Assembly: GCA_022711335.1 (NCBI GenBank)
Contig: JAKLFF010000001.1
Location: 40,260 to 104,259, forward strand
Origin: Patescibacteria group bacterium
GTDB lineage: Bacteria; Patescibacteriota; Minisyncoccia; Moranbacterales; UBA2206
Reading direction: 5' to 3'
Length of the DNA: 64,000 nucleotides
The notes beneath the pieces are model-generated. The model had not been told where the DNA came from. It searched no databases and saw nothing but the letters and a program-made list of their open reading frames with translations. A program made the position numbers and the translations under genes. Below are positions 1-64,000 of the stretch, piece by piece; positions within the stretch are counted from its first letter, which is position 1, and each line of letters opens with the position of its first letter.

Positions 1-755
1 AACCAGGCATTTGGTCGGCTTGCGTATCTTCGCAAATTGGCTGTCCGATGGGTTGCCAATTTTGCGCAACAGGCAAAGGCGGATTTGTGAGAAATTTAAC
101 TTCCGAAGAAATAATCGATCAGATTTTGTTTTGGAAGCAGCATCTCAAGAAAAATAAAATCAGCGGCATTTTTTCCAATATCGTTTTTATGGGAATGGGA
201 GAGCCATTTCTCAATTGGAAAGAGGTATCCAAAAGCATAAAAGATTTGACTGATCCGAAATTATTCGGTTTTGGATCAAGAAGCATATCTGTCTCAACGG
301 TTGGCATTCGGGAAGGAATTGAAAAAATAGCCAAGGAATTTCCCCAGGTGAATCTGGCCATTTCTTTGCATTTCGGAAATAACAAAAAAAGATCAGAATA
401 TATGCCAATTAACAAAGACTATGATTTAAATAACATTAAAAATTCCATTTCCTGTTATTTTCAAAAAACCAGGAGGAAGATTTTTTTGGAATATATCATG
501 CTTGCGGATATTAATGACAGTCAGAAAGACGCGGATGACTTGATTAAGTTTATAAGGTCCATAGATGATAATTATCTTTTGCATCTGAATCTTATTAAAT
601 ATAACGAAACTTCCGGAAAATTTGTTCCTTCAACCGGAACGAAAATGAATGAATTTAAAAATTATCTTGTTTCTAGAGAAATAAGCGTCACAATAAGAAA
701 AAGCCTTGGAGAAGATATCCAAGGCGCATGCGGGCAGCTGGCTGGCAAAAATTAA
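1..755 (+). CDS. rlmN: Radical-SAM rRNA/tRNA adenine-C2 methyltransferase RlmN, 5-prime truncated at window edge
   Basis: The frame stays open back to position 1. It reads PGIWSACVSSQIGCPMGCQFCATG, which is the RlmN CxxxCxxC cluster motif. The C-terminus ...DIQGACGQLAG matches the RlmN terminal motif. Confidence 0.8.
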   Translation, partial: PGIWSACVSSQIGCPMGCQFCATGKGGFVRNLTSEEIIDQILFWKQHLKKNKISGIFSNIVFMGMGEPFLNWKEVSKSIKDLTDPKLFGFGSRSISVSTVGIREGIEKIAKEFPQVNLAISLHFGNNKKRSEYMPINKDYDLNNIKNSISCYFQKTRRKIFLEYIMLADINDSQKDADDLIKFIRSIDDNYLLHLNLIKYNETSGKFVPSTGTKMNEFKNYLVSREISVTIRKSLGEDIQGACGQLAGKN

Positions 756-2422
756 ATATTTTTTACCATATAAGTATCTTCCAGTCTATATTCCAGCTTT
801 TTATAGTATCCCCGGACTCCAACACCTGAAATAACGGCGATTTTTTTTATTCCGAAATCTTGTTTGGCAATTCTTTCAGCTTCGGCAATAAGTTTCTTTC
901 CAAGTCCGATATGCTGGGGAGATTTATTGTCCTTTCTGCTTATCTCGGTCATTTTTCCATAAGTATGCACCTCGCGGATGATAGCGGAATTCCTTAATAT
1001 TGGCATATAATCATACAATTTGTCATTCCCGACTTGACCGGGAATCCAGTTTTTAATTTTTATTTGTTTGGCTAGATTCCCGCTTTCGCGAGAATGACAA
1101 ATAAAGGGAACTCTTAATCGCAACAATGCGAATAATTTTTTCTTGTCTTTTGACACGAATTGCAAAAATATTTCTTTTCCGCCTGATGCGTTATAATCAA
1201 TCCGATCGAGAATTATTTTTTCATTTATTTTATAATCCAGCTTTACTTCCCGGCATCGGATGCATTGGCAGTTTGATCTGGGAATAATCAGCTGGCGCAG
1301 ATTGGATAATTTCGGTCCAGCAATAATTGAAGTGGAGGGAACATCGCGGACCAGGCGGGAAATCCGGACGTAGGGCGGAATGATTTTGTTTTTTATTTCC
1401 AAAACCAGTTTTTCAAACTGCTTATCGCTCATCGGATTGTATTTTCCTTGTTTCCAAGCTTTGTATAAATCGCTGTTTTTCACAACAACAGTCGGATAAA
1501 TTTTGAGCATATCCGGACGAAAATCGGGATTGGAAAATAATTTTTGAAACATTTCCAAATCTCTCTTGGAATTTGATCCGGGAAGTCCGGGCATAATGTG
1601 ATAATTTATTTTGAATCCGGCGTCTTTAAGAAGTTTAGAGGCTTCTATAGTGGCTTCTACATTATGTCCGCGGCTATTAATTTTTAAAATATCATCAAAA
1701 ATATTTTGCACGCCCAGTTCAACTCTCGTGCAGCCCAAATTTCTAAAATTAATTATTTCTTTTTCCGAAATATAATCCGGCCGCGTTTCCAGTGTCAGCC
1801 CAATAATCCTATGCCTAGCCTTTTCATTTTTTCTTTGCTCGATTAGCAATAAATTTTTTGTTACATGTTTCGTGTTATATGTTTTATGTTTTGTGTATTC
1901 ATTGCAGGCGCGGAAACATTCAGTGATGAACCAGCGCTGATATTTTTTGGGAAGATAGGAAAAAGTTCCGCCCATGACGATCAATTCGATTTTGTCAGTT
2001 TTGTGCCCGTTAAGTTCGAGTGATCGAAGCCGGTTTTGCACTTGGGCGTATGGATTAAATTTTGAGAAAATGGCGCGCATAACGGCCGGTTCATTGGAAA
2101 GATAGCTTTTGGGCATTTTGGGTTCAGTCGGGCAATAAAGGCATTTTCCAGGGCAAGGAAATGGCTTTGTAAGGACGGCGACAACGGCTACCCCAGACTG
2201 AGTGCGGATGCTTCGGCTCATCATAACCTTTTCGAGATTGGCGCTTGGTTTGATTTCTTTTTTTTCTATCAGTTTGTTATAAATTTCCCGTAGATCTGCA
2301 TTAGTCGGCAGGGGAAGTCTCAACTTTTTGCAGAGGTCTTTTTTGATTTGCGAAAAATCTTCGGAATTTTTAACATTCCTTTTTATTGCTAATTTTATGA
2401 AGTTGTCATAAGCTGGATTCAT
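752..2422 (-). CDS. elp3: Elp3-like protein: N-terminal radical-SAM domain plus C-terminal GNAT acetyltransferase domain. Carries an in-frame repeat-element insertion.
   Basis: The radical-SAM motif is PFPCPGKCLYCP (CxxxxCxxC). The GNAT tail HIGLGKKLIAEAERIAKQDFGIKKIAVISGVGVRGYYKKLEY is typical of Elp3. The 556 aa ORF reads through repeat copy 1 at 1021..1099. Confidence 0.85.
   Translation of the reverse strand: MNPAYDNFIKLAIKRNVKNSEDFSQIKKDLCKKLRLPLPTNADLREIYNKLIEKKEIKPSANLEKVMMSRSIRTQSGVAVVAVLTKPFPCPGKCLYCPTEPKMPKSYLSNEPAVMRAIFSKFNPYAQVQNRLRSLELNGHKTDKIELIVMGGTFSYLPKKYQRWFITECFRACNEYTKHKTYNTKHVTKNLLLIEQRKNEKARHRIIGLTLETRPDYISEKEIINFRNLGCTRVELGVQNIFDDILKINSRGHNVEATIEASKLLKDAGFKINYHIMPGLPGSNSKRDLEMFQKLFSNPDFRPDMLKIYPTVVVKNSDLYKAWKQGKYNPMSDKQFEKLVLEIKNKIIPPYVRISRLVRDVPSTSIIAGPKLSNLRQLIIPRSNCQCIRCREVKLDYKINEKIILDRIDYNASGGKEIFLQFVSKDKKKLFALLRLRVPFICHSRESGNLAKQIKIKNWIPGQVGNDKLYDYMPILRNSAIIREVHTYGKMTEISRKDNKSPQHIGLGKKLIAEAERIAKQDFGIKKIAVISGVGVRGYYKKLEYRLEDTYMVKNI
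1021..1099. mobile_element. MITE-like double-hairpin element, copy 1, in-frame inside elp3
   Basis: The sequence is tgtcattcccgacttgaccgggaatccag, then a 28 bp AT spacer, then ctagattcccgctttcgcgagaatgaca. The ends are inverted repeats, and each arm contains its own mini-palindrome. Confidence 0.9.
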
Positions 2423-2434
2423 ATGGATTTATTT

Positions 2435-2512
2435 TGTCATTCCGGGCTTGACCCGGAATCTAGTCGATAAATTAGTTAATTTAACTGGATTCCCGCTTTC
2501 GCGGGAATGACA
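2435..2512. mobile_element. MITE-like double-hairpin element, copy 2, intergenic between elp3 start and the methyltransferase gene
   Basis: The sequence is tgtcattccgggcttgacccggaatctag, a spacer, then ctggattcccgctttcgcgggaatgaca. It has the same TIRs as copy 1. Confidence 0.9.
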
Positions 2513-2528
2513 ATAGAATTAGAGTTAT

Positions 2529-3182
2529 ATGGGCAAGAAGGAAACTGAAGAAATATTTAAGCAATTAGAATCTGGCTACGACGAGATGGCGGGGAAGTTT
2601 TCCGAAACCCGGAAGTTTTTTTGGCGCGATTTGGAATTTATCGCTGATTATATTAAAAATGACGATAAAATTTTGGATTATGGATGTGGAAATGGCAGAC
2701 TCCTGGAAATACTGAATGATAAGGAAATTAATTATACGGGTGTTGATATTTCGGGAGAATTGATAAAATTGGCTAAGCGAAAGTATAAAGGCAAAAATAT
2801 AAAATTCCAAAAAATATCCAGTCAGAGCAGTCTACCATTTCCTGATAATTATTTCAATGTCTTCATATCTATTGCAGTATTTCATCATTTTCCTCAGAAA
2901 TATGCGGAGGTTATGGCGGAAGAATTATTCCGCGTGATTAAGACCGGCGGAAAAGTCATAGTTACCGTTTGGAATCTGGAGCAAGAAAAATACAAAAAAT
3001 ATTTTTTAAAAAGCCAGGAAGGTTACATTCCATTCAAAGATAATTATGGAAATGTTTTTAATCGCTACCATTGCCTTTATACAAAAAAAGGCCTTGAAGA
3101 ACTATTTCTCAAGGCAGGATTTAAGATTGAAAAATCCGAAGTTATTAGGGGAAAAAATATAATACTGATCGGAAAAAAATAG
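2529..3182 (+). CDS. Class I SAM-dependent methyltransferase
   Basis: The glycine-rich SAM-binding motif LDYGCGNGRLLE is present. The layout is Methyltransf_11/25-like. Confidence 0.7.
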   Translation: MGKKETEEIFKQLESGYDEMAGKFSETRKFFWRDLEFIADYIKNDDKILDYGCGNGRLLEILNDKEINYTGVDISGELIKLAKRKYKGKNIKFQKISSQSSLPFPDNYFNVFISIAVFHHFPQKYAEVMAEELFRVIKTGGKVIVTVWNLEQEKYKKYFLKSQEGYIPFKDNYGNVFNRYHCLYTKKGLEELFLKAGFKIEKSEVIRGKNIILIGKK

Positions 3183-3187
3183 CTTTG

Positions 3188-3270
3188 TGCCGAAGGAGAG
3201 AGTCGAACTCTCATGGGATTTCTCCCGCACGATTTTGAGTCGTGTGCGTCTGCCATTCCGCCACTTCGGC
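3188..3270 (-). tRNA. tRNA-Leu (anticodon CAA), type II with long variable arm
   Basis: The reverse complement is GCCGAAGTGGCGGAATGGCAGACGCACACGACTCAAAATCGTGCGGGAGAAATCCCATGAGAGTTCGACTCTCTCCTTCGGCA. It has a 7-bp acceptor stem and an anticodon stem CACGA/TCGTG with loop CTCAAAA. The T-loop is TTCGA and the long variable arm is CGGGAGAAATCCC. CCA is not encoded. Confidence 0.85.
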
Positions 3271-3289
3271 TTGTTCAGTGTAAGTTATC

Positions 3290-3400
3290 TAAATATTTTC
3301 TTCCAATTATAACATAAACAAATATCATCTTTATGCGCGGTCGCCAGAGGCGACTAAATCTACCAATTCCGCTTTACCCGCCTCCGGCGGGCACTTCGGC
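3290..3400 (-). other. tRNA-Leu-like fragment (acceptor 5-prime half plus D-arm) interrupted by GC-rich hairpins; possible pseudo-tRNA or structured leader
   Basis: The minus strand reads GCCGAAGTG[CCCGCCGGAGGCGGG]TAAAGCGGAATTGGTAGA[TTTAGT]CGCCTCTGGCGAC. It shares GCCGAAGTG and the GCGGAATnGGnAGA D-arm with the intact tRNA-Leu 120 bp away. No anticodon or T arm follows. Confidence 0.3.
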
Positions 3401-3442
3401 TTTTTGTGCCTAGCCTGTTTTTATAGTACAATATACTTGATT

Positions 3443-4234
3443 ATGGCAAAAATAATATCTCTCGTCAACCAAAAAGGGGGAGTGGGAAAAACTACCTCGG
3501 CTATTAATTTAGCCACCTATCTCGCGGCGGCAGGAAGATTTGTGCTGCTTGTCGACCTTGATCCGCAGGGAAACGCTTCATCGGGATTGGGCATAAATCT
3601 TTCTAAATTGGAAAAAAATCTCTATCATTCTATGATAATTGGAGAGCATCCGTCCAAAATAATTCTTCGCACGGAAACTCTCGGCCATGACATAATTCCG
3701 GCTTCCCAGGATTTGGCCGGGGCGGGAATCGAACTTGTCCACATGGATAATCGCGAGTTTCGGCTGTATAATGTACTTAGAGAAATCAGGACCAATTACG
3801 ATTATATCATAATTGATTCACCGCCAAGCCTCGGACTTCTCACGATAAACGGACTGGTTGCCAGCGACGAGGTGATCATTCCGGTTCAAACTGAATATTT
3901 TGCTCTTGAAGGGCTTAGCCAGCTTTTAAATACTATCGATCTGGTCAAAGAAAATTTGCAGCCGGATCTGAAAATTATGGGCGCGCTTCTTACGATGTAT
4001 GACAAGAGAAATCGCCTGGCGCGGCAGGTGATAAAAGAAGTAAGGGATCATTTTCCGGGATTTGTTTTTGACTCTGTTGTTCCGAGATCGGTGCGCCTGG
4101 CGGAGGCACCAGGATTTGGAAAGTCAATTTTGGGATTTGACCAGTTTTCCAAAGGCGCTCGGGCGTACAAAAATCTAGCGAGAGAAATAATTGGGATGGA
4201 AAAGAAAAGCAGCAATAAAAGTTTTACAGTATAA
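3443..4234 (+). CDS. parA: Chromosome partitioning ATPase ParA/Soj
   Basis: MAKIISLVNQKGGVGKTT is the deviant Walker A motif. The start was moved to the ATG at 3443; the listed ORF starts at 3404. Confidence 0.9.
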   Translation: MAKIISLVNQKGGVGKTTSAINLATYLAAAGRFVLLVDLDPQGNASSGLGINLSKLEKNLYHSMIIGEHPSKIILRTETLGHDIIPASQDLAGAGIELVHMDNREFRLYNVLREIRTNYDYIIIDSPPSLGLLTINGLVASDEVIIPVQTEYFALEGLSQLLNTIDLVKENLQPDLKIMGALLTMYDKRNRLARQVIKEVRDHFPGFVFDSVVPRSVRLAEAPGFGKSILGFDQFSKGARAYKNLAREIIGMEKKSSNKSFTV

Positions 4235-4261
4235 AAAAATAAAAAATCCGAAGCACGAAAT

Positions 4262-4384
4262 CAGAAATTCGAAACAAATTCAAAATATTAAATTTGAAAT
4301 GGCTAAAACTGTTTTGAATTTTAAACATTTGAATTTGTATATTGTTTCGAATTTCGATATTCGAATTTCGAGTTTGATTAATTT
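4262..4384. repeat. AT-rich heptameric GAATTTN/TTCGAAA repeat array in the parA-parB spacer
   Basis: attcgaaacaaattcaaaatattaaatttgaaat...gtttcgaatttcgatattcgaatttcgag. The same motif family recurs at 6977..7105 and 21968..22105. Confidence 0.6.
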
Positions 4385-5398
4385 ATGGCTCAGAATTATG
4401 GATTAGGCCGGGGTCTTGCCTCGCTTATTCCCCAAAAACGCAAATCCGTCCCTTTTGGCGGATCGCAGCCGGGCGATGAAGCAGAAAAAAAAGTAGTCGA
4501 ACCAAAAGAAGATTTCAATTATTTCGGCGCTTCTGCGGCTCCTGGGAGCGTTGCTGCAGCCATTAAGGCCAATCCTGTTTCAACCGCGTCTCCTAAAAAT
4601 AGCGGCGCAGAGAAAGATAATGGCGCAGGAAATGAAATTCGGGAAGTGGAAATGATAAAAATAGTTCCCAATCCCCACCAGCCAAGGCTGAGTTTTAATG
4701 ATGAAAAACTCGAAGAACTTGCTGGCTCCATCAAAGAGCATGGGATTATCCAGCCGATAACTGTTACAAAAAATAATGGCAATTTTGAAATTGTAACCGG
4801 AGAACGGCGTTTTCAGGCGGCAAAAATGGCTGGTCTTAAGACTGTTCCGGTGATAGTTCGGGATGCGAACGAAAAACAAAAACTGGAGTTGGCTATCACT
4901 GAAAATGTTCAGCGCCATGATCTTGACGCAATTGAAGAAGCCAAAGCCTATAAAAAGCTGATAGAAGAATTTGAAATGAATCAGGAGGAAGTAGCTAAAA
5001 AAATCGGCATAAGCCGCAGTGCGGTAGCCAACAAGATCAGGCTTCTTGGCCTCCCGGTGGAAATTCAAAAAGCACTGATTGCCGGCGATATAACGGAAGG
5101 ACACTGCAAACTGCTTTTGGCAATATCTAATCCGGAAAGACAGAAGGCTTTTTATGAAATGATTTTGAAAAACAAGCTGACCGTCAAGCAAACTGAAACA
5201 AAAACCAAAGAATTTTCAGTCAAGACCCACAAAAGAACATTGCATATTGATCCGGAAATAAAACAAATAGAAGACGAGCTTTCCCAAAAACTGGGTACTA
5301 AGGTAAAACTGACTAAATCAGGCGGGGGAGGAAGAATCATAGTAGAATATTATTCGCAGGAGGAATTGAATAATATTTTGGATAAAATTGCAAAATAA
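4385..5398 (+). CDS. parB: Chromosome partitioning protein ParB/Spo0J
   Basis: The GLGRGLASL N-terminus and the ParB box VTGERRFQAAKMAGLKTVPVIVRD are present, as is the HTH stretch KKIGISRSAVANKIRLLGLP. There is an expanded GC-rich N-terminal linker. Confidence 0.9.
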   Translation: MAQNYGLGRGLASLIPQKRKSVPFGGSQPGDEAEKKVVEPKEDFNYFGASAAPGSVAAAIKANPVSTASPKNSGAEKDNGAGNEIREVEMIKIVPNPHQPRLSFNDEKLEELAGSIKEHGIIQPITVTKNNGNFEIVTGERRFQAAKMAGLKTVPVIVRDANEKQKLELAITENVQRHDLDAIEEAKAYKKLIEEFEMNQEEVAKKIGISRSAVANKIRLLGLPVEIQKALIAGDITEGHCKLLLAISNPERQKAFYEMILKNKLTVKQTETKTKEFSVKTHKRTLHIDPEIKQIEDELSQKLGTKVKLTKSGGGGRIIVEYYSQEELNNILDKIAK

Positions 5399-5472
5399 AA
5401 AACGACCCCTCGGCCATTAAGAAATTTGATATTTTATCTACCTTATTAGCAGGCGGGTTAGAAATTAAAAAT

Positions 5473-6966
5473 TTATAAAAGTATCCCTTCCTTCTTCATG
5501 AACCTCCGAATGTGGCTTTTAGCGTTAGAGGTTCGGACAAATTTTAACCAGTCGCGGCTGGGCTTTTTGGGGTCTCTTGACGTGATGATTTCAACAACTT
5601 CGCCGTTTTTTATCTTATAATCCAGAGGAACCATTTTTCCGTTGACTTTGGCGCCCATAGTGCGGTTTCCGATCTCGCTGTGCACCTGATAGGCAAAATC
5701 GACGGGGGTAGCGTCTTCCGGAAGATCAATGATATCGCCGAGCGGCGTAAAAGCAAAGATGTGGTTTTTAAAAAAATCAATTTTTAAAGTTTCGATGAAC
5801 TCACCGTCGTCTGTTCCAAATTCTTTCTGCCATTCCCGAAGCTGGCGCATCCAGGCCATTTCTTTTTCCGGAACTTTAGCCTTTTTTCTGAAAAGCAGAT
5901 CAGTGAAGCTTTTTTTATTTTCGCTATAAATCCAGTGCGAAGCGATACCGAATTCGGCTTCATCATGCATTTTTTTGGTGCGGATCTGGATTTCCAGGAA
6001 TTTTCCTTCCGGCCCGAAAATAGTAGTATGGATCGACTGGTAGTGGTTGGGCTTAGGAAGAGAAATATAATCCTTGATTCTTCCCACAAGCGGGCGATAT
6101 TTTTTGTGGACTATGCCAAGAGTCTCATAACAATTGGCCAGTTCCGGAACAATAATCCTGATTCCGGCCAGATCGTAAATTTTATTAATATCCATATCGT
6201 GGCGTTCGAGTTTTTGGTAGAGGCTGTATAGGTGCTTGGTACGTCCGGATACGGAAATAACTTTTATGCCTGATTTCAAAAGTTCCTTCTTCAGTTCAAA
6301 AACCACTTTGTCAACGTATTTTTTTCTTTGTTCAAACTCCTTGCGGGACAGTTTGGAAACATATTCATAATTTTTGGAATCAAGATGCCTAAAAGCCAGA
6401 TCTTCAAGGCGAGCTTTTATTTCTCCAATCCCCAGGCGATTGGCGAGAGGCGCAAAAATTTCCATAGTTTCAAGAGCGATGCGGTGCTGCTTTTCTTTGT
6501 CGACGCTTTCCAGCGTTTCCATATTGTGCAGCCGGTCGGCCAGTTTTATGATAACCACCCGCACGTCTTCTGCCATAGCTAAAAACATTTTTCGCAAGTT
6601 TTCCAGGTAAATTTCTTCTTTGGTTCCCTTGAGGCGCAGCTTTCCAAGCTTGGTAACTCCGTCAACCAAAGAAGCAATCTCATGGCCGAATTTATTTTCT
6701 ACTTCGGAAAGGGTGGTTTTTGTATCTTCTGGAACATCATGAAGAAGGCCGGCGGAAATGGTTTTTGATCCCATTCCGATCTTGGCCAAAGTTAGGGCGG
6801 TGTGAAGCGGATGCTGGATATAATCTTCCCCGGATTTCCTTTTTTGCCCTTTGTGGGCAAGGAGAGCTATTTCATAGGCGCTTCTAATCCGAGCTTCTCT
6901 TTTTGCGTCCCCGATAAATTTGGTGTTTTTAAGAATGTCTTCAATTGTGAGGGTTTGAAAAGGCAC
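5473..6966 (-). CDS. rel: Rel/SpoT-family bifunctional (p)ppGpp synthetase/hydrolase, short form without C-terminal ACT region
   Basis: The HD hydrolase motif is LLHDVPEDT. The synthetase domain shows GRTKHLYSLYQK...YQSIHTTI, and the TGS domain shows GDIIDLPEDATPVDFAYQVHSEIG. Confidence 0.85.
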   Translation of the reverse strand: MPFQTLTIEDILKNTKFIGDAKREARIRSAYEIALLAHKGQKRKSGEDYIQHPLHTALTLAKIGMGSKTISAGLLHDVPEDTKTTLSEVENKFGHEIASLVDGVTKLGKLRLKGTKEEIYLENLRKMFLAMAEDVRVVIIKLADRLHNMETLESVDKEKQHRIALETMEIFAPLANRLGIGEIKARLEDLAFRHLDSKNYEYVSKLSRKEFEQRKKYVDKVVFELKKELLKSGIKVISVSGRTKHLYSLYQKLERHDMDINKIYDLAGIRIIVPELANCYETLGIVHKKYRPLVGRIKDYISLPKPNHYQSIHTTIFGPEGKFLEIQIRTKKMHDEAEFGIASHWIYSENKKSFTDLLFRKKAKVPEKEMAWMRQLREWQKEFGTDDGEFIETLKIDFFKNHIFAFTPLGDIIDLPEDATPVDFAYQVHSEIGNRTMGAKVNGKMVPLDYKIKNGEVVEIITSRDPKKPSRDWLKFVRTSNAKSHIRRFMKKEGILL

Positions 6967-6976
6967 GAGTTTATTA

Positions 6977-7105
6977 TGAATTTAGAATTTAGAATTTCGA
7001 ATTTTGAATTGGAATCTGGAATATTGAATTTCGAGGTAATCTCGGCTGTTTTTTATTTTAAATTCTTAATTCCCATTCTAAATTCCAACTTCACAATTCA
7101 AAATT
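6977..7105. repeat. Inverted arrays of heptameric GAATTTN repeats flanking a ~60 bp core, intergenic between topA 3-prime end and rel 5-prime end
   Basis: The left arm is gaatttagaatttagaatttcgaattttgaattggaat. The right arm is ttctaaattccaacttcacaattcaaaattc, the reverse orientation. Confidence 0.6.
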
Positions 7106-9373
7106 CTATTTTATGTAGCTACATTCCTTGTTCGAACACCTGGCTTTTCCTTTAGCGGCAAACGTCATAAGGCTTTTGCACTTCGGGCATTTTTCTCCGG
7201 TCGGCTTATTCCAGAGGGCGAAATCGCAGTTTGGATAAGCATTACATCCGTAAAAAATTCTTCCCTTTTTGCTTTTTCGCTCGACTATTTCGCCTTTTTC
7301 ACATTTTGGACAGGTAATCCCGGTTTTATTTTCTATCTTCTTTATATTCTTACAATTGGGATAATTGGAACATCCCAGAAAGGCTCCAAACCGGCCTCGT
7401 TTTACGGCCATTTTAGCTCCGCAAAGTTCGCAAATTTCTCCGGCATGCTGTTCGTCTAATTTTTTTTCAGAATCTGTTTTTTCAGTATAGCGGCAGTTGG
7501 GATAATTTGAACAAGCGATGAATTTTCCAAAGCGGCCGAATTTCAAAACCAGGTCTCCGCCGCATTCAGGACAATTGCGGTCAAGTTTTTCCTGAAAAGA
7601 TTCCTTTTTGACTTCTTTGGTTTTGTTTTTCAGATGCTTGATGAAGGGATCATAAAAACTTTGGATGACTGGAACCCATTTTATTTTTCCTTCAGCTATT
7701 TCATCAAAATCTTCTTCTACCGTAGCGGTAAAGTTGATGTCGACAATTTCCGGGAAATGTTCGACGAGAAGATCATTGACGACGAGGCCGATTTCAAGGG
7801 GATAAAGCCTTTTCTCTTCGTTTTTTTCGATATATTTTCGGTCGAGTATAGTTGAAATAGTCGGAGCGTATGTAGATGGGCGGCCAATCCCATTTTCTTC
7901 AAGAACTTTGACCAAAGTCGCCTCAGAGTATCGGGGCGGCGGAACAGTTGTTTTTTCTTCAACATTTATGTCGGCTGTTTCCAGTTCGTCTCCGGTTTTG
8001 AGCGGAGGAAGGATATTTTCCCCGTTGGCTTTCCGGAAGGAGTTGACTTTCAAAAACCCGTCAAACTTTATGGTAGATCCGCTGGCGGAAAGAAGATAAT
8101 TATTTTTCGATTTTTTATTCTGGGCTGAAATAGAAACTTTGACCGAATCAAAAACCGCGGGTGCCATTTGCGAAGCAATCATTCTTTCCCAAATAAGCCT
8201 GTATAGCTTGTACTGTTCGTGTTCCAGATCCTTTTTTAGCTCATCCGGATGCTTATCGGGATAAGCTGGACGGATAGCCTCGTGCGCTTCCTGGGCGTTT
8301 TTTGATTTATTTTTAAAAAATCTGGGGTTTTCAAGCGCATACTCTTTTCCAAATTCTTTTTCTATCGTTTTTTTGGCAGAGAGAATGGATTCGAGCGAAA
8401 GATTGACGCTGTCGGTTCTCATATAGGTTATGAATCCCTGCTCATAAAGCTTCTGGGCGGTCATCATGGTTTTTTTAGCGGAGTAACCCAGATTATTTAT
8501 GGCGCTTTGCTGCAGAGTGGAAGTGGTGAAAGGAGGGCTGGGATGACGGAGTGTTTCTTTTTCGGAGATATCGATAATTTCAATTTTGGATTTCTCCAGG
8601 TCAGTGGCGGATTCTTTAGCGCTTTTCTCGTCAGAGAAAATAGTTCTTTTAGTTTTATAGTCTCCGGCGAAAAGCTTGATAGTTTTCGCTACTTCCGTCT
8701 TTTTTCCGTTCTTTTCTATGATTTCCGCTTTAAATTTTTCAAGATCGGATGCGCCGTTTTTTTTGAGTTCAACAGAAACGTTCCAATATTTTTCACTTTT
8801 GAATTTTTCAATTTCCCGCTCCCGTTCGCAAATGAAACGGAGGGCAACAGATTGCACTCGTCCGGCACTGAGACCGCGGCGGATTTTTTTCCAGAGAAAC
8901 GGAGAAAGCTTATATCCGACTAGCCGATCAAGAATCCTTCTGGCCTGCTGGGCGTCAACCAGGTCAATGTCAATCTTGCGCGGATTTTCAAGCGCCTTAG
9001 TTATGGCATTTTTGGTAATTTCATGGAAAACTATCCGTTCAAAATTCTTTTTTTTGGAAAGCCCTAAAGCTTCAACGAGGTGCCAGGAGATAGCTTCTCC
9101 TTCGCGGTCTTCATCGGTTGCAAGAATCACTTTTTCGGCTGAAGATGCCTGTTTTTTAAGCTCTTTTACTCGGTTTATAGCTTTCGGAGGAATTTCATAT
9201 TTCGGCTCAAAGTTGTTTTCAACATCAATCGCCAATTCTTTTTCCGGCAAATCACGAATGTGTCCGTAGGAAGATTTTACGGAAAAACCTTTTCCAAGAA
9301 ATTTGGAAATAGTTTTGGCTTTAGTTGGAGACTCAACAATGACTAACTTCATGAAGCATGGAACATATAGCAT
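7106..9373 (-). CDS. topA: DNA topoisomerase I with C-terminal zinc-ribbon repeats
   Basis: The Toprim start is MKLVIVESPTKAKTISKFLG, so the true start is probably the second Met near 9352. The active-site region YITYMRTDS is present. There are multiple C-terminal CxxC...CxxC zinc fingers. Confidence 0.9.
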   Translation of the reverse strand: MLYVPCFMKLVIVESPTKAKTISKFLGKGFSVKSSYGHIRDLPEKELAIDVENNFEPKYEIPPKAINRVKELKKQASSAEKVILATDEDREGEAISWHLVEALGLSKKKNFERIVFHEITKNAITKALENPRKIDIDLVDAQQARRILDRLVGYKLSPFLWKKIRRGLSAGRVQSVALRFICEREREIEKFKSEKYWNVSVELKKNGASDLEKFKAEIIEKNGKKTEVAKTIKLFAGDYKTKRTIFSDEKSAKESATDLEKSKIEIIDISEKETLRHPSPPFTTSTLQQSAINNLGYSAKKTMMTAQKLYEQGFITYMRTDSVNLSLESILSAKKTIEKEFGKEYALENPRFFKNKSKNAQEAHEAIRPAYPDKHPDELKKDLEHEQYKLYRLIWERMIASQMAPAVFDSVKVSISAQNKKSKNNYLLSASGSTIKFDGFLKVNSFRKANGENILPPLKTGDELETADINVEEKTTVPPPRYSEATLVKVLEENGIGRPSTYAPTISTILDRKYIEKNEEKRLYPLEIGLVVNDLLVEHFPEIVDINFTATVEEDFDEIAEGKIKWVPVIQSFYDPFIKHLKNKTKEVKKESFQEKLDRNCPECGGDLVLKFGRFGKFIACSNYPNCRYTEKTDSEKKLDEQHAGEICELCGAKMAVKRGRFGAFLGCSNYPNCKNIKKIENKTGITCPKCEKGEIVERKSKKGRIFYGCNAYPNCDFALWNKPTGEKCPKCKSLMTFAAKGKARCSNKECSYIK

Positions 9374-9412
9374 GTAACAAAAATAAAAATGTTATATGTT
9401 TTATGTTATGTG

Positions 9413-10528
9413 TTATATGATTATATAGTTCTGTCCTCCTATATTTTTCACCCAACCCTTGATTTCCATAATTGAAAGCGTTGAAGATACATCCGCTGTT
9501 CCCAGTCTAGAGAGTTTCGAAATATTGTCAATATGGATTGGATCGGAAGACAGAATGTCAAGAAGGATTTTTTCATTTTCTGAATCGGGATTTTTTTGAA
9601 TATTCTTTTTTGGTTTTTCACAAAGAGACAGATCAAATTCTTCCAAAACATCTTTAATTCCCAAAACCAACTTGGCGCCTCTTTTAATGAGATTATTGGT
9701 TCCGATAGATTGCGGAGAAAAGATTGGTCCCGGGACGGAAAAAACTTCTCGGTTTGAGTCCAGCGCCATCTGCGCTGTGATAAGCGCGCCGGATGTTTCT
9801 CCAGCTTCGACAACCAGCGTCCCTCGAGACAGGCCGGCGACAATGCGGTTTCGCGCTGGAAAAGTAAGCGGGCCGGCTTTGATTCCAACGGGATATTCAG
9901 AAAGAAGCAAGCCATTTTCTATAATTTCTCGAGACAAATTGAAATTATTTCTCGGATAAAGGCTCAAGTCATCCAATCCGTTTCCAAGGACGGCAATGGT
10001 TTTTCCGCCGGCTTCAAGCGCTCCGCGGTGAGCAAAAGTGTCAATTCCTATGGCCATGCCGCTTACGACTGTAAAGCCGGAATTAGCCAGTTCGCGGGAA
10101 AAGCTTTTGGCAATCTGCGATCCATAAGAAGTATATTTCCTGGATCCTACCACTGAAATAAGCGGGGCGGAATTAATAGCGTCTGTTTTTCCCTTTATAT
10201 ACAACAGGTAGGGGGGATTTGAGATTTCTTTGAGCAGGCTCGGATATTCAGGAAAATCAAAAGTTATCATGCTAATTTTCTCCTTTTCCATTTTTTCCCA
10301 TTCTTCATCGGGATTTATATTATTTCTTTCAAAAACAATTCTTTTTGCTAGTTTTTCTCCGATTTTAGCGAACAGCAGTTCACTAAAATCCGCCTTCCAA
10401 ACGGCTTCCGGATCAGAAAAATATCCCAGCATCATTTTCATCTTTTGCGTCCCGACGCCGGGGATGATATTCAAGGCATTAAGATATTTCATTTTTAAAA
10501 GATAACACAAGGAACGTCCTCTTGACAA
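9413..10528 (-). CDS. dprA: DNA processing protein DprA (Smf)
   Basis: The Rossmann-like DprA core reads SVVGSRKYTSYGSQIAKSFSRELANSGFTVVSGMAIGIDTFAHRGAL...LVVEAGETSGALITAQMAL. The likely start is an internal Met (MKYLNAL, near 10492). Confidence 0.85.
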   Translation of the reverse strand: MSRGRSLCYLLKMKYLNALNIIPGVGTQKMKMMLGYFSDPEAVWKADFSELLFAKIGEKLAKRIVFERNNINPDEEWEKMEKEKISMITFDFPEYPSLLKEISNPPYLLYIKGKTDAINSAPLISVVGSRKYTSYGSQIAKSFSRELANSGFTVVSGMAIGIDTFAHRGALEAGGKTIAVLGNGLDDLSLYPRNNFNLSREIIENGLLLSEYPVGIKAGPLTFPARNRIVAGLSRGTLVVEAGETSGALITAQMALDSNREVFSVPGPIFSPQSIGTNNLIKRGAKLVLGIKDVLEEFDLSLCEKPKKNIQKNPDSENEKILLDILSSDPIHIDNISKLSRLGTADVSSTLSIMEIKGWVKNIGGQNYIII

Positions 10529-10592
10529 ATTATCCCATTATGTGTTAGTATTTTGAATCACGAAACGCACAATAATAAAGGGAAATTTAAAT

Positions 10593-11660
10593 ATGGCTGA
10601 AAAAATCGAAAAAACCAGCGAAATTTTTGAAAAAAATGCTTCAGATAAGCTGAGTTTTTTGATCTTGGTTGATGAGTTAATTTCCAGTCTGCCAGTCCGT
10701 TCGCAGGAAATTTTGAAAGAAAGATTCGGGCTTTCTTCAAAAAAAGGGAAAACTCTGGAAAAAATAGGGAAGAAATATAGCATTACCAGGGAAAGAGTGC
10801 GCCAGATCATCACCGATGCCATAAAAAATATTTCAAAAAAAGCAGGGGAAGAAAATTTCTCCAGAGCGGAAAATAGGATCGTTTTTGCAATTAGGGAAAA
10901 TAATGGTATAATTAAAGAAGAAGATATTTTTTTGAACCTGGGCTCAGGCAGCTCGCAAGAGAAAAATGCCTTGGCTTTCTTTGTGCAATGTTCAAAAAAA
11001 ATATTGATTGTATTTGAAAAAGGAACGCTGGAAAAGTCCTGGGTCCTGTCAAAAGACGTCATAGCTTCAGTAAAAAAAGTTCATGAAAAAGCAAAAGATG
11101 TTTTCGGAAAGGAGCAAAAACCGCTCGGAGACGAAGAAGTTTTAGAAAAATTGTCAGAAGATTTTTCCGGTGCAGAAAAAGAGCAAATTCTGAACTTCCT
11201 TTCGATTTCGACCGAATTTGGAAAAAATGTGTTCGGAAAATGGGGAATAAAAAATTGGGATGAAATAAATCCCAAAGGAACGCGGGAGAAATTGCATCTG
11301 ATTTTGAAAGAAACCGGAAAGCCTTTGCACTTTACGGAGATTGCGTCGCTTATCGACAAGCATAAGTTGGGGAAAAAGAAAGCCCATCCGCAGACGGTCC
11401 ATAATGAGCTTATAAAAGATAGCCGATTTGTTCTTATCGGAAGAGGAATATACGCGCTTAGCGAGTGGGGATATGAAGAAGGGACCATAAAGGATGTCCT
11501 CAAGGATATTTTGGAAAAAAGCAAAAAACCCCTGCGGAAAGACGAAATTCTGGAGAAAGTCATGGAGGTGAGAAAGGTAAAGAAAACTACTGTGATGATA
11601 AATCTGAACAATAGCGAATTTTTTGAAAAGAAAGAGGATTTGTATTATATCAAAAAATAA
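10593..11660 (+). CDS. Sigma-70 region-4-like HTH domain protein fused to an unknown ~270 aa C-terminal domain
   Basis: The N-terminus EILKERFGLSSKKGKTLEKIGKKYSITRERVRQI matches the sigma70 region 4 signature. There are no region-2 motifs. It is the first gene of a same-strand cluster. Confidence 0.6.
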   Translation: MAEKIEKTSEIFEKNASDKLSFLILVDELISSLPVRSQEILKERFGLSSKKGKTLEKIGKKYSITRERVRQIITDAIKNISKKAGEENFSRAENRIVFAIRENNGIIKEEDIFLNLGSGSSQEKNALAFFVQCSKKILIVFEKGTLEKSWVLSKDVIASVKKVHEKAKDVFGKEQKPLGDEEVLEKLSEDFSGAEKEQILNFLSISTEFGKNVFGKWGIKNWDEINPKGTREKLHLILKETGKPLHFTEIASLIDKHKLGKKKAHPQTVHNELIKDSRFVLIGRGIYALSEWGYEEGTIKDVLKDILEKSKKPLRKDEILEKVMEVRKVKKTTVMINLNNSEFFEKKEDLYYIKK

Positions 11661-11763
11661 TTGCAAATCAGCCATATATTTTAAAAACAAAAAATAGTAC
11701 GCTTCGCCAAATAGTCCGCGGAAACGGACTGTCGCAACGCCGCTTTTTGGCGAGATTAAAAAG

Positions 11764-13029
11764 ATGAATTTAATCGATCAAAATTTTTTAGAAGCTGCAG
11801 GCAAGATGTTTTACCATACCTGGTGGATAGTTTTGCCTGCGGCTTTTTATTTTATCTTCAAGGAGCTTTGGAAGGATTTTGTGGCCTTTTTTTCCAAAAC
11901 CAGTTGGTATAACGTCAAAAAGTGGACGATGGTGGAAGTTATTCCTCCGCGCGAAATTGAAAAAGGCCCGAAAATGATGGAGTCTTTCTTTTCCGGAATC
12001 GCGGCGGTGCTTACAACTTACAATACTTTTGATGAATATTTGAAAGGCGCTTTCTGGCACGACCGTTTCGGATTGGAGCTGGTCGGAGAGGAGGGCAAAA
12101 TCCACTTTTATTTCAGATTTGAAACAAAACACCGGAATATGATAGAAGCGCAAATTTATGCGCAGTACCCGGATGCTGAGATTATTGAAGTCGAAGACTA
12201 TTACCAGCGCTTTCCGAAAGTTGTTCCAAACAAGAATTGGGATCTTTGGGGAACGGATATGGAATTTACGGCTCCTAATATTTATCCGATAAAAACTTAT
12301 GATAAATTCGAAGAGTCCGTGACGGGAGAAATGATTGATCCAATGGCGGCGATGTGTGAAGTTTTGGGAACTTTGGGGCCGGGGCAGCACATCTGGCTTC
12401 AATATATTCTTCAGCCGCTTCCCGAGCCTTGGAAAAAAGCGAAGTCTCAGCAGCAGATTCTTGATAAGCTGACCGGGCGGGAAAAAACTGATTCGGCCGG
12501 AGCACTGGGGCATCTGGGCGAAGTGTTTTCCAACATTTTTAGCGGGATGTTCGGGGCAGTCGAATTTAAAAAAACGGAAAAAAAAGAGCAGGCGCCTCTG
12601 GAATTCCGCCTTACTCCCGTTGAAAAGGATGTTTTAAAAGCGGTGGAAGAAAAACTGGGAAAGAATGTGTTTTTAAGCAAAGTAAGAATGATAGTTCTCG
12701 CAAAAAGAGAAAATTTTGAAAAATCTAAAATATCCGCTTTTATGGGGACAATAAAACAGTTCAGCGATATCAATATGAACCAGATCAAGCCGGAAGACAT
12801 TACCAAGACCTATGGAAAAATTTTTTTCATCAAAAGAATGGAAGCTTTTCGAAAAAGGAAAATATGGGCGAGATACAAAACTAGAAACATGGACGGTCCG
12901 AAAATTGTTTTATCAACGAAAGAATTAGCCTCTCTTTTCCATTTTCCGGATATGGGAGTGAAGTCTCCGGCTGTGCCGAGAACAGCTTCGAAGCTTGGCA
13001 GTGCGCCGTCGAATCTGCCGATTCAATAA
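11764..13029 (+). CDS. Hypothetical protein with one N-terminal TM helix
   Basis: The 421 aa ORF has a hydrophobic segment FYHTWWIVLPAAFYFIF. It lies directly upstream of the P-loop ATPase gene and I recognise no family signature. Confidence 0.55.
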   Translation: MNLIDQNFLEAAGKMFYHTWWIVLPAAFYFIFKELWKDFVAFFSKTSWYNVKKWTMVEVIPPREIEKGPKMMESFFSGIAAVLTTYNTFDEYLKGAFWHDRFGLELVGEEGKIHFYFRFETKHRNMIEAQIYAQYPDAEIIEVEDYYQRFPKVVPNKNWDLWGTDMEFTAPNIYPIKTYDKFEESVTGEMIDPMAAMCEVLGTLGPGQHIWLQYILQPLPEPWKKAKSQQQILDKLTGREKTDSAGALGHLGEVFSNIFSGMFGAVEFKKTEKKEQAPLEFRLTPVEKDVLKAVEEKLGKNVFLSKVRMIVLAKRENFEKSKISAFMGTIKQFSDINMNQIKPEDITKTYGKIFFIKRMEAFRKRKIWARYKTRNMDGPKIVLSTKELASLFHFPDMGVKSPAVPRTASKLGSAPSNLPIQ

Positions 13030-13136
13030 TTTGTAAATTATTTTTCATTCTGAACAAATTGAAGAATCCTGCGCATAATATGCATTATAACGGGATCCTT
13101 CTCCGTCAACTGGCGGATCAGGATGATTGACATTTT

Positions 13137-15143
13137 ATGTCAATCAATTTTTTTGCCAAAACCAATTTCAGAAACCAGGAAAGGATTTTCGGAATCAAAG
13201 AAGACGATCGCCGCCGCCATATGTATGTGATTGGAAAAACTGGAATGGGAAAATCCAATTTATTGGAAAATATGGCAATCCAGGATATACGGGCGGGAAA
13301 AGGCGTCTGCGTAGTTGATCCTCACGGGGAATTTGCGGAAAAAATGATGCGGGCGATTCCGGCAGATCGGATAAACGACGTTGTTTATTTTAATCCGGCT
13401 GATCGCGAATTTCCGGTGGCTTTCAATATTTTGGAAGCGGTGGACGAGGACAAAAAAAACCTGATTGCGAGCGGAATGATGGGAGTTTTCAAGAAAATCT
13501 GGCCGGATGTTTGGAGCCCTAGAATGGAATATATTCTCAACAACATGATTTTGGCGCTTCTTGATTATCCCGGATCAACGATGCTTGGAGTAAACCGGAT
13601 GATGTTCGATAAGGATTTCAGAAAACGTGTTTATCCGAAAATAAAAGATCCAGTCGTGAAATCTTTTTGGATCAATGAATTCGATCAGTGGGATGACAAA
13701 TTCCGAAAGGAAGCCGTAGCGGCTATTCAAAACAAAGTTGGGCAGTTCCTTTCTTCTTCCGTGATCCGCCACATTGTCGGCCAGCCGAAATCAACGATTG
13801 ACATGCGGGAAATTATGGACAATGAAAAAATTCTCATTGTTAATGTTTCAAAAGGCCGGATCGGGGAGGATGCCATGCGCCTTTTGGGAGGAATGATCGT
13901 GACAAAGATCCAACTGGCGGCGATGGGAAGAGTGGAAGTTCCGGAGGAGCAAAGGAAAGACTTCTATCTTTATGTCGATGAATTCCAAAATTTTGCCACG
14001 GAATCTTTTGCCAATATTTTGTCTGAAGCCAGAAAATACAAGCTTTGCCTTGTTTTAGCCCATCAATACATAAATCAGCTGATTTTTGACGGAAATTCCA
14101 CTGTTCGGGACGCGATATTTGGAAATGTCGGAACCATAGTGGCTTTTCGGGTTGGAGCGGAAGATGCGGAGCATCTGGAAAAGGAATTTGAGCCGGTTTT
14201 TATGATGAACGATTTGGTGAATCTCAATAAATATAATATTTATCTGAAGTTGATGATTGATGGAATTGCCGGGGATGCTTTTTCGGCTGCCTCCCTTCCT
14301 CCCATGGATATAGCTGATACGGCTGAAAATGAAGAGAAAGCCGTCCGGGTTTCGAGGGAAAGGTATGGAAAATCAAGGACGGAAATAGAGGAGAAAATTG
14401 CCCGCTGGAGCGGAATAATGGATATGGATGAGCCGAAAAAAAATAATGTTTTGCCCAGTAGCGGCCTAAATGGAGATAGGAGAAGCGATCAGTCTGCCAG
14501 ACGGGGAAATTTTAATAATTTTTCGCGCAGCCAAAATCAGAAGAGAATCTACGGCCGTGATGCTAACAAGCCCAAAAGTGTTTTTCAAATGCCGGTTTTG
14601 AAAAAAAAAGAAGAAATAAAAACAGTTAGGCTGTCTGAATCTGTTAATTTTCCTGAAAAAAGTATTTCCGAAAGCAAAAAAGGTGCAGGAAAAGTGGTTG
14701 AAAAAAACAAAAAAATACCGGAACAAAAAAATGATTTGCAAGAAAGTGTCGATATGTATGAGGCGGTCTGCAGTACGTGCGAAGAAAAAATTCAGGTTCC
14801 ATTCAAGCCTGATCCAAACCGGCCGACTTTTTGCAAAGAGTGTTTGAAGGATTATCAGAGATCGAGAGCCAGGGTGCAAAAGGAAAAAGAAGACGCAGTT
14901 TCATATAGAAGGAAAGAAGGAGGGGGCGATATTCGGAACGAAAAAAACCAACCGGAATTTCCAGAAAAAAAGCATTCACAGCCGGCTGCCTATGTCTCAA
15001 ATGAAAAGCCGATGAGTCTTTCCCAGATGTCCTATATTGCTCCAAAAAAATTCAAGCCGCAAAGAAAGCGGCCGGAAGTCAATTTGAATGAGGTGAGAAA
15101 GCTTATAAACAAAAGTTTAAACGGAAAAAATGCCAAAAATTAG
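13137..15143 (+). CDS. FtsK/HerA/TraD-superfamily P-loop ATPase (DUF87/AAA_10-like) with C-terminal zinc ribbon and basic tail
   Basis: Walker A is MYVIGKTGMGKSN followed by VVDPHGEF. Walker B is FYLYVDEFQNFA. The sensor is RKYKLCLVLAHQYINQL. The C-terminal zinc ribbon is CSTCEEKIQVPFKPDPNRPTFCKEC. Confidence 0.7.
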   Translation: MSINFFAKTNFRNQERIFGIKEDDRRRHMYVIGKTGMGKSNLLENMAIQDIRAGKGVCVVDPHGEFAEKMMRAIPADRINDVVYFNPADREFPVAFNILEAVDEDKKNLIASGMMGVFKKIWPDVWSPRMEYILNNMILALLDYPGSTMLGVNRMMFDKDFRKRVYPKIKDPVVKSFWINEFDQWDDKFRKEAVAAIQNKVGQFLSSSVIRHIVGQPKSTIDMREIMDNEKILIVNVSKGRIGEDAMRLLGGMIVTKIQLAAMGRVEVPEEQRKDFYLYVDEFQNFATESFANILSEARKYKLCLVLAHQYINQLIFDGNSTVRDAIFGNVGTIVAFRVGAEDAEHLEKEFEPVFMMNDLVNLNKYNIYLKLMIDGIAGDAFSAASLPPMDIADTAENEEKAVRVSRERYGKSRTEIEEKIARWSGIMDMDEPKKNNVLPSSGLNGDRRSDQSARRGNFNNFSRSQNQKRIYGRDANKPKSVFQMPVLKKKEEIKTVRLSESVNFPEKSISESKKGAGKVVEKNKKIPEQKNDLQESVDMYEAVCSTCEEKIQVPFKPDPNRPTFCKECLKDYQRSRARVQKEKEDAVSYRRKEGGGDIRNEKNQPEFPEKKHSQPAAYVSNEKPMSLSQMSYIAPKKFKPQRKRPEVNLNEVRKLINKSLNGKNAKN

Positions 15144-15354
15144 CACGGATTTGAATTTAGGCCAGAAAGTTTCTTCTCCGCTAGCTTTTATATTTTTGAT
15201 TATTTTAAGCTTTGTTGTGGCCTGGTATACGGTAAATGCAGGGGAGGGAATTTTGGATAACGCCAAAAAATCAAGCATAGTTAATATTGAAAAAAGGGGG
15301 AGCGAAAATGAAAAAACCAATCCTAAACCTAATCATTTAGAAAACGTAAAATAA
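15130..15354 (+). CDS. Small single-TM hypothetical protein
   Basis: 74 aa with the hydrophobic core LAFIFLIILSFVVAWY. It overlaps the ATPase stop by 14 nt. Confidence 0.35.
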   Translation: MPKISTDLNLGQKVSSPLAFIFLIILSFVVAWYTVNAGEGILDNAKKSSIVNIEKRGSENEKTNPKPNHLENVK

Positions 15355-15367
15355 TCAAACCAAAATT

Positions 15368-15649
15368 ATGTACACCAATGATGATTTAAAAAACCTGGAT
15401 TCAGAGGATAAAAAAAGAAAAAGAAATTCTTTGCAGATGGAAATTATTATGCTAGAATCAGAAATCAGCAAACTGGCAGCGGAAAAAAACAGTCTGGACG
15501 CCGAAATACGAAAAATGAAAATGGATGAAGAAAGATTTCGATTATCAGCGGACGAAAAGAAAAAAAGATTCGATTTTGTCGATCAAAGCATTTCAGAAAA
15601 GGAAGCGGAAGTGAAAAATGTCAGAAAGAAGCTTAATTTATTAATTTAA
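15368..15649 (+). CDS. Small coiled-coil hypothetical protein
   Basis: 93 aa, rich in K/E heptads. It lies in the same-strand cluster. Confidence 0.4.
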   Translation: MYTNDDLKNLDSEDKKRKRNSLQMEIIMLESEISKLAAEKNSLDAEIRKMKMDEERFRLSADEKKKRFDFVDQSISEKEAEVKNVRKKLNLLI

Positions 15650-15653
15650 AATA

Positions 15654-15911
15654 ATGGATATTAACATTCATTCTAATCTTCACAGATTTGTCGAAAAATT
15701 TCTAAAAGATAGGGGGGTTGCGATTGATCCCAAGAAAAAATCCGGGTTTGACAACAAAATAAAGTCCGTCGAAAGCGCTTTTGACAACCAGCTTTCCAAA
15801 GCTTTCGAAAATGCCGGAGAGAGCCTTAAAAATCTGAAAAAGGAAGACGGCTTTGAAATGGATTATGCGCACGCAAAAGATATTCTGAATGATGTTACTG
15901 TAAAAATGTAA
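15654..15911 (+). CDS. Small hypothetical protein
   Basis: 85 aa ORF spaced tightly before alaS. Confidence 0.4.
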   Translation: MDINIHSNLHRFVEKFLKDRGVAIDPKKKSGFDNKIKSVESAFDNQLSKAFENAGESLKNLKKEDGFEMDYAHAKDILNDVTVKM

Positions 15912-15929
15912 ATTATTGGAAAAAATATT

Positions 15930-17798
15930 ATGACTGCCAGGGAACTTAGACAGAAATATTTGGATTTTTTTAAGGAGAAGGGACACGCAATTATCCCTTC
16001 GGCTTCAGTTGTCCCAGAAAACGATCCAACGACGCTTTTTATCACCGCTGGAATGCATCCGCTGGTTCCGTATTTAATGGGCGAAAAGCATCCGGATGGA
16101 GATAAATTGGCGGACGTTCAAAAATGCATTCGTACTGTGGACATAGATGAAGTTGGCGACAATCGCCACTTGACTTTTTTTGAAATGCTAGGCAACTGGT
16201 CACTCGGAGATTATTTCAAAAAAGATGCGATTTCCTGGAGCTTTGAATTTTTGACGAACAAAAAATGGCTTGGGCTTGATCCAAAAAGGATTTATGTGAC
16301 TGTTTTTGCGGGAGACAAAAAAGCGGGAGCTGGAAAAGACGAGGAATCAGTCGGGTATTGGAAAGCTGAATTTAAAAAATTAGGAATAGACGCAGGAGTG
16401 TGTGAATTAAATCAGAAAGCTGAAAAAAAAAGCCGCATTTTTATGTTGGGAATGGAGGATAATTTCTGGGGTCCGGCGGGAGAAACCGGCCCTTGTGGCC
16501 CTTGCAGCGAAATGTTTTATGACACTCGACCGGAAGAGGGAGAGCTTCAGGGAACTCACGAGGAGTTGGTGAAATCATTCCGCCTTATGGAAATTTGGAA
16601 TGATGTTTTTATGGAGTTCAATAAGAAAAAAGATGGAACGTACGAAAAAATGGCACGGCAAAATGTAGATACCGGAATGGGCCTCGAAAGGACTGTAACA
16701 GTGCTTAGCGGAACTCCAACTGTTTTTGAAACTGATTTATTTTTGCCAATACTTCAAAAAATTGAAGAAATTTCCGGGAAAAAATATGATGAATCGGAAG
16801 AAACTAAGCGGGCGATGCGAATAATCGCTGATCATATCAAAGCTTCTGTTTTTATTATCGCTGACGGCATGGAACCTTCCAATGTGCAAAGAGGGTATGT
16901 TCTTCGAAGATTAATTCGCCGGGCGATTAGACAGGGACATATTTTGGGAATTAATAATAATTTTACAGCAGAAATTACGAAAATTGTTCAGGAAATGTAT
17001 GGAGATGTTTATCCAGAAGTTGATAATAATAAAATTTTAGAGGTTTTAAATGGAGAAGAAGAGAAATTTAGAAAGACTTTGGAAAATGGGCTAAAAGAAT
17101 TTGATAAATTACAAAACTTTATAGCACAAGAATATCAAAAAAATAGTGAATTAAATTATATAACTGGAGGCGAGTTAGCATTTAAGTTATATCAAACATA
17201 TGGCTTCCCGTTAGAGATGTTTTTTGAAGAATTGGATAGTCGTCAAATTATTTATATAAAAAATAAAGTTGAAGAAAGTTTTAATAAAGAACTGGAAAAA
17301 CACCAGGAGCTTTCTCGAACTGCTAGTGCCGGAATGTTTAAAGGAGGCCTCGCCGATACTTTGGAAAAAACAACTCAACTTCATACTACTGCGCACTTGA
17401 TGCTGGCAGGGCTTAGGAAAGTTTTAGGGTCGCATATCCATCAAAAAGGATCAAATATAAACGGGGAAAGGCTGAGATTTGATTTTTCCCATCCGGAAAA
17501 AATGACGGATGAGCAGAAAAAAGCGGTGGAAGATTTTGTGAATGGAGCGATAAAATCCAATGCGGATGTAATCTTGGAAGAAATGACAGTCGATGAAGCC
17601 AAGTCTTCGGGAGCAGAAGGGGAGTTTGAACATAAGTATGGCGACAAAGTGAAAGTATATACTATTGGCCAATATTCCAAGGAAATCTGCGGCGGTCCCC
17701 ATGTGAAAAATACTTCAGAGATAAAGGGTATCTTTAAGATAAAAAAGGAAGAAAGCTCCAGCGCGGGAGTGAGAAGAATAAAGGCCACAGTGAATTAA
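15930..17798 (+). CDS. alaS: Alanyl-tRNA synthetase, short form (catalytic, tRNA-binding and editing domains; no C-Ala domain)
   Basis: The N-terminus is MTARELRQKYLDFFKEKGHAIIPSASVVP. The class II motifs are present. The editing-domain His/Cys motifs are HTTAHLM...CGGPHV. Confidence 0.9.
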   Translation: MTARELRQKYLDFFKEKGHAIIPSASVVPENDPTTLFITAGMHPLVPYLMGEKHPDGDKLADVQKCIRTVDIDEVGDNRHLTFFEMLGNWSLGDYFKKDAISWSFEFLTNKKWLGLDPKRIYVTVFAGDKKAGAGKDEESVGYWKAEFKKLGIDAGVCELNQKAEKKSRIFMLGMEDNFWGPAGETGPCGPCSEMFYDTRPEEGELQGTHEELVKSFRLMEIWNDVFMEFNKKKDGTYEKMARQNVDTGMGLERTVTVLSGTPTVFETDLFLPILQKIEEISGKKYDESEETKRAMRIIADHIKASVFIIADGMEPSNVQRGYVLRRLIRRAIRQGHILGINNNFTAEITKIVQEMYGDVYPEVDNNKILEVLNGEEEKFRKTLENGLKEFDKLQNFIAQEYQKNSELNYITGGELAFKLYQTYGFPLEMFFEELDSRQIIYIKNKVEESFNKELEKHQELSRTASAGMFKGGLADTLEKTTQLHTTAHLMLAGLRKVLGSHIHQKGSNINGERLRFDFSHPEKMTDEQKKAVEDFVNGAIKSNADVILEEMTVDEAKSSGAEGEFEHKYGDKVKVYTIGQYSKEICGGPHVKNTSEIKGIFKIKKEESSSAGVRRIKATVN

Positions 17799-17831
17799 TA
17801 TACAGCATGTAGCGTATAAAATCGAGCGATA

Positions 17832-17876
17832 AACAGGGAGTGACGCAGAAATTATGCGTTTGCTTCCTGTTTTTTG
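17832..17876 (+). terminator. Rho-independent terminator downstream of alaS
   Basis: The nested hairpin aaacagggagtgacgcagaaattatgcgtttgcttcctg is followed by tttttt. Confidence 0.5.
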
Positions 17877-18008
17877 TCTGAAGCTGGTTTTTTGACAAAT
17901 TCAGTTAAACGTGCTAAAGATACAATACTGAAAAGTAAGGGAGTTTTGCAAAGGGCAGGACTTTCTTGTTTGAGCGAGGAGAAATTTTTTGAGAAAAGGA
18001 GGCAGAAA

Positions 18009-18626
18009 ATGGTGAGAAAGTTCTTTGCAGCGACGGTGTTTTTTTCATTTATGGTTTTGTTTGCAGGTGCGGGACCGGCGTTGGCGTTGCCAACTCTTTA
18101 TCTGGACACTTTGCCTTCACAAACGGCCGGGGGGTATTATGTAGGGTACTCCGGCGGGCATCTGGACGGGGGACCGCCAATGGGTTTCTTATGCAATGAC
18201 TTTGCACATACGTCGTATGTGCCGAGTCACTTTGAGGTCAACGTCAGCACAATCCCAAGCCTGACATTCGCCAGATTCGGAAACGATGCAGCGGCGATTT
18301 TAAAGTATCAGGAGGCGGCGTGGCTGATGCTGCAGATGGATACGCATCCGGATGATGTCGGGAGCATACAGTATGCCATTTGGAACGTGTTCGCTCCTTC
18401 GACGCCAGACTATGGGACGTCGAACGCATGGCTGGCGTCGGCCGCTGGCGCTAACATGTCATTGTATGATTTTTCGTCTGTTCGCATCTATACCGCGACA
18501 GGCGCAGAAGCCTGGAACCAGGAGTTCATGTCCGGACACGCTTCTGCCGTGCCGGAGCCCGCATCAATGTTGCTGCTTGGATCCGGGCTCCTCGGCCTGG
18601 TGGGGGTCAAGAGAAAGTTCCTTTAG
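18009..18626 (+). CDS. Secreted PEP-CTERM sorting-domain protein, compositionally foreign (GC-rich)
   Basis: The signal peptide is MVRKFFAATVFFSFMVLFAGAGPALA. The C-terminus VPEPASMLLLGSGLLGLVGVKRKFL is a PEP motif, a TM helix and a basic cluster. A strong SD aaggagg precedes the ATG at 18009. GC content is visibly much higher than in the flanking genes. Confidence 0.6.
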   Translation: MVRKFFAATVFFSFMVLFAGAGPALALPTLYLDTLPSQTAGGYYVGYSGGHLDGGPPMGFLCNDFAHTSYVPSHFEVNVSTIPSLTFARFGNDAAAILKYQEAAWLMLQMDTHPDDVGSIQYAIWNVFAPSTPDYGTSNAWLASAAGANMSLYDFSSVRIYTATGAEAWNQEFMSGHASAVPEPASMLLLGSGLLGLVGVKRKFL

Positions 18627-18760
18627 CAGCTAGTGCAGGATGGGGTGTGTGAGACTTAAACAGTCTTCGCGCACTCCGTCCTGTTTTTTTATTCCTGTCT
18701 ATTGCATTCATATTCCATAGATGCTAAATTTTACATAAGAATAAAGAGTAATTAAAACAT

Positions 18761-19987
18761 ATGCCAAAAGTTATAACTGACGAAAAATTAATAGATGAAC
18801 TTTTAAGCCGGAGTGTTGCTGAAATTTTACCGTCAAAAAAAGACCTTAAGGATCTATTGACGTCGGGGAAAAGAATACGAATTTATATTGGCACCGATCC
18901 TACCGGAACATCACTTCACATCGGGCATGCAACTAATTATATAATTCTTGAAAAATTCAGAAAACTTGGTCATGAAGTTATTTTCTTAATCGGTGATTTT
19001 ACTGCTCGCATCGGAGATCCTTCGGACAAAAATTCAGTTCGTAAACAATTAACAAGGAAAGATGTAAAGAAAAATGTTGAAACCTGGCTGAAACAGATAG
19101 AGCCTATAATAAGCATTAAAGATAAAAACAACCCCGTAATAATTAAATATAATCATGACTGGCTGTCCAAACTGACATTTGAGGACGTTGTTAATCTAGC
19201 TTCTAATTTTACGGTCCAGCAGATGCTGGAGAGGGACATGTTTGAGAAGAGAATGAAAGATGGCAAGCCGATATTTCTGCATGAATTTTTTTATCCGTTA
19301 ATGCAGGGATATGACAGCGTGGCTATGGATGTTGATATTGAAATGTGTGGGAATGACCAAAAATTCAACGCTTTGGCAGGAAGAACTCTCTTAAGGAAGC
19401 TTAAGAACAAGGAAAAATTCGTTTTTATTACAACCCTTCTTGAAAATCCTGTAACGGGAGAAAAGATGATGTCTAAAAGCTTAGGAACAGGCGTGTTTTT
19501 GGATGGGGACAGCAATAATATGTTTGGGAAAATTATGGCTCAGCCCGATGAAAATTTGCCACAGCTATTCGCTGATTGCACCTATATATCAATGAACGAA
19601 GTCAATAAAATTAAAAATTCGCTAAAGGATTCTGAAGTTAATCCTAGAGATGTTAAATTGCGGTTAGCTTTTGAAATCGTAAAAATTTACCACGGTGAAA
19701 AAAAAGCCCAGGAAGCCAAAGAATATTTTGAAAAAGTTTTTTCACGGAAAGAAACTCCGGATGAAATCCAGGAAATAAAAATCAAAGAAGGAGAAAACAT
19801 TGTTGATTTTATAGTCAGAGCAGGAATGGCGGAGAGCAAAAGCGACGCGCGGAGGAAAATTGAGCAGGGCGGAGTGAAAATTGGCGGCGAAACAGTGAAA
19901 GATTCCAGTCTTGTTATTGGTAGTAGCTTTGACGGGAAGATTTTGAAGGTTGGAAAAAGAGAGTTTCGAAAAATCACCCTTGCATAA
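18761..19987 (+). CDS. tyrS: Tyrosyl-tRNA synthetase with C-terminal S4 domain
   Basis: The HIGH motif is GTDPTGTSLHIGHA and the KMSKS-like motif is KMMSKSLG. The S4-like C-terminus is IVDFIVRAGMAESKSDARRKIEQGGVKIGG. Confidence 0.85.
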   Translation: MPKVITDEKLIDELLSRSVAEILPSKKDLKDLLTSGKRIRIYIGTDPTGTSLHIGHATNYIILEKFRKLGHEVIFLIGDFTARIGDPSDKNSVRKQLTRKDVKKNVETWLKQIEPIISIKDKNNPVIIKYNHDWLSKLTFEDVVNLASNFTVQQMLERDMFEKRMKDGKPIFLHEFFYPLMQGYDSVAMDVDIEMCGNDQKFNALAGRTLLRKLKNKEKFVFITTLLENPVTGEKMMSKSLGTGVFLDGDSNNMFGKIMAQPDENLPQLFADCTYISMNEVNKIKNSLKDSEVNPRDVKLRLAFEIVKIYHGEKKAQEAKEYFEKVFSRKETPDEIQEIKIKEGENIVDFIVRAGMAESKSDARRKIEQGGVKIGGETVKDSSLVIGSSFDGKILKVGKREFRKITLA

Positions 19988-20087
19988 TTTTTAGATTTGT
20001 TGTAGATTACTAATTGTCTAATTAAAATTAAATAGAAAAAATTGCGCAGACTCAAGACTAAAGCGCAATTTAGAAAAAAAGAAAGAG

Positions 20088-20516
20088 ATGCAGGAAGGAA
20101 ATAGAATTAATAGCGGAAAAACTATTAATTTTGGAGTCCACTTGACTCTTGACGGATACCGAGGCGATCCGGAAAAGCTCAACAGCAAAGAGCTGGTAAC
20201 AAAATGCCTCAGCGAACTTCCAGAAAAATTGGGGATGCGGAAAATATTCGGACCGGAAGTGGTTGAATGCGGGGAAATGAATTCCAAAGATTCCGGGGGT
20301 TTCAGCGGTTTTGTCGTGATTGCGGAAAGTCACATAAGCTGCCACACTTTTCCTTTTAGAAAGTTTGTAAGCATAGATGTTTACACCTGCCGGGAGGAAA
20401 TGGATAAAGACTTCGTTATAAAATATTTTAGGGAAGCTTTTGATCTCGAGGATGTTGAAACAAACTACATTGTTCGGGGTACTCGGTTTCCATCAGAAGA
20501 TTTAGCAAAGGTATAA
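20088..20516 (+). CDS. speH: S-adenosylmethionine decarboxylase proenzyme (pyruvoyl-dependent, class 1b)
   Basis: The self-cleavage motif VIAESHISCHTFP (ES|H) is present. The size is ~140 aa. Confidence 0.8.
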   Translation: MQEGNRINSGKTINFGVHLTLDGYRGDPEKLNSKELVTKCLSELPEKLGMRKIFGPEVVECGEMNSKDSGGFSGFVVIAESHISCHTFPFRKFVSIDVYTCREEMDKDFVIKYFREAFDLEDVETNYIVRGTRFPSEDLAKV

Positions 20517-20534
20517 TTTTTCGAACTATCAAGC

Positions 20535-20558
20535 AGAGCGCCAATTGGCGCTCTTTTG
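20535..20558 (+). terminator. Rho-independent terminator after speH
   Basis: agagcgccaattggcgctct followed by tttgcg. Confidence 0.6.
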
Positions 20559-20700
20559 CGTCCTTCATGTTCCGGGATATCTGTTTTTTAGAAAGCGGGC
20601 GGGGCGGCGCCATAATAAGTTGTCATATCTCGGTATTTATTTTATAATTAACCTACGAGCGGGAAATAAAACATAAATACAAAGCTAAGCCGGTTTTATT

Positions 20701-21969
20701 ATGGGAATTTTTTCAAAAATTTTAGGTTTCGGAAACATTTCACAGGATTTTTTGCTTTCTTTGGATATAGGGACGGAAGTGGTAAAAGCACTAGTTTTTA
20801 AAATCAATAAAGAAAGCGGATTAGGGATAGTAAAAGGAGTTGGAAGATCAAGGCAAGGGCTTAAAGATATGCATAGCGGAGCTGTTTCTGATATAAAGGG
20901 AGTTATTGATAATTCAAAAAAAGCGATTGAAATGGCCAAAAACATGGCCGGAGCCAGAAAGATAGAAAAAGCTGTCATTGGAATTGCCGGAGAGCTGGTA
21001 AAAGGAACAACTACTACTGTTCATTATGAAAGAATTCGCCCGGAAATTCGAATTGATCTTCCGGAACTCAAAAACATTATTCAAAAAGTCCAATGGAAAG
21101 CCTTTGACCGCATCAGGCAGCAGCTGGCCTGGGAAACGGGACACAGCGAAATTGAAGTGAAGCTGATAAACGCGGCGATTGTGGATGTTCGGATCGATGG
21201 ATACAAGGTGACCAACCCAATCGGTTTTCAGGGACGCGACGTATCTATCGCTGTTTTTAATGCATATGCCCCGATGATTCATTTAGGGGCGCTTCAGGCT
21301 ATTGCGGATGAATTGAAACTGGAGCTGCTAAATGTTGCGGCTGAACCTTACGCTGTGGCCAAATCTATGGGACTTGACGATATAACTGACTTTAATGCGA
21401 TTTTTATTGATATAGGAGGAGGAACGACCGACATCGCGGTAGTGAGAAACGGCGGACTGGAAGGAACAAAAATGTTTGCTTTAGGAGGCAGGGCTTTTAC
21501 AAAAAGACTAGCGCATGAACTGGGCGTGGGATTTGAAGAAGCGGAGGTTTTGAAAATAAGGTATTCTGAAGGAAAATTAGGGCGGGACGTCAGTATGAAA
21601 GTAGAAAGGATATTGGAAGACGATTGCAATGTTTGGCTTTCCGGCATTGAACTTTCTCTTTCTGAGTTTGCTTCAAGCGATCTTCTTCCTCATAGATTTT
21701 TCCTTTGCGGCGGAGGTTCTGGCCTTCCGGGAATAAAAAAGGCGCTTGTATCTTCTGGATGGACGGGAAATCTTCCCTTTGCCAGAATTCCGGAAGTTAG
21801 TTTTTTGCAGCCTAAAGACGTGGTTAATATAAAAGATGAAACAGGCGAGCTTCGCGATCCGCAAGATATAACGCCAATGGGATTGGCCAATCTGGCCTTA
21901 GATCTGGTTGGCGAAGAAAAAGTTATGGCCGGAATCTTAAGAAGAGCGGTAAAAATGATACAAAAATAG
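20701..21969 (+). CDS. Actin-fold ATPase of the FtsA/PilM family (FtsA-like)
   Basis: Phosphate-1 is LSLDIGTEVVKALVF. Phosphate-2/adenosine is IFIDIGGGTTDIAVV...FALGGRAF. The length of 422 aa fits FtsA, but no ftsZ lies downstream. Confidence 0.6.
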   Translation: MGIFSKILGFGNISQDFLLSLDIGTEVVKALVFKINKESGLGIVKGVGRSRQGLKDMHSGAVSDIKGVIDNSKKAIEMAKNMAGARKIEKAVIGIAGELVKGTTTTVHYERIRPEIRIDLPELKNIIQKVQWKAFDRIRQQLAWETGHSEIEVKLINAAIVDVRIDGYKVTNPIGFQGRDVSIAVFNAYAPMIHLGALQAIADELKLELLNVAAEPYAVAKSMGLDDITDFNAIFIDIGGGTTDIAVVRNGGLEGTKMFALGGRAFTKRLAHELGVGFEEAEVLKIRYSEGKLGRDVSMKVERILEDDCNVWLSGIELSLSEFASSDLLPHRFFLCGGGSGLPGIKKALVSSGWTGNLPFARIPEVSFLQPKDVVNIKDETGELRDPQDITPMGLANLALDLVGEEKVMAGILRRAVKMIQK

Positions 21970-22105
21970 AATTTTGAATTTGGAATTTTGAATTTGGAAT
22001 TAAAATGCAAAAAATAAAAAATACATAAATTATCATAGTGCCAATTTATTTTTTGGGCTTATATTTATTCTAAATTCTAAATACTAAATTCTAAATTTCA
22101 ATTTT
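21968..22105. repeat. Inverted arrays of heptameric GAATTT(N)/GGAATTT repeats in the intergenic region
   Basis: The left arm is gaattttgaatttggaattttgaatttggaatt. The right arm is ttctaaattctaaatactaaattctaaatttc. The architecture matches 6977..7105. Confidence 0.6.
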
Positions 22106-24115
22106 ATGCACCAGACATTCTATATCGATATAGATGAAGAAATCACTTCTATAGTCGAAAAATTGAGAAATTCAAAATCAGGAGAAGTTGTGCTCGTTGT
22201 TCCCAAGAGAGCGTTGCTTATCCAGAGCATCGTCAATCTTCGGCTTCTCAAAAAAGAAGCCGACTCGCTGAATGTTTCCTTGAGTATTGTTACTCAAGAC
22301 AATTTGGGGAAGGTTTTAGTTGAAAAAGCAGGCATATTTTACCAAGAAAGCCTGAAGGAAACAGAAAATGATGAGATAATAAGAAGTGAAAGCAGAATTG
22401 GCGAAAGCTATTTTGACAATCGCGACTATTCGAAAATAGGGGACAATCTTCATTCAGAGGAAGAAAAAATGGGAAAAATAGGTTCCGACAGTTATTTTGA
22501 CAGGAGCAGCAATCTTTCTTCTGAAATGGACAAGGATAAAAAAGCTGTTTTTAGAAACGTTTCTCCGGAACAGCCTTCCTCTTCCAGCCAGCCAAGTAGT
22601 GAGAAAATTTTAAATAAAGAATTGGTTTTGGGATTTGGAAATAATGCCAATTTAAAAAAAGGAGCTGTCAGCATAGACTCCTCGCTGTCTTCTTATCAAA
22701 TGCATCCAAGTCAAGCAGGTTTGCCGCAAGCGCCTGTGCAGGCGGCCAGAAATAATCCCCCGTCTGTTTCTAGGCCTTCCGAATTATTTCCTCGACCAAT
22801 AGAAGGCGTACGGGGAAATGCTTATGCTGGCCGGTCGGGAGACAGAAAAATAGATAATTTTTTCCAACATGGAAATTATTCTGTTCCGGCAGAAGAAAGC
22901 AAAAACGGTTTCAAGAACGCCAGCCTTTCTAAGAAAACATTTAAAGTTTTTTGGATTTTCGGGCTGATTCTTATTTTGCTTGTTTTGGCAGCGGCTGCTT
23001 ATTTCATAGTGCCCAAAGCAGATGTTGTCATTACTGCGAAGGGGACTCAAAAGGCTCAGGAAGCAGAAGTGAAAGCTGACGCTAAAATTGAAACAGTGAA
23101 TTATGAGGAAAAAGTTATTCCAGCAGAGGCAGTTTCAACTGTTGTAACGGCTTCGAAAAGCGTAATTCCCAGTGGAAACAAAGGGGCATCGAGTGGAAAA
23201 AAGGCCAGAGGGACGATCACTATATATAATGAGTTTAGTTCAGCCAGCCAGTCTCTTGTAGCGACGACGCGCTTTCAATCGGAAGATGGAAAAATATTCA
23301 GGCTGGAAAAGGGGGTTACTGTTCCTGGAACGTCAAAAGAAGGCGGGGAAACTAAAGCCGGAACAATCGAAGTGGAAGTAGCGGCAGATGAATCCGGAGA
23401 ATCCTATAATATCAGCCCTTCAAAATTTACTATTCCTGGATTTAAAGATAGCGGAAACGGAAAATACGAAAAGATTTACGCCAAATCAGAAAAAGCGATG
23501 TCTGGCGGAGGAAGCGAAAATAGCTCTTCGGAGGGAGGAAATAAAAAAATAACGGAAGCGGATATAGCCGGAGCAAAAAGCAAAATTTTATCGGATCTTC
23601 AAACCCAGGTAAGGAATAAAATCGAAGAATCGGCTGGAGAGGGAATGGTCGTTTTGGATGATGCCATCAATAGCGAGGAAGCGGTTTATACTCTTTCAAA
23701 TTCAGCTGGAGAAGCAGTCGAAAAATTCGAAATCAAAGCGCAAATGAAAGTAAACGCGCTGGTTTTCAAAAAATCTGACTTGGAAAATGTCGTAGGAAAA
23801 ATTGCCGCTAATTCAGGAAACGGAAAAACTAGCCTGGAAGGAAGTTCAATGGATATTTCTTATGGCAAGGCAGATGTTGATTTTAAGGCCGAAACTGTTC
23901 TAATTAAAGCAATCGGAACGATTAAAAACGGCTCAGACATTGATTTGGAAAATATCAAGAAGGAAATTTTAGGAAAAACAAATGAAGAATTGGAAACATA
24001 TTTGGGTGCTTATCCGAACATAGAAAAAGTGGATGTAACCTATTGGCCGCCGTTTCTAAATGGAAAAATTCCCCTTTATGAGAAACGGGTCAATGTGGCG
24101 GTAGAAGTCGAATAA
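22106..24115 (+). CDS. Hypothetical bitopic membrane protein (cytoplasmic N-domain, Ser/Pro-rich linker, single TM, large extracytoplasmic domain)
   Basis: 669 aa with the TM segment FWIFGLILILLVLAAAAYFIV near residue 290. I recognise no family motif. Confidence 0.55.
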   Translation: MHQTFYIDIDEEITSIVEKLRNSKSGEVVLVVPKRALLIQSIVNLRLLKKEADSLNVSLSIVTQDNLGKVLVEKAGIFYQESLKETENDEIIRSESRIGESYFDNRDYSKIGDNLHSEEEKMGKIGSDSYFDRSSNLSSEMDKDKKAVFRNVSPEQPSSSSQPSSEKILNKELVLGFGNNANLKKGAVSIDSSLSSYQMHPSQAGLPQAPVQAARNNPPSVSRPSELFPRPIEGVRGNAYAGRSGDRKIDNFFQHGNYSVPAEESKNGFKNASLSKKTFKVFWIFGLILILLVLAAAAYFIVPKADVVITAKGTQKAQEAEVKADAKIETVNYEEKVIPAEAVSTVVTASKSVIPSGNKGASSGKKARGTITIYNEFSSASQSLVATTRFQSEDGKIFRLEKGVTVPGTSKEGGETKAGTIEVEVAADESGESYNISPSKFTIPGFKDSGNGKYEKIYAKSEKAMSGGGSENSSSEGGNKKITEADIAGAKSKILSDLQTQVRNKIEESAGEGMVVLDDAINSEEAVYTLSNSAGEAVEKFEIKAQMKVNALVFKKSDLENVVGKIAANSGNGKTSLEGSSMDISYGKADVDFKAETVLIKAIGTIKNGSDIDLENIKKEILGKTNEELETYLGAYPNIEKVDVTYWPPFLNGKIPLYEKRVNVAVEVE

Positions 24116-24276
24116 TTAGTGCTATTGACAAACAAATCCGAACCGTATACTATTAACCAAGACGCTCAAAACAAAATAGAATCGTTAATAGAGGGAAAAA
24201 TGAATTTCAGGAATTAGGATTGATTTCTGTCCCCATTTTTTGTTTTGGCGAATAAAAGCGGTTTTTATAAAAAACA

Positions 24277-24498
24277 ATGTCAAAAGACAAGGAGCTGGTC
24301 AAATTAGAGGGCGTGGTTGAAGAAACCTTGCCAAGCACAACCTTCAAGGTCAAGCTTGACAATGGACACGAAATATTGGCTCATATATCGGGAAGAATGA
24401 GGGTAAATTACATCCGCCTTATCCCGGGAGACCGGGTTTTGGTTGAAATGAGCCCGTATGATTTGACAAAAGGCAGGATAACTCAAAGGTTAAAATAG
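24277..24498 (+). CDS. infA: Translation initiation factor IF-1
   Basis: [42 protein letters not shown] is the S1-like IF-1 sequence. Confidence 0.9.
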
Positions 24499-24661
24499 GT
24501 TTTTATCCCGCACCAATTCCGAACAGAAATAGTTGCTAAACAAGAATTATCACTCGGAAGCGCCTGCGGCTTAATTTTTAAGAATTATTTGTATTGTCTT
24601 GTGAGTTGGTGCGGGATGCTCAATTTTGTGGCTGCTCGCTCCGCTCGCAGACAAAATTGGC

Positions 24662-24775
24662 ATGAAAGTCAGAGCTTCAGTAAAAAAAATTTGTGATAAA
24701 TGCAAGACAATAAAGCGCAAAGGAAAACTTTACGTTATTTGTCCCAACCCAAAACATAAGCAGCGCCAAGGCTAA
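24662..24775 (+). CDS. rpmJ: 50S ribosomal protein L36 (37 aa; not in the supplied ORF track)
   Basis: The sequence translates to [37 protein letters not shown]. It has the zinc ribbon C-x2-C...C-x4-H and the canonical position between infA and rpsM. Confidence 0.85.
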
Positions 24776-24808
24776 CTGCGTTGCTGTTTTTCATAATCTA
24801 AAAAAAGT

Positions 24809-25195
24809 ATGTTGCGAATTGTAGGGATAAATATTCCCGATGACAAAAGAATAGCCGTATCTCTAACCTATATTTATGGGATAGGCGCGAGCACCGCTTC
24901 CAAGATTTTGGGCGAGCTGGAAATTTCCGAATCAAAAAGGACAAAGGAACTTAGCGAAGAAGAGCAGAATAAAATCAGGAACTATATTGAAAAAAGGGTG
25001 AAAGTAGAAGGGGAGCTGAAGCATGAAATCCGCGGAAATATCAAAAGACTCAAAGAAGTCGGCGTTTATCGGGGAATAAGGCATCAGCGGGGACTGCCGG
25101 TCAGGGGGCAGAGGACAAAGACTAATACGAGAACAGTTCGGGGAAACATAAGAAGAACTATGGGAAGCGGAAGAGTGAAAACAGAAAAAACTTAA
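24809..25195 (+). CDS. rpsM: 30S ribosomal protein S13
   Basis: MLRIVGINIPDDKRIAVSLTYIYGIG...GVYRGIRHQRGLPVRGQRTKTN. Confidence 0.9.
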   Translation: MLRIVGINIPDDKRIAVSLTYIYGIGASTASKILGELEISESKRTKELSEEEQNKIRNYIEKRVKVEGELKHEIRGNIKRLKEVGVYRGIRHQRGLPVRGQRTKTNTRTVRGNIRRTMGSGRVKTEKT

Positions 25196-25228
25196 AATAA
25201 TATAACATATAACATTTGAACATATAAC

Positions 25229-25711
25229 ATGGCAGAAAAAAAGAATGAAAAAAATGAAGAAGCAGAGAGTCAGAAAACTGAAAAATCTGAAGTTTTGAAA
25301 GTGGAAAAGAATGAAAAGGAAGAAATTTCCGAAAAGAAGAAAAAGGTGAAAAAAATTAAAAAACAGATTCAAAGAGGCCGAGCTAGCATAAAATGCACCT
25401 ATAATAACACTATGGTTAGCATCTCGGATGCTTCCGGGAGCGTTCTTGGCTGGTCAACTTCGGGGCTATTGGGCTTTAAGGGAGCGAAAAAAGCTACTCC
25501 TTACGCCGCCACCCAAGTTGTCGGATCAGTGAGCGAAAAAGTGAAAAAATACGGAATTCGCGAATTGGAAGTTTATGTCAAAGGAGTCGGTTCAGGGAGA
25601 GAAGCATCAATCCGGGCACTTTCCAACAATGGTTTTGATCTAATTTTAATAAAAGATATAACTCCTATTCCTCATAATGGATGCCGGCCTAAAAAGCCGA
25701 GAAGGGTATAA
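25229..25711 (+). CDS. rpsK: 30S ribosomal protein S11 with Lys/Glu-rich N-terminal extension
   Basis: ASIKCTYNNTMVSISDASGSVLGWSTSGLLGFKGAKKATPYAA. Confidence 0.9.
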   Translation: MAEKKNEKNEEAESQKTEKSEVLKVEKNEKEEISEKKKKVKKIKKQIQRGRASIKCTYNNTMVSISDASGSVLGWSTSGLLGFKGAKKATPYAATQVVGSVSEKVKKYGIRELEVYVKGVGSGREASIRALSNNGFDLILIKDITPIPHNGCRPKKPRRV

Positions 25712-25735
25712 TATTTAATTTGAACGCAAGCGAAT

Positions 25736-26368
25736 ATGGCAAGGGATATAGATTCAAAATGTCGAAAATGCAGAAGAGCCGGAGAAAAACTCTTTCTTAA
25801 AGGGGATCGTTGCAGCACTCCTAAATGTGCTTTTATCAGGCGTTCTTATGCTCCGGGAGCTCATGGCAGCAAAATATCCAGGAACTCGAGCGAATATGGA
25901 ATGCAGCTTTCCGTGAAGCAAAAAATAAAAAGAACCTACGGAATATTGGAAAAACAATTCAGAGGACATTTTGAGGAAATAAAAGGAAAAAAAGGAATAG
26001 TGGGAGATCTTCTTCTGGAAAGGCTGGAAACGCGGCTGGATAATGTTGTTTATCGGATGGGGCTGGGAAATTCCCGGTCGCAAGCCAGGCAGCTGGTCAA
26101 CCACGGATGGATAAAAGTTAACGGCAGAAAAACAGATATCCCGTCCTATAAAGTTAAGACCGGAGACAGCATTTCCATAAATCCGAATAAAAAAAGCAAA
26201 ACTTATTTGAAAAGCATCGATCTTGTTTTAAAAAATAAAAAAGATTTTCCAGGCTGGATAAGCTTTAATGCAGCCGACTATTCCGGAAAGATAAGCAGAA
26301 TGCCCGAAAGAGAAGAAGCGGGAATCAATGCGGATGCCCAAATAGTAGTGGAATATTATTCCAGATAA
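25736..26368 (+). CDS. rpsD: 30S ribosomal protein S4
   Basis: MARDIDSKCRKCRRAGEKLFLKGDRC is the zinc-finger N-terminus. An S4 domain follows. Confidence 0.9.
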   Translation: MARDIDSKCRKCRRAGEKLFLKGDRCSTPKCAFIRRSYAPGAHGSKISRNSSEYGMQLSVKQKIKRTYGILEKQFRGHFEEIKGKKGIVGDLLLERLETRLDNVVYRMGLGNSRSQARQLVNHGWIKVNGRKTDIPSYKVKTGDSISINPNKKSKTYLKSIDLVLKNKKDFPGWISFNAADYSGKISRMPEREEAGINADAQIVVEYYSR

Positions 26369-26429
26369 ATTTAATCAATAAAAAGTTCCGATCAGGCTGA
26401 AAAAACCTGAAAGCGGAACAAACAAAAAA

Positions 26430-27404
26430 ATGCAATCAATTACTATTCCCCAGTCTCCTAAATATACCAAAATTGATGAAAAAAGCGGGAAGTTTGAAAT
26501 TGAAGGATGCTATCCCGGCTATGGAACGACTTTGGGAAATGCCCTAAGGAGAGTTCTTCTTTCTTCGCTTTCCGGAGCGGCGATAACTTCCGTCAAAATA
26601 AAAGGAGTAAAGCACGAGTTTTCAACAATTCCCAATGTGATGGAGGATATTATCCAGATTATTTTAAATTTGAAACAAGTGAGATTTAAGCTTTTCAAGG
26701 ATGAATCTGTGAAAGTAAGCCTTAAGGCAAGGGGAGAAAAAAAAGTCACTGCCGGAATGATTGAATGTTCTTCCGAAATTGAGGTGGTTGACAAAGATAT
26801 TCATATTGCCACAATTACTAGCGCAAAAGGCGAGATGGAGATGGAAATGGAAGTGGGAAAAGGAATTGGTTATGTTCCGGTAGAACAGCAGGAAAGGGAC
26901 AAGAAGGAAGTAGGCGTTATAGCTGTTGATGCCATCTATACTCCCATAAAAAGAGTGAATTATACAATTGACAATATGAGAGTAGGGAAGAGAACAGATT
27001 TCGAAAGAATAACTCTAGAAATCTCAACTGATGGATCTATTACTCCCCAGGAAGCCTTTCTAAAAGCGGTAAAAATTCTGGTTGACCAGTTTTCCGAACT
27101 TTCGAAAATAGAAAAAAGCGTGAAGAAAGCTGAAAAAGAAAAAAAAGAAGAAAAAATCGAAGTTGTGAGAAAAATAGAAACGGAAGAGAAAGAAGATCCT
27201 AAAAAAATTGAAATTGCCGATCTCAAGAATCTTTCTACGAGGACTTTGAATGTTTTGGAAAAGAATAAGATTGCCAAAGCCGGAGATATTTTAAAAATGA
27301 CTGAGGACCAGATGAGAAATTTGGAGGGAATGGGAGACAAAGGCATAAAGGAAATAAAGAAGGCTATTGGCGACTACGGGTTTAATTTGAAAAAATCGGA
27401 ATAA
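26430..27404 (+). CDS. rpoA: DNA-directed RNA polymerase alpha subunit
   Basis: GYGTTLGNALRRVLLSSLSGAAITSVKIKGVKHEFSTIPNVMEDI. The C-terminal alpha-CTD is LSTRTLNVLEKNKIAKAGDIL. Confidence 0.9.
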   Translation: MQSITIPQSPKYTKIDEKSGKFEIEGCYPGYGTTLGNALRRVLLSSLSGAAITSVKIKGVKHEFSTIPNVMEDIIQIILNLKQVRFKLFKDESVKVSLKARGEKKVTAGMIECSSEIEVVDKDIHIATITSAKGEMEMEMEVGKGIGYVPVEQQERDKKEVGVIAVDAIYTPIKRVNYTIDNMRVGKRTDFERITLEISTDGSITPQEAFLKAVKILVDQFSELSKIEKSVKKAEKEKKEEKIEVVRKIETEEKEDPKKIEIADLKNLSTRTLNVLEKNKIAKAGDILKMTEDQMRNLEGMGDKGIKEIKKAIGDYGFNLKKSE

Positions 27405-27481
27405 CGGGTAATTTGCAATTTACGGGTTCTATTCGATTTCCGCTGGATTGCGATTTGCTCATAATTTAGAGCGATCATTAT

Positions 27482-27844
27482 ATGAGACATCAGAAACACG
27501 GGCGAAAATTTGGCAGGGTTAAGAATCAAAGGCGGGCACTTTTCAGAACTATGCTCGGAAGCTTTATTATGCGCGAAAAGATAACTACTACGGAAGCAAA
27601 AGCCAAGGAATTGAAATCAAGGATAGACAAAATAATAAATAAGGCGAAAAAAGCAGAGGCTAAGAGCGATAAAGTGGCAATTAGAAGAGATCTTGGGAAG
27701 CTTATTCCTGAAATGGCAGTAAAAAAAATAACGGGAGAATTTTTGAAGGCATTTAGCTCAAGAAACAGCGGATACGCGAGAGTGATAAAAATTGAAAGAA
27801 GAAAAAATGATGGGGCCAAGATGGCTGTAGTTGAGTTTGTATAG
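27482..27844 (+). CDS. rplQ: 50S ribosomal protein L17
   Basis: MRHQKHGRKFGRVKNQRRALFRTM. Confidence 0.9.
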   Translation: MRHQKHGRKFGRVKNQRRALFRTMLGSFIMREKITTTEAKAKELKSRIDKIINKAKKAEAKSDKVAIRRDLGKLIPEMAVKKITGEFLKAFSSRNSGYARVIKIERRKNDGAKMAVVEFV

Positions 27845-27863
27845 CCTCTGAGAATTTAAATTT

Positions 27864-28262
27864 ATGAAAAAGAGCAAGAATATCATCAACAGAAAATACA
27901 ACTTGTTTAACGCCGAGGATGAAGTTTTAGGGCGCATGTCTACCAGGATAGCGACGGTCCTTCGCGGAAAGAACAAGATTAGTTTTATGCCCAATATAGA
28001 CGGAGGAGATTTCGCTGTGGTTATAAATTCAGATAAAATAAAGACGACTGGCAAAAAAACCGATGACAAAATATACCATAGGTTCAGCGGTTATCCGGGA
28101 GGGCTTACTTCTGTGCCGCTTGGAAAGCAAATGGAAAAAGACTCGAGGGAAGTTATTAAAAAAGCAGTTTACCGGATGTTGCCGAAGAACAAGCTGAGGG
28201 ATCGGATGATAACCAGGCTTTTGGTTTATAAAGACGACAAGCATGATCACAAAATAGGCTAA
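27864..28262 (+). CDS. rplM: 50S ribosomal protein L13
   Basis: GRMSTRIATVLRGKNKISFMPNIDGGDFAVVINSDKI. Confidence 0.9.
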   Translation: MKKSKNIINRKYNLFNAEDEVLGRMSTRIATVLRGKNKISFMPNIDGGDFAVVINSDKIKTTGKKTDDKIYHRFSGYPGGLTSVPLGKQMEKDSREVIKKAVYRMLPKNKLRDRMITRLLVYKDDKHDHKIG

Positions 28263-28292
28263 TTTCTAAGAAATATTTGCGGAGAAATCATT

Positions 28293-28745
28293 ATGGCTAC
28301 AAAGAAAATTAAAAAGGAAGAAAATGTGGAAGAAAAAAAAGTGGAAATCCTCCCTTATTTTTACGCAGTCGGAAAAAGAAAGACTTCAATTGCCCAGGTG
28401 AAAATTTTTGAAACTAAAAACAGCCAAAATCAGATAACAGTAAATGATAAAAAACTAGACGAATATTTCACTATATTGAGGCTGAAAGAACAGGTCGCGG
28501 CTCCTTTGGCTGCAACAGGGCAAGACAGCAAATTTGATATTTTTGCCAAGGTTTATGGAGGCGGAATAAGCGCGCAGTCTGAAGCTGTCCGGCTCGGCAT
28601 TTCAAGGGCGCTGGTAAAATTCAATGTGGAACTCAAAAAATCTCTCCGTGATCGAGGATTTTTGACTCGTGATTCTCGGAAAGTGGAACGCAAAAAACCG
28701 GGACTTCGAAAAGCTAGGAGAAGTCCGCAGTGGGCGAAGAGGTAG
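28293..28745 (+). CDS. rpsI: 30S ribosomal protein S9
   Basis: YFYAVGKRKTSIAQVKIFE...GGGISAQSEAVRLGISRAL...KPGLRKARRSPQWAKR. Confidence 0.9.
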   Translation: MATKKIKKEENVEEKKVEILPYFYAVGKRKTSIAQVKIFETKNSQNQITVNDKKLDEYFTILRLKEQVAAPLAATGQDSKFDIFAKVYGGGISAQSEAVRLGISRALVKFNVELKKSLRDRGFLTRDSRKVERKKPGLRKARRSPQWAKR

Positions 28746-28771
28746 TTTCGCATGATGCGCAGGAAATGAAT

Positions 28772-28799
28772 AAAAATCCCCTTCAGGGGGATTTTTCTT
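28772..28799 (+). terminator. Rho-independent terminator closing the ribosomal-protein/rpoA operon
   Basis: aaaaatcccc ttca ggggattttt is a perfect 6-bp G/C stem flanked by A- and T-runs. Confidence 0.7.
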
Positions 28800-28963
28800 T
28801 ACCCCGCACCCAGAATGCTCCGAGTGTAAACTCAGAGATGAATGGTTTCAAGCGCGAAGCGAATTGCCCCAATGCTCGTGGCGGTCGCTCGTGGGTGCAG
28901 GGTTTACTTTTCTTAGGATTGATAGTATGCTTTAGTTAGTAAAAAGGCTAAATAACAAAAAAG

Positions 28964-29566
28964 ATGACTGAAATATTGGAACACCTGCTAGGATCGAAGG
29001 AAAGGGCCCGTATCCTCCGCTTTTTTCTTCAAAATCCGGATCAGCAGTATGAATTTTCCGAGATTGTAAGGAAAAACATGATAAAAAGCTCCCCAGCGAG
29101 ACATGAACTTGCTAACCTTGCCAACATAAAATTTATCATAAAAAGAACCAAAAAAGGCAGGAACCACTATGAGCTTAACCAGGATTTTAACTTTTATCCG
29201 GAACTCAAAAATCTTATCTCCAAATCTAACGTTTATCCGCAGTGTAAAAGTCTCGGGAAAATTGCAAAACTAGGGAATATCAAGCTCGCAGTCATTAGCG
29301 GGGTTTTTATAAGCTATCATAAAAGCAAGGCGGATATGATTTTAGTAGGAGATGGAGTTAGCAAGAACAAATTAAGAAATCTCATGAATACTTTGGAAGC
29401 GGAGATAGGAAAGGAGATTAATTTTGTCCTTATGACTATGGATGAATTCAAATATCGGCTTAATATGCTTGACAAGTTCGTTTTGGAATTTCTGGAAGGT
29501 CCGCACGAAGAAATTATAAACAAAATTACCGGCCTTAAACAGTTTATCGCAAAAAGAAAATCATAA
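28964..29566 (+). CDS. Hypothetical winged-helix (ArsR-like) regulator with C-terminal nucleotidyltransferase-like region
   Basis: The wHTH is RARILRFFLQNPDQQYEFSEIVRK. The C-terminus LAVISGVFISYHKSKADMILVGD resembles a minimal NTase GS...D.D motif. Confidence 0.4.
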   Translation: MTEILEHLLGSKERARILRFFLQNPDQQYEFSEIVRKNMIKSSPARHELANLANIKFIIKRTKKGRNHYELNQDFNFYPELKNLISKSNVYPQCKSLGKIAKLGNIKLAVISGVFISYHKSKADMILVGDGVSKNKLRNLMNTLEAEIGKEINFVLMTMDEFKYRLNMLDKFVLEFLEGPHEEIINKITGLKQFIAKRKS

Positions 29567-29582
29567 TTTATAGGGAATCTAC

Positions 29583-30674
29583 ATGCTTTATATACTAATC
29601 GGAGTGTTAATATTCGTCAGCGCCTCTTTGGCTTGGCTTGTTTTTGATATGAAAAGAAAAATGGATGGCGGGGAAAAGGGAGAGAAAATAGTTGCAGTTT
29701 TTGAACAGCTGAAAATGTTGACAAACCAGAATGACAATTTGCGGCGCGACATCGATAGTAAGCTTTCTGAAACTCACAGGGCGACTAATGAACAGATCAG
29801 CCGGACCATTCAAACTGTTCAGGGAATTACCGGCCAGTCAGCCAAGCAGATTGCTGATGTGGTTTCCGGACTTACGAAACTCGAAGAAACGAATAAGCAG
29901 GTAATTAATTTCTCGGCGCAGCTTCAAAATCTGCAGGATATCTTGAAAAATCCCAAGCAAAGAGGCGTTCTGGGGGAATATTATCTCAAGGAAATTTTGG
30001 AAAATGTGCTTCCGCCGAACGCGTTTCAGATGCAATACGGGTTTGGAAACGGCGATATTGTCGATGCTGTCGTTTTTGTCAAGAAAAAAATCATTCCTAT
30101 CGATTCGAAATTTTCATTGGAAAATTATGAAAGAATAATAAATTGCAAAGGCAAGGAGGAAAGAGATAAATATGAAAAAGCTTTTAAGCAGGATCTTAAG
30201 AATCGGATAGACGAAACTTCCAAATACATAAAGCCGGAGGAGGGAACAATGGACTTTGCTTTTATGTTTATTCCGTCGGAAGCCATATATTACGACCTTC
30301 TTATCAACAAAGTTGGAGCAGTACAGGTAAATACTACCGATCTGATAAAATATGCGACAAGGGATAAGAAGGTGATAATTGTTTCACCGACCTCTTTTCA
30401 CGCCTATCTGCAGACAGTGCTTCAAGGGCTCCGCGCGCTTCAAATCGAGGAAAGCGCCAAGCAAATTAGAAATAACGTCGAAAAATTAGGGAAGCATATC
30501 GTGAGCTACGAGGAATATATGAAAAAATTGGGAAATAGCATGGGAACAAGCATCGGCCATTTTAATGCCGCATACAAGGAGCTGGGGAAAATCGACAAAG
30601 ATGTGATAAAAGTTACTGAAGGGAAAAAAAGCATTGAACCGATTGCTTTGGAAAAGCCGAATTTTGACATATAA
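29583..30674 (+). CDS. rmuC: DNA recombination protein RmuC
   Basis: It has an N-terminal TM and a coiled coil. The conserved RmuC core is KQRGVLGEYYLKEILENVLP...IVDAVVFVKKKIIPIDSKF. Confidence 0.75.
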   Translation: MLYILIGVLIFVSASLAWLVFDMKRKMDGGEKGEKIVAVFEQLKMLTNQNDNLRRDIDSKLSETHRATNEQISRTIQTVQGITGQSAKQIADVVSGLTKLEETNKQVINFSAQLQNLQDILKNPKQRGVLGEYYLKEILENVLPPNAFQMQYGFGNGDIVDAVVFVKKKIIPIDSKFSLENYERIINCKGKEERDKYEKAFKQDLKNRIDETSKYIKPEEGTMDFAFMFIPSEAIYYDLLINKVGAVQVNTTDLIKYATRDKKVIIVSPTSFHAYLQTVLQGLRALQIEESAKQIRNNVEKLGKHIVSYEEYMKKLGNSMGTSIGHFNAAYKELGKIDKDVIKVTEGKKSIEPIALEKPNFDI

Positions 30675-30698
30675 TATAAAGTTACAAATGGCAAAATT

Positions 30699-31112
30699 AT
30701 GCTCGGTTTTGAGAAAAAAAATGAAAAAGACGTCAAAAGCTTGGCCGATCGATTCAAGCTTTTTTTCAACTGCGAATTTTTCAAAAATCGGATAGTGATT
30801 TGGGCAATCAGCCTTAGCTTGTTTTTTAATCTGGCTAACTGGTTTTCTATTTGGTATTTCGTCGAGCCAGTTGACTTCCCCATAATTCTCCATTACAATG
30901 TGTATTTTGGAGTAGACATGACGGGAGACTGGAAAAAAATATTTTTTCTCCCCGGATTGGGGCTTTTGCTGTTTTTTATAAATTTCTTTCTGGCCTTTTA
31001 CTTTTTCAAAAAATCAGAAAAAATTGCCGGCCACATTCTTCTTATGGCCGGACTGATGGTTCAAATAAGCCTGATTATCGCCAGTTTTAGCACGATTCTT
31101 ATAAATTACTAA
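30699..31112 (+). CDS. Hypothetical polytopic membrane protein
   Basis: 137 aa with about 4 predicted TM helices. Confidence 0.45.
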   Translation: MLGFEKKNEKDVKSLADRFKLFFNCEFFKNRIVIWAISLSLFFNLANWFSIWYFVEPVDFPIILHYNVYFGVDMTGDWKKIFFLPGLGLLLFFINFFLAFYFFKKSEKIAGHILLMAGLMVQISLIIASFSTILINY

Positions 31113-31123
31113 ATTAAATTTGC

Positions 31124-32815
31124 ATGTTTGATTTCCCTGACCCAAAAACTAAAGATCCTAAAGAGCGCAGAATCCAAAGAATTTTGGAAATAATTCCAGG
31201 CGCTCTGACCTGGGCGACTCTTTTGGGAATGATTGTTTTTTCCTTTTTTCTTCCGCTCTGGGTAGCGGTTTTTGTCATTTTGTTTGATATTTACTGGATA
31301 TTAAGAACAATTTTTATCGCTTCTTATTCTGTTCAAGGGTATAGGAAACTCCAGAGAGGAAAAAAAATAGACTGGTGGGAGCGCTGCCAAAACATATCTG
31401 ATCCTGAAAAATATATTATTTTTCTCAGGGAAAAAATATCAGAAATGAAAAAAATTCTTGGAGAAGAAAATAGTATGAGTTTCGGGGAGAAAAGAAAACT
31501 TAGGCATGAAATAAAAATTCGGAAAGAATATTTGAAAAGCGTGAGCAAGCTTTCCGTAATAAAAGACCAGATAATGGACTGGAGAGATATCATTCACGTG
31601 GTAATGCTTCCTACGGCCAATGAACCGGCCGAGGTAATCGAACCGTCTATCCAAGCCATTTATAATGCTAATTTTCCAAACAAACAGTTTATTATACTTT
31701 TAGCCACGGAAGAGCGAGAGCCCGAAGAACAAAGAATGGCAAAAGTAAATTATCTAAAAAACAAATTTGAAGGGGTGTTCCGTGATTTTATCGTTACGAC
31801 ACATATAGTAAAAGGCAATGAAATGAAAGCTAAGGGATCTAATGCTACTTTTGCCGCAAAATATTTAGCCGGATATCTCAAAGAAAAAAATATTGATTTT
31901 AAGAAAGTAATTTTTTCTAATTTTGACTGCGACAGCGTTGCTCATCCAGAATATTTTGCGGCCTTGACCTATGAATATATAACTGATCCGAAAAGACTCC
32001 AGAGAAGCTACCAGCCTCTTCCTATGTATCATAACAATCTTTGGGACACCAATGCGTTTGTGAGGGTGATTGTTACCGGTTCAAGCTTCTGGCATATTTT
32101 TCAAAGCACCAGAACGGAAGGCATGGTTACATTTTCATCGCACAGCGAACCGTTTGACACTCTATACAAGGTTGGTTTTTGGCCGATAAATATGATAAGT
32201 GAAGATTCGATAATTTATTGGAAATGTTTTTCATATTATAACGGAGATTACAAGGTAAAGCCCATATATCTTCCCATATCCTTGGATGCGGTTTTGGCGG
32301 AAACTTATTGGAAAACTATAAAAAACCAATATAAGCAAAAACGCCGCTGGGCTTATGGAATTGAAAATTTTCCCGTTATAATGAGAGCGCTTGTTCCAAG
32401 CAAAAAAATAAGTTTTATAAAAAAAATCAAGGTAGCTTTTGAGATGCTGGAAGGGCACCATAGCTGGGCAAATGCGTCAATAATATTGGCGATTCTCGGA
32501 TGGCTCCCTTTGTTTTTAGGAGGAGAGTCTTTTAATCAGAGCGTAATGGCGCATAATCTTCCCTTTATTACCCGTTATCTTATGACTTTGGCTATGTTCG
32601 GGCTGATTATTTCTATGTCGCTTAGCTTTCTTCTTATGCCGCCGCGGCCCAAGAAATATTCTCGCTGGAAATATATATATATGTTTCTGCAATGGGTGCT
32701 TGTTCCTATTATTTCGCCTTTTTTGGGATCTTTTCCAGCAATTGATTCCCAAACAAGGATGATGTTAGGAAAATACTTTGGGGAATTCTGGGTTACTGAA
32801 AAAATGAGAAAATAA
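31124..32815 (+). CDS. Processive family-2 glycosyltransferase (cellulose/chitin-synthase-like) with flanking TM helices
   Basis: The D,D motifs are ILLATEERE and FDCDSV. The Q-x-x-R-W motif is QKRRWAYG. There are N- and C-terminal TM segments. Confidence 0.7.
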   Translation: MFDFPDPKTKDPKERRIQRILEIIPGALTWATLLGMIVFSFFLPLWVAVFVILFDIYWILRTIFIASYSVQGYRKLQRGKKIDWWERCQNISDPEKYIIFLREKISEMKKILGEENSMSFGEKRKLRHEIKIRKEYLKSVSKLSVIKDQIMDWRDIIHVVMLPTANEPAEVIEPSIQAIYNANFPNKQFIILLATEEREPEEQRMAKVNYLKNKFEGVFRDFIVTTHIVKGNEMKAKGSNATFAAKYLAGYLKEKNIDFKKVIFSNFDCDSVAHPEYFAALTYEYITDPKRLQRSYQPLPMYHNNLWDTNAFVRVIVTGSSFWHIFQSTRTEGMVTFSSHSEPFDTLYKVGFWPINMISEDSIIYWKCFSYYNGDYKVKPIYLPISLDAVLAETYWKTIKNQYKQKRRWAYGIENFPVIMRALVPSKKISFIKKIKVAFEMLEGHHSWANASIILAILGWLPLFLGGESFNQSVMAHNLPFITRYLMTLAMFGLIISMSLSFLLMPPRPKKYSRWKYIYMFLQWVLVPIISPFLGSFPAIDSQTRMMLGKYFGEFWVTEKMRK

Positions 32816-32826
32816 TCTAACGGAGT

Positions 32827-33858
32827 ATGCCAAAATATCTATTTCCATTTCTGTTTTCCTTTTTGCTCTCAGTAGTTTTCATGGCGCTAGCAGTTTATTT
32901 TTCCAACAAGTTTAATTGGCAGGAGAGAAGAGAAAAAAGGCACATCCATAAAAAAGGCATTTCAAGAGTGGGCGGATTGATCATGGTGCTGGTTTTTAAT
33001 CTGATGATTATATTAAATAGGGACTTGTTTATTTCTTCTGAAATTTATGGAATGATGGCTGCCTCGCTGATACTTCTGGCTGTCGGGCTTTGGGACGATA
33101 TCAAAGAAATATATTGGAAGATACAGCTTTTTTTTCAGGTTGCCATTTCCGTTCTTGTTTTTATAACAGGCATAAGGATCTATTATGTTACGAATCCTTT
33201 TACCGGGGGCATGTTTGAATTCAATTCCAGCCTATTAATATTATTATCTATAGGGATAGTTGTATTTTGGATAGTGCTTATTATTAACGCTATCAACTGG
33301 CTGGATGGAGTTGACGGCCTTTCCGGCGGCGTGACTCTTATTTCTATCGCGACTATTTTTTTCTTAAGCCTCAAAAACGAGGTAAATCAGCCTCCAATTG
33401 CCATAATTTGCGCAATTTTATCCGGAGTGATTCTCGGTTTTCTTATTTTTAATTTTTATCCAGCAAAGATTATGGCGGGTACTTCCGGATCGATGTTTAT
33501 GGGATTTATTTTAGCTGTTTTGGCCATTATTGCCGGAACAAAAATTGCAACCGCGATTCTCGTTATGACTATTCCCATAGTTGATTTTTTATGGGTTATC
33601 GGAGAAAGGATAAGGAGTGGCCAGTCAATCTTTAATCCGGACAGCTGCCATTTGCATTATAAGCTTTTGAAAATGGGGTGGACGGAGAAAAAAATAGCTT
33701 TGTGCTATTGGTCGGTTACAGCCGCAACCGCGGCGGTGGCGCTTAATACCAAGGCTATCGGCAAGGGGATTACTCTTCTGGTTTCAGTGCTAATAATGCT
33801 TTTAACTTTAATTTATATAAGCAAAAAAACTTCAAAAAACAATAATCATGAAGCATAA
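32827..33858 (+). CDS. MraY/WecA-family polyprenol-phosphate N-acetylhexosamine-1-phosphate transferase
   Basis: HKKGISRVGGL is present. So is NAINWLDGVDGL, the conserved NxxNxxDGxDGL motif. The protein is a multi-TM protein. Confidence 0.8.
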   Translation: MPKYLFPFLFSFLLSVVFMALAVYFSNKFNWQERREKRHIHKKGISRVGGLIMVLVFNLMIILNRDLFISSEIYGMMAASLILLAVGLWDDIKEIYWKIQLFFQVAISVLVFITGIRIYYVTNPFTGGMFEFNSSLLILLSIGIVVFWIVLIINAINWLDGVDGLSGGVTLISIATIFFLSLKNEVNQPPIAIICAILSGVILGFLIFNFYPAKIMAGTSGSMFMGFILAVLAIIAGTKIATAILVMTIPIVDFLWVIGERIRSGQSIFNPDSCHLHYKLLKMGWTEKKIALCYWSVTAATAAVALNTKAIGKGITLLVSVLIMLLTLIYISKKTSKNNNHEA

Positions 33859-34285
33859 AGTAATCCCGGTATTCTTATGTGTGTCTGTTTTGTTTGTTGT
33901 TTTAGCGTGCTGGTTTCTGATTTGGGGGAATAATAAATTAAAAGAAGTTAAAATAGGAAAAATCAGCTTTAAAGCCGAAGAAGTTTCTTCGCCTGATGAA
34001 ATAAGAAAAGGCTTGGGCGGCAGGAACGGGATATGCGAAAAATGCGCGATGCTTTTCGTTTTTCCCAAGGAGGAGCGCTGGGAATTTTGGATGGAAGATA
34101 TGCGCTTTGATTTGGATGTAATCTGGATAAAAAACGGAAAAATAGCCGATATTTATAAAAATGTATCCAGAGAGTCAAAAGATATAATGAGGCCGCTCTC
34201 AGCATGCGACAAAGCTTTGGAAATTAATTCCGGACTGGCCGAAAAATACGGCTTTAAAATCGGAGATGACGTTGCAGTCCGGTGA
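33848..34285 (+). CDS. DUF192-family protein (COG1430-like) with N-terminal signal/TM
   Basis: AMLFVFP...FWMEDMRFDLDVIWIKNGKIADI fits the DUF192 pattern. Confidence 0.5.
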   Translation: MKHKVIPVFLCVSVLFVVLACWFLIWGNNKLKEVKIGKISFKAEEVSSPDEIRKGLGGRNGICEKCAMLFVFPKEERWEFWMEDMRFDLDVIWIKNGKIADIYKNVSRESKDIMRPLSACDKALEINSGLAEKYGFKIGDDVAVR

Positions 34286-34298
34286 AAATCCGATATGC

Positions 34299-34334
34299 AA
34301 AACCCCCTTAACTTTGTATTAAGGGGGTTTTGCT
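34299..34334 (+). terminator. Terminator hairpin in convergent intergenic region
   Basis: caaaaccccc ttaactttgtattaa gggggttttg. Confidence 0.6.
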
Positions 34335-34363
34335 ATTAGAAAGAAGTAGAGATCTACTTTTAC

Positions 34364-34409
34364 CCCCGCGCTAATTCCAACTAATATTAGTTGGAATTAG
34401 CGCGGGGGC
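34364..34409. repeat. 46-bp perfect palindrome (23-bp arms, no loop), preceded by a 16-bp perfect palindrome at 34344..34359
   Basis: The 46-bp palindrome is cccccgcgctaattccaactaat|attagttggaattagcgcggggg. The 16-bp one is aagtagagatctactt. Confidence 0.8.
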
Positions 34410-34458
34410 ATTAAAGAGCAGCAGAATTTTTCTTTGTGTTTTTATTCGAAAACAGGCA

Positions 34459-35112
34459 TCAAGATAATGAGGGCACTCTAACCGCGTATTGATGCAGATT
34501 ATTGAGCTGTTTCTGATTTAGGTTTTTTGAACTGGAAATTGCCTGCTGGATTAGGTCTTTGGAAAATTCTACTGACTGTCCGATAGATACTTTTCCTTTG
34601 GGGGAAACATTTTTTCTCATGTAATCTTCTATGTAGATCTTATGTTCGGCAGTTAGAGATGCATCCGGATTCTTTTCTAGGTAGTTTGCCAAAGCGCGCC
34701 TGGCCAATTTTGTCGTTCCATCTCCCCGGACGGCAGTTTCAACAAAAGACTTCTCCGTTTCCTGGCTGGTTGAAATAGAGGAGGCCTGGTTCTGTTCTTT
34801 TTTGGCGGTGTTTTTTTCTGTCTCAGCTTGCTTTGTGGTTTTGTCATCCGCTTTTTCTTCTTTGCTGACATTTTCATCTCCGGCTATGCTTCCAAAAAGA
34901 TCTTCTTCCTGGCTGATTTTTTCAGCAGTTTGCGGAGCGATAGTCCTGTTGGAGTAAGAATAAATCCCAGCAGCAATAACGACTACGATCAGGACGCTTA
35001 TGATAATTCTTAAGTTGTCCTGAAGCCACTGCTTTATCCCGCTTTCTTCCTGTTCCTCATTTTCCATTTCATTTGTTTCTTCTGTGTTTTCATTGTATTC
35101 CATATTTTTCAC
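34459..35112 (-). CDS. Hypothetical membrane-anchored, low-complexity (Glu/Lys/Thr-rich) protein
   Basis: 217 aa with an acidic N-terminus and one TM (IIISVLIVVVIAAGIYSY). Confidence 0.5.
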   Translation of the reverse strand: MKNMEYNENTEETNEMENEEQEESGIKQWLQDNLRIIISVLIVVVIAAGIYSYSNRTIAPQTAEKISQEEDLFGSIAGDENVSKEEKADDKTTKQAETEKNTAKKEQNQASSISTSQETEKSFVETAVRGDGTTKLARRALANYLEKNPDASLTAEHKIYIEDYMRKNVSPKGKVSIGQSVEFSKDLIQQAISSSKNLNQKQLNNLHQYAVRVPSLS

Positions 35113-35285
35113 CTTCCTTTCTATATTTTTAAAGATTATTTTCCGAAAAAAACACTGGATTTTTTTCGAAACTGATTTGCTTGCGTTGAAGCTATTAAGC
35201 CTTCAAAAAGGCGTCTTATATTGAATTTTACCAAAGTTAAGGGGGGCGTCAACTAGACAAGAGACTATTTTTAGGGCATAATTCG

Positions 35286-36164
35286 TTAAATTGAAAAAAT
35301 AGCAATTCTCCATCTGGAAGCCAGATCTCTTTGAAAACTCGGTTTGCACTTCGGGAAGGACGTTTTTATCAGTTTGGATATTTTTGTTTTTTGTTCGGGA
35401 CTTATCTCCATATAACATGAAACATGGAACATGGAACAATTTTCTTTCAAGGTTTTTATTTGCTGTAATAATTTTTTATAGTGATCAAGTCCGTCGATTC
35501 CGGAAAGTAAAGCGGACTGCGGTTCATAATTTTTAACATCCGGTGCTGTTGAATTATAAATTTTTTCAGAAAGATAGGGAAGATTGGCGACAATAATTAA
35601 ATGGTTAAATTGTTTAATGGCTGGATTGTTTAAAAAGTGGCTTAACAGATTTGATCTGATAAATTTTATTCCGCCAGCTGGCGGATTATCCAGTTTATAT
35701 TTTTTGGCGTTTATTTTTGCGATTTTTAGAGCTTTTTCTGAAATGTCAATTCCGTAAAAGGACATCAAATGTCCATAATGGACATTTGATGTCCGAAGAT
35801 TTTTTGCAATAGAAATAATAATATTTCCAGAACCCGTACCAACGTCAATAATTGCAATTTTGTTATTTTTACTAGTTGCTAGTTGCAAATTACCGGTCAC
35901 TAATTCAACCAGATGCTCTGTTTCCGGCCGTGGAATGAGCGTGTGGCGGTTTACTTTGAAATCCAGGCCGTAGAACCCCTTCTGGCCTAAAATATACGCC
36001 AGAGGCTCGTTTTTTCGCCTTCTGGCGGTCATGGCTTGAAGTTTTTTTTCTTCAAGCTTGGTTAATTTCAATTCGGGGCGCGTCGAAACATATTCTCTTG
36101 ACTTTTTGAGAATATGTGCTAGAATCAATTCTTGTTCGTAGGGGGAAATAATGTTTTTTTTCAT
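35286..36164 (-). CDS. prmC: Release-factor glutamine N5-methyltransferase PrmC (HemK)
   Basis: NEPLAYILGQKGFYGLDFKVNRHTLIPRPETE is present. The SAM motif is IIDVGTGSGNI. NPPY-like IVANLPYL is present. It is adjacent to prfA on the same strand. Confidence 0.8.
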   Translation of the reverse strand: MKKNIISPYEQELILAHILKKSREYVSTRPELKLTKLEEKKLQAMTARRRKNEPLAYILGQKGFYGLDFKVNRHTLIPRPETEHLVELVTGNLQLATSKNNKIAIIDVGTGSGNIIISIAKNLRTSNVHYGHLMSFYGIDISEKALKIAKINAKKYKLDNPPAGGIKFIRSNLLSHFLNNPAIKQFNHLIIVANLPYLSEKIYNSTAPDVKNYEPQSALLSGIDGLDHYKKLLQQIKTLKENCSMFHVSCYMEISPEQKTKISKLIKTSFPKCKPSFQRDLASRWRIAIFSI

Positions 36165-36178
36165 AAAGAGGAGGTTTT

Positions 36179-36562
36179 ATGGAAGAAAGAGGAGTTCCTT
36201 TGAGATTCGAATATTTTACCAATGAAACTGTCCAATTTTTGAAGGAATCGGGGCAATTTCTGGATGTCAGAATTACTTATACGAGCGAAAGTAATTCCGG
36301 CGGATATGACTTTGTCATATCAATGGAAGTTGCCAAATCCGAAGAACGTTTTTTAGGGATAAAAGTAAGCCGGATATTTTCGGCTAAGGGATCCTACAGG
36401 GAACAGCTTGCCAAAATTTTTTCTTCAGCCGGATTTAGTTTCAAAGAAAGCGGTGAAGAAGGTTGGGTGTTTGCCAATAGTGCGAACATCAAAATCCACG
36501 TCAAGCCGGCACTTTCCTTGGCTAAGTATGGATTTGTAAGATGTTTTTTTATTATTGAATGA
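36179..36562 (+). CDS. Hypothetical protein
   Basis: This is the only long ORF in the prmC-prfA gap. It has no recognisable motifs, so its coding status is uncertain. Confidence 0.35.
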   Translation: MEERGVPLRFEYFTNETVQFLKESGQFLDVRITYTSESNSGGYDFVISMEVAKSEERFLGIKVSRIFSAKGSYREQLAKIFSSAGFSFKESGEEGWVFANSANIKIHVKPALSLAKYGFVRCFFIIE

Positions 36563-36599
36563 AAGAAAGTCCCTGGTGCTGGATTTCCGCACCGGGGAT

Positions 36600-37664
36600 T
36601 TATTTTGCAAGTTTTATTTTTGTATCTTCCTCCTTTAGCGTATTGATGATCTCATCTAAATTTCCACTCAAAATTCCCGGAATATTGCTCCAGCTTTGTT
36701 TGATTCTATGATCAGTGATTCTGTCTTGCGGATAATTGTAGGTTCTGATTTTTTCGCTTCTGTCTCCTGTGCCAATCTGCGATTTTCGAGTGTCTCCAAG
36801 CTCTTTGGCGCGTTTTTCTTCTTCCAGCTGCAAAAGCCTTGAGCGGAGCACTTTCATGGCTTTGTCTTTGTTTTTGAGCTGGGATTTTTCATCCTGGCAG
36901 GAAACGATGAGATTAGTCGGAATATGGGTTATTCTCACTGCGCTTTTTGTAGTATTTACCGATTGTCCGCCAGGGCCGGAAGAACAAAAAGTATCGATGC
37001 GAAGATCTTTTTCTTCGATTTTCAATTCCACTTCTTCCGCTTCAGGGAGAACAGCTACAGTTGAGGTTGAAGTGTGGACCCGGCCGTTTTTTTCGGTTTC
37101 CGGAACTCTCTGTACTCGATGCACACCGGATTCATATTTCATCTTTCCGTAAGCTCCGCGACCGTTTATTTCAAAAATAACTTCTTTAAATCCTCCAATG
37201 CCAATTTGGTTGGAGTTCAAAACTGCCGTATGCCAGCCGTTTTTTTCCGCGTATTTGGAATACATGCGGAAAAGTTCGGCGGAAAACAAAGCGGATTCGT
37301 CTCCGCCGGCGCCGGCTCGGATTTCCATGATGATATTTTTATCGTCATTCGGATCTTTCGGGAGCAGCTCTTTTTCAAGCTCTTTTTCCAGCCTTTCTTT
37401 TTCGGAGGATAATTTTATATTTTCATCCATGGCCATTTGCTTGAATTCGCCTTCCTCCTCTTTGGAATTTATTATTTTGGCGTTTTCGGCCATGTTTTTT
37501 TCAACTTTTTCCAGTCCAACTATTTTTTCATGAATTTCAGAAATTTCTGCTTGCCTTTTGCCGAGTCGGGCCATTTTTTGGGCGTCAGAAAACGTCTCAG
37601 GGTTGTTGAGCTGGGTGGAAATCTCTTCATATTCCTTTTTTATGGCTTTGAGCTGGTCTTGCAT
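36600..37664 (-). CDS. prfA: Peptide chain release factor 1
   Basis: The GGQ motif is SGPGGQSVNTT. The RF1-type tripeptide region is RVQRVPETEKNGRVHTS (P-x-T). Confidence 0.9.
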   Translation of the reverse strand: MQDQLKAIKKEYEEISTQLNNPETFSDAQKMARLGKRQAEISEIHEKIVGLEKVEKNMAENAKIINSKEEEGEFKQMAMDENIKLSSEKERLEKELEKELLPKDPNDDKNIIMEIRAGAGGDESALFSAELFRMYSKYAEKNGWHTAVLNSNQIGIGGFKEVIFEINGRGAYGKMKYESGVHRVQRVPETEKNGRVHTSTSTVAVLPEAEEVELKIEEKDLRIDTFCSSGPGGQSVNTTKSAVRITHIPTNLIVSCQDEKSQLKNKDKAMKVLRSRLLQLEEEKRAKELGDTRKSQIGTGDRSEKIRTYNYPQDRITDHRIKQSWSNIPGILSGNLDEIINTLKEEDTKIKLAK

Positions 37665-37727
37665 GGATTTAGTATAAATATACTACTTATTGTATAATTA
37701 AATCAAAGAATAATCAATTTTCTTAAT

Positions 37728-38009
37728 ATGGGCGGATTTTCTGAGAAAGTAATAAATGCAGTCAAAAAAATTCCCGAAGGGAAGACTTTGGCATATAAAA
37801 AAGTGGCCAAAAAAGCTGGAAATCCGAAAGCTTATCGGGCAGTCGGGAATATTCTAAATTCATACTACAGGTTGTGTATTAAAAATGGTTCAAAAACTAT
37901 TCCTTGCCATAGAGTAGTCAGGAGCGATGGAAAGCCAGGCGGGTATGTTTTAGGAAAAAGAAAAAAAGCCATTCTTCTAAAAAAAGAAGTCCGAGCGAAC
38001 TCGGACTAG
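37728..38009 (+). CDS. MGMT-family protein (O6-alkylguanine-DNA alkyltransferase DNA-binding domain only)
   Basis: The active-site motif IPCHRVV is present. The length is 93 aa. Confidence 0.7.
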   Translation: MGGFSEKVINAVKKIPEGKTLAYKKVAKKAGNPKAYRAVGNILNSYYRLCIKNGSKTIPCHRVVRSDGKPGGYVLGKRKKAILLKKEVRANSD

Positions 38010-38041
38010 GGGGGATCAATGCTAACACGCAGCATTGCACG

Positions 38042-38218
38042 ATTTTACAAAAGCATTGATTGTCTCTCCAGATGGAGAGGGTTTATAAAGCTCGCATTTT
38101 CCTTCTTTCGACAAAGGAGGTTCGTGTTTTTCTTTGAGATAGAAACAAACTCCAATCCTGGCGTATATGCAAGTATTACATTCTTCTGTTGCCATCATTT
38201 CTCCTTATTTGTGTGAAA
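38042..38218 (-). CDS. Small Cys-rich protein (58 aa; not in the ORF track)
   Basis: It translates to MMATEECNTCIYARIGVCFYLKEKHEPPLSKEGKCELYKPSPSGETINAFVKSCNAAC. An SD aaggag sits 6 nt upstream of the ATG (seen as ttctcctt on the plus strand). Confidence 0.4.
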
Positions 38219-38357
38219 ATAATAGACAACCACTTACTGTGCCCCTGCTATGATTTTATAAGAAAAATGCGTATGATGCAAATATTGGCTGGGAATAAAG
38301 TTAAAAAATGACCGCCTTTGCATATGCATTGGCGGTTTTTTTTGCGAAGAGAAGACT

Positions 38358-38501
38358 TCATATAGCTTTTCTGTCTCCGCATTTGGGGCAGATAAGTTCA
38401 CAATTCGACTCTCCAGGTTGCATTTCATTTTTGCAAGATTCGCATGCGGGCCAGCGCCCTTCTTTGGCAAAAATTTCCTCCAGCTTATTCCAGCAATCCA
38501 T
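38358..38501 (-). CDS. Small zinc-ribbon protein (47 aa; not in the ORF track)
   Basis: It translates to MDCWNKLEEIFAKEGRWPACESCKNEMQPGESNCELICPKCGDRKAI (CxxC...CxxC). An SD aaggag lies upstream. It conflicts in frame with the listed 78 aa ORF 38234..38470. Confidence 0.4.
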   Translation of the reverse strand: MDCWNKLEEIFAKEGRWPACESCKNEMQPGESNCELICPKCGDRKAI

Positions 38502-38667
38502 GGGACACTCCTTGGCTGAAAAGTTAATAAGCTAAAAAGTGCAGGTTGAACACATTATATATTTAAACTTGAATTTGTCAAAATGGCTTAATTTGGATGA
38601 AAGTAGCAATTTGAATTTTTTTGTTCTTTGAAGTATGCTTAATTCATCAAGAGATAAAAAAATAATT

Positions 38668-39714
38668 ATGCGAAAAATACTTATTGTAGGCGCAAAAGGG
38701 ATGTTGGGGCAAGAATTGGTCAAAACGTTTAGGAAAGACAGTGATTACAAAGTAATTGCCTGGGACAAAGAAGATATAGATATCACGCGGGAAAAAGAGG
38801 TAGACAAAAAAATCGGCATAATTAAGCCGAGTATTATTATCAATGCGGCGGCATATAATGCGGTGGATAAGTGCGAGGAAAATAAAAAAGAATTTGGATT
38901 GGCCAAAGAAATAAACGGTCTGGCGCCAGGATATTTGGCGAAAGCGGCAAAGAAAATAAAAGCGGTTTTAATCCACTATTCAACCGATTACGTTTTTGAT
39001 GGTGATTTAGAGAAGTTATTGTTTTCCGAGCCATCTGGCCCGCTTCGACTCGATGAGACATCTCGTCGAATCGAGGCGAGCTGCTCTCATGTTTGCGCGA
39101 CTTGTTTGCTTCATGAAAACGGGGAAATAGGTTATGGCGAAGATCATGAACCCAATCCAATCAGCAATTACGGAAAAAGCAAGCTGATGGGCGAGCAGGA
39201 AATTCAGAAAAATTATAAAAATCATTATATTATCCGCCTTTCCAAATTGTTTGGCAAGCCAGCCCAAGCTGAAGGAGCCAAAAAAAGTTTTTTTGATGTG
39301 ATGTTGGAGTTAGGCAAAAATCCGCCAGCTGGCGGAAAAGAAATTCACCCTGTTGAATACGCCGCAAAGCGGCGTCCGCCAGAGGCGGAATTCAATAGGG
39401 TAAAAGCTGTTGACGAAGAAACCAGCTGTTTCACTTATGCTCCAGATTTGGCCAAGAAGACCAAGGAAATAATTAATAGCAAAAAGCCGTTTGGCATTTA
39501 TCATGTAACTAACAGTAGATCTTGCACCTGGTACGAAGCTTGCGTGGAGCTCTATAAACTGGCTAAGATTAAAACAAAAGTGATTCCAGTTCCAGCATCT
39601 GAATTTCCACGTCCGGCCAAAAGGCCGATGTATTCGGTTTTATTAAATACAAAATTAAATCCACTCCGGGATTGGAAAGAAGCTTTAAGGGAGTATTTAA
39701 AAAATAATAAATAA
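38668..39714 (+). CDS. rmlD: dTDP-4-dehydrorhamnose reductase (RmlD/RfbD) with two GC-rich palindromic in-frame insertions
   Basis: MRKILIVGAKGMLGQ is the Rossmann N-terminus. HYSTDYVFDG and YGKSKLMGE are catalytic-region motifs. The start was moved to 38668. The protein is ~50 aa longer than canonical. Confidence 0.8.
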   Translation: MRKILIVGAKGMLGQELVKTFRKDSDYKVIAWDKEDIDITREKEVDKKIGIIKPSIIINAAAYNAVDKCEENKKEFGLAKEINGLAPGYLAKAAKKIKAVLIHYSTDYVFDGDLEKLLFSEPSGPLRLDETSRRIEASCSHVCATCLLHENGEIGYGEDHEPNPISNYGKSKLMGEQEIQKNYKNHYIIRLSKLFGKPAQAEGAKKSFFDVMLELGKNPPAGGKEIHPVEYAAKRRPPEAEFNRVKAVDEETSCFTYAPDLAKKTKEIINSKKPFGIYHVTNSRSCTWYEACVELYKLAKIKTKVIPVPASEFPRPAKRPMYSVLLNTKLNPLRDWKEALREYLKNNK

Positions 39715-39717
39715 GTC

Positions 39718-40959
39718 ATGAAAAATCTTAAAAAACAAGATCCACAAATTCACAAAGCAATAATAGGGGAATTAAAAAGACAGCAGGAGGGAATGGAGCT
39801 TATCGCATCGGAAAATTATGTTTCAGAAGCTGTTCTCGAAGCGTTGGGCAGTGTTTTTACGAACAAATATAGTGAAGGATATCCGGGGCAAAGATATTAT
39901 GGCGGACAGGAATATACCGATGTTGTTGAAAAAATAGCGATTGACCGGGCGAAGAAAATATTTGGAGCCCAGCATGTCAATGTTCAGCCTCACTCAGGCG
40001 CGCCAGCCAATATCATTTGCTATTTTGCACTTCTGAAACCAGGCGATACCGTTCTTGGCATGGATCTCTCGCATGGCGGACATTTGACGCATGGCCACCC
40101 GGTGACGCTTCCAGCCAAAATTTACAACTTTGTTCGCTACAAAACCAAGGCTGATGGGAAAATTGATTATAAGGAATTAGAAGAAATAGCCGTGAAACAT
40201 AAACCGAAACTAATCTTGGCTGGATTTTCAGCCTATACTAGGCAATTGGATTATAAAAAATTCAGAGCTATCGGGAAAAAAGTGGGAGCGATTACAATGT
40301 TTGACATTGCCCACATTGCCGGACTCATCGCAGGAAAAGCTCTTCCAAACCCAGTTCCATATTTTGATGTTGTGACAACGACAACTCATAAAACTCTCCG
40401 CGGTCCGCGAGGTGGAATGATAATGTGCAAAAAGAAGTATGCCCAGGCAATCGACAAAGCCACTTTTCCAGGGTTTCAGGGCGGACCGCACGAGAATAAT
40501 GTGGCTGCCAAAGCGGTGGCGTTTGGCGAAGCGTTGAAGCCGTCTTTCCGGTTATACGCAAAGCAAATCATCAAAAATGCCAAAGTTTTAGAAAAAGAGC
40601 TGACAAAACACGGATTCAAGCTGATGTTTGGCGGGACGGATAACCATATGGTTCTGGTAGATGTGTTTGGATCAAAGGGCGTAACTGGAAAAGAAGCGGA
40701 AGTGGCGCTCGACAAAGTAGGCATAACGCTTAATAAGAACATGATTCCGGACGATTCGAGAAATCCCATGGATCCAAGCGGAATCCGCATCGGCGTTCCG
40801 GCGGTGACCACTCGCGGGATGAAGGAAAAAGAAATTGTGAAAATCGCCAAATGGATAAAAGATACGATTGAGAATCACAGAAATAACAAAAAACTGAAAG
40901 AAATTAAAAAAGAAGTGATTGCGCTGTGCAAAAGATTTCCAATATATAAAAATTTATAA
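39718..40959 (+). CDS. glyA: Serine hydroxymethyltransferase
   Basis: LIASENYVSEAVLEALGSVFTNKYSEGYPGQRYYGG is present. The PLP-Lys region is TTTTHKTLRGPRGG. Confidence 0.9.
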   Translation: MKNLKKQDPQIHKAIIGELKRQQEGMELIASENYVSEAVLEALGSVFTNKYSEGYPGQRYYGGQEYTDVVEKIAIDRAKKIFGAQHVNVQPHSGAPANIICYFALLKPGDTVLGMDLSHGGHLTHGHPVTLPAKIYNFVRYKTKADGKIDYKELEEIAVKHKPKLILAGFSAYTRQLDYKKFRAIGKKVGAITMFDIAHIAGLIAGKALPNPVPYFDVVTTTTHKTLRGPRGGMIMCKKKYAQAIDKATFPGFQGGPHENNVAAKAVAFGEALKPSFRLYAKQIIKNAKVLEKELTKHGFKLMFGGTDNHMVLVDVFGSKGVTGKEAEVALDKVGITLNKNMIPDDSRNPMDPSGIRIGVPAVTTRGMKEKEIVKIAKWIKDTIENHRNNKKLKEIKKEVIALCKRFPIYKNL

Positions 40960-40966
40960 TAACTAT

Positions 40967-41764
40967 ATGAAGGGAATTATATTGTCCGGCGGGACGGCTA
41001 CGCGCCTTTTTCCGTTGACAGCCACAACTTCAAAACAATTGCTTCCGGTTTACGACCGGCAGATGGTTTTCTATCCGTTAAACACACTTATAAAAGCCGG
41101 AATAAAAGATATTTTGGTGATAGTTTCTCCGGAACACAGCGGACAATATCTGAATTTGCTTGGATCAATTTTTAAAAATCATGGCGTTCATCTGTATTTT
41201 GAAGTGCAGAAAGTTCCGCGCGGTCTTGCGGAAGCTTTTATTTTAGGAGAAAGTTTTATTGATGATGACAACGTGACTATGATTTTGGGAGACAATATTT
41301 TCGAACCGGATTTTTCCAAGGAGATAAATAACTTTGAATCCGGTGGGCTTGTTTTTGCCAAGAAAGTGCCTGATCCGGAACGGTACGGGGTGGTGAAATT
41401 TGACAAAAGCAATAAGGCGGTGGAAATTGTCGAAAAGCCCAAAAAATGGATAAGCGATTATGCCATTCCGGGACTGTATATTTATGACAACCGAGTTATT
41501 GAAGCAGCCAAAAAAGCCCAGCCTTCCGAGCGGGGAGAAATAGAAATAACATCACTTCATAATTATTATCTTAATCTCGGAGAGCTGAAAGTGAGCACTT
41601 TTTCCGGCGAATGGCTAGACGCGGGGACTTTTGATTCGCTTCTGGAAGCCGGCCGGATTGTGAAAGAAAAGAAAATTTATAAAAAGTTCGATCCGATGAT
41701 CGATGAAGCCATAGCGGAATTCAATGAAGATCTCAAAGCTTTGGCGAAGAAAAGATTGTTGTAA
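40967..41764 (+). CDS. rmlA: Glucose-1-phosphate thymidylyltransferase (RmlA-like, short form)
   Basis: MKGIILSGGTATRLFPLTATTSKQLLPVYDRQMVFYPL. The start was moved to 40967. Confidence 0.8.
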   Translation: MKGIILSGGTATRLFPLTATTSKQLLPVYDRQMVFYPLNTLIKAGIKDILVIVSPEHSGQYLNLLGSIFKNHGVHLYFEVQKVPRGLAEAFILGESFIDDDNVTMILGDNIFEPDFSKEINNFESGGLVFAKKVPDPERYGVVKFDKSNKAVEIVEKPKKWISDYAIPGLYIYDNRVIEAAKKAQPSERGEIEITSLHNYYLNLGELKVSTFSGEWLDAGTFDSLLEAGRIVKEKKIYKKFDPMIDEAIAEFNEDLKALAKKRLL

Positions 41765-41782
41765 TAATTAAAATTTACAAGC

Positions 41783-42655
41783 ATGACTAAAATTAAAAAA
41801 GCTATTCTTCCAGTTGCGGGTTTTGGAACCCGGTTCTTGCCGGCGACTAAAGCCCAGCCGAAAGAAATGCTTCCGGTCGTTGACAAGCCAGCTATTCAAT
41901 ATTTGGTCGAAGAAGCAGCGGCAGCTGGAATTGAAGAAATTGTTTTTGTAACCGGTCGCGGAAAAAGAGCTATTGAAGATCATTTTGACTATTCATACGA
42001 GCTTGATCATACGCTAGTTGAAAAAAATAAGCACGATTTGGTCAAAAAAGTGAGGGAAGTTGAAGATTTGGCAAAATTTTCATATGTTCGACAACCCGTT
42101 CCTCTGGGAGACGGCCATGCTGTTCTTTGCGCTCGGCATATTGTTGGAGATGAGCCTGTGCTTGTGATGTTCGGCGATAGTTTATATGACAGCGAAGTTC
42201 CCGCTGCAAAACAACTTATTGATGTATATGAAAAATATAATGATGTCGTGGTTGGTTTGTCCGAAGTAAAACCAGACGAGGTTGAAAGATTTGGCGTTAT
42301 AGACGGAATTGATATCGGAAATGGAATCTATGAGATTAAAAAATTTGTCGAGAAGCCCAAAAAAGAAGAAGCGCCAAGCAATTTAGTGGCGGTTGGAAAA
42401 TATATAATAACTCCCGAAATTTTTGAGCTGTTGTCGACAATGAAAGGCGGAAAATCGGGAGAAATAAGGCTGGCTGACGCTTTTGATCTGATGTTGCAGA
42501 AAAACAGGCCGATTTACGGAAAAAAACTGGATGGCGAATGGCTGGATACGGGCGAAAAGCTTACTTTTATCACAACAACCATAAAGCTTGGTATAAAGCA
42601 TCCTGAAATAGGAGAAAAACTAAAAAGATTTATTAAAGAACTTGATATAAAATGA
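41783..42655 (+). CDS. galU: UTP--glucose-1-phosphate uridylyltransferase
   Basis: KAILPVAGFGTRFLPATKAQPKEMLPVVDKPAIQYLVEEA. Confidence 0.85.
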   Translation: MTKIKKAILPVAGFGTRFLPATKAQPKEMLPVVDKPAIQYLVEEAAAAGIEEIVFVTGRGKRAIEDHFDYSYELDHTLVEKNKHDLVKKVREVEDLAKFSYVRQPVPLGDGHAVLCARHIVGDEPVLVMFGDSLYDSEVPAAKQLIDVYEKYNDVVVGLSEVKPDEVERFGVIDGIDIGNGIYEIKKFVEKPKKEEAPSNLVAVGKYIITPEIFELLSTMKGGKSGEIRLADAFDLMLQKNRPIYGKKLDGEWLDTGEKLTFITTTIKLGIKHPEIGEKLKRFIKELDIK

Positions 42656-43923
42656 AAATTGCCATTCAAGCGGCGGATTTGGACAGCCAGCGGATTGATG
42701 GAACGCGGGTTTATATTTTGAATGTTCTAAAATACTTTGGAAAGCTCGATGAATCCAGTGATTTTTTGGTTTATCATAAAAAGAATTTCAATTCGGAACT
42801 CGAGCCGCCGGAATTTCCAAACTACAAAATAATTCAAAAAAATTCAGCTTGTATCTGGACGCAGACCAGATTTGCCTGGGAAATTTGGAAAGACAAGCCG
42901 GATGTCCTCTGGATGCCGATGCAGGCGCTTCCAATTATACGAAGGAAAAATCTTAAAACCGTGATAACTGTCCACGATCTGGCTTTCAAAATTTTTCCGA
43001 ATCAATTTACAAGAAATGATTTAAGGCGACTAAATTTTTATGCCGATTACGCTATAAAAAATTCTTCAAAAATAATCGCTGTTTCGGAGTCGACAAAAAA
43101 AGATATTTTAAAGTTTTATCCTGAAATAAAAGAAGATAAAATCAAAGTTATTTATCATGGGTTCGATGAAGGAGTTTTTGGTAAAAGATATGATAATAGT
43201 GAGATACTGGATATTTTGGAGAAATATAATATTATCAATAAAGTTCAAAGTTCAAAGTTCAAAGTTCAAAGCTACAGTTCAAAACTAAAAGTTACTTTTA
43301 AATACCTGCTATATGTCGGAGCTTTACAGCCAAGGAAAAATTTGATTTTATTGGTTAAGGCATTCGAAAGACTAAAAGAAAAATATTGTCATTCCGGCCA
43401 ACGAGCCGGAATCCAGTCTGGAAACAAAGATAATGCACTAGATTCCCGCTTTCGCGGGAATGACAAAAACGCCGGTGATTTTAGCAATTTGAAATTAGTT
43501 TTGGTTGGGAAACCAGCCTGGATGGCGGAAGAAATTTTAGAAAGAATAAAAAAATCAGAATTTGCAAACGATATAATTTTAGCCGGCCAAGTTGGCTTTG
43601 GTGATCTTGGTAAAATTTATCAAGGCGCCAGCGCTTTTGTGTTTCCCTCGCTTTATGAAGGCTTCGGGATTCCGATTTTGGAAGCTTTTGCGTCGGGAGT
43701 GTCGGTGATTTGCGCCAACAATTCTTCTCTTCCGGAAGTAGCCGGAGAAGCGGCGCTTTATTTCAAAAATAATAATCCTCAAGATTTAGCCATACAAATT
43801 GAAAAAATATTATTAAGCGAAGAATTTAAAAAAGACCTTGTTTCAAAAGGCCTCTTGCAGCTTCGAAAATTTTCTTGGGAAAAATGCGCCCGGGAAACTT
43901 TAAGTTATCTCAAATCAGGCTAA
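42652..43923 (+). CDS. Family-4 (GT-B) glycosyltransferase carrying a 7-bp tandem repeat and an in-frame MITE-like insertion in the interdomain region
   Basis: The C-terminal GT4 core is LLYVGALQPRKNL...FVFPSLYEGFGIPILEAFASGVSVICAN. Confidence 0.75.
   Translation: MKIAIQAADLDSQRIDGTRVYILNVLKYFGKLDESSDFLVYHKKNFNSELEPPEFPNYKIIQKNSACIWTQTRFAWEIWKDKPDVLWMPMQALPIIRRKNLKTVITVHDLAFKIFPNQFTRNDLRRLNFYADYAIKNSSKIIAVSESTKKDILKFYPEIKEDKIKVIYHGFDEGVFGKRYDNSEILDILEKYNIINKVQSSKFKVQSYSSKLKVTFKYLLYVGALQPRKNLILLVKAFERLKEKYCHSGQRAGIQSGNKDNALDSRFRGNDKNAGDFSNLKLVLVGKPAWMAEEILERIKKSEFANDIILAGQVGFGDLGKIYQGASAFVFPSLYEGFGIPILEAFASGVSVICANNSSLPEVAGEAALYFKNNNPQDLAIQIEKILLSEEFKKDLVSKGLLQLRKFSWEKCARETLSYLKSG
43241..43271 (+). 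repeat. Heptanucleotide tandem repeat (AAGTTCA)x4.4 inside the GT4 coding sequence
   Basis: aagttca aagttca aagttca aagttca aag. It translates as KVQSSKFKVQS. Confidence 0.85.
43387..43465. mobile_element. MITE-like double-hairpin element, copy 3, in-frame inside the GT4 gene
   Basis: tgtcattccggccaacgagccggaatccag, a spacer, then ctagattcccgctttcgcgggaatgaca. The encoded peptide is CHSGQRAGIQSGNKDNALDSRFRGNDK. Confidence 0.9.
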
Positions 43924-44321
43924 TTTTCTCCAAGCAGCAGTTTATAAATAAAATACCCGGTGGCTATTGCCAGAAAAGTTATAAAAATATTTAAAATCAG
44001 ATTTATTTTAATAAGGCTGACAAAAAGCAGCGCTATAAGAATAAAAATCAGCAAAATAGCTGTTTTTTTGTTTATTTTATTTTCAGCCAGTTTGATGCCC
44101 GCTTCGTTTCCAATATAAAAAACAGCCAGAATTGTGATTCCAACTGCGATTAGGATTTTTGAAAATCCGACATGGGATGTCACAGTTCCGGGCAATAATC
44201 CTTCGCCAATAAGCGCCAGCAAGAAGAAAATAATCTCAATAAACAGAAGATCATTGAGGAGTTTATATGAGATTATTAAATTGTTTTTGTTTATCTTGCT
44301 AAGCAGTTTGCTCGATTCCAT
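43920..44321 (-). CDS. Hypothetical small polytopic membrane protein
   Basis: 133 aa with about 4 TM helices. Confidence 0.45.
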   Translation of the reverse strand: MESSKLLSKINKNNLIISYKLLNDLLFIEIIFFLLALIGEGLLPGTVTSHVGFSKILIAVGITILAVFYIGNEAGIKLAENKINKKTAILLIFILIALLFVSLIKINLILNIFITFLAIATGYFIYKLLLGEN

Positions 44322-45456
44322 AATTAGCCATTATTTTATTAATCAAATCGCGGATAGTTGCTTTGAAATTATCCCAGCTTATTTGTTTTTTAAATGTTAC
44401 ATTAATCTTATCGATTTTTATTTCTTTGTTGGAATTTAATTGGAATTCATAATCTTTTCCGATCAAACCGGAAAACTTTTCAAGCGGAATTTCGCAGGAA
44501 TAAGTTCGGAGGCTCAAGATTTCTTTTTTAAGTCTGCAAGCCTCAATTGTTTCAAGGCTTTTTGCAGAAACGTCGACTGGGCCGGTTTTGCCTAAAGAAT
44601 TTAAAACTTCGCTGCTAGGAATAGAATTCTTCTTTCCATTTTCGACCAGATAGCTTTTTTTTGTGTCACTGGCGGTAAAAATCGTTCCATTGGGATGGGG
44701 ACTGCTGATTGTGAATAGCTTGTCTTTTTCATAAAAACTGATTTCATCGGCAGATGCGGGTATTACATTTTTCCAATTGTAGCCCATGGCGGAAAAAGTA
44801 ACCGTATTGTTTATCGGCAATATTTTTCCAGAGCTGACGACATAGGCGGAAATGCCGTAACTTAGAAGCGTTCCGTCGGCGTAGCCGATCATGTTTTCAT
44901 CAAGCGGATATTGGTTTAGGATTTTTGAATCTGCGATGGATGCTGCGCTTTCGTCATATCTGGAAGAGTAGGCGTTCTGGCTTATGAATTTTTGAAGCCT
45001 TCCATCGGTCAGCTTATAATAATCATCGTTTATCTTATAAATAACGGCATTTTCAACTTTAATCGGATCTCCTTCCGGATAGAAGAAAGACTGAAAAGAT
45101 TTTCTAGCCCTGATTTCCGAATCTTCAGGATTTTCAGAGGCTTTATCCATGGCCAACTCGATTTTTGCCTGTCCGTAATTTCCTGCAAGAGCTGCATCAA
45201 AGACAAGCTTATCGGCGGCGTCTATTTGCCCATGCTCCAAATAATTTCCTTCCGAATCTCTCGGGCTGATAACCGTATTTTTGAGCGAATTGGGAGTTGA
45301 AAAATTGTATGCAAAATAAGCGCTGGGAAATAGAATCAAGTAAGCGAAATAAATTGCTGATAGAAATGCAAGCAAATATAAAAACGCTTGTAGCTTCTTA
45401 TATGAGCCGTATTTTTTCTGGTCCATAAGAATCTGTCGAGTAAAATCTGGAAGCAT
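44299..45456 (-). CDS. Hypothetical protein with N-terminal TM anchor and large extracytoplasmic domain
   Basis: 385 aa with the TM AFLYLLAFLSAIYFAYLILF. No family motif was recognised. Confidence 0.5.
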   Translation of the reverse strand: MLPDFTRQILMDQKKYGSYKKLQAFLYLLAFLSAIYFAYLILFPSAYFAYNFSTPNSLKNTVISPRDSEGNYLEHGQIDAADKLVFDAALAGNYGQAKIELAMDKASENPEDSEIRARKSFQSFFYPEGDPIKVENAVIYKINDDYYKLTDGRLQKFISQNAYSSRYDESAASIADSKILNQYPLDENMIGYADGTLLSYGISAYVVSSGKILPINNTVTFSAMGYNWKNVIPASADEISFYEKDKLFTISSPHPNGTIFTASDTKKSYLVENGKKNSIPSSEVLNSLGKTGPVDVSAKSLETIEACRLKKEILSLRTYSCEIPLEKFSGLIGKDYEFQLNSNKEIKIDKINVTFKKQISWDNFKATIRDLINKIMANYGIEQTA

Positions 45457-45525
45457 GGAATTTCTATTTCTTGAACATTAAAAATTAGAATTTATTTAAA
45501 AATTACAAAATTAAAAATTATAAAA

Positions 45526-47352
45526 TTATCTCAGTTTGTATATTTTTCCGCTAACGGCTGCATCTTTTTCTATCGGCAGTTCAACTGGCGAAGAAATTAA
45601 CCCGCCATTTTTTTTAGCTTGAATATCCAGCCTTATAGTGCTGATTGAATAATCTTTGATTGGCGCGAGCTTTTCCATTAAACCAGATTTTTTGTACAAG
45701 CTCAAATTATTATTCGGGACAATGAAATAAATATGCTCGAATTTTTCCAAGCTTATCCTGCTGATATCATCCGGGTTGATAAAATAAACCGCTTGTTTTC
45801 CATATAAAAAACTCAACGGTCCGGTCATCATCGAAAATCCGTCTCCGGTGGCTTTTTGATCAACGAGAACCAGGTCTTTCTCGGAAAAATTTTTGCTTAT
45901 GGATCCAATTTTCTCAAGCATTCCGTTATTTTCCGAAGTTTTGATATGGAGCATGAACAAAGGCAAATTGGAAAGCAAAAGCAGGAAGGTTAGGAGATAG
46001 AAAGAACATTTTCTTTTTTTAAAAGATCTGTCTAAAAACATCACGGAATACAGAACGCATATGGGAAACACTGAAAAAACAAACCGGCGAAGCATCCAGG
46101 GATGGTCATCTGATATGCTGGGCTGGAACAAATAGAAAAAAGTCGGCAGCAGGACAAAAAAAGGGGCAATCTTCTTATATTCTTTTTTGCTTAAGAAATA
46201 AGCAAAACCGCAAATTCCCAAAAAAATGAAGCCAAGAAGATTATATAAGGCAAGTATTTTTGTGGTGTACCAAAATTCAAAAAATAGATTTGACGAACTG
46301 GCTATTCGGGCTCCCTGCCCCGAAACGGCATGAAAAAAAGCCTTTCCAATCGTTTTGTAATAATCTCCTCCTGAAAAAAATATATTCCACAGATAAAAGA
46401 ATAAAATAACCAAAAAAATCGCTGTAACCTTCTTGTTTTTTAGAAAGGAAAAACTAACTTTTTCATTTTTTCTGGACATTAGATATATGGCAATGGCCAG
46501 CACAGCCAGGAATCCGAGAGCTTCAGTTTTGACAAAAAGCAAGACCGAAAAAGATAGAAAAGCGGAAAACAAGGCGGTCTTTTCCCAGTTTTCAAGATAA
46601 AGAGCAAGCTGATAAAGGCCGAAAAATATAATTGGCAGAGCCAGATTTTCCGAAAGAGTAAATTTAAAAAACCAGGAAAATATGAAAGAAACAAAAAGCA
46701 GAAAGCAAGAGATGAGGGCGGGCATCTTGTTCAGATAAACTCGCGCCAAAAGATAGAAAAAGATTGAAAAAATAAAAAAAGCAGCGGCATTTGCAACAAT
46801 CAAGCCAGCAAGTCCGAAAAAAGAATAAAAAACAGCCAGCCAGGAAATGTATCCGACGGGAAAGCTGGTGACGAGGCTGCCTTTTTTTGTATAATTAAAT
46901 CCTGGAAAATCGAGCGCTTTTCCTGGTCCGTAAATTTTGAAAAATTCTTCCGATACTGGAGTGGAAAATTCCAGCTTATGATTTTGGGAAAGGCGAATGG
47001 CGGCTTCGCTATAAGAACCCTGATCGCGCCCGGAAAAAATTGTAGGAGTGGAAAAGGCGGAAAACAGCAGGATAAAACCGAAAGACGCGAGCGAAATAAC
47101 CCAAAAATGCCTTTCAATTTTTGAAAATAGTTTGTTTTTCAGGAAAAGGCGCGCCAGAAATACAATTCCAATCGTAATATACAAGAAGATTATTTCAACA
47201 TAAAATATGCCAAGTATTGCCAGGATAGACGAAACTAAAACCAGCCCCAGAAAAAAAAGTCCGGTAAAGTGAAAAAAAGCGCGGTTTTCAGAATTGGTGT
47301 CTGAATATTCCATAGTTAAATTATATCGTTTAATTCGTTCTTTGCCAAACAA
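45526..47352 (-). CDS. Polytopic membrane protein, probable GT-C-fold (ArnT/PMT-like) glycosyltransferase
   Basis: About 12 or more TM helices. The first-loop motif is SGRDQGSYSEAAIRL (D-x-x-x-Y-x-E-like). There is a C-terminal soluble domain. Confidence 0.5.
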   Translation of the reverse strand: MFGKERIKRYNLTMEYSDTNSENRAFFHFTGLFFLGLVLVSSILAILGIFYVEIIFLYITIGIVFLARLFLKNKLFSKIERHFWVISLASFGFILLFSAFSTPTIFSGRDQGSYSEAAIRLSQNHKLEFSTPVSEEFFKIYGPGKALDFPGFNYTKKGSLVTSFPVGYISWLAVFYSFFGLAGLIVANAAAFFIFSIFFYLLARVYLNKMPALISCFLLFVSFIFSWFFKFTLSENLALPIIFFGLYQLALYLENWEKTALFSAFLSFSVLLFVKTEALGFLAVLAIAIYLMSRKNEKVSFSFLKNKKVTAIFLVILFFYLWNIFFSGGDYYKTIGKAFFHAVSGQGARIASSSNLFFEFWYTTKILALYNLLGFIFLGICGFAYFLSKKEYKKIAPFFVLLPTFFYLFQPSISDDHPWMLRRFVFSVFPICVLYSVMFLDRSFKKRKCSFYLLTFLLLLSNLPLFMLHIKTSENNGMLEKIGSISKNFSEKDLVLVDQKATGDGFSMMTGPLSFLYGKQAVYFINPDDISRISLEKFEHIYFIVPNNNLSLYKKSGLMEKLAPIKDYSISTIRLDIQAKKNGGLISSPVELPIEKDAAVSGKIYKLR

Positions 47353-47376
47353 TGATTTATAAATTACAATTAAGCC

Positions 47377-48564
47377 ATGCGTATTTTAGTTGTGGCGCCA
47401 ACGCCTTTTTTTTCTGATCGGGGAACTCATATCAGAATTTTGGAAGAAGCGCTGGCGCTCGAAAAATTAGGCCACGATATCACTATCGCGACTTATCATA
47501 TTGGAAAAGATATCCGGCGGGAGCTTGATACTAAAATCGATGTAAGGCGAATTTTGAAGCTGCTTTTTTGGTATAAAAAAACAGAGGCCGGTCCGGACTG
47601 GCAGAAGATTATTCTTGATATGATGCTCATCCGAAAAACTTTTTTTCTTGCCCGGACAAAAAGACCTGATATAATTCACGGCCATCTCCATGAAGGCATA
47701 TTGATTGGATGGATTGTGCAGAAATTATTATTTTGGAGAAAAATAAAGCTGGTAGCTGATTTTCATGGAAGCCTTACAAAAGAAATGCTTTCCCACGGCT
47801 ATCTTAAGCGCGGGCTCAAGGGCGTATTTGGAATAGTAGAAAAAATTATCAACAAGCTAGGCGATTTCGCCATAACAAGTTCGTGGGAAATGAGCGAAGA
47901 AATCAAAAAATCGAGGCATGACGGAAAAATTGAAACAATTCTGGATGGGACAAATTTGGACAGTTTTAATCTTAAAAAAACCAAAGAAGAAGCCAGGGAA
48001 GAATATGAAATTCCGGCCCATAAATTTGTTGTCGGCTATACTGGAAGTTTGGTCAGCAACAAAGGGATAAATTATTTTTTGGAAAGCATCCCGGCGGTTT
48101 TAAAAGAAAACAGGAATGTCTTTTTTGTGATTGGCGGATTTCCGGCGGAACACGCGGAAAAATTTATAAAAGAAAATAATTTGTCAAAAAACGATGTCAG
48201 ATTGATAAGCCCGCTTGATTATTTTAAGCTTCCCGAGCTTTTGGCTTGTTGCGACGCGGTAGTGGATCCTAAAGATTCCAGTGTTGCCCAAGCCAGCGGA
48301 AAAATATTGAACTATATGGCGGCTGGACTTCCTATTGTATGTTTTGATAAAATAAACAACAGGAAGTATCTTGGCGAGGGAGGATACTATTGCAAAGAAG
48401 TCGGTTCCGAAGCGATTGCTCAAGGAATTTTTTATTTTTTTGAGAATGAAAACGAAAGGACAAAAAAGGGAGAACTGAATAAAAAAAATGCCAAAAATTT
48501 CAGCTGGGATATTCCAGCTCATAAAATAAATTTAATTTATAATAAAATCCGCCCTGTTAAATAA
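47377..48564 (+). CDS. Family-4 glycosyltransferase (GT-B)
   Basis: The N-terminus is MRILVVAPTPFFSDRGTHIRILEEALAL. The C-terminal region is ...GLPIVCFD... Confidence 0.75.
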   Translation: MRILVVAPTPFFSDRGTHIRILEEALALEKLGHDITIATYHIGKDIRRELDTKIDVRRILKLLFWYKKTEAGPDWQKIILDMMLIRKTFFLARTKRPDIIHGHLHEGILIGWIVQKLLFWRKIKLVADFHGSLTKEMLSHGYLKRGLKGVFGIVEKIINKLGDFAITSSWEMSEEIKKSRHDGKIETILDGTNLDSFNLKKTKEEAREEYEIPAHKFVVGYTGSLVSNKGINYFLESIPAVLKENRNVFFVIGGFPAEHAEKFIKENNLSKNDVRLISPLDYFKLPELLACCDAVVDPKDSSVAQASGKILNYMAAGLPIVCFDKINNRKYLGEGGYYCKEVGSEAIAQGIFYFFENENERTKKGELNKKNAKNFSWDIPAHKINLIYNKIRPVK

Positions 48565-48626
48565 TTTTTCTGAAGGAAAAATGATTTTGTTCCGCAAAGT
48601 TTATTTAACAAGGGCAAATCTAAAAA

Positions 48627-50042
48627 ATGATTTTTGAAAAAATAAAGCCCTATATAAACAAGAGAAATGCGATTATTACCCTGTGTTTAATCATCCTTAT
48701 CGGACTGATTTTTTTAGTTCCGCGATTTCTTAAAAACAATAAAACTACCTTGGGCATAAAGTCTCTTTCTCTGGCCAGCAAAGCTTCGAAACTGCTGCCA
48801 ATTTCTGATGATGAGAAAAAAGAATTGGAAGTTATGAATACATTGGTCCAAAAATTCACGCAGAAAGACGACAAGGAAAGGACTTTTATGATTTTTCTTC
48901 AAAACAACATGGAGCTTCGTCCGGGAGGAGGATTTCTCGGGCAGTATGCCATAATAAAAATCAAAAATGGCGAAGTCACCTCCAGTTTTTTTGAAGATGC
49001 CAATCTTCTTGATCAAAGAATCCACGCTGATGTGGCGCCACCCTATCCTTTCAAGAGGATGATGCAAATTAAAAAGTGGAAATTCCGCGATTCCAATTTT
49101 TCTCCTGATTTCCCGACTAATGTGGCAAAAGCCAAATATTTTTATAAACTGGCTGGAAAAAATGCGGATAATTTTGACGGTTTTATTGCAGTTAATGCCC
49201 AGGTATTCAATGACGTTTTGGCGCTTACCGGACCGGTTTCAGTTCCTGGATATTCCCATGAATTTAATAGCACTGATGGGGCGCTGAAGCTTGAAGAAGT
49301 TGTGGAAAAGCAATATATCATGAATCCGGAATTGGATACGCAAAACCGAAAAATGATTATGAAAAAAATGACGCCGATTGTCATTGAGAATCTTTTCAGT
49401 TTGGGAAATGTGACTAAAATAGCGGAATTGGTCCATAATGAATTCAAAAACAAAAATATCATGGTCAACTTTACGGATCCAGAGTTGGAATCTCTGGCGG
49501 ACAGTGTCTATTGGACAGGCAAAGTGGCGGTGGATTGGGGCGGAGACTATCTGATGATTTCAGATGCCAATATGGGATCTCTGAAAACAGACTATTATAT
49601 AAAAAGGGAAATAAATTATGAAGTGGACTTTACCGGGGAAAAACCGGTGGCTACGCTCAACATCAATGTGAAAAACACGGCGACTTATGGCGATTGGAGA
49701 ACCAGCGATTACCATGAGTATATGCGGGTTTATGTTCCGAAAGGCTCTAATTTTTTGGATCGCAAGATGGTCGGATATCCCAACATTGGAGAAGAATTCA
49801 AAAAAACCTATTTTGGGGTAATCCTTCATTCAGTTATGAAAACAGAAACTGATGGAATGATAAAGTATGAGCTTCCCGACAATATTAAGGCGGAAGATTA
49901 TCGCCTGCTTATTCAAAAGCAGTCCGGTGCCGGAGATATTCCGGTTCATGTCACGATAAAAACTAAAGATGGAGAATTTACCCAGGATCAGACACTTAAG
50001 GATGATTTAAAATTTGAGTTTATCAAGACATCGAATCAATAG
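48627..50042 (+). CDS. DUF4012-like domain protein with N-terminal TM anchor
   Basis: FLQNNMELRPGGGFLGQYAI resembles the DUF4012 signature LQNNAElRptGGFiGsY. Confidence 0.5.
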   Translation: MIFEKIKPYINKRNAIITLCLIILIGLIFLVPRFLKNNKTTLGIKSLSLASKASKLLPISDDEKKELEVMNTLVQKFTQKDDKERTFMIFLQNNMELRPGGGFLGQYAIIKIKNGEVTSSFFEDANLLDQRIHADVAPPYPFKRMMQIKKWKFRDSNFSPDFPTNVAKAKYFYKLAGKNADNFDGFIAVNAQVFNDVLALTGPVSVPGYSHEFNSTDGALKLEEVVEKQYIMNPELDTQNRKMIMKKMTPIVIENLFSLGNVTKIAELVHNEFKNKNIMVNFTDPELESLADSVYWTGKVAVDWGGDYLMISDANMGSLKTDYYIKREINYEVDFTGEKPVATLNINVKNTATYGDWRTSDYHEYMRVYVPKGSNFLDRKMVGYPNIGEEFKKTYFGVILHSVMKTETDGMIKYELPDNIKAEDYRLLIQKQSGAGDIPVHVTIKTKDGEFTQDQTLKDDLKFEFIKTSNQ

Positions 50043-50057
50043 AATCGCATAGTTGCC

Positions 50058-51323
50058 TTGTATTTAGCGATAATTAATAATGCTCTTGCTAAAATTTTGC
50101 GAAAAATTTTTTGGCGCATGGTTTCAAGAAGCAATAAAATGAAGCTGATACTTATCAAAATCGGCAAAGCATTCGCGACCATAAAGAGAGATGGTATTTT
50201 AGCAGGCGGAAGGCGGGTTATAGATTATCTGAAATTATTTTTGTATACTTTGGTTGGAGTTAAATCTGGCGATGTTTTAATCGTCACAGGAGGTGTTGGA
50301 GACAGCGCCTTTTATCGCGCCTACAATCAAGCTGAAGAACTCAATATCCATGGCATAAAAACTGCGGTTATGATTCAAGACAATCCTTTTTTGGCTGGTT
50401 ATGCCGATAAGTTTAGAATTTTTATTTTCCACAGAACTATTTGCACCCCGGCAGTTTCAAGGCTTGTGAAAAAAATAAAGAAGCAAAAGAAGGAAATTAT
50501 TTTTGAAACCGATGACTTGGTTTTTGATGCCAAATATATCCAGGCGACTGATCTTTATAAAAATAAGATGACTGTTTTCGAAAAAATGCAGTATAAAAGC
50601 GGGGTAGGCGAAGAAATTTTGAAAGACGATTATGTGAAAGTTTGCACGACTTCAACGACATATCTGGCCAAAATTCTGGAGAATTATGGAAAGAGGGCAT
50701 TTATTTCAAAAAACAAGCTTTCTAACCACGAGCTTGAAGTTTGTGAAAATATTTTGAAAAATATCCCGAAAGCCAGAGATGAATTCGTGAGGATAGGGTA
50801 TTTCAGCGGAACGCACAGCCATAATAAAGATTTTGCGACAATAGCGGATGCTTTGGTGGAAATTCTGGAAAAATATCCAAATGTTAAATTATATCTGGCG
50901 GGACCTTTGGATGTTGATAGCAAATTAAGTAAATATCAAAGCCGGATTATTACGATGCCTCTGGTTTCTCGCGATAAATATTATGAAAATATCCATAAAG
51001 TTGATATTAATCTTTATCCTCTGGTTCTTGGTGATAAATTCTGCGAGTCAAAGTCGGAAATCAGGTTTATTGAAACGGGAATTATAAAAGTGCCGACGGT
51101 AGCCGTAAAAAACAGGACTTATAGCGAAGCTATTTCCGACGGTGCAGATGGATTGTTGGCTGGAAATGAAGACGAGTGGGTGGAAAAAATTGGCAGACTT
51201 ATTGAAGATGAAAATTTAAGGCGCAAAATGGGGGAAAAAGCGCGGGAAAAAGTTCTTCGCGATTATACCAATCGCAATAGCCATAACGAAGAATACTATA
51301 AATATTTAAGAAGCAAATTATGA
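50058..51323 (+). CDS. Glycosyltransferase-like protein (GT-B C-terminal domain)
   Basis: RIGYFSGTHSHNKDF...LYLAGPLD...ETGIIKVPTVAV...LRRKMGEKAREKV follows the GT4-type C-terminal pattern. Confidence 0.5.
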   Translation: MYLAIINNALAKILRKIFWRMVSRSNKMKLILIKIGKAFATIKRDGILAGGRRVIDYLKLFLYTLVGVKSGDVLIVTGGVGDSAFYRAYNQAEELNIHGIKTAVMIQDNPFLAGYADKFRIFIFHRTICTPAVSRLVKKIKKQKKEIIFETDDLVFDAKYIQATDLYKNKMTVFEKMQYKSGVGEEILKDDYVKVCTTSTTYLAKILENYGKRAFISKNKLSNHELEVCENILKNIPKARDEFVRIGYFSGTHSHNKDFATIADALVEILEKYPNVKLYLAGPLDVDSKLSKYQSRIITMPLVSRDKYYENIHKVDINLYPLVLGDKFCESKSEIRFIETGIIKVPTVAVKNRTYSEAISDGADGLLAGNEDEWVEKIGRLIEDENLRRKMGEKAREKVLRDYTNRNSHNEEYYKYLRSKL

Positions 51324-52270
51324 AGATATTGATTACCGGCGGAGCGGGATTTATCGGTTCGGCAACTGCCAAAAAACTGATGGATCGGGGCGATAAAGTT
51401 ATCCTAGTAGATAACTTTAATGATTATTATGACCCGAAACTGAAATATGACCGGATTAAAAAGTTTTTGAAAGGTTATAAATTCACGCTGTATAAGGTCG
51501 ATATCCGCGATGAAAAGAAAATGGAAGCGATTTTCAAGCGTGAGCGTCCAGACAAAGTGATCCATTTGGCGGCGATGGCGGGAGTGCGGTATTCGCTCGA
51601 AAATCCAAAGCTATACGCGGATGTGAACATTATGGGAAGCCTGAATCTTCTGGAGCTGGCCCGAAAATATAAAATCAAGAATTTTGTATTCGCGTCCTCT
51701 TCGTCAGTTTATGGAAACAATAAAAAAACGCCTTTTTCAGAAAGCGATTCCGTAGATACTCCGATTTCTCCTTATGCCGCTTCCAAAAAAGCGGATGAGC
51801 TTCTGGCGCATGTCTGGAGCCATATTTATGGCCTCAAAATCACGGCTCTTCGCTTTTTTACGGTTTATGGTCCCTGGGGCCGGCCGGATATGGCACTGTT
51901 CCTTTTTACTGATGCGATTACGAAAGGAAAACCGATTAATGTTTTTAACCGCGGGAAAATGAGTCGAAACTTTACTTATATCGACGATATAGTTTCTGGA
52001 ATTATTACTGTTCTTGACGCTAATCTTCCTTATGGCATCATGAACATCGGCGGAGACAGGGAAGAAACGCTCATGCGCTATATTGAAGTTTTAGAGAAAA
52101 ATCTTGGAAAAATCGCTAAAAAAAATCTGTTGCCGATGCAGCTGGGAGATGTTCCGACAACTGTAGCTGACATTCGAAAGCTCAAAAAACTCGGCTGGAA
52201 ACCAACGACCAGAATTGACGAAGGAATAGGCAAATTTGTGGAGTGGTATAAAGAATATTATAAAAAATGA
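51320..52270 (+). CDS. NAD-dependent nucleotide-sugar epimerase (UDP-glucuronate/UDP-glucose 4-epimerase family)
   Basis: The Rossmann motif is MKILITGGAGFIGS. The catalytic YAASK is present, as is SSSSVYG. Confidence 0.85.
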   Translation: MKILITGGAGFIGSATAKKLMDRGDKVILVDNFNDYYDPKLKYDRIKKFLKGYKFTLYKVDIRDEKKMEAIFKRERPDKVIHLAAMAGVRYSLENPKLYADVNIMGSLNLLELARKYKIKNFVFASSSSVYGNNKKTPFSESDSVDTPISPYAASKKADELLAHVWSHIYGLKITALRFFTVYGPWGRPDMALFLFTDAITKGKPINVFNRGKMSRNFTYIDDIVSGIITVLDANLPYGIMNIGGDREETLMRYIEVLEKNLGKIAKKNLLPMQLGDVPTTVADIRKLKKLGWKPTTRIDEGIGKFVEWYKEYYKK

Positions 52271-53532
52271 TAAATAAAATACAAAATAACGCTTTTGCCA
52301 AAAATAGCATAATTCTTTTTATCGGCACGATGGTGGCCAGCGCGCTTAATTATATATTTCATCTTGCCGTGGGCAGGATGGTCAGTGTCACGGTTTACGG
52401 AGAAGTAGAATCTTTGATTTCTCTTGTATCTATAATTTCCGTGCCGGCTGGCAGCCTCGCGATGCTGATCACAAAATTCAGCGCAGGCAATAAGGCGGAC
52501 AATGACAGGGCCGGCAGCCACAGGCTTTTAAACTATTATAACAAAAAAATTGCTGTTTATGGGCTGCCTATTCTATTGGTGGCGATCATTTTATCGCCAT
52601 TTCTAAAAGACTTTCTTAAAATTGAAAGTGTTGTTCCGTTATTTATCGTCTGGTTTATGATGCTTTTGTCTTTTTTTGGGGCAGTGACCGGAGGAGTGCT
52701 CAGTGGGTGGCAGAAATTTACCCAGAGCAGTTGGGGCGGCGTTTGGGGGGCTTTTTTTAAATTGGTCTCATTTCTAATCTTTATTAGAATTGGTTTTGGC
52801 TTAAATGGCGCCTTGGGCAGTTTTGCTGTAGGGTCATTGGCTTCATATATTATTTCTTTGTATTTTCTCAAATTTATCTGGGAAAGAAAAAGTGGAAAGA
52901 AGGGATGCAAAAATAAAACAGACCCGGTATTTTTGAAAAAATTTATATGGCCGGTTCTTCTAGGTAATCTGGCCATTGCGATTTTGAGCAATGTTGACAT
53001 GATTTTGGCCAAACATAATCTCGATCCCGATCTGGCCGGGCAATATGGCGCTCTCACCATAATTTCCAAAATAATCTTTTTTGTTACTGGCGTTATGGCA
53101 ACCGTGCTTTTTTCTATGTCTTCCGAAGACAGCCATAAAAAAAACAGCTCTCGAGCAACCCTGAAGCAAGCTTTTCTTTTGACATTCCTGGCTTCGGCGG
53201 CAGCTTTGATTTTTTATTATCTTTTTCCCGAATTTATCATGAGCTTGTTATTTGGCAATAAATATGTGAACGTTGCCCCTTATCTTATTTGGTTTGCCAC
53301 TTCAGTAGTCCTTTTTTCTTTTGTAAATCTTATTTTCCAATATCTCATTTCTATTCATGAGACAAAAATTGCTTATGGAATTCTGACAGTTTCAATAGCC
53401 GCCTCCTTTTTGATATCATTTGTGGGGTATGGTATATTTGCTATAATAACGATAATGATAGCGGCTCAGACTCTAGCGTTGCTTTTGGGAGTGTATTTTC
53501 TTTTTAAAAAGACTTTAAAAATAACAAAATGA
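52267..53532 (+). CDS. Oligosaccharide flippase (Wzx/MOP superfamily)
   Basis: 421 aa, about 12 TM helices, polysaccharide-biosynthesis-protein-like. Confidence 0.7.
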   Translation: MINKIQNNAFAKNSIILFIGTMVASALNYIFHLAVGRMVSVTVYGEVESLISLVSIISVPAGSLAMLITKFSAGNKADNDRAGSHRLLNYYNKKIAVYGLPILLVAIILSPFLKDFLKIESVVPLFIVWFMMLLSFFGAVTGGVLSGWQKFTQSSWGGVWGAFFKLVSFLIFIRIGFGLNGALGSFAVGSLASYIISLYFLKFIWERKSGKKGCKNKTDPVFLKKFIWPVLLGNLAIAILSNVDMILAKHNLDPDLAGQYGALTIISKIIFFVTGVMATVLFSMSSEDSHKKNSSRATLKQAFLLTFLASAAALIFYYLFPEFIMSLLFGNKYVNVAPYLIWFATSVVLFSFVNLIFQYLISIHETKIAYGILTVSIAASFLISFVGYGIFAIITIMIAAQTLALLLGVYFLFKKTLKITK

Positions 53533-54473
53533 CAGAAAAAAAACTGATTTCCCTTATCGTCCCTATTTATAATGAGGAAAAAAATATTCCTGTTTTGTAT
53601 GAAAATGTAAAAAAAGTGATTGACAGTACGCCACATTTGTGGGAGATGATTTTTGTCAATGATGGAAGCAGGGATGGGAGCGTTGATGAACTGAAAAAGA
53701 TAAAAGAAATTGATAATCGAGTGAAGATATTTGATTTTTCCAGAAATTTTGGAAAAGAAATTGCTACCACGGCTGGCATCAATAATTGCCGAGGGGCGGC
53801 CTGTATTATGATTGACGCCGATCTTCAACATCCAGTGGAGCTTATCCCTGAATTTATAAAAAAATGGGAAAATGGCGCGGAAGTGGTGGTGGGAGTAAGA
53901 AAAAGGAATAAGGGCGAGGGACTAGTGAAAAAAATGGGATCTTATGTTTTTTATAAAATAATTAATCGTATTTCTGATACGGAGATTGTTTCCCAAGCTA
54001 CCGATTTCAGGCTTCTTGACAGGGAGGTTATCGATCAGTTTAACGTTATGACCGAGAGAAACAGAATGACGAGGGCTCTTATCGACTGGATGGGATATAA
54101 AAGGCAATATATAAATTTTGAAGCCAATGAAAGATTGCATGGAAAAGCCTCCTATAGTTTTTGGAAACTTTTGCAGTTGGCGTTTAACAGCATGATTTCT
54201 TTTAGTCTTTTCCCGCTGCGCATTGCCGGATATTTGGGAATCACTATTACTGTTCTTTCCGGACTGTTGGGGTTATTTATTTTTATTACTAAATATATTT
54301 CAGGCATTTTTTATTTTTCTGGTCCGGCTATTCTGGCTGTCGTGATACTGTTTCTTATTGGGATTGTATTGATTTGTCTCGGACTTATTGCGCTTTATAT
54401 CGCCAATATTCACAATGAAGTAAGCAACCGGCCTCTTTATATCATAAGAAAATCAACCTCTAATATCGAATGA
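53529..54473 (+). CDS. Polyprenol-phosphate glycosyltransferase (GT2, DPM1/GtrB/ArnC-like) with two C-terminal TM helices
   Basis: LISLIVPIYNEEKNIP...FVNDGSRDGS...IMIDADLQHP. Confidence 0.8.
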   Translation: MTEKKLISLIVPIYNEEKNIPVLYENVKKVIDSTPHLWEMIFVNDGSRDGSVDELKKIKEIDNRVKIFDFSRNFGKEIATTAGINNCRGAACIMIDADLQHPVELIPEFIKKWENGAEVVVGVRKRNKGEGLVKKMGSYVFYKIINRISDTEIVSQATDFRLLDREVIDQFNVMTERNRMTRALIDWMGYKRQYINFEANERLHGKASYSFWKLLQLAFNSMISFSLFPLRIAGYLGITITVLSGLLGLFIFITKYISGIFYFSGPAILAVVILFLIGIVLICLGLIALYIANIHNEVSNRPLYIIRKSTSNIE

Positions 54474-55471
54474 CCAATCATATTAAATACAGCTTTATTA
54501 TTCCAATAAAGGAGATAAATAATTACATCCGGGAATCGATTCCAAAAATTCTGGAAATAGGGCGCGATGACTTTGAAATAATTATTTATCCGGATAGCGA
54601 CGGTGCTACGGATGAAGTCTGGCCAAAAACCAGGCAGATTGAAAGCGACAGAAGACCGTCAGTGAAGAGAAGCCTTTCAATGAGAGATGCCAAGGGGGAT
54701 TTTTTGATTTTTATAGATGATGATGCTTATCCTAAAAAGAACATTTTAGATTTGCTGGATAAAGATTTCCAGGATGAAAAAATTGCGGCGGTTGGCGGAC
54801 CAGCTGTAACTCCCAAATCCGACAGTTTTCTTCAAAAGGTTTCCGGGGCGGTGTACCTTAGCTCTTTCGGCGGTAATTTTCCGGAAAGATATTATCCTAT
54901 CGGCAAAAAAAGGCTGGTTTCCGACTGGCCAAGCGTCAATCTTTCAGTTAGAAAAAATATTTTTCAGAAAATCGGAGGATTTGACTGTGATTTCTGGCCG
55001 GGAGAAGATACGAAATTGTGTCTTGACATCATAGATAAGCTTAAGGAAAAAAACAAAATTCTCTATGACCCGGAAGTTATTGTCTGGCATCACAGGCGGG
55101 AAGGGCTTTCCCGCCATCTCAAACAAGTTGCCGGATACGGGCTTCATCGCGGGTTTTTTGCCAGAAGATTTCCCAAAACCTCTTTCCGGTTTTGCTATTT
55201 TGTTCCCAGCATTTTCTTTTTGTTCGTCTTTTTTGGCTGGATAATCCTTTTTCTGAATTCAAATCCATGGCTTGCCAAATTGTATTTGCTGGGATGGATT
55301 TTGTATGCTTTGGCTCTTGTCAGAGTTTTTTTCGATGTAGCTTTTCGGCAAAAAGAAATAGCAGTAGCCTTTTATTCTCTGGTTTATGTTTTTCTTACCC
55401 ACTTGATTTATGGGGCCAGGTTTATCTGGGGATTTGTTTTTATAAAAAATCTAAGAAGCAAGTTAAGATAA
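54470..55471 (+). CDS. Family-2 glycosyltransferase with C-terminal TM helices
   Basis: YSFIIPIKE...DFLIFIDDDAYP is the DXD region. There is a hydrophobic C-terminus. Confidence 0.7.
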   Translation: MTNHIKYSFIIPIKEINNYIRESIPKILEIGRDDFEIIIYPDSDGATDEVWPKTRQIESDRRPSVKRSLSMRDAKGDFLIFIDDDAYPKKNILDLLDKDFQDEKIAAVGGPAVTPKSDSFLQKVSGAVYLSSFGGNFPERYYPIGKKRLVSDWPSVNLSVRKNIFQKIGGFDCDFWPGEDTKLCLDIIDKLKEKNKILYDPEVIVWHHRREGLSRHLKQVAGYGLHRGFFARRFPKTSFRFCYFVPSIFFLFVFFGWIILFLNSNPWLAKLYLLGWILYALALVRVFFDVAFRQKEIAVAFYSLVYVFLTHLIYGARFIWGFVFIKNLRSKLR

Positions 55472-55472
55472 C

Positions 55473-57071
55473 ATGAATTTTTCTAATAATATGCCCGCCA
55501 AAGGCGAGTCCGCCTTTGGCGGAAAAATCTCTATATCATATCCGCCGTTAGAATCAAAAAAAGGCATTGCTTGCCTGGCGCAAAACCGCCAGTTCCAGTG
55601 GTTCAGCCATCCGACTTACATCTATCCGGTTATTCCGGCTTATGCAGCCTCGTTTCTCAAGGCCAATGGATATGATGTTTTGTGGGATGATGCGATCGCG
55701 GAAGAATTGAATTATGAACAGTGGAAAGAAAGAATAGTCCGGGAAAAACCGGATATTATTGCGATTGAAACAAAGACACCGGTAGTGAAAATGCATTGGA
55801 AAATTATTGATGAAATAAAAAGAGAATTGCCTGATTCCAAGGTGGTATTGATGGGAGATCATGTGACGGCGCTGCCCAAAGAATCTTTGGAAAATTCCAA
55901 AGTTGATTATGTGATCGCCAGCGGGGATTATGATTTTGCGCTTTTAAATCTAGCCAATCATCTGTCAAAAGGCGAAGCGCTGGAGGGGGGCTTTTGGTAT
56001 CGGAAAAATTGTCATTCTCGCGAAAGCGGGAATCTAGAGGCAGGCAGTAAAGACTGGATCTCCGCTTTCGCGGGGATGACAGAAAAAGAATATAAAGAAT
56101 CAGAAATAACCACCACTGGGCCGGCAGATATTTCAAAAAATAATTTAGATACTCTGCCGCTTATCGACAGAAAGCTCACGAAGTGGAAAATGTATGGATA
56201 TAAAAATGGAAATTTCAAATATACGCCTGGCGCTTACATGATGAGCGGGCGCGATTGCTGGTGGGGAAAATGCACTTTCTGTTCCTGGACAACTATGTTT
56301 CCGGGAGAGAAATTTCGAACGATGTCGGCTGAAAAAGCGCTCAGCGAAGTGGAAAATCTGATTAAACTGGGTGTTAGAGAAATTATGGAAGATAGCGGTT
56401 CGCTTCCGGTTGGGCAGTGGCTCAAAGATTTTTGCCGTGGAATGATAGAACGGGGATATAACAAAAAAATAACGATGAGCTGCAATATGAGGATTACCGG
56501 CATAAAAGATCTTGAAACATGGGAGCTTATGAAAAAAGCCGGCTTCCGGTTTATTCTTTTCGGACTGGAATCAGCCAATCAGGAAACGCTTGACCGAGTT
56601 TGCAAAAATCTCGAGGTTTCAGAAATTGAACCAGGTCTCAAACTGTGTAAAGAAGGCGGGCTCGAACCTCATATCACTGCTATGATCGGCTACCCGTGGG
56701 AAACAAAGGAAATGGCTCAAAAAACGATAAGCTTGGCGAAAAAATTGTTCAAATGCGGATATGTAGACACGCTTCAGGGAACAATCGTGATTCCTTATCC
56801 GGGAACGCCTTTATATAAATACTGCGCTGAAAACAATTTGCTTCTAACCAAAAATTACGAAGATTATGATCAGCGCCAGATGGTTATGAAATCGCCACTG
56901 GCTTCCGAAGATGCCAAAGGACTGGTGCAGGGACTGTATAAGTCTTTTATGAGCCCCCAGTTTATCTGGCGAAAAATAAAATCCATAAGAAATATGGATG
57001 ATATAAAATTCTTTTTTATGGCTGGCTGGAAATGGATGGGGAAGATGATGGATTTTGGAAACAAAAAATAG
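55473..57071 (+). CDS. B12-binding-domain radical-SAM protein with in-frame MITE-like insertion
   Basis: It has an N-terminal B12-binding-like domain. The radical-SAM cluster motif is RDCWWGKCTFCSW. The ORF reads through repeat copy 4. Confidence 0.8.
   Translation: MNFSNNMPAKGESAFGGKISISYPPLESKKGIACLAQNRQFQWFSHPTYIYPVIPAYAASFLKANGYDVLWDDAIAEELNYEQWKERIVREKPDIIAIETKTPVVKMHWKIIDEIKRELPDSKVVLMGDHVTALPKESLENSKVDYVIASGDYDFALLNLANHLSKGEALEGGFWYRKNCHSRESGNLEAGSKDWISAFAGMTEKEYKESEITTTGPADISKNNLDTLPLIDRKLTKWKMYGYKNGNFKYTPGAYMMSGRDCWWGKCTFCSWTTMFPGEKFRTMSAEKALSEVENLIKLGVREIMEDSGSLPVGQWLKDFCRGMIERGYNKKITMSCNMRITGIKDLETWELMKKAGFRFILFGLESANQETLDRVCKNLEVSEIEPGLKLCKEGGLEPHITAMIGYPWETKEMAQKTISLAKKLFKCGYVDTLQGTIVIPYPGTPLYKYCAENNLLLTKNYEDYDQRQMVMKSPLASEDAKGLVQGLYKSFMSPQFIWRKIKSIRNMDDIKFFFMAGWKWMGKMMDFGNKK
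56010..56081. mobile_element. MITE-like double-hairpin element, copy 4, in-frame inside the radical-SAM gene
   Basis: tgtcattctcgcgaaagcgggaatctag, a spacer, then ctggatctccgctttcgcggggatgaca. The encoded peptide is CHSRESGNLEAGSKDWISAFAGMT. Confidence 0.9.
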
Positions 57072-57080
57072 GCCTAAATC

Positions 57081-58829
57081 TTATTTAACAGAATTTACCC
57101 TTTCTTCGATTATAGCTAAATTTTTCTTTAAGTTTTCGTCAGTCGGGTTGATTTCTATGGCTTTTTTCATGCTTTCGTAGGCTTTTTGATAATTTCCCTG
57201 GTTAAAATATATTCCGGCCAAGTTTTGATGGGATTGCCAGATGTTAGGGTTTATGGAAAGCGCTTTTTGATAATTTTCAATAGCTAAATCAGCTTTTCCC
57301 AGGGAATTATAAGTATTGGCCAGATTATGGTAAGCATCGCCATAATTAGGGTTAATCTCTATGGATTTTTTGAATTCTTCAGCGGCTTTTTCAAAATCTC
57401 CATTTCTGGCATAAACATCACCCATATTGTTATGGATATTAGGACCGGACGAAGCGACTTTGGCTGTAGCGATCCAGAGGTTATCTTCATTTTTCCAGTC
57501 AATATTGCGGACAATGGTTCTTGTTGAGAGTGCGGCTATTATTATTGCAAAGGTGAAATAGACGGCCATTTTATATTTTTCATCTTCTTCTTCCAGCTTT
57601 CTGGCGGCCCAGTCAAAAAACATGGCGACAACAACAAAAATTCCGATTGATCCGAGATAAACATAACGTTCCGCCACAATCCAAGCGATCTTGAACGGAG
57701 TAAGAACGGGCAGGAGAGAAATGAAAAAAAATGAGAGCCAGAAAAAAAGACGCTTATTTTTCTTCCATCCATAGAAGACAAGTCCTAAAAATATCAGAAA
57801 AACGATTGCCATAAGGGTGAACTGGGCGGGAGAGAAATTCATTTCTGTCTGATAAAGACTTAATTTTTGCGGCCAGAAAATAAGCTTGAAATAATTGGCT
57901 ATGGCGGTTGGAACCTGGACGAGAGGATTATACATTCCGCTAGAATCCTGATAGCTGACCGCACTGATTTCGCTGACTCTTTTTCCTATTTCTGATACGG
58001 AGAACATTACAAAAAACAAGTCTATAAAGAAGAAAGGAGCGATCTTCAGCCAGTTTTTTCTGAGGTTGCTTCGGGACATCTCAAAAGCAAAGATTATTCC
58101 GGGAAAAATAATTGCTTTTGCAGAGCTCATAACCGCCAGAAAAAAGGACAATAATGAAAGATATTTTAAACTTTTTCTTTCCTTTGAATTTATATAAAAT
58201 AAAAAAGACAAAAGCAGAAAAAAAGAATACAAAGCGTAAGGCATTCCCGCAATCCATGCTACTGATTCCACTAGAATTGGATGGACGGCAAAAATAGCCG
58301 CTCCAAAAACAGCAATTCTCTTATTTGCGAGAATATTGAGAATGGAGAAGAGTAAGATAGTTGATCCAAAATGCAAAGATATGTTTATAATTCGAAAGGC
58401 CCACGGAGATCCTCCTCCCAAATGGAAGGCGACATAATATAGGGACATCTGGATAGAATTCAATAAATTGGAAAAAACCAGAGAAAGCTTCCCCACCTCG
58501 GGATTGTTTTTTATCGTTGCCACATCGTCTGAAACAAACTGATTTCCGATAGAATTCGAGTAGCATATTAATATTAATATAAAGAGAAAAGCAAAAATAT
58601 TGATGTTATCGGCAAAAAATTTTTTAAAGCCTGGACTATTGATTTTTTCTGGAATTTTTTGAGATGCTTCTTTTCTGAAAAATTTTTCATATTTTTCCGT
58701 TCCCCACTGTTTTTTCAAATATTTTCGTATTTCTTTTTCCGGCAAGCCAAGATCAACGGTTATTTTTTCAATAGGCAATTTCCCGATATTTTTTTTGATA
58801 TAATGTTTTTGACTCGAGGTTAGCGGCAT
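57081..58829 (-). CDS. TMTC/PMT_2-like GT-C-fold membrane glycosyltransferase with C-terminal TPR repeats
   Basis: The N-terminal polytopic domain has the first-loop motif NQFVSDDVATI (F-x-x-DD). The C-terminus has four or more TPR units (AYHNLANTYNSLGKADLAIENYQKALSINP...). Confidence 0.6.
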   Translation of the reverse strand: MPLTSSQKHYIKKNIGKLPIEKITVDLGLPEKEIRKYLKKQWGTEKYEKFFRKEASQKIPEKINSPGFKKFFADNINIFAFLFILILICYSNSIGNQFVSDDVATIKNNPEVGKLSLVFSNLLNSIQMSLYYVAFHLGGGSPWAFRIINISLHFGSTILLFSILNILANKRIAVFGAAIFAVHPILVESVAWIAGMPYALYSFFLLLSFLFYINSKERKSLKYLSLLSFFLAVMSSAKAIIFPGIIFAFEMSRSNLRKNWLKIAPFFFIDLFFVMFSVSEIGKRVSEISAVSYQDSSGMYNPLVQVPTAIANYFKLIFWPQKLSLYQTEMNFSPAQFTLMAIVFLIFLGLVFYGWKKNKRLFFWLSFFFISLLPVLTPFKIAWIVAERYVYLGSIGIFVVVAMFFDWAARKLEEEDEKYKMAVYFTFAIIIAALSTRTIVRNIDWKNEDNLWIATAKVASSGPNIHNNMGDVYARNGDFEKAAEEFKKSIEINPNYGDAYHNLANTYNSLGKADLAIENYQKALSINPNIWQSHQNLAGIYFNQGNYQKAYESMKKAIEINPTDENLKKNLAIIEERVNSVK

Positions 58830-58891
58830 AAGTTTTAAATTTAATTGTCATTACAATGATAATATAGTATTCTTCATAAGTAAATAAAGAT

Positions 58892-59389
58892 ATGGGAATA
58901 CCTCTTCCAATTCACATTTCAATACATGTCATTCTTAGCCTGATTGCGGGAATGATCGTTTGGCGGATCTGGAAAAAGCCGGCCGCTGCTTTTTTGAACG
59001 CGCTGATTTCCGGCGTGGCGGTGGATTTCGACCATTTCATCGATTATTTCATGGCTTTTGGATGGAGTTTCAATTTCTATTATTTTACCAAAGGATATGA
59101 ATTTCTGAAAACCAACAAGATGTATACGCTTTTTCACGGCTGGGAATATGCGGCAATTCTTTTCCTTGCGGTATTTTTATTAAAAAATAAAACGGCTAAA
59201 ACAGCACTCCTGGCTTTGGCGCTTGGACTTTTTTTCCATCTTGGAGCTGATGTCGTGATTGACAAGATTCCGGTTAAATCATATTCGATCATAAACAAGA
59301 TAGGAAAAAATTTTGAAATGCAAAAATTAGTCACCCCGGAGCACTGGCAGAAGCACGAGAAAAAAAGAGAGCGGTTGAAATTCGAATAA
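58892..59389 (+). CDS. Hypothetical polytopic membrane protein
   Basis: 165 aa with about 4 TM helices and a conserved-looking DFDHFIDY motif. Confidence 0.45.
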   Translation: MGIPLPIHISIHVILSLIAGMIVWRIWKKPAAAFLNALISGVAVDFDHFIDYFMAFGWSFNFYYFTKGYEFLKTNKMYTLFHGWEYAAILFLAVFLLKNKTAKTALLALALGLFFHLGADVVIDKIPVKSYSIINKIGKNFEMQKLVTPEHWQKHEKKRERLKFE

Positions 59390-59409
59390 TTTTTCATATA
59401 TATAGCATA

Positions 59410-60222
59410 ATGAAAAAACTTGTTTCAATTATAATTACGACAAAAAACGAGGAGAAGAACGCAGAAAATTGCTTGAAATCGATAAAAAGACAGAGCTACC
59501 CGCAGGAACTTATGGAAGTTATTGTTGTAGATAACGATTCTTCCGATAAAACAAAGGAAATCGCTCTGAAATATACGAATAATTTTTTCAATAAGGGTCC
59601 GGAACGATCGGCGCAAAGAAATTTTGGAGTGGAAAAATCAAAAGGAGAATATTTTATTTTTCTGGACGCCGATATGATTTTAAGCGAAAAAGTGATTGAG
59701 AGATGCGTTAAAAAAGTTGAAAATAATCCCAAAATTATCGCTCTCTATATTTCTGAAATAGTAACAGGCAAAAAGTTTTTTTCCAAAGTGCGCCGCTTTG
59801 AGCGCAGTTTTTATGACGGTACGGTGATTGATGGAGTGCGTTTTATCAGAAAGGACAAGTTTCTGGAAGTTGGAGGCTTTGATGAAAAGCTAACCGGTCC
59901 GGAAGACTGGGATTTAGACAAAAAACTTAGATTGATCGGAAGAATAGATTCAATTAAAACTCCGATTTATCACAACGAAGCAGAATTCGATTTAAAAAAA
60001 TATTTATCCAAAAAAGGATATTATGCCAAAAAATTCGATGAATATATTTCAAAATGGGGAAAAAATGACCCTGATCTCAAAAAACAATTCGGGGTTTATT
60101 ATAGGTTTTTAGGCGTTTTTATAGAAAATGGAAAATGGAAAAAAATTATTGCGCATCCTATTCTGACAGCCGGAATGTATTTTTTGAGATTTTTGGTAGG
60201 AATTAAATTTTTATTAAGATGA
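59410..60222 (+). CDS. Family-2 glycosyltransferase
   Basis: VSIIITTKNEEKN...VVDNDSSDKT...FIFLDADMIL. Confidence 0.8.
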   Translation: MKKLVSIIITTKNEEKNAENCLKSIKRQSYPQELMEVIVVDNDSSDKTKEIALKYTNNFFNKGPERSAQRNFGVEKSKGEYFIFLDADMILSEKVIERCVKKVENNPKIIALYISEIVTGKKFFSKVRRFERSFYDGTVIDGVRFIRKDKFLEVGGFDEKLTGPEDWDLDKKLRLIGRIDSIKTPIYHNEAEFDLKKYLSKKGYYAKKFDEYISKWGKNDPDLKKQFGVYYRFLGVFIENGKWKKIIAHPILTAGMYFLRFLVGIKFLLR

Positions 60223-61232
60223 AAAAAAATAATTTAATTTCCTTACCGCTGATAAATGCCCATACTCACGCCGCTATGGTGGCTTTTCGGGGCCAAGCTG
60301 AAGATTTGCCATTGCAAGTGTGGCTTAAAAAGCATATCTGGCCGGCCGAAGCTAAACATGTCAATCCAAAATTTATCTATAAACATGCCAAAAAAGCCAT
60401 AAAAGAAATGAAAAAAAACGGAATTGCGGCTTTTTGTGATATGTATTTTTTTGAGGACGAAGTGGCGCGGGCGGCTCGAGAGTTGAAAATGAAAGTTGTA
60501 ATCGGGGAAGTAATTTTAGATTTTCCGACGGCTAGCTATAAAAATACGGAAGAAGCTTTTGCCATTGTCGAAAGGCAATTAAAAAAATACAAAAACGACA
60601 AATATGTTAAAGTAGCGGTGGCTCCGCATTCTATTTATGCGGTTTCAAAAGAAAATCTGGTAAAAGCCAAAAAACTGGCGAAAAAATATAATGCGCCTAT
60701 TCATATTCATCTGGCGGAAACGAAATTTGAATTTAATGAGTGCAAGAAAAAAAATAAATGCACACCAGTAGAATATTTGGACAAACTGGGAATTTTGAAT
60801 AATAAGGCAATTTTGGCTCATTGCGTCTGGCTGACTGACAAAGATATAAAAATATTAGCTGAAAGAAAATCTAATATTGTCCATTGTCCCTTGAGTAATC
60901 TGAAATTGGGTTCGGGAATTGCGCCGACGGCCAAGATGATAGAAAAAGGAGTGAATGTATGTCTTGGCACTGATGGCGCGGCCAGTTCCAACCGGCTTGA
61001 TATTTGGGAAGCGGGTAAATTCGCGGCGCTTCTGCAAAAAGGGGCAAATAATAATCCAACGCATATTCCAGCTAAAAAAGCGATGGAAATGATGACGATA
61101 AATGGACTGCGCGCTTTGGGCATAAAAAAAATAGGAGGGAAGTTGCCAAAAGATATTAAAAAGAATATAAATAATACAAGGGACTTTAGTTCTATTTACC
61201 ACTTAAACGTCAATAATATTAATTTTAAATAA
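60219..61232 (+). CDS. Amidohydrolase-superfamily deaminase (MTA/SAH-deaminase MtaD-like)
   Basis: LINAHTHAAMVAFRGQAEDLPLQVWLKKHIWPAEAK is present. IHLAETKFE and HC..L follow. Confidence 0.7.
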   Translation: MKKNNLISLPLINAHTHAAMVAFRGQAEDLPLQVWLKKHIWPAEAKHVNPKFIYKHAKKAIKEMKKNGIAAFCDMYFFEDEVARAARELKMKVVIGEVILDFPTASYKNTEEAFAIVERQLKKYKNDKYVKVAVAPHSIYAVSKENLVKAKKLAKKYNAPIHIHLAETKFEFNECKKKNKCTPVEYLDKLGILNNKAILAHCVWLTDKDIKILAERKSNIVHCPLSNLKLGSGIAPTAKMIEKGVNVCLGTDGAASSNRLDIWEAGKFAALLQKGANNNPTHIPAKKAMEMMTINGLRALGIKKIGGKLPKDIKKNINNTRDFSSIYHLNVNNINFK

Positions 61233-61233
61233 C

Positions 61234-62031
61234 ATGAAAGTAGTTATCCTGGCCGGAGGCTTGGGGACACGCCTTAGTGAAGAAACGTCCATCCGGCCTA
61301 AGCCGATGGTGGAAATCGGCGATAAGCCGATTCTTTGGCACATAATGAAAATTTATTCCCATTATGGGTTTAATGATTTTATCGTCTGCCTCGGTTATAA
61401 GGGATTTTATATCAAGGAGTGGTTTAATAATTATTATCTTCATAATAGCGACGTTACTTTCGATCTATCTAAAAACAAAGTAAGCTATCCCAAGAATCAT
61501 TGTGAAAAATGGAAAGTTACTCTTGTTGACACGGGTGACGAAACAATGACCGGTGGCCGGATAAAACGCATTCGGGAATATGTGGGGAATAAAACATTTA
61601 TGATGACTTATGGGGATGGGGTAGGGGATGTAGATATCAAAGAATTGGTAAAGTGCCATAAGAAAAATAAAAAGATTGCCACTGTCACGGCGGTTACTCC
61701 CGAAGGAAGGTTTGGTACGCTGAAAATCAACAAAGAACGTCGCGTTACATGTTTTAGTGAGAAAACTGATAATCAGAAGAGAATCAACGCTGGATTTTTT
61801 GTTCTAGAACCGAAAATATTTGATTATCTTAAAGGGGACGACGTGTTTTTTGAGAAGGAACCGCTGGAAAGGCTGGCGCATAACGGCCAGCTCCAGGCTT
61901 TTTTTCATGACGGATTTTGGAAGCCAATGGATAATTTGAATGATAAGAATAAGTTGAACGATATGTGGAAAAACAGGCAGGCGCCGTGGCAAATATGGAA
62001 AGGAAAAGGAGCTTGCGTGAATATATCTTAA
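61234..62031 (+). CDS. rfbF: Glucose-1-phosphate cytidylyltransferase
   Basis: MKVVILAGGLGTRLSEETSIRPKPMVEIGDKPILWHIMKIYSHYGFNDFIVCLGYKG. Confidence 0.85.
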   Translation: MKVVILAGGLGTRLSEETSIRPKPMVEIGDKPILWHIMKIYSHYGFNDFIVCLGYKGFYIKEWFNNYYLHNSDVTFDLSKNKVSYPKNHCEKWKVTLVDTGDETMTGGRIKRIREYVGNKTFMMTYGDGVGDVDIKELVKCHKKNKKIATVTAVTPEGRFGTLKINKERRVTCFSEKTDNQKRINAGFFVLEPKIFDYLKGDDVFFEKEPLERLAHNGQLQAFFHDGFWKPMDNLNDKNKLNDMWKNRQAPWQIWKGKGACVNIS

Positions 62032-62043
62032 ATATGGAAACAT

Positions 62044-63110
62044 TTTTCAAAGATAAAAAAATACTCATCACCGGGCATACGGGATTTAAGGGCAGCTGGC
62101 TCACCCAGATACTTTTGAATTGGGGCGCTAAAGTATCCGGAGTTTCACTGTTGCCGGAAACGGCTCCTAATCTTTTTGATATTCTAAAAATAAAAGGGCG
62201 GGCGAATAGTTATTTTTATGATATTAGGAGCTATTATGCAGTAGTAGAGGCTATAAAAGCGGAAAAGCCGGAGATAGTTTTTCATCTGGCGGCTCAGCCG
62301 ATTGTTAGGGTCAGCTATGACGATCCGCTGAAAACTTTTTCTACTAACGTGATGGGAACATCGCATATCCTTCAGGCCATGAAAGAAGCAGGCGGAGTAA
62401 AATCGGCGGTCATCATCACTACCGACAAGGTTTATGAAAACAAGGAATGGATTTATCCATACCGGGAAAACGACGCCTTGGGCGGATATGATCCGTATTC
62501 CGCATCAAAAGCGGCAGCGGATATCATTGCCAATTCTTATGTCCAATCTTTTTTTAATGTTGCTGATTTTCAAAAAAAGCATGATACGCTTGTGGCGATA
62601 GCAAGGGCTGGCAATGTCATCGGCGGGGGAGACTGGGCGCCATATCGCCTGGTGCCGGATATCGTTCGTTCAATATACGAAAAAGATGAATCAGTAGAAA
62701 TTAGAAGTCCGCATGCTATTCGTCCCTGGGAGCATGTTTTGGAGCCGCTTTCCGGATATCTGATGCTGGCTCAAGGTTTATTCGAAGGAAAAAAAGAACT
62801 TTCCGGCGCCTGGAATTTCGGTCCGGACAGCGAAAGCTTTATGACTGTTAAAGAGCTGGTCGCGGGAGCTATTAAATTTTTGGAAAAAGGTTCAGTCGAC
62901 ATCCGGTTGGATCCTGACTCTCAAAAACACGAAGCCGGCCTTCTTACGCTGGATACCAGTAAATCCAAAACTTATTTGGGCTGGAAGCCGAGGCTAAAGT
63001 TTCATGAAAATCTGGAATTTACTTTCAGCTGGTATAAAAATTATTATGAAAAAGCAACTAATCCAATAGAATTTACCAATAGGCAGATAGAGGAATTTTT
63101 TATTAAATAA
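62044..63110 (+). CDS. rfbG: CDP-glucose 4,6-dehydratase
   Basis: KKILITGHTGFKGSWLTQILLNWGAKV is present, with YSASKAA. The start was moved to the ATG at 62044. Confidence 0.85.
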
Positions 63111-63250
63111 ATATCCTTTTTTTGTTGAGGCGGCTCCAGGAGTCGCTTTTTTGTTTGACAGACTATCGCTACGTGATATGATACGTTTTCAGTCTCGACC
63201 GTACTTGTCAAAATTGGCAGTTCTTACATAAACTTGAGAGGAGAGTCGCA

Positions 63251-63793
63251 ATGCTTAAAAAAATCATAGAGCTTCTAGAATCCATGGATTATGAGAATCG
63301 GAAAAGGGCAGCGGTCATTGCCAATTCTTTTATTGATCCATTTAAACCGTATGGGTCGGATTTACATAGTCAATATATCCGGCTAAATCCTAGTGTTTCA
63401 ATAGAAACCGTGGCTATTTGTCGGGGCGTAGGGAGTGGTCGATTGGAAGTGTTTCTTGTTTGGAGAGGCGAAGATGCCCCCGCTTATAAAAACGCCTGGA
63501 ATTGCCCTGGAACTTTTATGAGGCCGGGAGAATCGGAAGAAGTTGGCTTGGATCGACTTTCAGTTCTGGAATACGGATGTCCGATCAGAGCATTGGAAAA
63601 AGTAGGCTGGGATAACAATCCGAATGAGGAACGGGGTCACTGCATTCACCATATCTTTCTGGTTGAATTGCTTGGTAAAGGAACAAAGGGAAAATGGTTC
63701 CCAATCGATTCTTTGCCGCCAGAACTTGTAGAACATCATCGGCAGGTGGTAATTCCCATGGCTGTTAAAACGTTTGAAGAATTGGGAAAATAA
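63251..63793 (+). CDS. Hypothetical protein. It is moderately GC-enriched and could have a Nudix-like fold.
   Basis: 180 aa. PGESEEVGLDRLSVLEYG only loosely resembles a Nudix box, so no firm family call. Confidence 0.4.
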   Translation: MLKKIIELLESMDYENRKRAAVIANSFIDPFKPYGSDLHSQYIRLNPSVSIETVAICRGVGSGRLEVFLVWRGEDAPAYKNAWNCPGTFMRPGESEEVGLDRLSVLEYGCPIRALEKVGWDNNPNEERGHCIHHIFLVELLGKGTKGKWFPIDSLPPELVEHHRQVVIPMAVKTFEELGK

Positions 63794-63808
63794 AAGATTC
63801 ATTTAAGG

Positions 63809-63841
63809 CTCCGCCACCCGAAATCGGGAGGCGGAGTTTTT
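63809..63841 (+). terminator. Rho-independent terminator
   Basis: ctccgcc acccgaaatcggg aggcggag followed by ttttt. Confidence 0.65.
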
Positions 63842-63910
63842 GTATTCCTGTCGGTATTTTGCCAAAATAAATCTTATTGCTATAATAAACCAGAAGCCGA
63901 TTAAGCTTTT

Positions 63911-64000
63911 TTAATTTTTTATGAATATCCTAGTTTCCGGATCAATTGCCTACGATTCTATCATGGATTTTCCGGATCATTTTAAAAATCATATCCTGCC
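63911..64000 (+). CDS. N-terminal fragment of a PfkB-family sugar kinase-like protein, truncated at the window edge
   Basis: MNILVSGSIAYDSIMDFPDHFKNHILP. The GSIAYD start is typical of PfkB/ribokinase-fold kinases. Only 30 codons are available. Confidence 0.3.

Follow-up and report, generated by a model that had tools for sequence, protein, structure and literature searches.

The question raised by this locus is how a GC-rich gene for a protein with a PEP-CTERM tail came to lie between alaS and tyrS in a CPR (Patescibacteria) genome, and what its product could do there. The stretch of DNA analysed, hereafter the window, is 64 kb long, and a check of its open reading frames placed in the alaS–tyrS slot an ORF of 205 aa at positions 18009–18626 (on the + strand, like all the features described below except a target-site duplication, to which no strand is assigned). 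A sequence-only reading of the window had left two explanations, a recently acquired horizontal gene or a chimeric assembly join. We propose that the gene is genuine and has long resided in a Moranbacteria-like CPR lineage, which acquired it once and has inherited it vertically since, and that it encodes a covalent adhesin with a thioester-domain (TED)-like fold. Taken as a whole, this account seems to us probable, by a modest degree.

The compositional anomaly was marked. In 300-nt windows, the GC content was 0.52–0.57 within the gene and 0.26–0.46 around it. The gene itself had a GC of 0.545 and a GC3 of 0.620, compared to a GC of 0.393 for the window, and no other ORF of 80 aa or longer in the window lay outside the range 0.32–0.44, which bears out the contrast (mid-50s versus mid-30s %) initially estimated by eye. 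The windowed check of GC and tetranucleotide usage gave the same answer: in a sliding scan with a 618-nt frame (1,268 windows), the gene ranked first on both measures, with z = 4.7 for GC (0.471 in the window that came next without overlapping it) and z = 5.8 for tetranucleotide distance. The GC of the spacers was 0.381 upstream and 0.366 downstream, so that the GC-rich tract is limited to the CDS and coincides with it.

Such an abrupt GC step at both ends of a single gene could indicate DNA from another organism, introduced by a chimeric join or by mis-binning. At least 20 contigs, obtained with different assemblers from samples of ENA, JGI and Logan, nevertheless carried the exact protein in the alaS–tyrS slot. 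The junctions were inspected in 10 of these contigs. Seven were identical to the window over positions 17700–18900, two had 4 SNPs in alaS as their sole difference, and the last one differed 5' of the gene owing to an IS insertion. The matching junctions came from megahit, SPAdes, Logan and other assemblers and from at least 9 samples, in contigs of up to 208 kb. Since the identical gene and junctions recur in at least 20 independent contigs, the earlier idea of a chimeric join is refuted and the gene is real. In addition, diverged orthologous loci share the same arrangement, and the GC step sits at the CDS boundaries and not at arbitrary breakpoints. The probability that the segment belongs to another organism is in our opinion practically nil.

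The gene is bordered by conserved elements which delimit a transcription unit. The intrinsic terminator of alaS, a hairpin followed by a T-run recognised by folding and as an inverted repeat (17831–17878), forms the upstream edge of the inserted unit; the fold of the 17822–17885 segment had an energy of −27.3 kcal/mol (z = −5.3), and none of 200 shuffled sequences was as good. A promoter-like region then extends over positions 17892–17921, with TTGACA at 17892–17897, a 17-nt spacer that includes TG at 17912–17913, and TAAAGA(T) at 17915–17921. It was recognised by its conservation, being near-invariant in four lineages whose synonymous sites differ by 50–73%, and it probably acts as the promoter of the gene; owing to its weak −10 box, it escaped a consensus promoter scan. 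A 5' leader hairpin of 17 bp with an AAAGG loop follows at 17933–17971, its 5' arm resembling a Shine-Dalgarno (SD) sequence and its 3' arm an anti-SD. RNAalifold, applied to the four lineages, retained 17 pairs of which none was broken; nine showed one-sided changes with the pairing kept (10 sequence-cells), and the number of double compensatory changes was zero. An Rfam search with the leader and both strands of the gene returned chance-level matches only, and no second copy of the leader element, as a recurring regulon signal would have, was present in the window. Downstream, the gene possesses its own intrinsic terminator, predicted by folding as a 22-bp hairpin followed by T7 (18635–18690; −36 kcal/mol, z = −7.7, 0 of 200 shuffles as good), and this hairpin survives sequence changes in two of the orthologous loci (L011 and L013).

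The start of translation at ATG 18009, the one given by the sequence-only reading, was supported by the SD sequence AAGGAGG read at 17996–18002, 6 nt 5' of the ATG and kept in 4/4 lineages, by the conserved promoter-like region and by every ortholog. The TTG start of the public annotation, which would give a protein of 250 aa, was not supported. The sole mobility gene nearby was an ISL3 element beside the gene, specific to one strain (L005), in which the ISL3-family transposase gene was called. Alignment of the junctions of this strain to the window showed an 8-bp target-site duplication, CTGGTTTT, at 17884–17891, and the insertion point is just 5' of the −35 box of the gene. A direct repeat flanking the gene, TCCTGTTTTTT, was considered as a target-site duplication of the gene itself and rejected, because its two copies are the T-tails of two distinct terminator hairpins. 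Three neighbouring ORFs considered as partners (226 aa, L015; 231 aa, L140; 395 aa, L061) had no family matches and no mutual similarity. A large glycosyltransferase/polysaccharide cluster is located 20–45 kb downstream.

Orthologs of the gene were found between alaS and tyrS in four diverged lineages. The orthologs of the individual loci had identities of 80%, 71% and 63%, and between lineages the proteins were 67–83% identical, to be compared with 52–79% for TyrS. Across the four lineages, pS was 0.50–0.73, as in the flanking genes, and dN/dS was 0.10–0.16, which corresponds to purifying selection. Every contig of the same species carried the gene, with no presence/absence polymorphism among them. 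Outgroup relatives showed empty sites, in which alaS is directly followed by tyrS-speD (L062/L063, L066 and L068).

A scan of reference genomes, using an alignment of 14 sequences as query, showed that most occurrences of the family are in Desulfobacterota (Syntrophorhabdaceae, Syntrophus) and in Acidobacteriota. Its representatives number in the hundreds to thousands. The homologs from Syntrophorhabdaceae, Syntrophus and Syntrophaceae were 43–49% identical to the protein, and the closest homologs outside CPR 45–59%. The suggested comparison with homologs, to identify a donor lineage, gave Syntrophorhabdaceae and Syntrophus as the closest named relatives. In a neighbour-joining tree drawn without support values, the CPR copies were monophyletic and nested among Desulfobacterota sequences. 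The nearest outgroups were the sequences P0006 and P0007, the former from a host with a low GC (0.364). Beyond the clade, CPR homologs included a Yonathbacteria sequence (P0049), branching elsewhere in the tree, and a MAG labelled 'Patescibacteria' (L028). The empty alaS–tyrS sites, the compositional contrast and the nesting in a foreign clade together support a horizontal origin, most probably in the direction from a Desulfobacterota-type donor. The transfer is old, since the slot is filled by orthologs across four diverged lineages and their pS is similar to that of the flanks. Of the proposal of a recent horizontal gene, the horizontal part was consequently retained, on account of the nested clade and the empty sites, and the recent part was abandoned.

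An arrival recent enough for the gene of a GC-rich donor not to have been ameliorated would nevertheless account directly for the difference in GC from the host, for the foreign appearance of the G-ending codons (GCG, ACG, CCG, CTG) and for the kinship with Syntrophorhabdaceae and Syntrophus. It is difficult to reconcile with a slot filled in four lineages whose TyrS identity goes down to 52–56%, with AT-rich and host-like flanking non-coding DNA carrying conserved regulatory elements, or with the low identity of the closest homologs outside CPR. Moreover, the GC3 of the CPR copies (0.51–0.62) equals or exceeds that of the putative donor clade (0.42–0.60). We consider a recent transfer very improbable. 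A recently acquired genomic island was rejected on similar grounds, the flanks being host-like and conserved and the best non-CPR homolog at most 59% identical. Reverse transfer, in which the family would be native to CPR and would have spread to Desulfobacterota and Acidobacteriota, could draw on the presence of the gene in at least two CPR lineages (the present clade and Yonathbacteria) as well as in the 'Patescibacteria' MAG. On the other hand, sister CPR lineages have empty sites, the copies of the CPR clade make up a small branch nested in the tree, apart from the Yonathbacteria copy, and the representatives of the family are counted in hundreds to thousands. The CPR copies are also compositional outliers, whereas those of Desulfobacterota and Acidobacteriota mostly match their surroundings, with a GC within 0.06 of the flanks in 28 of 33 loci and 0.08–0.16 lower in the five others, all from Desulfobacterota. 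We give this direction even slightly less credit than a recent arrival.

Using the codon usage of the host, the amino-acid sequence would have an expected GC of 0.494, whereas the genome is at 0.393 and the gene at 0.545. Amino-acid composition thus accounts for about two thirds of the excess, the protein being rich in Ala, Gly, Pro, Ser and Thr and poor in Lys, Glu and Ile. The remainder is a preference for G-ending codons, and the persistence of the GC3 excess across lineages lies outside the account that we propose. Translational selection for GC3 was found unconvincing, as the excess concerns mainly G-ending codons and as Tyr, Asp and His show no shift to C-ending codons; the GC3 of the ribosomal-protein genes of the window, 0.35–0.51, was also weighed against it. 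A sharp GC island does not necessarily signal a recent transfer or a misassembly, and here it is no proof of recency because the gene is old and well integrated and most of the signal comes from its amino-acid composition.

The protein begins with a signal peptide (aa 1–26, 18009–18086), present as claimed by the sequence-only reading and recognised by inspection: MVRK, a hydrophobic core and PALA|LP, with a modelled helix at residues 3–19. Only 4 of the 26 positions of this region were invariant in the CPR clade, and poor conservation is typical of signal peptides. The homologs all share the same layout by inspection, including the N-terminal signal peptide. The other end carries the PEP-CTERM signal (aa 180–205, 18546–18623), composed of VPEP, a Gly-rich transmembrane helix and the basic tail KRKFL. 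The Pfam and NCBIfam models matched residues 180–203 of 205, with 30.3 bits for PF07589 (cut-off 20.7) and 23.6 for TIGR02595 (cut-off 16); the description of a textbook tail was therefore justified by curated thresholds. The tail was the only part of the protein to pass cut-offs, no Pfam or NCBIfam family covering the whole protein. A partial match to the model of the flocculation protein PepA (NF033554; residues 141–203, 36 bits) and another partial match, to NF038129, were both below cut-off.

The sequence-only reading had taken exosortase systems to belong to exopolysaccharide-producing Gram-negative bacteria. No exosortase (EpsH/Xrt; PF09721, TIGR02602, TIGR04178) was found among the Pfam matches of the genes called over about 80 kb, from approximately 7.5 kb before the window to approximately 6 kb beyond, nor when 10 proteins of the window, unknown or membrane ones, were scanned with NCBIfam (E ≤ 1), in agreement with the earlier statement that the window has no exosortase gene. 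A search of the literature on exosortases in Patescibacteria or Parcubacteria returned nothing relevant. The PEP-CTERM tail of the gene was also the only one in the window and its approximately 14 kb of flank, and native systems usually have many PEP-CTERM proteins per genome, often close to EPS loci. These observations are in favour of a tail which would remain unprocessed for want of an exosortase and would act as a plain C-terminal membrane anchor displaying the domain on the cell membrane. The inspected 80 kb nevertheless represents about 8–10% of a typical CPR genome. In addition, the four residues of VPEP were invariant in five CPR sequences while none of the six adjacent residues was, and a motif invariant amid variable neighbours suggests that VPEP itself, as a recognition motif, is under selection in the CPR clade. 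We estimate that a plain anchor has a substantial chance of being correct, a little short of even.

The part of the protein between the two signals gave an indication of function, in the form of a predicted fold and of Cys and Gln motifs which the earlier reading had not seen. An AF2 model (pLDDT 94) submitted to Foldseek matched the TED structure 5a0g with a probability of 1.0 (E = 6e-4), and by this model residues 27–176 (18087–18536) adopt a TED-like fold, with a beta region, three core helices and a second beta region. [quoted passage not shown] None of 49 members of the family, and none of the named homologs of the tree, had another residue there. The motif itself, L-C-N-D here, was Y-C-V-D, I-C-D-D or A-C-V-D in relatives, so that the residue after the Cys is not always hydrophobic. 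I-Q-Y-A-I-W (aa 120–125, 18366–18383), in helix 114–128, is the equivalent of the central-helix TQxA(I/V)W motif; W125 was invariant, and Q121 was invariant in the 14 closest sequences and replaced by Asn in a few distant members. The predicted thioester glutamine, Q171, lies in N-Q-E-F-M (18516–18530), which adjoins strand 173–175. Both Q171 and E172 were invariant in the 49 members, and a divergent Acidobacteriota member (L046) was devoid of the Q motif.

The topology and the three motifs fit the published definition of TEDs, which includes [YFL]C-Phi-zeta and, in the central helix, TQxx-Phi-W or TQxA(I/V)W, common but not universal (PMC4450167). The thioester Cys and Gln are the sole residues universally conserved in bona fide TEDs (PMC4450167). 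The Pfam TED model PF08341 had no match to the window protein at E ≤ 1, and matched a single one of the 49 members (P0044), below threshold, with 17.1 bits for a cut-off of 22 over profile positions 2–87 of 102; this match begins at LYCVD, and P0044 aligns to the window protein with E = 7e-24. The profile of the family matched no solved TED structure at E ≤ 10.

It is possible that the fold is TED-like and that no reactive thioester forms, the likeness reflecting distant ancestry only, the Cys being used otherwise, or the protein having a non-covalent role in structure, matrix or flocs, as PepA of Zoogloea. The partial match to the PepA model would fit this interpretation, as would the hosts, all of them dwellers of flocs, granules or soil aggregates, the sequence identity to solved TEDs of just 7–13% and the silence of the profile search. 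Against it, the residues that match the universal Cys and Gln of TEDs are invariant here, as is the helix Trp, and it is difficult to see what else would keep a lone Cys so conserved in a secreted protein. We hold a thioester-free protein to be unlikely, though well worth considering, and the formation of an internal Cys62–Gln171 thioester to be the better interpretation of the conserved motifs.

In the model that we propose, the ancestor of the clade would have acquired the gene once, from a donor resembling Syntrophorhabdaceae or Syntrophus among the Desulfobacterota, by insertion into the ancestral alaS–tyrS junction. Vertical inheritance under purifying selection would have followed, the gene forming a transcription unit of its own that comprises the promoter-like region, the leader hairpin, a strong SD and a terminator, and its GC anomaly reflecting mostly amino-acid composition together with the persistent preference for G-ending codons. 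The product would be a Sec-exported, single-domain surface protein consisting of a minimal TED (27–176), approximately five residues, and the PEP-CTERM signal. After export, the TED would fold and the internal thioester between Cys62 and Gln171 would form spontaneously. The C-terminal helix and the basic tail would hold the protein in the membrane, where it may stay, or from which it may be released by cleavage at VPEP and handed on by an exosortase-type enzyme. The thioester would finally react with a primary amine, for example of a Lys, on the surface of a partner cell or on a matrix polymer, and the resulting isopeptide bond would provide covalent adhesion. The existence of the gene, its synteny, age and selection, the direction of its transfer, the fold and the conserved motifs are backed by the results above, and the formation of the thioester, its target, the processing of the tail and any role in host attachment are the conjectural elements of this scheme. 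The TED is located about five residues from VPEP, without a stalk. An unprocessed protein in a monoderm-like CPR envelope might fail to reach its partner.

Compared with the class I TEDs of known structure, CpTIE (5a0g), SfbI (5a0l), Cpa/Spy0125 (2xi9, 4c0z) and FNE (5dcq), to which the window protein has the 7–13% identity mentioned above, the domain is smaller (about 150 aa) and the spacing between Cys and Gln shorter, 109 instead of 129–152 (129 in CpTIE). The protein has no stalk, no isopeptide or ester domains and no fibronectin-binding repeats, and its anchor is of the PEP-CTERM type, whereas class I TEDs use LPXTG and a sortase. Its hosts are not Firmicutes or Actinobacteria but CPR and two diderm groups, Desulfobacterota and Acidobacteriota; no curated TED model reaches its threshold, and the thioester is here only predicted. 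The resemblance to PEP-CTERM cargo such as Zoogloea PepA (NF033554) lies in the signal peptide, VPEP, the Gly-rich transmembrane helix and the basic tail, in the small single-domain format, in the partial match to the PepA model and in the existence of relatives in Gram-negative bacteria forming flocs or aggregates. The protein differs from this cargo (NF033554, NF038129, NF038125 and others) in that no curated family covers it entirely, scores being far below the cut-offs, and in that it is encoded by a CPR genome as the sole PEP-CTERM gene of a region of about 80 kb with no exosortase. No link between the thioester-domain fold and PEP-CTERM proteins was found in the searchable literature.

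A precedent for the kind of role that a CPR episymbiont could use is TIE(pLS20), the class II TED adhesin of the Bacillus subtilis plasmid pLS20, which attaches bacterium to bacterium, and not to an animal host, in mating-pair formation (PMC8092201). That protein is a plasmid-borne, Gram-positive, multidomain one of 778 aa with CnaB stalk domains and a class II slipknot beta-sandwich (PMC8092201), and it is compared with the present gene at the level of fold class only. Complement C3/C4 and alpha-2-macroglobulin are very large proteins with a CGEQ motif and an unrelated fold, an alpha-alpha toroid TED, and have no evolutionary relationship to it.

The lifestyle generally supposed for CPR bacteria is one of attachment to other cells, for which few molecules are known. 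The present protein, conserved, under selection and predicted to carry a covalent-bonding warhead at the surface, offers a concrete candidate for this attachment. A broader hypothesis is that a large and unannotated family of minimal TEDs is sorted by the PEP-CTERM/exosortase route in Desulfobacterota and Acidobacteriota, and that the member captured by CPR, and long kept there under selection, mediates covalent attachment of the ultra-small cell to a host or to a granule matrix; we put this forward tentatively, as a rather unlikely but consequential extension. To our knowledge, thioester adhesins have so far been described only in Gram-positive bacteria. If the hypothesis is true, the range of TEDs would extend past the Gram-positive LPXTG adhesins to diderms and CPR, in a reduced and stalk-less form, and the CPR would either encode an exosortase-like processing enzyme or have repurposed the signal as an anchor. 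Wastewater bacteria require PEP-CTERM proteins to form flocs, and we know of no established chemistry for the action of these proteins. The presence of a thioester fold in a family of hundreds to thousands of members suggests that PEP-CTERM proteins may cross-link covalently to amines of a matrix or partner, and their role in floc formation would thereby gain a concrete and testable chemistry.

The 205-aa ORF at 18009–18626 (+), located between alaS and tyrS, was present in the window and ranked first in a sliding 618-nt scan (1,268 windows) both for GC (z=4.7; 0.471 in the next stretch without overlap) and for tetranucleotide distance (z=5.8). Its overall GC was 0.545 and its GC3 0.620, compared to a window mean GC of 0.393 and to 0.32–0.44 for all other window ORFs of at least 80 aa, which bears out the contrast with the neighbouring genes perceived in the sequence-only reading. 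In 300-nt windows the GC was 0.52–0.57 inside the gene versus 0.26–0.46 across the surrounding 9 kb. The GC-rich tract coincided exactly with the CDS, the upstream (17799–18008) and downstream (18627–18760) spacers having values of 0.381 and 0.366, respectively. When host codon usage was applied to the same protein, a GC of 0.494 and a GC3 of 0.456 were obtained, and about two-thirds of the GC excess over 0.393 is therefore explained by amino-acid composition: Ala (13.2% in the gene, 6.3% in the host) and Gly (9.8% and 6.5%) are enriched, and Lys (2.0% and 10.9%), Glu (2.4% and 7.5%) and Ile (2.4% and 8.7%) depleted. The rest is a codon effect, chiefly of the G-ending codons GCG, GGG, ACG, TCG, CTG, AAG and GAG. 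The GC3 excess was kept in four lineages, the window's own and three diverged CPR ones with an ortholog in the alaS–tyrS slot (L011, L013 and L015), with 0.505–0.621 in the gene versus 0.26–0.43 in the flanking genes. It persisted despite a synonymous turnover equal to that of the flanks, the divergence being equally saturated in both. Simple translational selection seems an unlikely cause, because Tyr, Asp and His are not moved toward C-ending codons and because the window ribosomal-protein genes have a GC3 of 0.35–0.51.

Such a compositional island had been taken for either a chimeric assembly join or a recent horizontal gene. The identical protein was recorded in at least 20 contigs, under the source name "Candidatus Moranbacteria bacterium". 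Ten contigs were inspected, from ENA, JGI and Logan samples, produced by different assembly programs and measuring up to 208 kb. The gene was directly 5' of tyrS in all ten and immediately 3' of alaS in nine. Over positions 17700–18900, seven were identical to the window and two had 4 SNPs inside alaS. In the remaining one, L005 (JGI 3300028907), an ISL3-family IS (1307–2503) sits between the alaS terminator and the −35 box of the gene. The insertion, at window 17884–17891, left a clean target duplication of 8 bp, CTGGTTTT; the inverted repeat of the IS begins GGCTCTTTAACAAAT. The recurrence of the junctions in independently assembled contigs refutes the chimeric join.

A horizontal origin was supported, the recent date was not. 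The nearest non-identical homologs (80%, 71% and 63% identity) all lay between alaS and tyrS, on other low-GC contigs. Among the four lineages, identity was 67–83% for the protein, 52–79% for TyrS and 75–81% for the AlaS C-terminus. The dN/dS of the gene was 0.10–0.16 (Nei–Gojobori) and its synonymous differences, 0.50–0.73 per site, were in the same range as those of alaS and tyrS; purifying selection has thus acted on the gene as it diverged along with its hosts. A metagenome scan using the AlaS C-terminus of the CPR clade recovered outgroup relatives in which alaS is directly followed by tyrS–speD and the gene is absent. The spacer measures 64 nt in L062/L063 (AlaS C-terminus 78%, TyrS 75%), and the sites of L066 and L068 are likewise empty. 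The ancestral state is thus the alaS–tyrS junction, into which the gene was inserted. In an NJ tree of the domain (without support values), the five CPR sequences of the alaS–tyrS slot were monophyletic and nested among Desulfobacterota; their nearest outgroups were P0006/P0007, the host of P0006 being also low-GC (0.364). Among reference genomes, the closest named relatives (43–49% identity) were found in Desulfobacterota, including Syntrophorhabdaceae, Syntrophus and Syntrophaceae, and the family was also present in many Acidobacteriota and one other "Patescibacteria" MAG. The GC of the gene was within 0.06 of its surroundings in 28 of the 33 loci of these hosts. A second CPR copy, P0049 (L059 2447–3010, Ca. 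Yonathbacteria GCA_001823575.1; 34% identity, murD–murC context), branches away from the alaS–tyrS-slot clade, which implies a separate acquisition. It has PVP in place of PEP, and a GC of 0.544 versus 0.481 in the flanks. The GTDB species-representative scan recovered neither the window's lineage nor the three orthologous ones; their genomes may be absent from or masked in this collection, since the search patterns match the sequences of all four.

In the most diverged lineage, an extra 226-aa ORF, without Pfam match, lies between alaS and the gene (L015 3445–4125, L016 1126–1806), with both a terminator and a promoter-like region (TTGACA) of its own. Positions 1–160 of L011 are a remnant of this unit, consisting of the start of the leader and the terminator only. 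The alaS–tyrS spacer is therefore a site at which genes were repeatedly gained and lost. A 395-aa ORF follows alaS in L061. The infA–rpsM spacer (window ~24499–24808) shows an indel polymorphism: contigs of one species differ there by about 130–180 nt, with the rpsM start at 16642 in L003, 16671 in L001, 16801 in L002 and 16823 in L004. The segment 11764–15143 encodes a DUF8128 protein and then a TraG/VirD4-like coupling ATPase (668 aa, zinc ribbon at the C-terminus); upstream of alaS there are three small ORFs. A TraG-like gene similar to that of the window is found near the Yonathbacteria homolog (L059 8774–10498). A large polysaccharide/glycosyltransferase cluster occupies 38635–63110, with rfb-type genes, several GT2 and GT4 genes, a flippase, a B12-binding radical SAM enzyme, a 582-aa TPR protein and a DUF4012 protein; several of its membrane or unknown proteins (43920–47352, 58892–59389) had no family match.

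The gene is a well-integrated transcription unit. The end of alaS has its own terminator hairpin (z=−5.3), and a putative promoter, suggested by conservation, is located at 17892–17921. It reads TTGACA-N17-TAAAGA(T), has a TG upstream, and precedes a leader of ~80 nt. This promoter-like region and the leader vary hardly at all among the four lineages, whose synonymous sites are largely randomised. A 17-bp leader hairpin at 17933–17971 shows zero broken pairs in the window lineage, L011, L013 and L015, with 10 one-sided changes (sequence-cells) between wobble and Watson–Crick over nine pairs and no double compensatory change. It matched no Rfam family and has no second copy within the window. 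Its arms are SD-like (5', AAGGGAG) and anti-SD-like (3', CUUUCUU), the real SD being ~25 nt downstream, and a role of the hairpin in controlling translation or transcription is possible. The strong terminator of the gene (−36 kcal/mol, z=−7.7) keeps its hairpin through the sequence changes in L011 and L013. The public annotation, P0001, has 250 aa from a TTG at 17874, which precedes the conserved −35 box (17892). The correct start is the ATG at 18009: this box, the SD (AAGGAGG, 17996–18002) and all orthologs, which begin at the same ATG, point there.

From this start, the N-terminus looks like a Sec signal peptide (MVRK, then a hydrophobic core and PALA|LP), and the PEP-CTERM C-terminus scores above the curated cut-offs (PF07589, 30.3 bits versus 20.7; TIGR02595, 23.6 versus 16), in agreement with the initial description of the two ends. 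Apart from this tail, no Pfam or NCBIfam family reached threshold. An AlphaFold2 model from 49 homologs (pLDDT 94, pTM 0.81) predicted strands at aa 29–81, three helices at 94–147, strands at 159–175 and a C-terminal transmembrane helix at 185–204. The Foldseek top ranks were 5a0g, 4c0z and 5a0l (probability 0.97–1.0, E down to 6e-4). Thioester domains (TEDs) are defined by a beta-helices-beta topology and three motifs: [YFL]C-Phi-zeta, which supplies the thioester Cys from a strand; TQxx-Phi-W in the central helix; and Phi-Q-zeta-Phi-Phi, with the thioester Gln, on a strand close to the domain end (Walden et al. 2015, PMC4450167). The corresponding residues, which are family invariants, are C62 at a strand end (F-L-C-N-D), W125 in the central helix (I-Q-Y-A-I-W) and Q171-E172 adjoining the last strand (N-Q-E-F-M); P182 and P184 are part of the PEP motif. 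The family member P0044, which aligns to the window protein with E=7e-24, reached 17.1 bits (cut-off 22) with the Pfam TED model PF08341, covering model positions 2–87 of 102 from its L-Y-C-V-D onward. The family profile searched by sequence against solved structures found no TED. The confident model, the Foldseek ranks, the motifs and the P0044 link together make a TED fold highly probable, and a real Cys62–Gln171 thioester is predicted and somewhat likely. Residues 141–203 also match the NCBIfam PepA model NF033554 (Zoogloea flocculation protein) at 36 bits (cut-off 80), covering the NQEF motif beyond the PEP tail alone; the family may be distantly related to PepA.

An exhaustive profile search covering 1.84 billion cluster representatives yielded 482 proteins at E<=1e-30, 3,149 at E<=1e-10 and 11,595 at E<=1e-3, the weakest of which may be PEP-CTERM tails only. 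The best 150 were almost all 195–260 aa, and the sources annotate members as "hypothetical" or "PEP-CTERM" proteins. In P0115 (2500 aa), ten separate matches to profile positions 154–200, the NQEF to PEP-CTERM-proximal part, suggest that this segment can occur as a repeat. The TEDs of the searchable literature are Gram-positive and belong to multidomain, mostly LPXTG-anchored adhesins (PMC4450167, PMC8092201), whereas the window protein is a minimal single domain with a PEP-CTERM tail; no paper in this literature mentioned "thioester domain" together with "PEP-CTERM".

The domain layout and its conservation are observed, and on this basis we propose the following model. The protein would be exported by Sec and its signal peptide cut after Ala26; the TED would fold, with spontaneous formation of the Cys62–Gln171 thioester, and the C-terminal helix and basic tail would retain the protein. 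A primary amine of a partner surface or matrix polymer would then attack the thioester, giving an isopeptide link. There are precedents in SfbI, which binds Lys100 of fibrinogen (PMC4450167), and in the pLS20 TED adhesin, required for bacterial mating-pair formation (PMC8092201). The tail may instead be cut by an exosortase in this CPR lineage, as the four VPEP residues are invariant across five CPR sequences and the four residues before and two after are all variable. However, no exosortase was present among all called genes over ~80 kb, extending what had been noted for the window, and 10 membrane or unknown proteins scanned against NCBIfam with lax settings gave none either; the region has a single PEP-CTERM tail, and the searchable literature gives no link between exosortases and Patescibacteria. 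The adhesin reading has a weakness of its own: the TED-like domain has no stalk, and unprocessed it may be too near the membrane to reach a partner. The more interesting content of this locus is that the cargo domain, a member of a large unannotated PEP-CTERM family, has a minimal TED-like fold and was retained under selection in a CPR clade.

Follow-up and report, generated by a model that had tools for sequence, protein, structure and literature searches.

The window, the whole 64,000-nucleotide stretch of DNA that was analysed, belongs to Candidatus Moranbacteria (CPR/Patescibacteria) and encodes ordinary chromosomal functions: ParA/ParB, RelA/SpoT, topoisomerase I, DprA, AlaRS, TyrRS, ribosomal proteins, and many glycosyltransferases. 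Two of its genes, prmC and rmlD, each contain one copy of a short palindrome, and the nearest homologues are all from Moranbacteria or other Parcubacteria. A search of the whole window against Rfam at gathering score returned tRNA matches only, and the interval 39250-39450 gave only sub-threshold chance matches. The features concerned are listed by coordinate in the window, with strand where one applies.

35286-36164, minus strand: prmC ORF, with PrmC_N and methyltransferase domains, aligning to solved HemK/PrmC structures.
35670-35685: palindrome copy 1, TCCGCCAGCTGGCGGA, in prmC; on the gene strand AAT CCG CCA GCT GGC GGA, encoding NPPAGG.
38635-39714, plus strand: rmlD ORF, with an RmlD_sub_bind domain, aligning to solved dTDP-4-dehydrorhamnose reductases; translation probably starts at the Met at 38668.
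39321-39336: palindrome copy 2, TCCGCCAGCTGGCGGA, in rmlD, encoding NPPAGG.
39346-39402, plus strand: 57-nt in-frame insert in rmlD, HPVEYAAKRRPPEAEFNRV, with terminal inverted repeats ACCCTGTTGAAT and ATTCAATAGGGT.
39359-39375: ACGCCGC-AAA-GCGGCGT, the first of the two hairpins inside the 57-nt element.
39375-39389: hairpin TCCGCC-AGA-GGCGGA, TCCGCCAGAGGCGGA, the second of the two hairpins inside the 57-nt element, with the palindrome's stem and another loop.
55509-55523: hairpin TCCGCC-TTT-GGCGGA, TCCGCCTTTGGCGGA, with the palindrome's stem, in the part of a B12-binding radical SAM gene (55473-57071) that encodes the N-terminal region, where it is read in another frame, as SAFGG.
3340-3391: two intergenic GC hairpins between tRNA-Leu and parA, GTCGCCAGAGGCGAC at 3340-3354 and CCCGCCTCCGGCGGG at 3377-3391.

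A preliminary description of this DNA had reported the 14-mer CCGCCAGCTGGCGG twice, in prmC and rmlD, and both exact copies lie where it placed them (35671-35684 and 39322-39335), in genes whose identity is supported by their domain matches and within the peptides that it gave, KLDNPPAGGIKF and KNPPAGGKE, each of which contains NPPAGG. It had also called the 14-mer GC-only and the window about 35% GC; neither figure is correct, since 12 of the 14 bases are G or C and the GC content is 39.3%. Its judgement that two copies are unlikely by chance is upheld: Markov models of order 0-3 trained on the window predict 2e-5 to 2e-3 copies, the same models give a probability of 2e-10 to 2e-6 for at least two, and the 14-mer is absent from 100 dinucleotide-preserving shuffles of the window. 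At each copy the perfect palindrome extends to 16 nt, TCCGCCAGCTGGCGGA, consisting of a 6-bp GC stem and a 4-nt loop, and the prmC and rmlD copies are identical over 19 nt, AATCCGCCAGCTGGCGGAA, in the sense orientation of both genes, an identity that lies in the DNA and goes beyond that of the peptide. The shared reading frame, which had been offered as evidence, is weak when taken alone, because a palindrome is expected to give the same frame one time in three; it gains significance only in the wider CPR sample described below.

Within the window there are no variants of CCGCCAGCTGGCGG with one mismatch, and looser matches are limited to one with two mismatches and two with three. Hairpins of the form CCGCC-loop-GGCGG with a loop of 3-4 nt number five (at 3378, 35671, 39322, 39376, and 55510), against about 0.16 expected by our own estimate from the 39 CCGCC and 133 GGCGG occurrences in the window, and there are none with the reversed arm order, in which GGCGG comes first. 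The longer stem TCCGCC/GGCGGA carries three different loops in the window: AGCT, AGA, and TTT. The hairpins near tRNA-Leu resemble this family in having a GC stem (GTCGCC-AGA-GGCGAC compared with TCCGCC-AGA-GGCGGA) and may be relatives of it, which is unproven.

Alignment with orthologues demonstrates, as far as sequence comparison can, that both copies in the window are insertions. In PrmC, 117 of 120 orthologues have KK at the site, in the context (L/V)D-KK-IKF, and the window and two others have LD-NPPAGG-IKF; against the solved structure of Thermotoga HemK, the PPAGG of the window PrmC falls in an alignment gap. At the nucleotide level, the empty prmC alleles read GAC AAG AAA ATA AAA (locus L126) and GAT AAA AAA ATA (L127), and the filled allele reads GAT AAT CCG CCA GCT GGC GGA ATA AAA, a net gain of 12 nt. 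The same gain is found in rmlD, where the closest relatives (L128 and L004) have AAA AAT AAA AAA GAA and the window and L003 have AAA AAT CCG CCA GCT GGC GGA AAA GAA, so that NKKE in RmlD orthologues corresponds to the position of NPPAGG in the window. Both insertion positions are A-rich loop sites coding for Lys and Asn. No target-site duplication is visible at either the prmC or the rmlD site, where two to four A's have been replaced, and the A-runs could hide small duplications. RmlD residues 229-254 are missing from all solved structures, and a structural model of moderate quality (pLDDT 63.5) places the RmlD inserts in a low-confidence coil between the helix at 219-228 and the strand at 256-259; this predicted loop position is supportive but weak evidence.

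Two simple accounts of these insertions were considered and rejected. The palindrome could be the footprint of a larger element that has been excised; solo copies, however, lack flanking remnants of terminal repeats. A strict rule of 12 nt gained holds in PrmC, RmlD, DnaK, MetK, and GatB and is broken at three loci (L005, L172, and L154).

Insertion at the RmlD site has occurred repeatedly. NPPAGG or a one-residue variant is present at exactly this position in 13 of 120 RmlD orthologues, the nearest neighbours (78-88% identity) of almost every filled RmlD are empty, and a neighbour-joining tree requires at least 12 gains or losses at the site. A precise 12-nt deletion would be expected to leave NGKE; none of the empty RmlD alleles has this sequence, and they are instead Lys-rich, with NKKE or KNKE, which makes gains likelier than losses. 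The query used to rank the list of 120 homologues by similarity has the inserts in its own sequence, and this inflates the filled fraction of 13/120. In the metagenome sample the palindrome occupies the RmlD site in only four of about 74 site sequences, or three after removal of duplicate loci.

The copies found at RmlD differ from one another in detail. Eighty further RmlD loci were picked via conserved RmlD peptides and not via the palindrome. In locus L172 a perfect palindrome fills the same RmlD site and adds a net 9 nt, L148 carries a copy with two mismatches, and L163 carries a perfect palindrome at a second RmlD site ten residues upstream. In L154, a one-mismatch copy at the same site is read in the SASWR frame (GK-SASWR-TPVG-EVK) and is followed by a partial tandem copy, with 27 nt standing in place of about 9 nt. 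L005, which was fetched separately from the 80-locus set, has a one-mismatch copy with a net gain of 6 nt. The differing frames and junctions show that these are independent events at the level of DNA.

Copies of the palindrome are in some cases exact and in others decayed. It is perfectly conserved in RmlD of the window, L003, and L172, and PrmC alleles that are 55-73% identical in protein sequence agree at all 18 nt, the five four-fold degenerate positions among them. For a single pair that is likely to share its insert by descent, conservation of these third positions has a probability of 0.69^5 = 0.16, which is not significant, and an identical palindrome in diverged PrmC alleles fits both selection and recent independent insertion. 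Decay is seen in L005 (one mismatch) and L148 (two mismatches), as well as in the peptide variants NPPADG, NPPAGE, and PVGG. No presence/absence polymorphism, and hence no recent movement, was seen among strains at least 99% identical: five cluster members at this level of identity have all inserts in every one and differ only in the called start.

The palindrome is not confined to Moranbacteria. One genome per prokaryotic species was scanned for WWTCCGCCAGCTGGCGGAWW, which returned at least 120 loci, against about nine matches expected in the whole collection under a uniform model by our own estimate. Among the matches listed, 55 of 120 were CPR/Patescibacteria by title and came from many classes, including Saccharibacteria, Microgenomates, and Parcubacteria lineages. 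CPR copies lay inside ORFs of at least 150 aa in 37 of 64 cases among the matches listed, and these 37 were read as PPAGG in 24, SASWR in eight, and RQLA in five (p = 9e-5 against one third). A reading-frame filter is demonstrated in CPR; outside CPR, again among the matches listed, the frames were even and most copies were not in long ORFs. The CPR host genes include those for MetK, TsaD, SufS, TatD, AspRS, RadA, ribosomal protein L4, RsgA, DnaK, UvrC, GlyRS, exonuclease III, Tgt, GatB, FtsK, RpoC, and PheS. Aligned with solved homologues, DnaK, MetK, and GatB all have a gap of four residues where the insert lies. Many intergenic copies in other genomes resemble bidirectional terminators.

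Across 138 sites the flanks conserve AA on one side and TT on the other and nothing else, giving a 20-nt cross-genome consensus, AATCCGCCAGCTGGCGGATT, around the 16-nt core TCCGCCAGCTGGCGGA; no conserved cleavage motif was found beside the palindrome in this flank profile. A sample of about 740 kb of DNA from relatives, chosen without reference to the palindrome, contains the 14-mer three times against 0.004 expected, and no other GC-rich 14-nt palindrome recurs in it; the density in relatives is about one copy per 250-390 kb (two to three copies in about 740-784 kb), according to whether a duplicate locus is counted. Among GC-rich six-base hairpin stems in this Moranbacteria DNA, TCCGCC is the most frequent, with loops that vary. 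The CAGCTG core occurs 18 times in relatives' DNA against 16.5 expected, being neither avoided nor enriched, and this expected frequency led to the rejection of a restriction-site effect. A phage origin was likewise rejected, since 2.9 million viral contigs contain just 10 sites, most of them in one phage group.

The 57-nt insert in rmlD, which starts 10 nt downstream of the palindrome copy, belongs to a larger kind of element. Its terminal inverted repeats enclose two GC hairpins and it is predicted to fold as a three-way junction, with a DNA folding energy of -29 kcal/mol (z = -6.9). It is absent from L003, L004, L005, and L126 and present in L128, and variants in L127 and L139 have different stem sequences that are compensated. 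Fifteen elements with the same ends were found in the loci, 37-64 nt in length and bounded by 12-nt terminal inverted repeats, whose inner hairpins differ in sequence and keep their pairing. Elements of this larger family are denoted ACCCTGTTAAAT-bounded. One of them (L115:24-78) has the same terminal repeats as the 57-nt insert and carries AATCCGCCAGCTGGCGGATT as an inner hairpin, indicating that the palindrome is a module of a wider family. Further palindromic in-frame inserts appeared in an unbiased indel survey of the window against four syntenic relatives, and the 120 RmlD orthologues contain at least eight peptide families of palindromic inserts at at least 12 sites, in either orientation. 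Among them a SAxGG-type unit, of the kind read as SAFGG at 55509, is inserted at several sites. No partner of autonomous size, that is, a pair of terminal repeats 300-4000 nt apart enclosing a gene, turned up in the 1.9 Mb of loci searched, and no transposase, HUH, or RAYT domain was found by Pfam in about 47 of the 57 window ORFs or in precomputed families for most of the remaining genes.

It is likely, on the basis of these comparisons between sequences alone, that the two 14-mers are copies of a non-autonomous, miniature, non-coding, hairpin-forming DNA element that was inserted at the DNA level in prmC and rmlD. The preliminary description had suggested a very small mobile palindrome that is tolerated in coding sequence, and the comparative evidence supports this through the insertions themselves, the repeated gains, the over-representation, and the frame preference. 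Insertion, its recurrence, and the filtering of frames are observed; how the element is copied is an inference. Hairpin-recognising machinery acting in trans would copy the element, and no enzyme for this has been identified. The likeliest chemistry would act on single-stranded DNA at replication forks, as in REP/RAYT systems or with HUH enzymes of the IS200/IS605 type, and integration at A/T-rich sites would be imprecise. Selection would then retain only those copies that keep the frame, lie in surface loops, and yield a harmless flexible peptide, and this presumed filter on frame, loop, and peptide would account for the excess of the Pro-Pro-Ala-Gly-Gly frame. A conserved stem with a variable loop, found both solo and in composites, makes a hairpin-recognising single-strand DNA enzyme the most likely mode. 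The enzyme reading is weakened by the lack of any gene or autonomous partner and of a cleavage motif, by the ragged junctions, and by the A-rich targets, all of which fit template switching equally well; the low copy number, moreover, is a poor fit with at least 12 independent insertions at one RmlD site.

A bolder version of this reading is tentative. It holds that the 16-20-nt palindrome is the smallest mobile DNA unit yet seen, a bare-hairpin 'nano-element' recognised sequence-specifically by machinery conserved in CPR, which would insert preferentially at A-rich positions with a typical net gain of 12 nt and, together with sister hairpins and composites, would continuously remodel the surface loops of essential proteins. 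On the 'nano-element' reading, the typical gain of 12 nt means that most insertions keep the reading frame.

The same inserts could arise with no dedicated enzyme if the hairpin were copied from one A/T tract to another, either through template switching by a polymerase or through ectopic conversion mediated by microhomology, the donors being terminator-like sequences elsewhere in the genome of the form 'A-run, GC hairpin, T-run'. This is judged unlikely, though it is the main rival reading. The targets are A-rich Lys/Asn codons, the target bases are replaced and not duplicated, with net changes of +6, +9, +12, and 27 nt for about 9 nt (L154), and the partial tandem copy in L154 is typical of hairpin slippage. 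The rmlD copy and its upstream A-run match a terminator pattern on the opposite strand, the terminator-like intergenic copies elsewhere would suit the role of donors, and neither an enzyme in the window ORFs that were scanned nor an autonomous partner in 1.9 Mb was found. However, template switching would be expected to draw on random terminators, whereas what recurs in distant CPR classes is a single exact 16-20-nt sequence along with a small number of other fixed families; it leaves the conservation of the stem with variation of the loop unexplained, and within the window there was no sign of a donor copy whose flanks match.

A functional cis-acting site under selection, whether for protein binding or regulation, recombination, restriction-modification, uptake, or antisense termination, and lying by chance in tolerant loops, is improbable. 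The preliminary description had raised a recombination or binding site as an alternative, for which no positive support emerged and which is not excluded. In favour of such a site are the 18 nt with five four-fold positions shared by diverged PrmC alleles, together with the exact copies in RmlD of the window, L003, and L172, but the third-position conservation is not significant in a pair likely sharing its insert by descent. Identity across phyla and the terminator-like antisense strand of the rmlD copy could also be read in this way, as could the presence in the window of a gene for DprA, which is consistent with a capacity for natural transformation. Yet the palindrome is far less dense than uptake sequences or highly iterated palindromes, it is missing from most orthologues, its copies survive in decayed form, the count of the CAGCTG core (18 against 16.5 expected) points to neither avoidance nor enrichment, and the palindrome occurs in unrelated host genes in three reading frames. 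That the repeat reflects chance, an artefact of assembly or sequencing, or codon choice that converged on a shared peptide is scarcely credible. A palindrome does give the same frame one time in three, and GC-rich hairpins can disturb sequencing, but the expected number of copies (2e-5 to 2e-3) is far too small, the DNA is identical and not the peptide alone, and the inserts keep the reading frame of essential genes. The same genes and inserts also recur in independent assemblies (JGI, ENA, NCBI, and Logan): the exact RmlD protein is encoded on JGI contig Ga0116241_10000279, and the exact PrmC protein is NCBI HRZ95656.1, from a Candidatus Moranbacteria MAG.

If the reading of the palindrome as a miniature inserted element is true, selfish DNA inside protein genes, described mainly in Rickettsia and mitochondria, extends to CPR in a much smaller size class. 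The element would account for many odd inserts rich in Pro, Gly, Ala, and Ser, and for split domain matches, in CPR housekeeping proteins, which is relevant to annotation, alignment, and phylogenomics, and its presence or absence would serve as a marker between close lineages. The insertion, more than once and in different lineages, of one exact 16-nt sequence at a single codon requires a mechanism that is not yet known, for which hairpin-specific single-strand DNA chemistry or templated switching are candidates.

A search of the literature for the palindrome sequence, its encoded peptides, and CPR together with palindromes or MITEs found nothing relevant within incomplete coverage, and the palindromic element is seemingly undescribed so far. 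Several known systems share some of its features. Intrinsic terminators differ in that both copies in the window are mid-gene, with no end of a transcription unit, and of the two the rmlD copy alone matches a terminator pattern, a match restricted to the antisense strand and due to the A-run beside the insertion point. The highly iterated palindrome HIP1 of cyanobacteria and the DNA uptake sequences are likewise short palindromic or oriented oligomers in coding regions with reading-frame preferences. Their density is about one per kb, and substitution or biased uptake is the main way in which they spread, whereas each genome has few copies of the CPR palindrome, which enters by insertion and changes the length of the sequence.

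REP elements mobilised with RAYT proteins resemble the CPR palindrome in being short, GC-rich, non-autonomous hairpins in which a conserved stem is the sole conserved feature and which occur as single units and composites. The palindrome of a REP is imperfect, that of the CPR element perfect. REPs are extragenic, however, whereas both window copies are intragenic; they have a conserved head of the GTAG type, whereas the flanks of the palindrome conserve only AA/TT (138 sites); they number tens to hundreds per genome, compared with two exact copies in 64 kb; and they come with a RAYT (Y1 HUH) gene, none of which was found among the window proteins, the only ones to which this comparison applies. 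MITEs are also small, non-coding, and rich in inverted repeats that form stable stem-loops, and the 37-64-nt relatives have 12-nt terminal inverted repeats, the 16-nt palindrome being one inverted repeat in itself. MITEs are usually above 50-500 bp, far larger than the 16-nt core, which to our knowledge is smaller than any MITE described. Target-site duplications and a recognisable parent IS are expected of a MITE, but no duplication is visible at prmC or rmlD, and no parent with the same ends was found in 1.9 Mb of loci, a sample that excludes whole genomes.

The mobile GC clusters and 'byp' hairpin elements of yeast mitochondria are GC-rich palindromic sequences of AT-rich genomes that fall into many related families and are optional inside protein genes, and in this optional presence within genes of an AT-rich genome the CPR palindrome is alike. 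Both kinds are organellar, and byp elements are skipped by the ribosome and need not preserve frame, whereas every genic copy of the CPR palindrome is stop-free, in frame, and apparently translated.

Rickettsia palindromic elements (RPEs) are selfish, palindromic DNA that lies in frame within housekeeping genes (Ogata et al. 2000, summarised in PMC10969869). The CPR element shares with them a palindromic non-coding repeat that lies in frame in unrelated housekeeping genes of a small AT-rich genome, with orthologues that lack the insert, and the addition of a short peptide at tolerated positions by several families of repeat, with no obvious target duplication and an unknown mechanism. RPEs differ in measuring about 100-150 bp and in being found only in Rickettsia, whereas the CPR core is 16-20 nt and its related elements 37-64 nt, and the CPR element is spread across CPR classes, is gained repeatedly at the same site, and has a low copy number per genome. 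No sequence relationship is claimed, as no comparison to RPE consensus sequences was made. Judged by behaviour and by analogy only, the RPE is the closest counterpart of the CPR element, which fails the RPE criteria of size and lineage; by the same analogy the CPR element is inferred to resemble both RPEs and mitochondrial GC clusters, at about one tenth of RPE size.

Within rmlD, an in-frame 42-nt insert at 39040-39081 encodes the peptide PLRLDETSRRIEAS and forms an imperfect palindrome with 13-bp arms, CGACTCGATGAGA cat TCTCGTCGAATCG. At this site the insert is present only in the window and in two other RmlD orthologues. Hand translation of its reverse complement gives SPRFDEMSHRVEA, a peptide that occurs in other orthologues at two other RmlD sites, and on this ground the element appears to have been inserted in both orientations among RmlD orthologues. 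The listed ORF starts at 38635, but NCBI and other sources start the same protein (348 aa) at the Met at residue 12, which coincides with the start of all orthologues; because of this agreement, the true start of rmlD is probably 38668.

A variant of the palindrome, the 16-nt GC-rich hairpin element read as NPPAGG in the window's prmC and rmlD, lies at the identical RmlD site in another orthologue (L154, 975-1010), where it is read in the frame SASWR. After the variant comes a partial copy in tandem (TCCGCCAGTTGGCGGA CGCCAGTTGGC), with 27 nt replacing about 9 nt, an arrangement that may represent an out-of-frame insertion rescued by slippage duplication. In prmC, a near-perfect AT-rich palindrome of 35 nt, GGACATCAAATGTCCATAATGGACATTTGATGTCC, is present at 35760-35794 and coincides with an 8-residue PrmC insert, VHYGHLMS, that neither the relatives nor the solved HemK structures have. 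Palindromic inserts that keep the frame are thus not confined to GC-rich sequence in this DNA.

Exact copies of the palindrome are also carried by related viral contigs from IMG/VR (L131-L138, e.g. IMGVR_UViG_3300042540_000531), which have two to three copies each in conserved ORFs, with the peptides ...KSTIPPAGGFTQ..., ...KYQIPPAGGITS... and FRQLAEFATK... at these positions. The contigs might be CPR phages. Another palindrome, TTCCGGATCCGGAA, was found in four different loci of a CPR sample chosen without regard to the palindrome (L143-L220); it may be a further element or else a coding motif under conservation.

Short AT-rich heptamer repeats are present in the window at 43240-43275 and also at 21963-22000 and 6975-7000. 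AAAGTTC is repeated three times and more inside the GT4 gene, encoding KVQSSKFKVQS, and the intergenic heptamer repeat is GAATTTTGAATTTGGAA. Similar heptamer runs adjoin copies of the palindrome in another Patescibacteria locus (L035). The spacer between convergent genes contains two long perfect hairpins, one at 34297-34333 (GCAAAACCCCCTTAA...TTAAGGGGGTTTTGC) and the other a 46-nt palindrome at 34363-34408 (CCCCCGCGCTAATTCCAACTAATATTAGTTGGAATTAGCGCGGGGG), which are probably bidirectional terminators.

Further repeat and hairpin features of the window
1075-1098, copy of GATTCCCGCTTTCGCGGGAATGAC
2488-2511, copy of GATTCCCGCTTTCGCGGGAATGAC
43441-43464, copy of GATTCCCGCTTTCGCGGGAATGAC
48551-48614, second ACCCTGTTAAAT-type terminal-inverted-repeat element, 64 nt, interior AT-rich
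55575-55592, further hairpin CTGGCGCAAAACCGCCAG, radical SAM gene, within its first 40 codons
56011-56034, minus strand, copy of GATTCCCGCTTTCGCGGGAATGAC
56057-56080, copy of GATTCCCGCTTTCGCGGGAATGAC

The second ACCCTGTTAAAT-type element lies partly over the end of a glycosyltransferase gene (ORF 47377-48564) and partly in the intergenic spacer. Near its start, the radical SAM gene has a cluster of CCGCC/GGCGG motifs within 40 codons (55495-55592), to which the further hairpin belongs; several small inserts may together make up this region.

GATTCCCGCTTTCGCGGGAATGAC constitutes a second repeat family in the window, and its copies from many other CPR loci exhibit compensatory stem changes. The family is found in-frame within the radical SAM gene, 55473-57071 (...SRESGNLE...WISAFAGMT...), and within the GT4 glycosyltransferase, where it forms a 32-residue insert (...AGIQSGNKDNALDSRFRGNDKN...) whose two inverted hairpin units, at 43385-43466, are arranged as a REPIN-like doublet.

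Follow-up and report, generated by a model that had tools for sequence, protein, structure and literature searches.

What does a single-membrane bacterium of the candidate phyla radiation (CPR) make with a dense cluster of glycan biosynthesis genes, and to what acceptor is the product transferred? The question is raised by positions 38635-63110 of the window, the whole stretch of 64,000 nucleotides analyzed here, from the metagenome-assembled genome of an uncultivated Candidatus Moranbacteria.

Two adjacent modules

We checked the gene calls with Pfam, NCBIfam, PDB sequence matches, and structure comparison, and nearly every call was confirmed (Table 1). An earlier note on this DNA had described a glycan biosynthesis and glycosylation island, and all the genes that it listed were recovered at or near the same coordinates. 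Pfam and NCBIfam bear out the rmlD-glyA-rmlA-galU start and the rfbF-rfbG end, except that RmlA is only RmlA-like, being below the equivalog cutoff, and the number of cytoplasmic-type glycosyltransferases drops from seven to six (GT4a, GT4b, GT4c, the GtrB-like GT2, GT2b, and GT2c). As an island of foreign DNA, the locus does not stand: its G+C content (0.35-0.42) matches that of the remaining window, and its gene order is syntenic in relatives. Neither does it represent one pathway. Tblastn searches and gene tables resolve two independently conserved modules: module A, from rmlD to the SDR gene (38635-52270), which holds the membrane glycosyltransferase GT-C1 together with two family-less membrane partners, and module B, from the Wzx gene to rfbG (52267-63110), with a core of GT2b, the B12 radical-SAM enzyme, a GT-C enzyme carrying TPR repeats (TPR-GT-C), and GT2c. 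Module A occurs without module B in sister loci L006 and L007, and L008 and L009 have only module B of the two.

Table 1. Genes of the locus and its flanks, with positions in the window
Feature	Position	Strand	Evidence
Membrane GT2 (563 aa) and WecA/MraY-family polyprenyl-phosphate sugar-phosphate transferase (343 aa)	31124..33858	+	PF13632, PF00953; transmembrane profiles
rmlD, dTDP-4-dehydrorhamnose reductase, 359 aa; first gene of module A	38635..39714	+	TIGR01214 228 bits (cutoff 224); PF04321
glyA, serine hydroxymethyltransferase (SHMT)	39718..40959	+	PF00464 523 bits; 83-90% identity in L005-L007
RmlA-like glucose-1-phosphate nucleotidylyltransferase, 265 aa from ATG 40967	40967..41764	+	TIGR01207 279 bits, below equivalog cutoff of about 360
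galU, UTP-glucose-1-phosphate uridylyltransferase	41783..42655	+	TIGR01099 340 bits (cutoff 327)
GT4a, GT-B glycosyltransferase	42652..43923	+	PF00534, PF13439
Small family-less protein, conserved GT-C1 partner	43920..44321	-	No Pfam or NCBIfam match; hydropathy
385-aa protein with N-terminal membrane anchor, conserved GT-C1 partner	44299..45456	-	No Pfam, NCBIfam or PDB match; 35-65% identity in L005-L007
GT-C1, GT-C fold membrane glycosyltransferase, 595 aa	45526..47310	-	Structure comparison; in no curated family
GT4b, GT-B glycosyltransferase	47377..48564	+	PF00534, PF13439; 61-79% identity in L005-L007
DUF4012 protein, N-terminal membrane anchor	48627..50042	+	PF13196 80 bits; transmembrane segment residues 14-32
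GT4c, GT4-like glycosyltransferase	50058..51323	+	PF00534 38 bits; 61-76% identity in L005-L007
SDR sugar epimerase/dehydratase; last gene of module A	51320..52270	+	No equivalog cutoff reached
Wzx-type flippase; first gene of module B	52267..53532	+	PF01943 56 bits; 11 hydrophobic segments; 44% identity in L008
GtrB/ArnC-type polyprenyl-phosphate glycosyltransferase (GT2)	53529..54473	+	PDB 5EKP; ArnC; PgfS model 235 bits
GT2b, GT2 with three C-terminal transmembrane helices	54470..55471	+	PF00535, PF13632
B12-binding (class B) radical-SAM enzyme, motif CWWGKCTFC	55473..57071	+	PF02310, PF04055
TPR-GT-C	57081..58829	-	N-terminal cytoplasmic domain (residues 1-56), 11-helix GT-C membrane domain, ~4 C-terminal TPRs
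165-aa family-less membrane protein, divergent from TPR-GT-C	58892..59389	+	No Pfam match
GT2c, GT2 glycosyltransferase	59410..60222	+	PF00535 97 bits
MtaD/TRZ-ATZ-type amidohydrolase	60219..61232	+	PRK09045 352 bits; 5'-deoxyadenosine deaminase model 253 bits
rfbF, glucose-1-phosphate cytidylyltransferase	61234..62031	+	TIGR02623 400 bits (cutoff 300)
rfbG, CDP-glucose 4,6-dehydratase	62034..63110	+	TIGR02622 467 bits (cutoff 278), aligned from residue 27
NUDIX hydrolase	63251..63793	+	PF00293; 34% identity to same-position gene in L008

Within module A, glyA sits between rmlD and rmlA in every sister locus examined, and rmlD carries short insertions relative to its L005 and L007 orthologs. 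The RmlA-like open reading frame opens at 40919, with the 265-aa gene called in public assemblies. The SDR protein scored 178 bits against the dTDP-glucose 4,6-dehydratase model (cutoff 365) and 172 bits against the GalE model (cutoff 262), and is 75-88% identical to its counterparts in L005 and L007 but 35% in L006. Among the window open reading frames scanned with profiles, there is neither rmlC (PF00908) nor an RmlB equivalog, as the earlier note had observed, and the use of rhamnose is therefore unproven. In GT4c, Pfam recognizes only the C-terminal GT-B domain. The small family-less protein keeps its position in L005-L007, where the called genes encode 132-134 aa, with 67% identity in L005, and could be a small flippase or an accessory subunit. 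In L005 and L006, module A also includes Wzm/Wzt-type ABC transporter genes.

In module B, the GtrB-type GT2, which ends in two transmembrane helices, aligns from end to end with the Synechocystis GtrB structure 5EKP (residues 7-306, E = 2e-70) and also matches ArnC (E = 1e-39). Its previous assignment as a polyprenyl-phosphate glycosyltransferase is upheld, the protein being a true member of the GtrB/ArnC type, and it is predicted to make the lipid-linked monosaccharide donor. The radical-SAM enzyme has homologs with 63-82% identity. The putative MtaD-like deaminase does belong to the TRZ/ATZ/MtaD-type amidohydrolases, but the match is partial, covering the catalytic barrel only (profile positions 64-365 of 444, with the HxH motif at residues 14-16); the enzyme may deaminate 5'-deoxyadenosine or SAH released by the radical-SAM enzyme. 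The rfbG open reading frame opens at 61965, and a NUDIX relative follows rfbG in L008 as well. The WecA/MraY-family transferase, encoded outside the cluster, is a candidate for the initiating step.

The heptamer and palindromic repeats, the latter previously taken for MITE insertions, are indeed present, and all lie inside open reading frames. GT4a carries in-frame insertions of both kinds, the heptamer repeat at 43240-43283 and one palindromic copy at 43403-43466 (43441), and aligns to its orthologs with an extra stretch of ~30 aa; the radical-SAM gene contains an in-frame insertion of two palindromic-repeat copies (56011-56080, at 56011 and 56057).

The two GT-C enzymes

Structure comparison and confident AlphaFold models (pLDDT 86-87) establish the GT-C fold of both large membrane proteins, as proposed originally, and neither matches any Pfam family of O-antigen ligases or polymerases (Wzy-type), the contrary assignment that had been envisaged. 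GT-C1, formerly placed with a start at 47352 and no minus-strand label, reads from the minus strand, with 47310 as its most likely start, in agreement with the 595 aa of the public record. All 21 of its top structural matches are GT-C enzymes, and it is closer to ALG12 (24.4) than to ArnT or Pmt4 (18.5 each), with STT3B (20.0) and AglB (19.4) in between; no solved structure was matched by sequence. The description 'ArnT/PMT-like' accordingly applies at the level of the fold but not at that of the family, where the PMT_2 score (19.7 bits) is under the cutoff of 26.1. The C-terminal domain of GT-C1 (residues about 480-593) is beta-rich and extracytoplasmic.

The TPR-GT-C has both the F-x-x-DD loop motif and the C-terminal TPR repeats ascribed to it. 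The motif, F97-V98-S99-D100-D101, lies in the first extracytoplasmic loop; among 44 homologs, the S99-D100-D101 stretch never varies, and F97 and V98 hardly do. By helix order and hydropathy, the DD loop faces outward, as do the TPRs. The likeness to the eukaryotic TMTC proteins extends to this layout (~11 transmembrane helices, DD in the first outer loop, C-terminal TPRs) and to shared DD, FAVHPI, and AER-Y motifs: the six residues of FAVHPI are identical in the human TMTC3 segment LLFAVHPIHT (PMC7801869), and AERYVY corresponds to TMTC motif M7. It does not extend to family membership, which we reject: DUF1736 gave no match in the TPR-GT-C even at E <= 10, the SHKSYRP motif characteristic of TMTCs is absent from it, and it has only ~4 TPRs.

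Gene linkage across 80 loci

For 80 genome loci with a TPR-GT-C relative, we searched by tblastn for relatives of the partner genes. The GT2b/GT2c family is represented nearby in 60 of the 80, with GT2b as the commonest neighbor (43 loci) and GT2c matched in 30 (median identity 61%), and a radical-SAM relative is present in 40, usually within about 2 kb. Wzx is found in 24-28 loci and the amidohydrolase in four, and methyl- and acetyltransferases also appear in relatives. The earlier note had emphasized the pairing of a lipid-linked donor synthase with the TPR-GT-C; this is not general, with a GtrB-type synthase in 9/80 loci, all from close Moranbacteria, against GT2b and the radical-SAM enzyme as the usual partners. 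The 165-aa membrane protein occupies the same place in 14 relatives, all 14 of which also have the radical-SAM gene.

One TPR-GT-C subfamily has no radical-SAM gene close by. There, a LysM protein with a membrane anchor and a linker rich in Ser/Thr/Gln/Pro is encoded directly upstream of the TPR-GT-C relative and on the same strand in 22/22 of the loci that have this protein. This arrangement is side evidence for a protein acceptor.

A proposed route and its candidate acceptors

We propose, with a probability of about 0.6 for the scheme as a whole, that this single-membrane CPR cell inherited the locus vertically and uses it as cell-envelope glycan machinery, organized in two modules. The gene identities, both GT-C folds, the catalytic-loop motif, the membrane topology, and the conserved linkage are observed; the sugars, the order of steps, the substrate of the radical-SAM enzyme, and the acceptor are deduced by analogy with known systems. 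In module A, RmlD, the RmlA-like enzyme, GalU, and the SDR protein would supply dTDP-rhamnose-type and UDP-glucose donors, and the three GT4-type enzymes would assemble a polyprenyl-linked glycan on the cytoplasmic side, to be extended or decorated outside the membrane by GT-C1 and its two family-less partners. In module B, activated sugars from RfbF and RfbG, along with the GalU product of module A, would be loaded onto polyprenyl phosphate by the GtrB-type GT2 and/or the membrane-anchored GT2b; the radical-SAM enzyme probably C-methylates or rearranges the sugar or its precursor; Wzx would flip the lipid-linked glycan across the membrane; and the TPR-GT-C would transfer it to an extracytoplasmic acceptor selected by the TPR domain.

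Of the two candidate acceptors, Ser/Thr residues of surface proteins seem slightly more likely than a wall polysaccharide. Systems that combine a GtrB-type GT-A enzyme, a flippase, and a GT-C enzyme decorate wall polymers in Gram-positive bacteria (PMC8035078) and O-glycosylate Ser/Thr-rich protein regions in streptococci (10.1101/2024.05.05.592596). Protein O-glycosylation, the function favored by the earlier note, is plausible but unproven; it is deduced from architecture, and the machinery of polysaccharide secretion has TPR domains too. A role in decorating a rhamnose-type wall polysaccharide is about equally fitting, and the polysaccharide- or oligosaccharide-like surroundings (Wzx, GT2s, GT4s, methyl- and acetyltransferases) agree with the decoration of a polymer, or with the transfer of an entire oligosaccharide, no less than with protein mannosylation-type chemistry.

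It is possible, although clearly less likely than the scheme above, that no protein is glycosylated at all and that the locus makes and decorates a wall-anchored rhamnose-type polymer comparable to those of the streptococcal gac/rgp and lactococcal cwps clusters, with both GT-C enzymes adding side-chain sugars outside the membrane and the TPRs binding the polymer or a partner protein. The rmlD gene at the head of the cluster followed by GT4 enzymes, the ABC transporter genes in module A of L005 and L006, a WecA/TagO-type initiating enzyme 5 kb upstream, and the methyl- and acetyltransferases of the relatives, typical of glycan tailoring, are all consistent with such a polymer, and the export proteins PgaA and BcsC, likewise with TPR domains, are among the TPR matches. 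The GtrB-like GT2, the Wzx-type flippase, and the GT-C enzyme mirror GacI, GacK, and GacL, and small membrane proteins comparable to GacJ are encoded in the locus too (PMC8035078). However, TPR-GT-C relatives occur in many CPR lineages without module A nearby and, in the 22 LysM loci, are located directly downstream of the LysM gene rather than beside polysaccharide genes; the characterized GT-C enzymes with a C-terminal TPR domain (TMTC1-4, TMEM260) act on proteins, as O-mannosyltransferases (PMC7801869, PMC10214176); and the window lacks an LCP-type ligase in addition to rmlB and rmlC.

A lipid acceptor is improbable. Under this scenario, GT2b, the radical-SAM enzyme, and their neighbors would build a modified sugar head group on a membrane lipid, as in the hopanoid pathway, where the GT2 HpnI is followed by HpnJ, a ring-contracting B12 radical-SAM enzyme that acts on the sugar, and the GT-C enzymes would extend a glycolipid or lipoglycan. 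Among curated models, HpnJ matches the radical-SAM enzyme best (E = 1e-44, with most of the model covered), and the radical-SAM gene adjoins that of a membrane-embedded GT2, a pairing that is common among the relatives in the 80 loci; the combination of GT4s, GT-Cs, and a polyprenyl-phosphate sugar synthase also resembles mycobacterial PIM/LM/LAM synthesis. Yet, the HpnJ score of 153 bits is far below the cutoff of 578, so the enzyme is not an HpnJ ortholog; HpnB, HpnA, and HpnR are all far below their cutoffs, HpnI and HpnK are absent among the matches, and a TPR domain would be unexpected for a lipid acceptor. Moreover, we know of no hopanoid pathway in CPR bacteria, most of which appear unable to make their own lipids. 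Maturation of a ribosomal peptide or protein, methylated by the radical-SAM enzyme and then glycosylated by the GT2 and GT-C enzymes as for glycocins or RiPPs, is less probable still: the matches to RiPP-type B12 radical-SAM families (ApyD, 77 bits; rSAM_ocin_1, 51 bits) are weak and far below cutoffs, the gaps of 2-60 bases beside the radical-SAM and TPR genes are too small for a precursor gene, neither a precursor gene nor one for a protease or exporter turned up, and the neighboring genes are typical of sugar metabolism.

The surface-sugar gene cluster is, then, genuine yet fairly ordinary. Its unusual part is the TPR-GT-C, an enzyme that occurs across the CPR and whose gene usually neighbors that of a B12 radical-SAM enzyme.

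Organization of the locus and its repeats

The stretch from 38635 to 63110 is, according to ORF listing combined with Pfam and NCBIfam scans, an almost gapless run of sugar-metabolism genes, in agreement with the glycan gene cluster that an earlier note had delineated there from the sequence alone. The locus recurs in several metagenome assemblies, and its G+C content (0.35-0.42) is the same as that of the remaining window; because the G+C is flat and relatives keep the order of the genes, we rejected the view that this is a foreign genomic island. The genes for CDP-6-deoxyhexose synthesis, rfbF and rfbG, both encode products scoring above the respective cutoffs, and no enzymes for the downstream steps to a 3,6-dideoxyhexose are encoded between rfbG and the window end (64000); in the related locus L008, the rfbF/rfbG region is followed by genes for a DegT aminotransferase and a TPP-dependent enzyme. 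The dTDP-rhamnose set is partial among the window ORFs scanned, with RmlD above its cutoff, RmlA below, and neither an RmlB equivalog nor an RmlC domain (PF00908) found; the earlier note, too, had missed rmlB and rmlC in the window. RmlD itself is 359 aa long vs 311-331 aa in relatives and contains two internal insertions, one of them common to L005, another related locus. At 5 kb upstream of the locus, beyond prmC, prfA, and other small genes, lie a synthase-like membrane GT2 and a WecA/MraY-family transferase, which may supply the initiating step.

Features of the window, with positions, strand, and matches
Feature	Position	Strand	Match or remark
Palindromic repeat	1037-1100
Palindromic repeat	2450-2513
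TrwB/VirD4-type coupling ATPase	13137-15143
PEP-CTERM protein	17874-18626	+	PF07589, 29.9 bits vs cutoff 20.7
PilM/FtsA-like protein	20701-21969
Membrane protein, 669 aa	22106-24115		Ser-rich low-complexity region; no family match
Membrane GT2 (563 aa) and WecA/MraY-family pair	31124-33858
WecA-type enzyme (second member of this pair)	32827-33858
rmlD	38635-39714	+	TIGR01214, 228 bits vs cutoff 224
glyA	after rmlD	+
RmlA-like nucleotidyltransferase		+	279 bits, under cutoff 361
galU		+	340 bits vs cutoff 327
GT4a	42652-43923	+
Heptamer array	43240-43283		AAAGTTC, 6.4 copies
Palindromic repeat	43403-43466
133-aa membrane protein	43920-44321	-	no family
385-aa membrane protein	44299-45456	-	no family
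GT-C1	45526-47310	-	595 aa
GT4b	47377-48564	+
DUF4012 protein		+
GT4c	50058-51323	+	C-terminal GT-B domain, the sole recognized part
SDR epimerase/dehydratase		+
Wzx-type flippase	52267 (start)	+
GtrB-like GT2	53529-54473	+	one of three GT2 enzymes
GT2b	54470-55471	+
B12-binding radical-SAM protein	55473-57071	+
Palindromic repeat	56011-56034	-
Palindromic repeat	56057-56080	+
TPR-GT-C	57081-58829	-
165-aa protein	58892-59389
GT2c	59410-60222	+
TRZ/ATZ/MtaD-type amidohydrolase	60219-61232	+
rfbF		+	400 bits vs cutoff 300
rfbG		+	467 bits vs cutoff 278
NUDIX protein	after rfbG	+

On the basis of the gene tables of relatives and tblastn searches with all window proteins, the locus separates into two modules. 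Module A (38635-52270) runs from rmlD, glyA, the rmlA-like gene, galU, and GT4a through a minus-strand trio (the 133-aa protein, the 385-aa protein, and the membrane enzyme GT-C1) to GT4b, in some cases the DUF4012 gene, GT4c, and the SDR gene. This order is preserved in the related loci L005, L006, and L007, mostly at 45-90% identity, with L006 and L007 holding module A by itself, L005 and L006 carrying additional Wzm/Wzt-type ABC transporter genes, and L007 having an rmlC gene and another SDR gene next to rmlD. Module B (52267-63110) consists of Wzx, the GtrB-like GT2, GT2b, the radical-SAM gene, the gene for the TPR-bearing GT-C enzyme (TPR-GT-C) on the minus strand, the 165-aa membrane protein, GT2c, rfbF, rfbG, and the NUDIX gene; it occurs without module A in L008 (34-75% identity) and, reduced to the core of GT2b, radical-SAM, TPR-GT-C, and GT2c, in L009. 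The GtrB-like GT2 accompanies module B and not GT-C1.

The heptamer repeat and the repeat insertions that had been reported in the locus are indeed there, inside the GT4a and radical-SAM ORFs. A palindromic repeat with the core GATTCCCGCTTTCGCGGGAATGAC is present in five copies vs none expected by chance, and three of the four copies internal to ORFs lie within stretches inserted in frame. GT4a has one of these, in an insertion of about 30 residues, and the radical-SAM protein has two, in its interdomain linker; the fourth is inside a radical-SAM gene at 752-2422. By analogy, the repeat resembles the palindromic elements of Rickettsia, which insert into coding sequence. The heptamer array, also within the GT4a ORF, encodes a KVQSSKFKVQS-type stretch that is missing from the orthologs in L006 and L007. 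Elsewhere, the window encodes a coupling ATPase, a PilM/FtsA-like protein followed by a membrane protein with a Ser-rich region, and a secreted protein of about 200 aa with a terminal PEP-CTERM motif, which one would not expect to find in the genome of a single-membrane CPR bacterium; the window showed no exosortase.

The two GT-C enzymes and the comparison with TMTC

The assignment of the GT-C fold to both large membrane proteins was confirmed by structure comparison of AlphaFold models generated from alignments of 44 homologs of TPR-GT-C (pLDDT 86, pTM 0.79) and 45 homologs of GT-C1 (pLDDT 87, pTM 0.90). Each protein has a multi-spanning membrane domain with a conserved GT-C core, and the first extracytoplasmic loop contains invariant acidic residues, D96 (next to an equally invariant R95) in all 45 GT-C1 sequences, and D100 and D101 in all 44 TPR-GT-C sequences. 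The membrane domain of TPR-GT-C matches ALG12 (19.2), Pmt4 (18.2), Pmt2, AglB, and STT3B (18.0), interleaved with matches to the TPRs, and comparison of the predicted structures picks out no particular GT-C family; ALG12 and STT3 are equally close to the window proteins as ArnT and PMT, or closer. The previously suggested ArnT/PMT-like character of GT-C1 thus holds for the fold but not for sequence membership, given that it scores only 19.7 bits against PMT_2 (cutoff 26.1), has no PDB sequence match at E <= 10, and falls outside ArnT (GT83). Similarly, TPR-GT-C, with 19.8-21.8 bits and no MIR domain, falls outside PMT (GT39), and the consensus of its family exceeds the PMT_2 cutoff (29.4 bits). 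GT-C1 also scores 38 bits with the LA_3751/LA_3752 family model, vs a cutoff of 200. PDB profile searches returned only TPR matches for the full TPR-GT-C alignment and nothing at E <= 10 for its membrane-only alignment or the GT-C1 alignment; therefore, no solved structure can be named as a sequence-level relative of either membrane domain. We rejected the possibility that the two families are close paralogs, the hhalign probability being only 23%. GT-C1 represents a second GT-C family in the same locus, along with two unknown partners: the 385-aa protein has no Pfam match at E <= 10 and only chance-level phmmer matches in the PDB, and the 133-aa protein, as well as the 165-aa protein of module B, has only chance-level Pfam matches at that threshold (E > 0.04).

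Judging from the helix order in the model, hydropathy, and Pfam TPR matches, TPR-GT-C begins with a Lys-rich domain (residues 1-56), which is followed by 11 membrane helices and approximately four TPRs at 460-580; the DD loop faces the outer side of the membrane, as do the TPRs. This predicted layout is that of TMTC1-4 (GT105) and TMEM260, about 11 helices followed by extracytoplasmic TPRs, except that TMTCs carry more TPRs and that TPR-GT-C has an additional, cytoplasmic N-terminal domain and would use a bacterial polyprenyl rather than a dolichol donor. Across the 44 homologs, the invariant or nearly invariant residues are F97-V98-S99-D100-D101 in the first outer loop; A180, H182, P183, and E187, inside 'FAVHPILVES'; P373 and P377; and W382, V384, A385, E386, R387, Y388, and Y390, inside 'WIVAERYVY'. 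In TMTCs, seven motifs have been described, M1 (DD), M2 (SHKSYRP), M3 (RxD), M4 (KE(T/Q)xxT), M5 (DW), M6 (PxxP), and M7 (ERxxY), along with the segments 'LLFAVHPIHT' in human TMTC3 and 'AERV' in TMTC1, and DUF1736 (PF08409), the loop connecting helices 7 and 8, which all human TMTCs match at E < 1e-30 (PMC7801869). Reading TPR-GT-C by eye against the text of that publication, we found M1, as the invariant DD of the first outer loop; M7, as AERYVY ahead of the tenth helix; and, in the third transmembrane helix, the six residues FAVHPI identical to those of human TMTC3. M6 is approximate, in the form of the ninth-helix prolines P373 and P377, M4 is partial (S235, K237; consensus 'SSEKA'), and M2, M3, and M5 were not found by this reading. 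DUF1736 gave no match at E <= 10 with either TPR-GT-C or the family consensus and none of the 120 homologs has it in its precomputed Pfam annotation. Hence the likeness to TMTC drawn in the earlier note stands with respect to the predicted architecture, the C-terminal TPRs, and the F-x-x-DD motif, and a distant relationship is probable, but membership in the TMTC family was rejected given the absence of DUF1736 at E <= 10 and, in the reading by eye, of M2, M3, and M5. The name 'protein O-mannosyl-transferase' attached to the homologs at JGI appears to be an automated label, and our literature search found nothing specific on bacterial TPR-GT-C enzymes.

Gene neighbors and the B12 radical-SAM enzyme

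Scanning a single genome from each species yielded 228 relatives of TPR-GT-C, and 80 loci were kept, from Moranbacteria, Daviesbacteria, Roizmanbacteria, Shapirobacteria, Beckwithbacteria, Saccharibacteria, and a few Omnitrophota; at 39-54% identity, the enzyme spans Parcubacteria, Microgenomates, and Saccharibacteria. Many MAG records in this set (loci L015, L016, L025, L026, L028, and others) are labelled 'uncultured Gammaproteobacteria', 'Bdellovibrionales', or 'Pseudomonadales' and yet look like CPR, with 40-54% identical proteins in the same gene order; these labels are, maybe, placeholder taxonomy. By tblastn, a relative of the radical-SAM protein is encoded in 40 of the 80 loci, usually within about 2 kb, and relatives of GT2b, GT2c, and Wzx in 43, 30, and 24, respectively; unbiased clustering of all ORFs agrees, placing members of the GT2b/GT2c family in 60 loci and of the radical-SAM family in 40. 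The GtrB-like GT2 is present in only 9. The cluster that was to be compared across sister genomes is conserved, but as two modules rather than as one unit.

The 80 loci also differ in residues 1-56 of TPR-GT-C, a conserved Lys-rich, helical cytoplasmic domain without a family match that tracks with the radical-SAM gene. It is encoded in 53 loci, among which the radical-SAM gene is found in 36 and GT2b/GT2c in 47, several of the exceptions being loci that end at a contig end, and it is missing in 27, where the radical-SAM gene is found in 4. Directly upstream of the TPR-GT-C gene, on the same strand, 18 of these 27 loci encode a membrane-anchored protein of 222 aa with a linker rich in Ser, Thr, Gln, and Pro and, as read by eye, apparently two LysM repeats. 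Altogether, the LysM gene occurs in 22 of the 80 loci (for example, L072, 9267-9935), from Daviesbacteria and others, none of which overlaps with the radical-SAM loci, and its product is a candidate acceptor or partner of the TPR-GT-C relatives.

The radical-SAM protein was correctly recognized as B12-binding: it matches the cobalamin-binding domain PF02310 (41.7 bits) and PF04055 (56.6 bits), retains the motif CWWGKCTFC together with its relatives in L008 and L009, and thus has the features of class B. Its best curated match is HpnJ (TIGR03471), at 153 bits vs a cutoff of 578, about a quarter, and because this score is so far under the cutoff, the enzyme can be assigned, at the level of sequence, to a family of its own. 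Over the best 120 matches, it is better conserved (63-82% identity) than TPR-GT-C, and at least 19 of these matches agree with TPR-GT-C matches in the length of the longest contig and hence seem to be on the same contigs. The frequent adjacency of the radical-SAM gene to GT2b suggests that the radical-SAM enzyme may act on the product or substrate of GT2b. An analogous arrangement is known for the hopanoid side chain, which involves HpnI (a GT2), HpnK, and HpnJ (a B12 radical-SAM enzyme): here, too, a GT2 gene adjoins a class B radical-SAM gene with HpnJ as the best match, but HpnI and HpnK are not among the window matches, and we know of no hopanoid pathway in CPR bacteria. The deaminase described as MtaD-like is indeed a TRZ/ATZ/MtaD-type amidohydrolase, albeit one reduced to the catalytic barrel (it spans positions 64-365 of the 444 in the profile and lacks the flanking segments), with the HxH and downstream metal-ligand motifs kept. 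Since it resembles 5'-deoxyadenosine and SAH deaminases, it could clear by-products of the radical-SAM reaction; it is restricted to the nearest relatives (4 of the 80 loci).

Known glycosylation systems and the acceptor of TPR-GT-C

The polyprenol-phosphate GT2 of module B, perceived earlier as DPM1/GtrB-like, matches GtrB (5EKP) at E = 2e-70 over residues 7-306, ArnC at E = 1e-39, and DPMS at E = 4e-13, and has two C-terminal transmembrane helices (236-254 and 268-286), as in GtrB, ArnC, and DPM1; by sequence, it can be considered a genuine GtrB/ArnC-type polyprenyl-phosphate glycosyltransferase. Its top NCBIfam match is the PgfS model, with 235 bits, under the equivalog cutoff of 500. GT2b has three C-terminal helices and no similarity to GtrB. 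[quoted passage not shown] Wzx, the GtrB-like GT2, and TPR-GT-C, which lie inside 6.5 kb and recur as a set in L008 and 8 other loci, match this scheme, and TPR-GT-C would perform the transfer step.

Among the characterized examples, the GacI/J/K/L system of Streptococcus pyogenes is the nearest to the window locus, and in gacA-L, too, rmlD heads the cluster (PMC8035078). Like Gac, CsbB/GtcA/YfhO, and the Lactococcus lactis systems CsdAB/CD/EF with CflA, the locus encodes a membrane-linked GtrB-type GT-A making a polyprenyl-phosphate sugar, a Wzx-type flippase adjoining it (compare GacK), multi-spanning GT-C enzymes predicted to work outside the membrane, and small accessory membrane proteins. 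Unlike in these Gram-positive systems, the GT-C enzymes match no solved structure by sequence, one of them has C-terminal TPRs and a cytoplasmic N-terminal domain, and the gene for this one usually has genes for a B12 radical-SAM enzyme and another membrane GT2 as linked neighbors. The streptococcal pairs GtrB with PgtC2, a YfhO-family enzyme, and PgfS with PgfM1 O-glycosylate Ser/Thr-rich, disordered, extracytoplasmic regions of membrane proteins, with no mention of a TPR domain (10.1101/2024.05.05.592596). Streptococci are, likewise, single-membrane bacteria with a PgfS/GtrB-type synthase, and the Pgf system (PgfS, PgfM1, PgfE, PgfM2) is made up of the same components, with an SDR epimerase and two GT-C enzymes in one locus; neither streptococcal system has a radical-SAM partner.

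Module A is reminiscent of the rhamnose-rich wall polysaccharide clusters (gac, rgp, cwps, epa), with which the window shares RmlD and an RmlA-like enzyme, GT4 and GT2 enzymes, and a TagO/WecA-type initiating enzyme nearby, and the sister loci L005 and L006 share ABC transporter genes. In such clusters, GT-C enzymes decorate the polysaccharide outside the membrane. The differences are that the window lacks rmlB and rmlC and showed no LCP ligase, the window copy has Wzx instead of an ABC exporter, and module A also includes glyA and DUF4012. Taken as a whole, then, the locus belongs to a familiar type, the envelope-glycan clusters whose GT-C steps are extracytoplasmic, and within it is an uncharacterized CPR-wide variant in which a B12 radical-SAM enzyme and a membrane GT2 accompany a TMTC-like TPR-GT-C.

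The characterized GT-C enzymes with C-terminal TPRs, TMTC1-4 and TMEM260, are protein O-mannosyltransferases (PMC7801869, PMC10214176), and a protein acceptor is plausible for the bacterial enzyme, too, considering the motifs it has in common with TMTCs, the occurrence of its relatives without module A, and the LysM-linker gene directly upstream in the second context, the loci lacking the N-terminal domain. A polysaccharide acceptor appears only slightly less likely to us, in view of the polysaccharide-type genes in the neighborhood, the glycan-tailoring methyl- and acetyltransferases in relatives, the resemblance of module A to the rhamnose clusters, and the fact that TPRs are known in polysaccharide export machinery as well. 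The interpretation in the earlier note is, accordingly, partly supported: the glycan cluster, the GT-C folds, and the GtrB-type GT2 stand, and the proposed protein O-glycosylation is plausible alongside glycosylation of a polysaccharide. If the acceptor is a protein, a lipid-linked sugar could first undergo C-methylation or rearrangement through radical chemistry, and the TMTC-like enzyme would then attach the modified sugar to Ser/Thr of surface proteins. We give a probability of only about 0.15 to this entire reading, that is, that TPR-GT-C, the B12 radical-SAM enzyme, and the membrane GT2 form a CPR-wide system of surface-protein glycosylation with a radical-modified lipid-linked sugar.

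Should this prove to be the case, the system would be a bacterial counterpart, and possibly an evolutionary relative, of eukaryotic TMTC O-mannosylation, and would include the first known radical-SAM step on a polyprenyl-linked sugar; should only a wall polysaccharide be decorated, the locus would be no more than a typical case of a well-known class. CPR bacteria are believed to be attached to host cells, and, to our knowledge, almost nothing is known of their surface chemistry; our literature search found nothing specific on glycosylation in CPR/Patescibacteria. The locus shows that Moranbacteria retain two conserved envelope-glycan modules, and TPR-GT-C, as a probable prokaryotic relative, can be set against the eukaryotic O-mannosyltransferases TMTC and TMEM260. 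The TPR-GT-C/radical-SAM neighborhood provides a concrete set of genes to express and assay for what CPR bacteria display on their surface.
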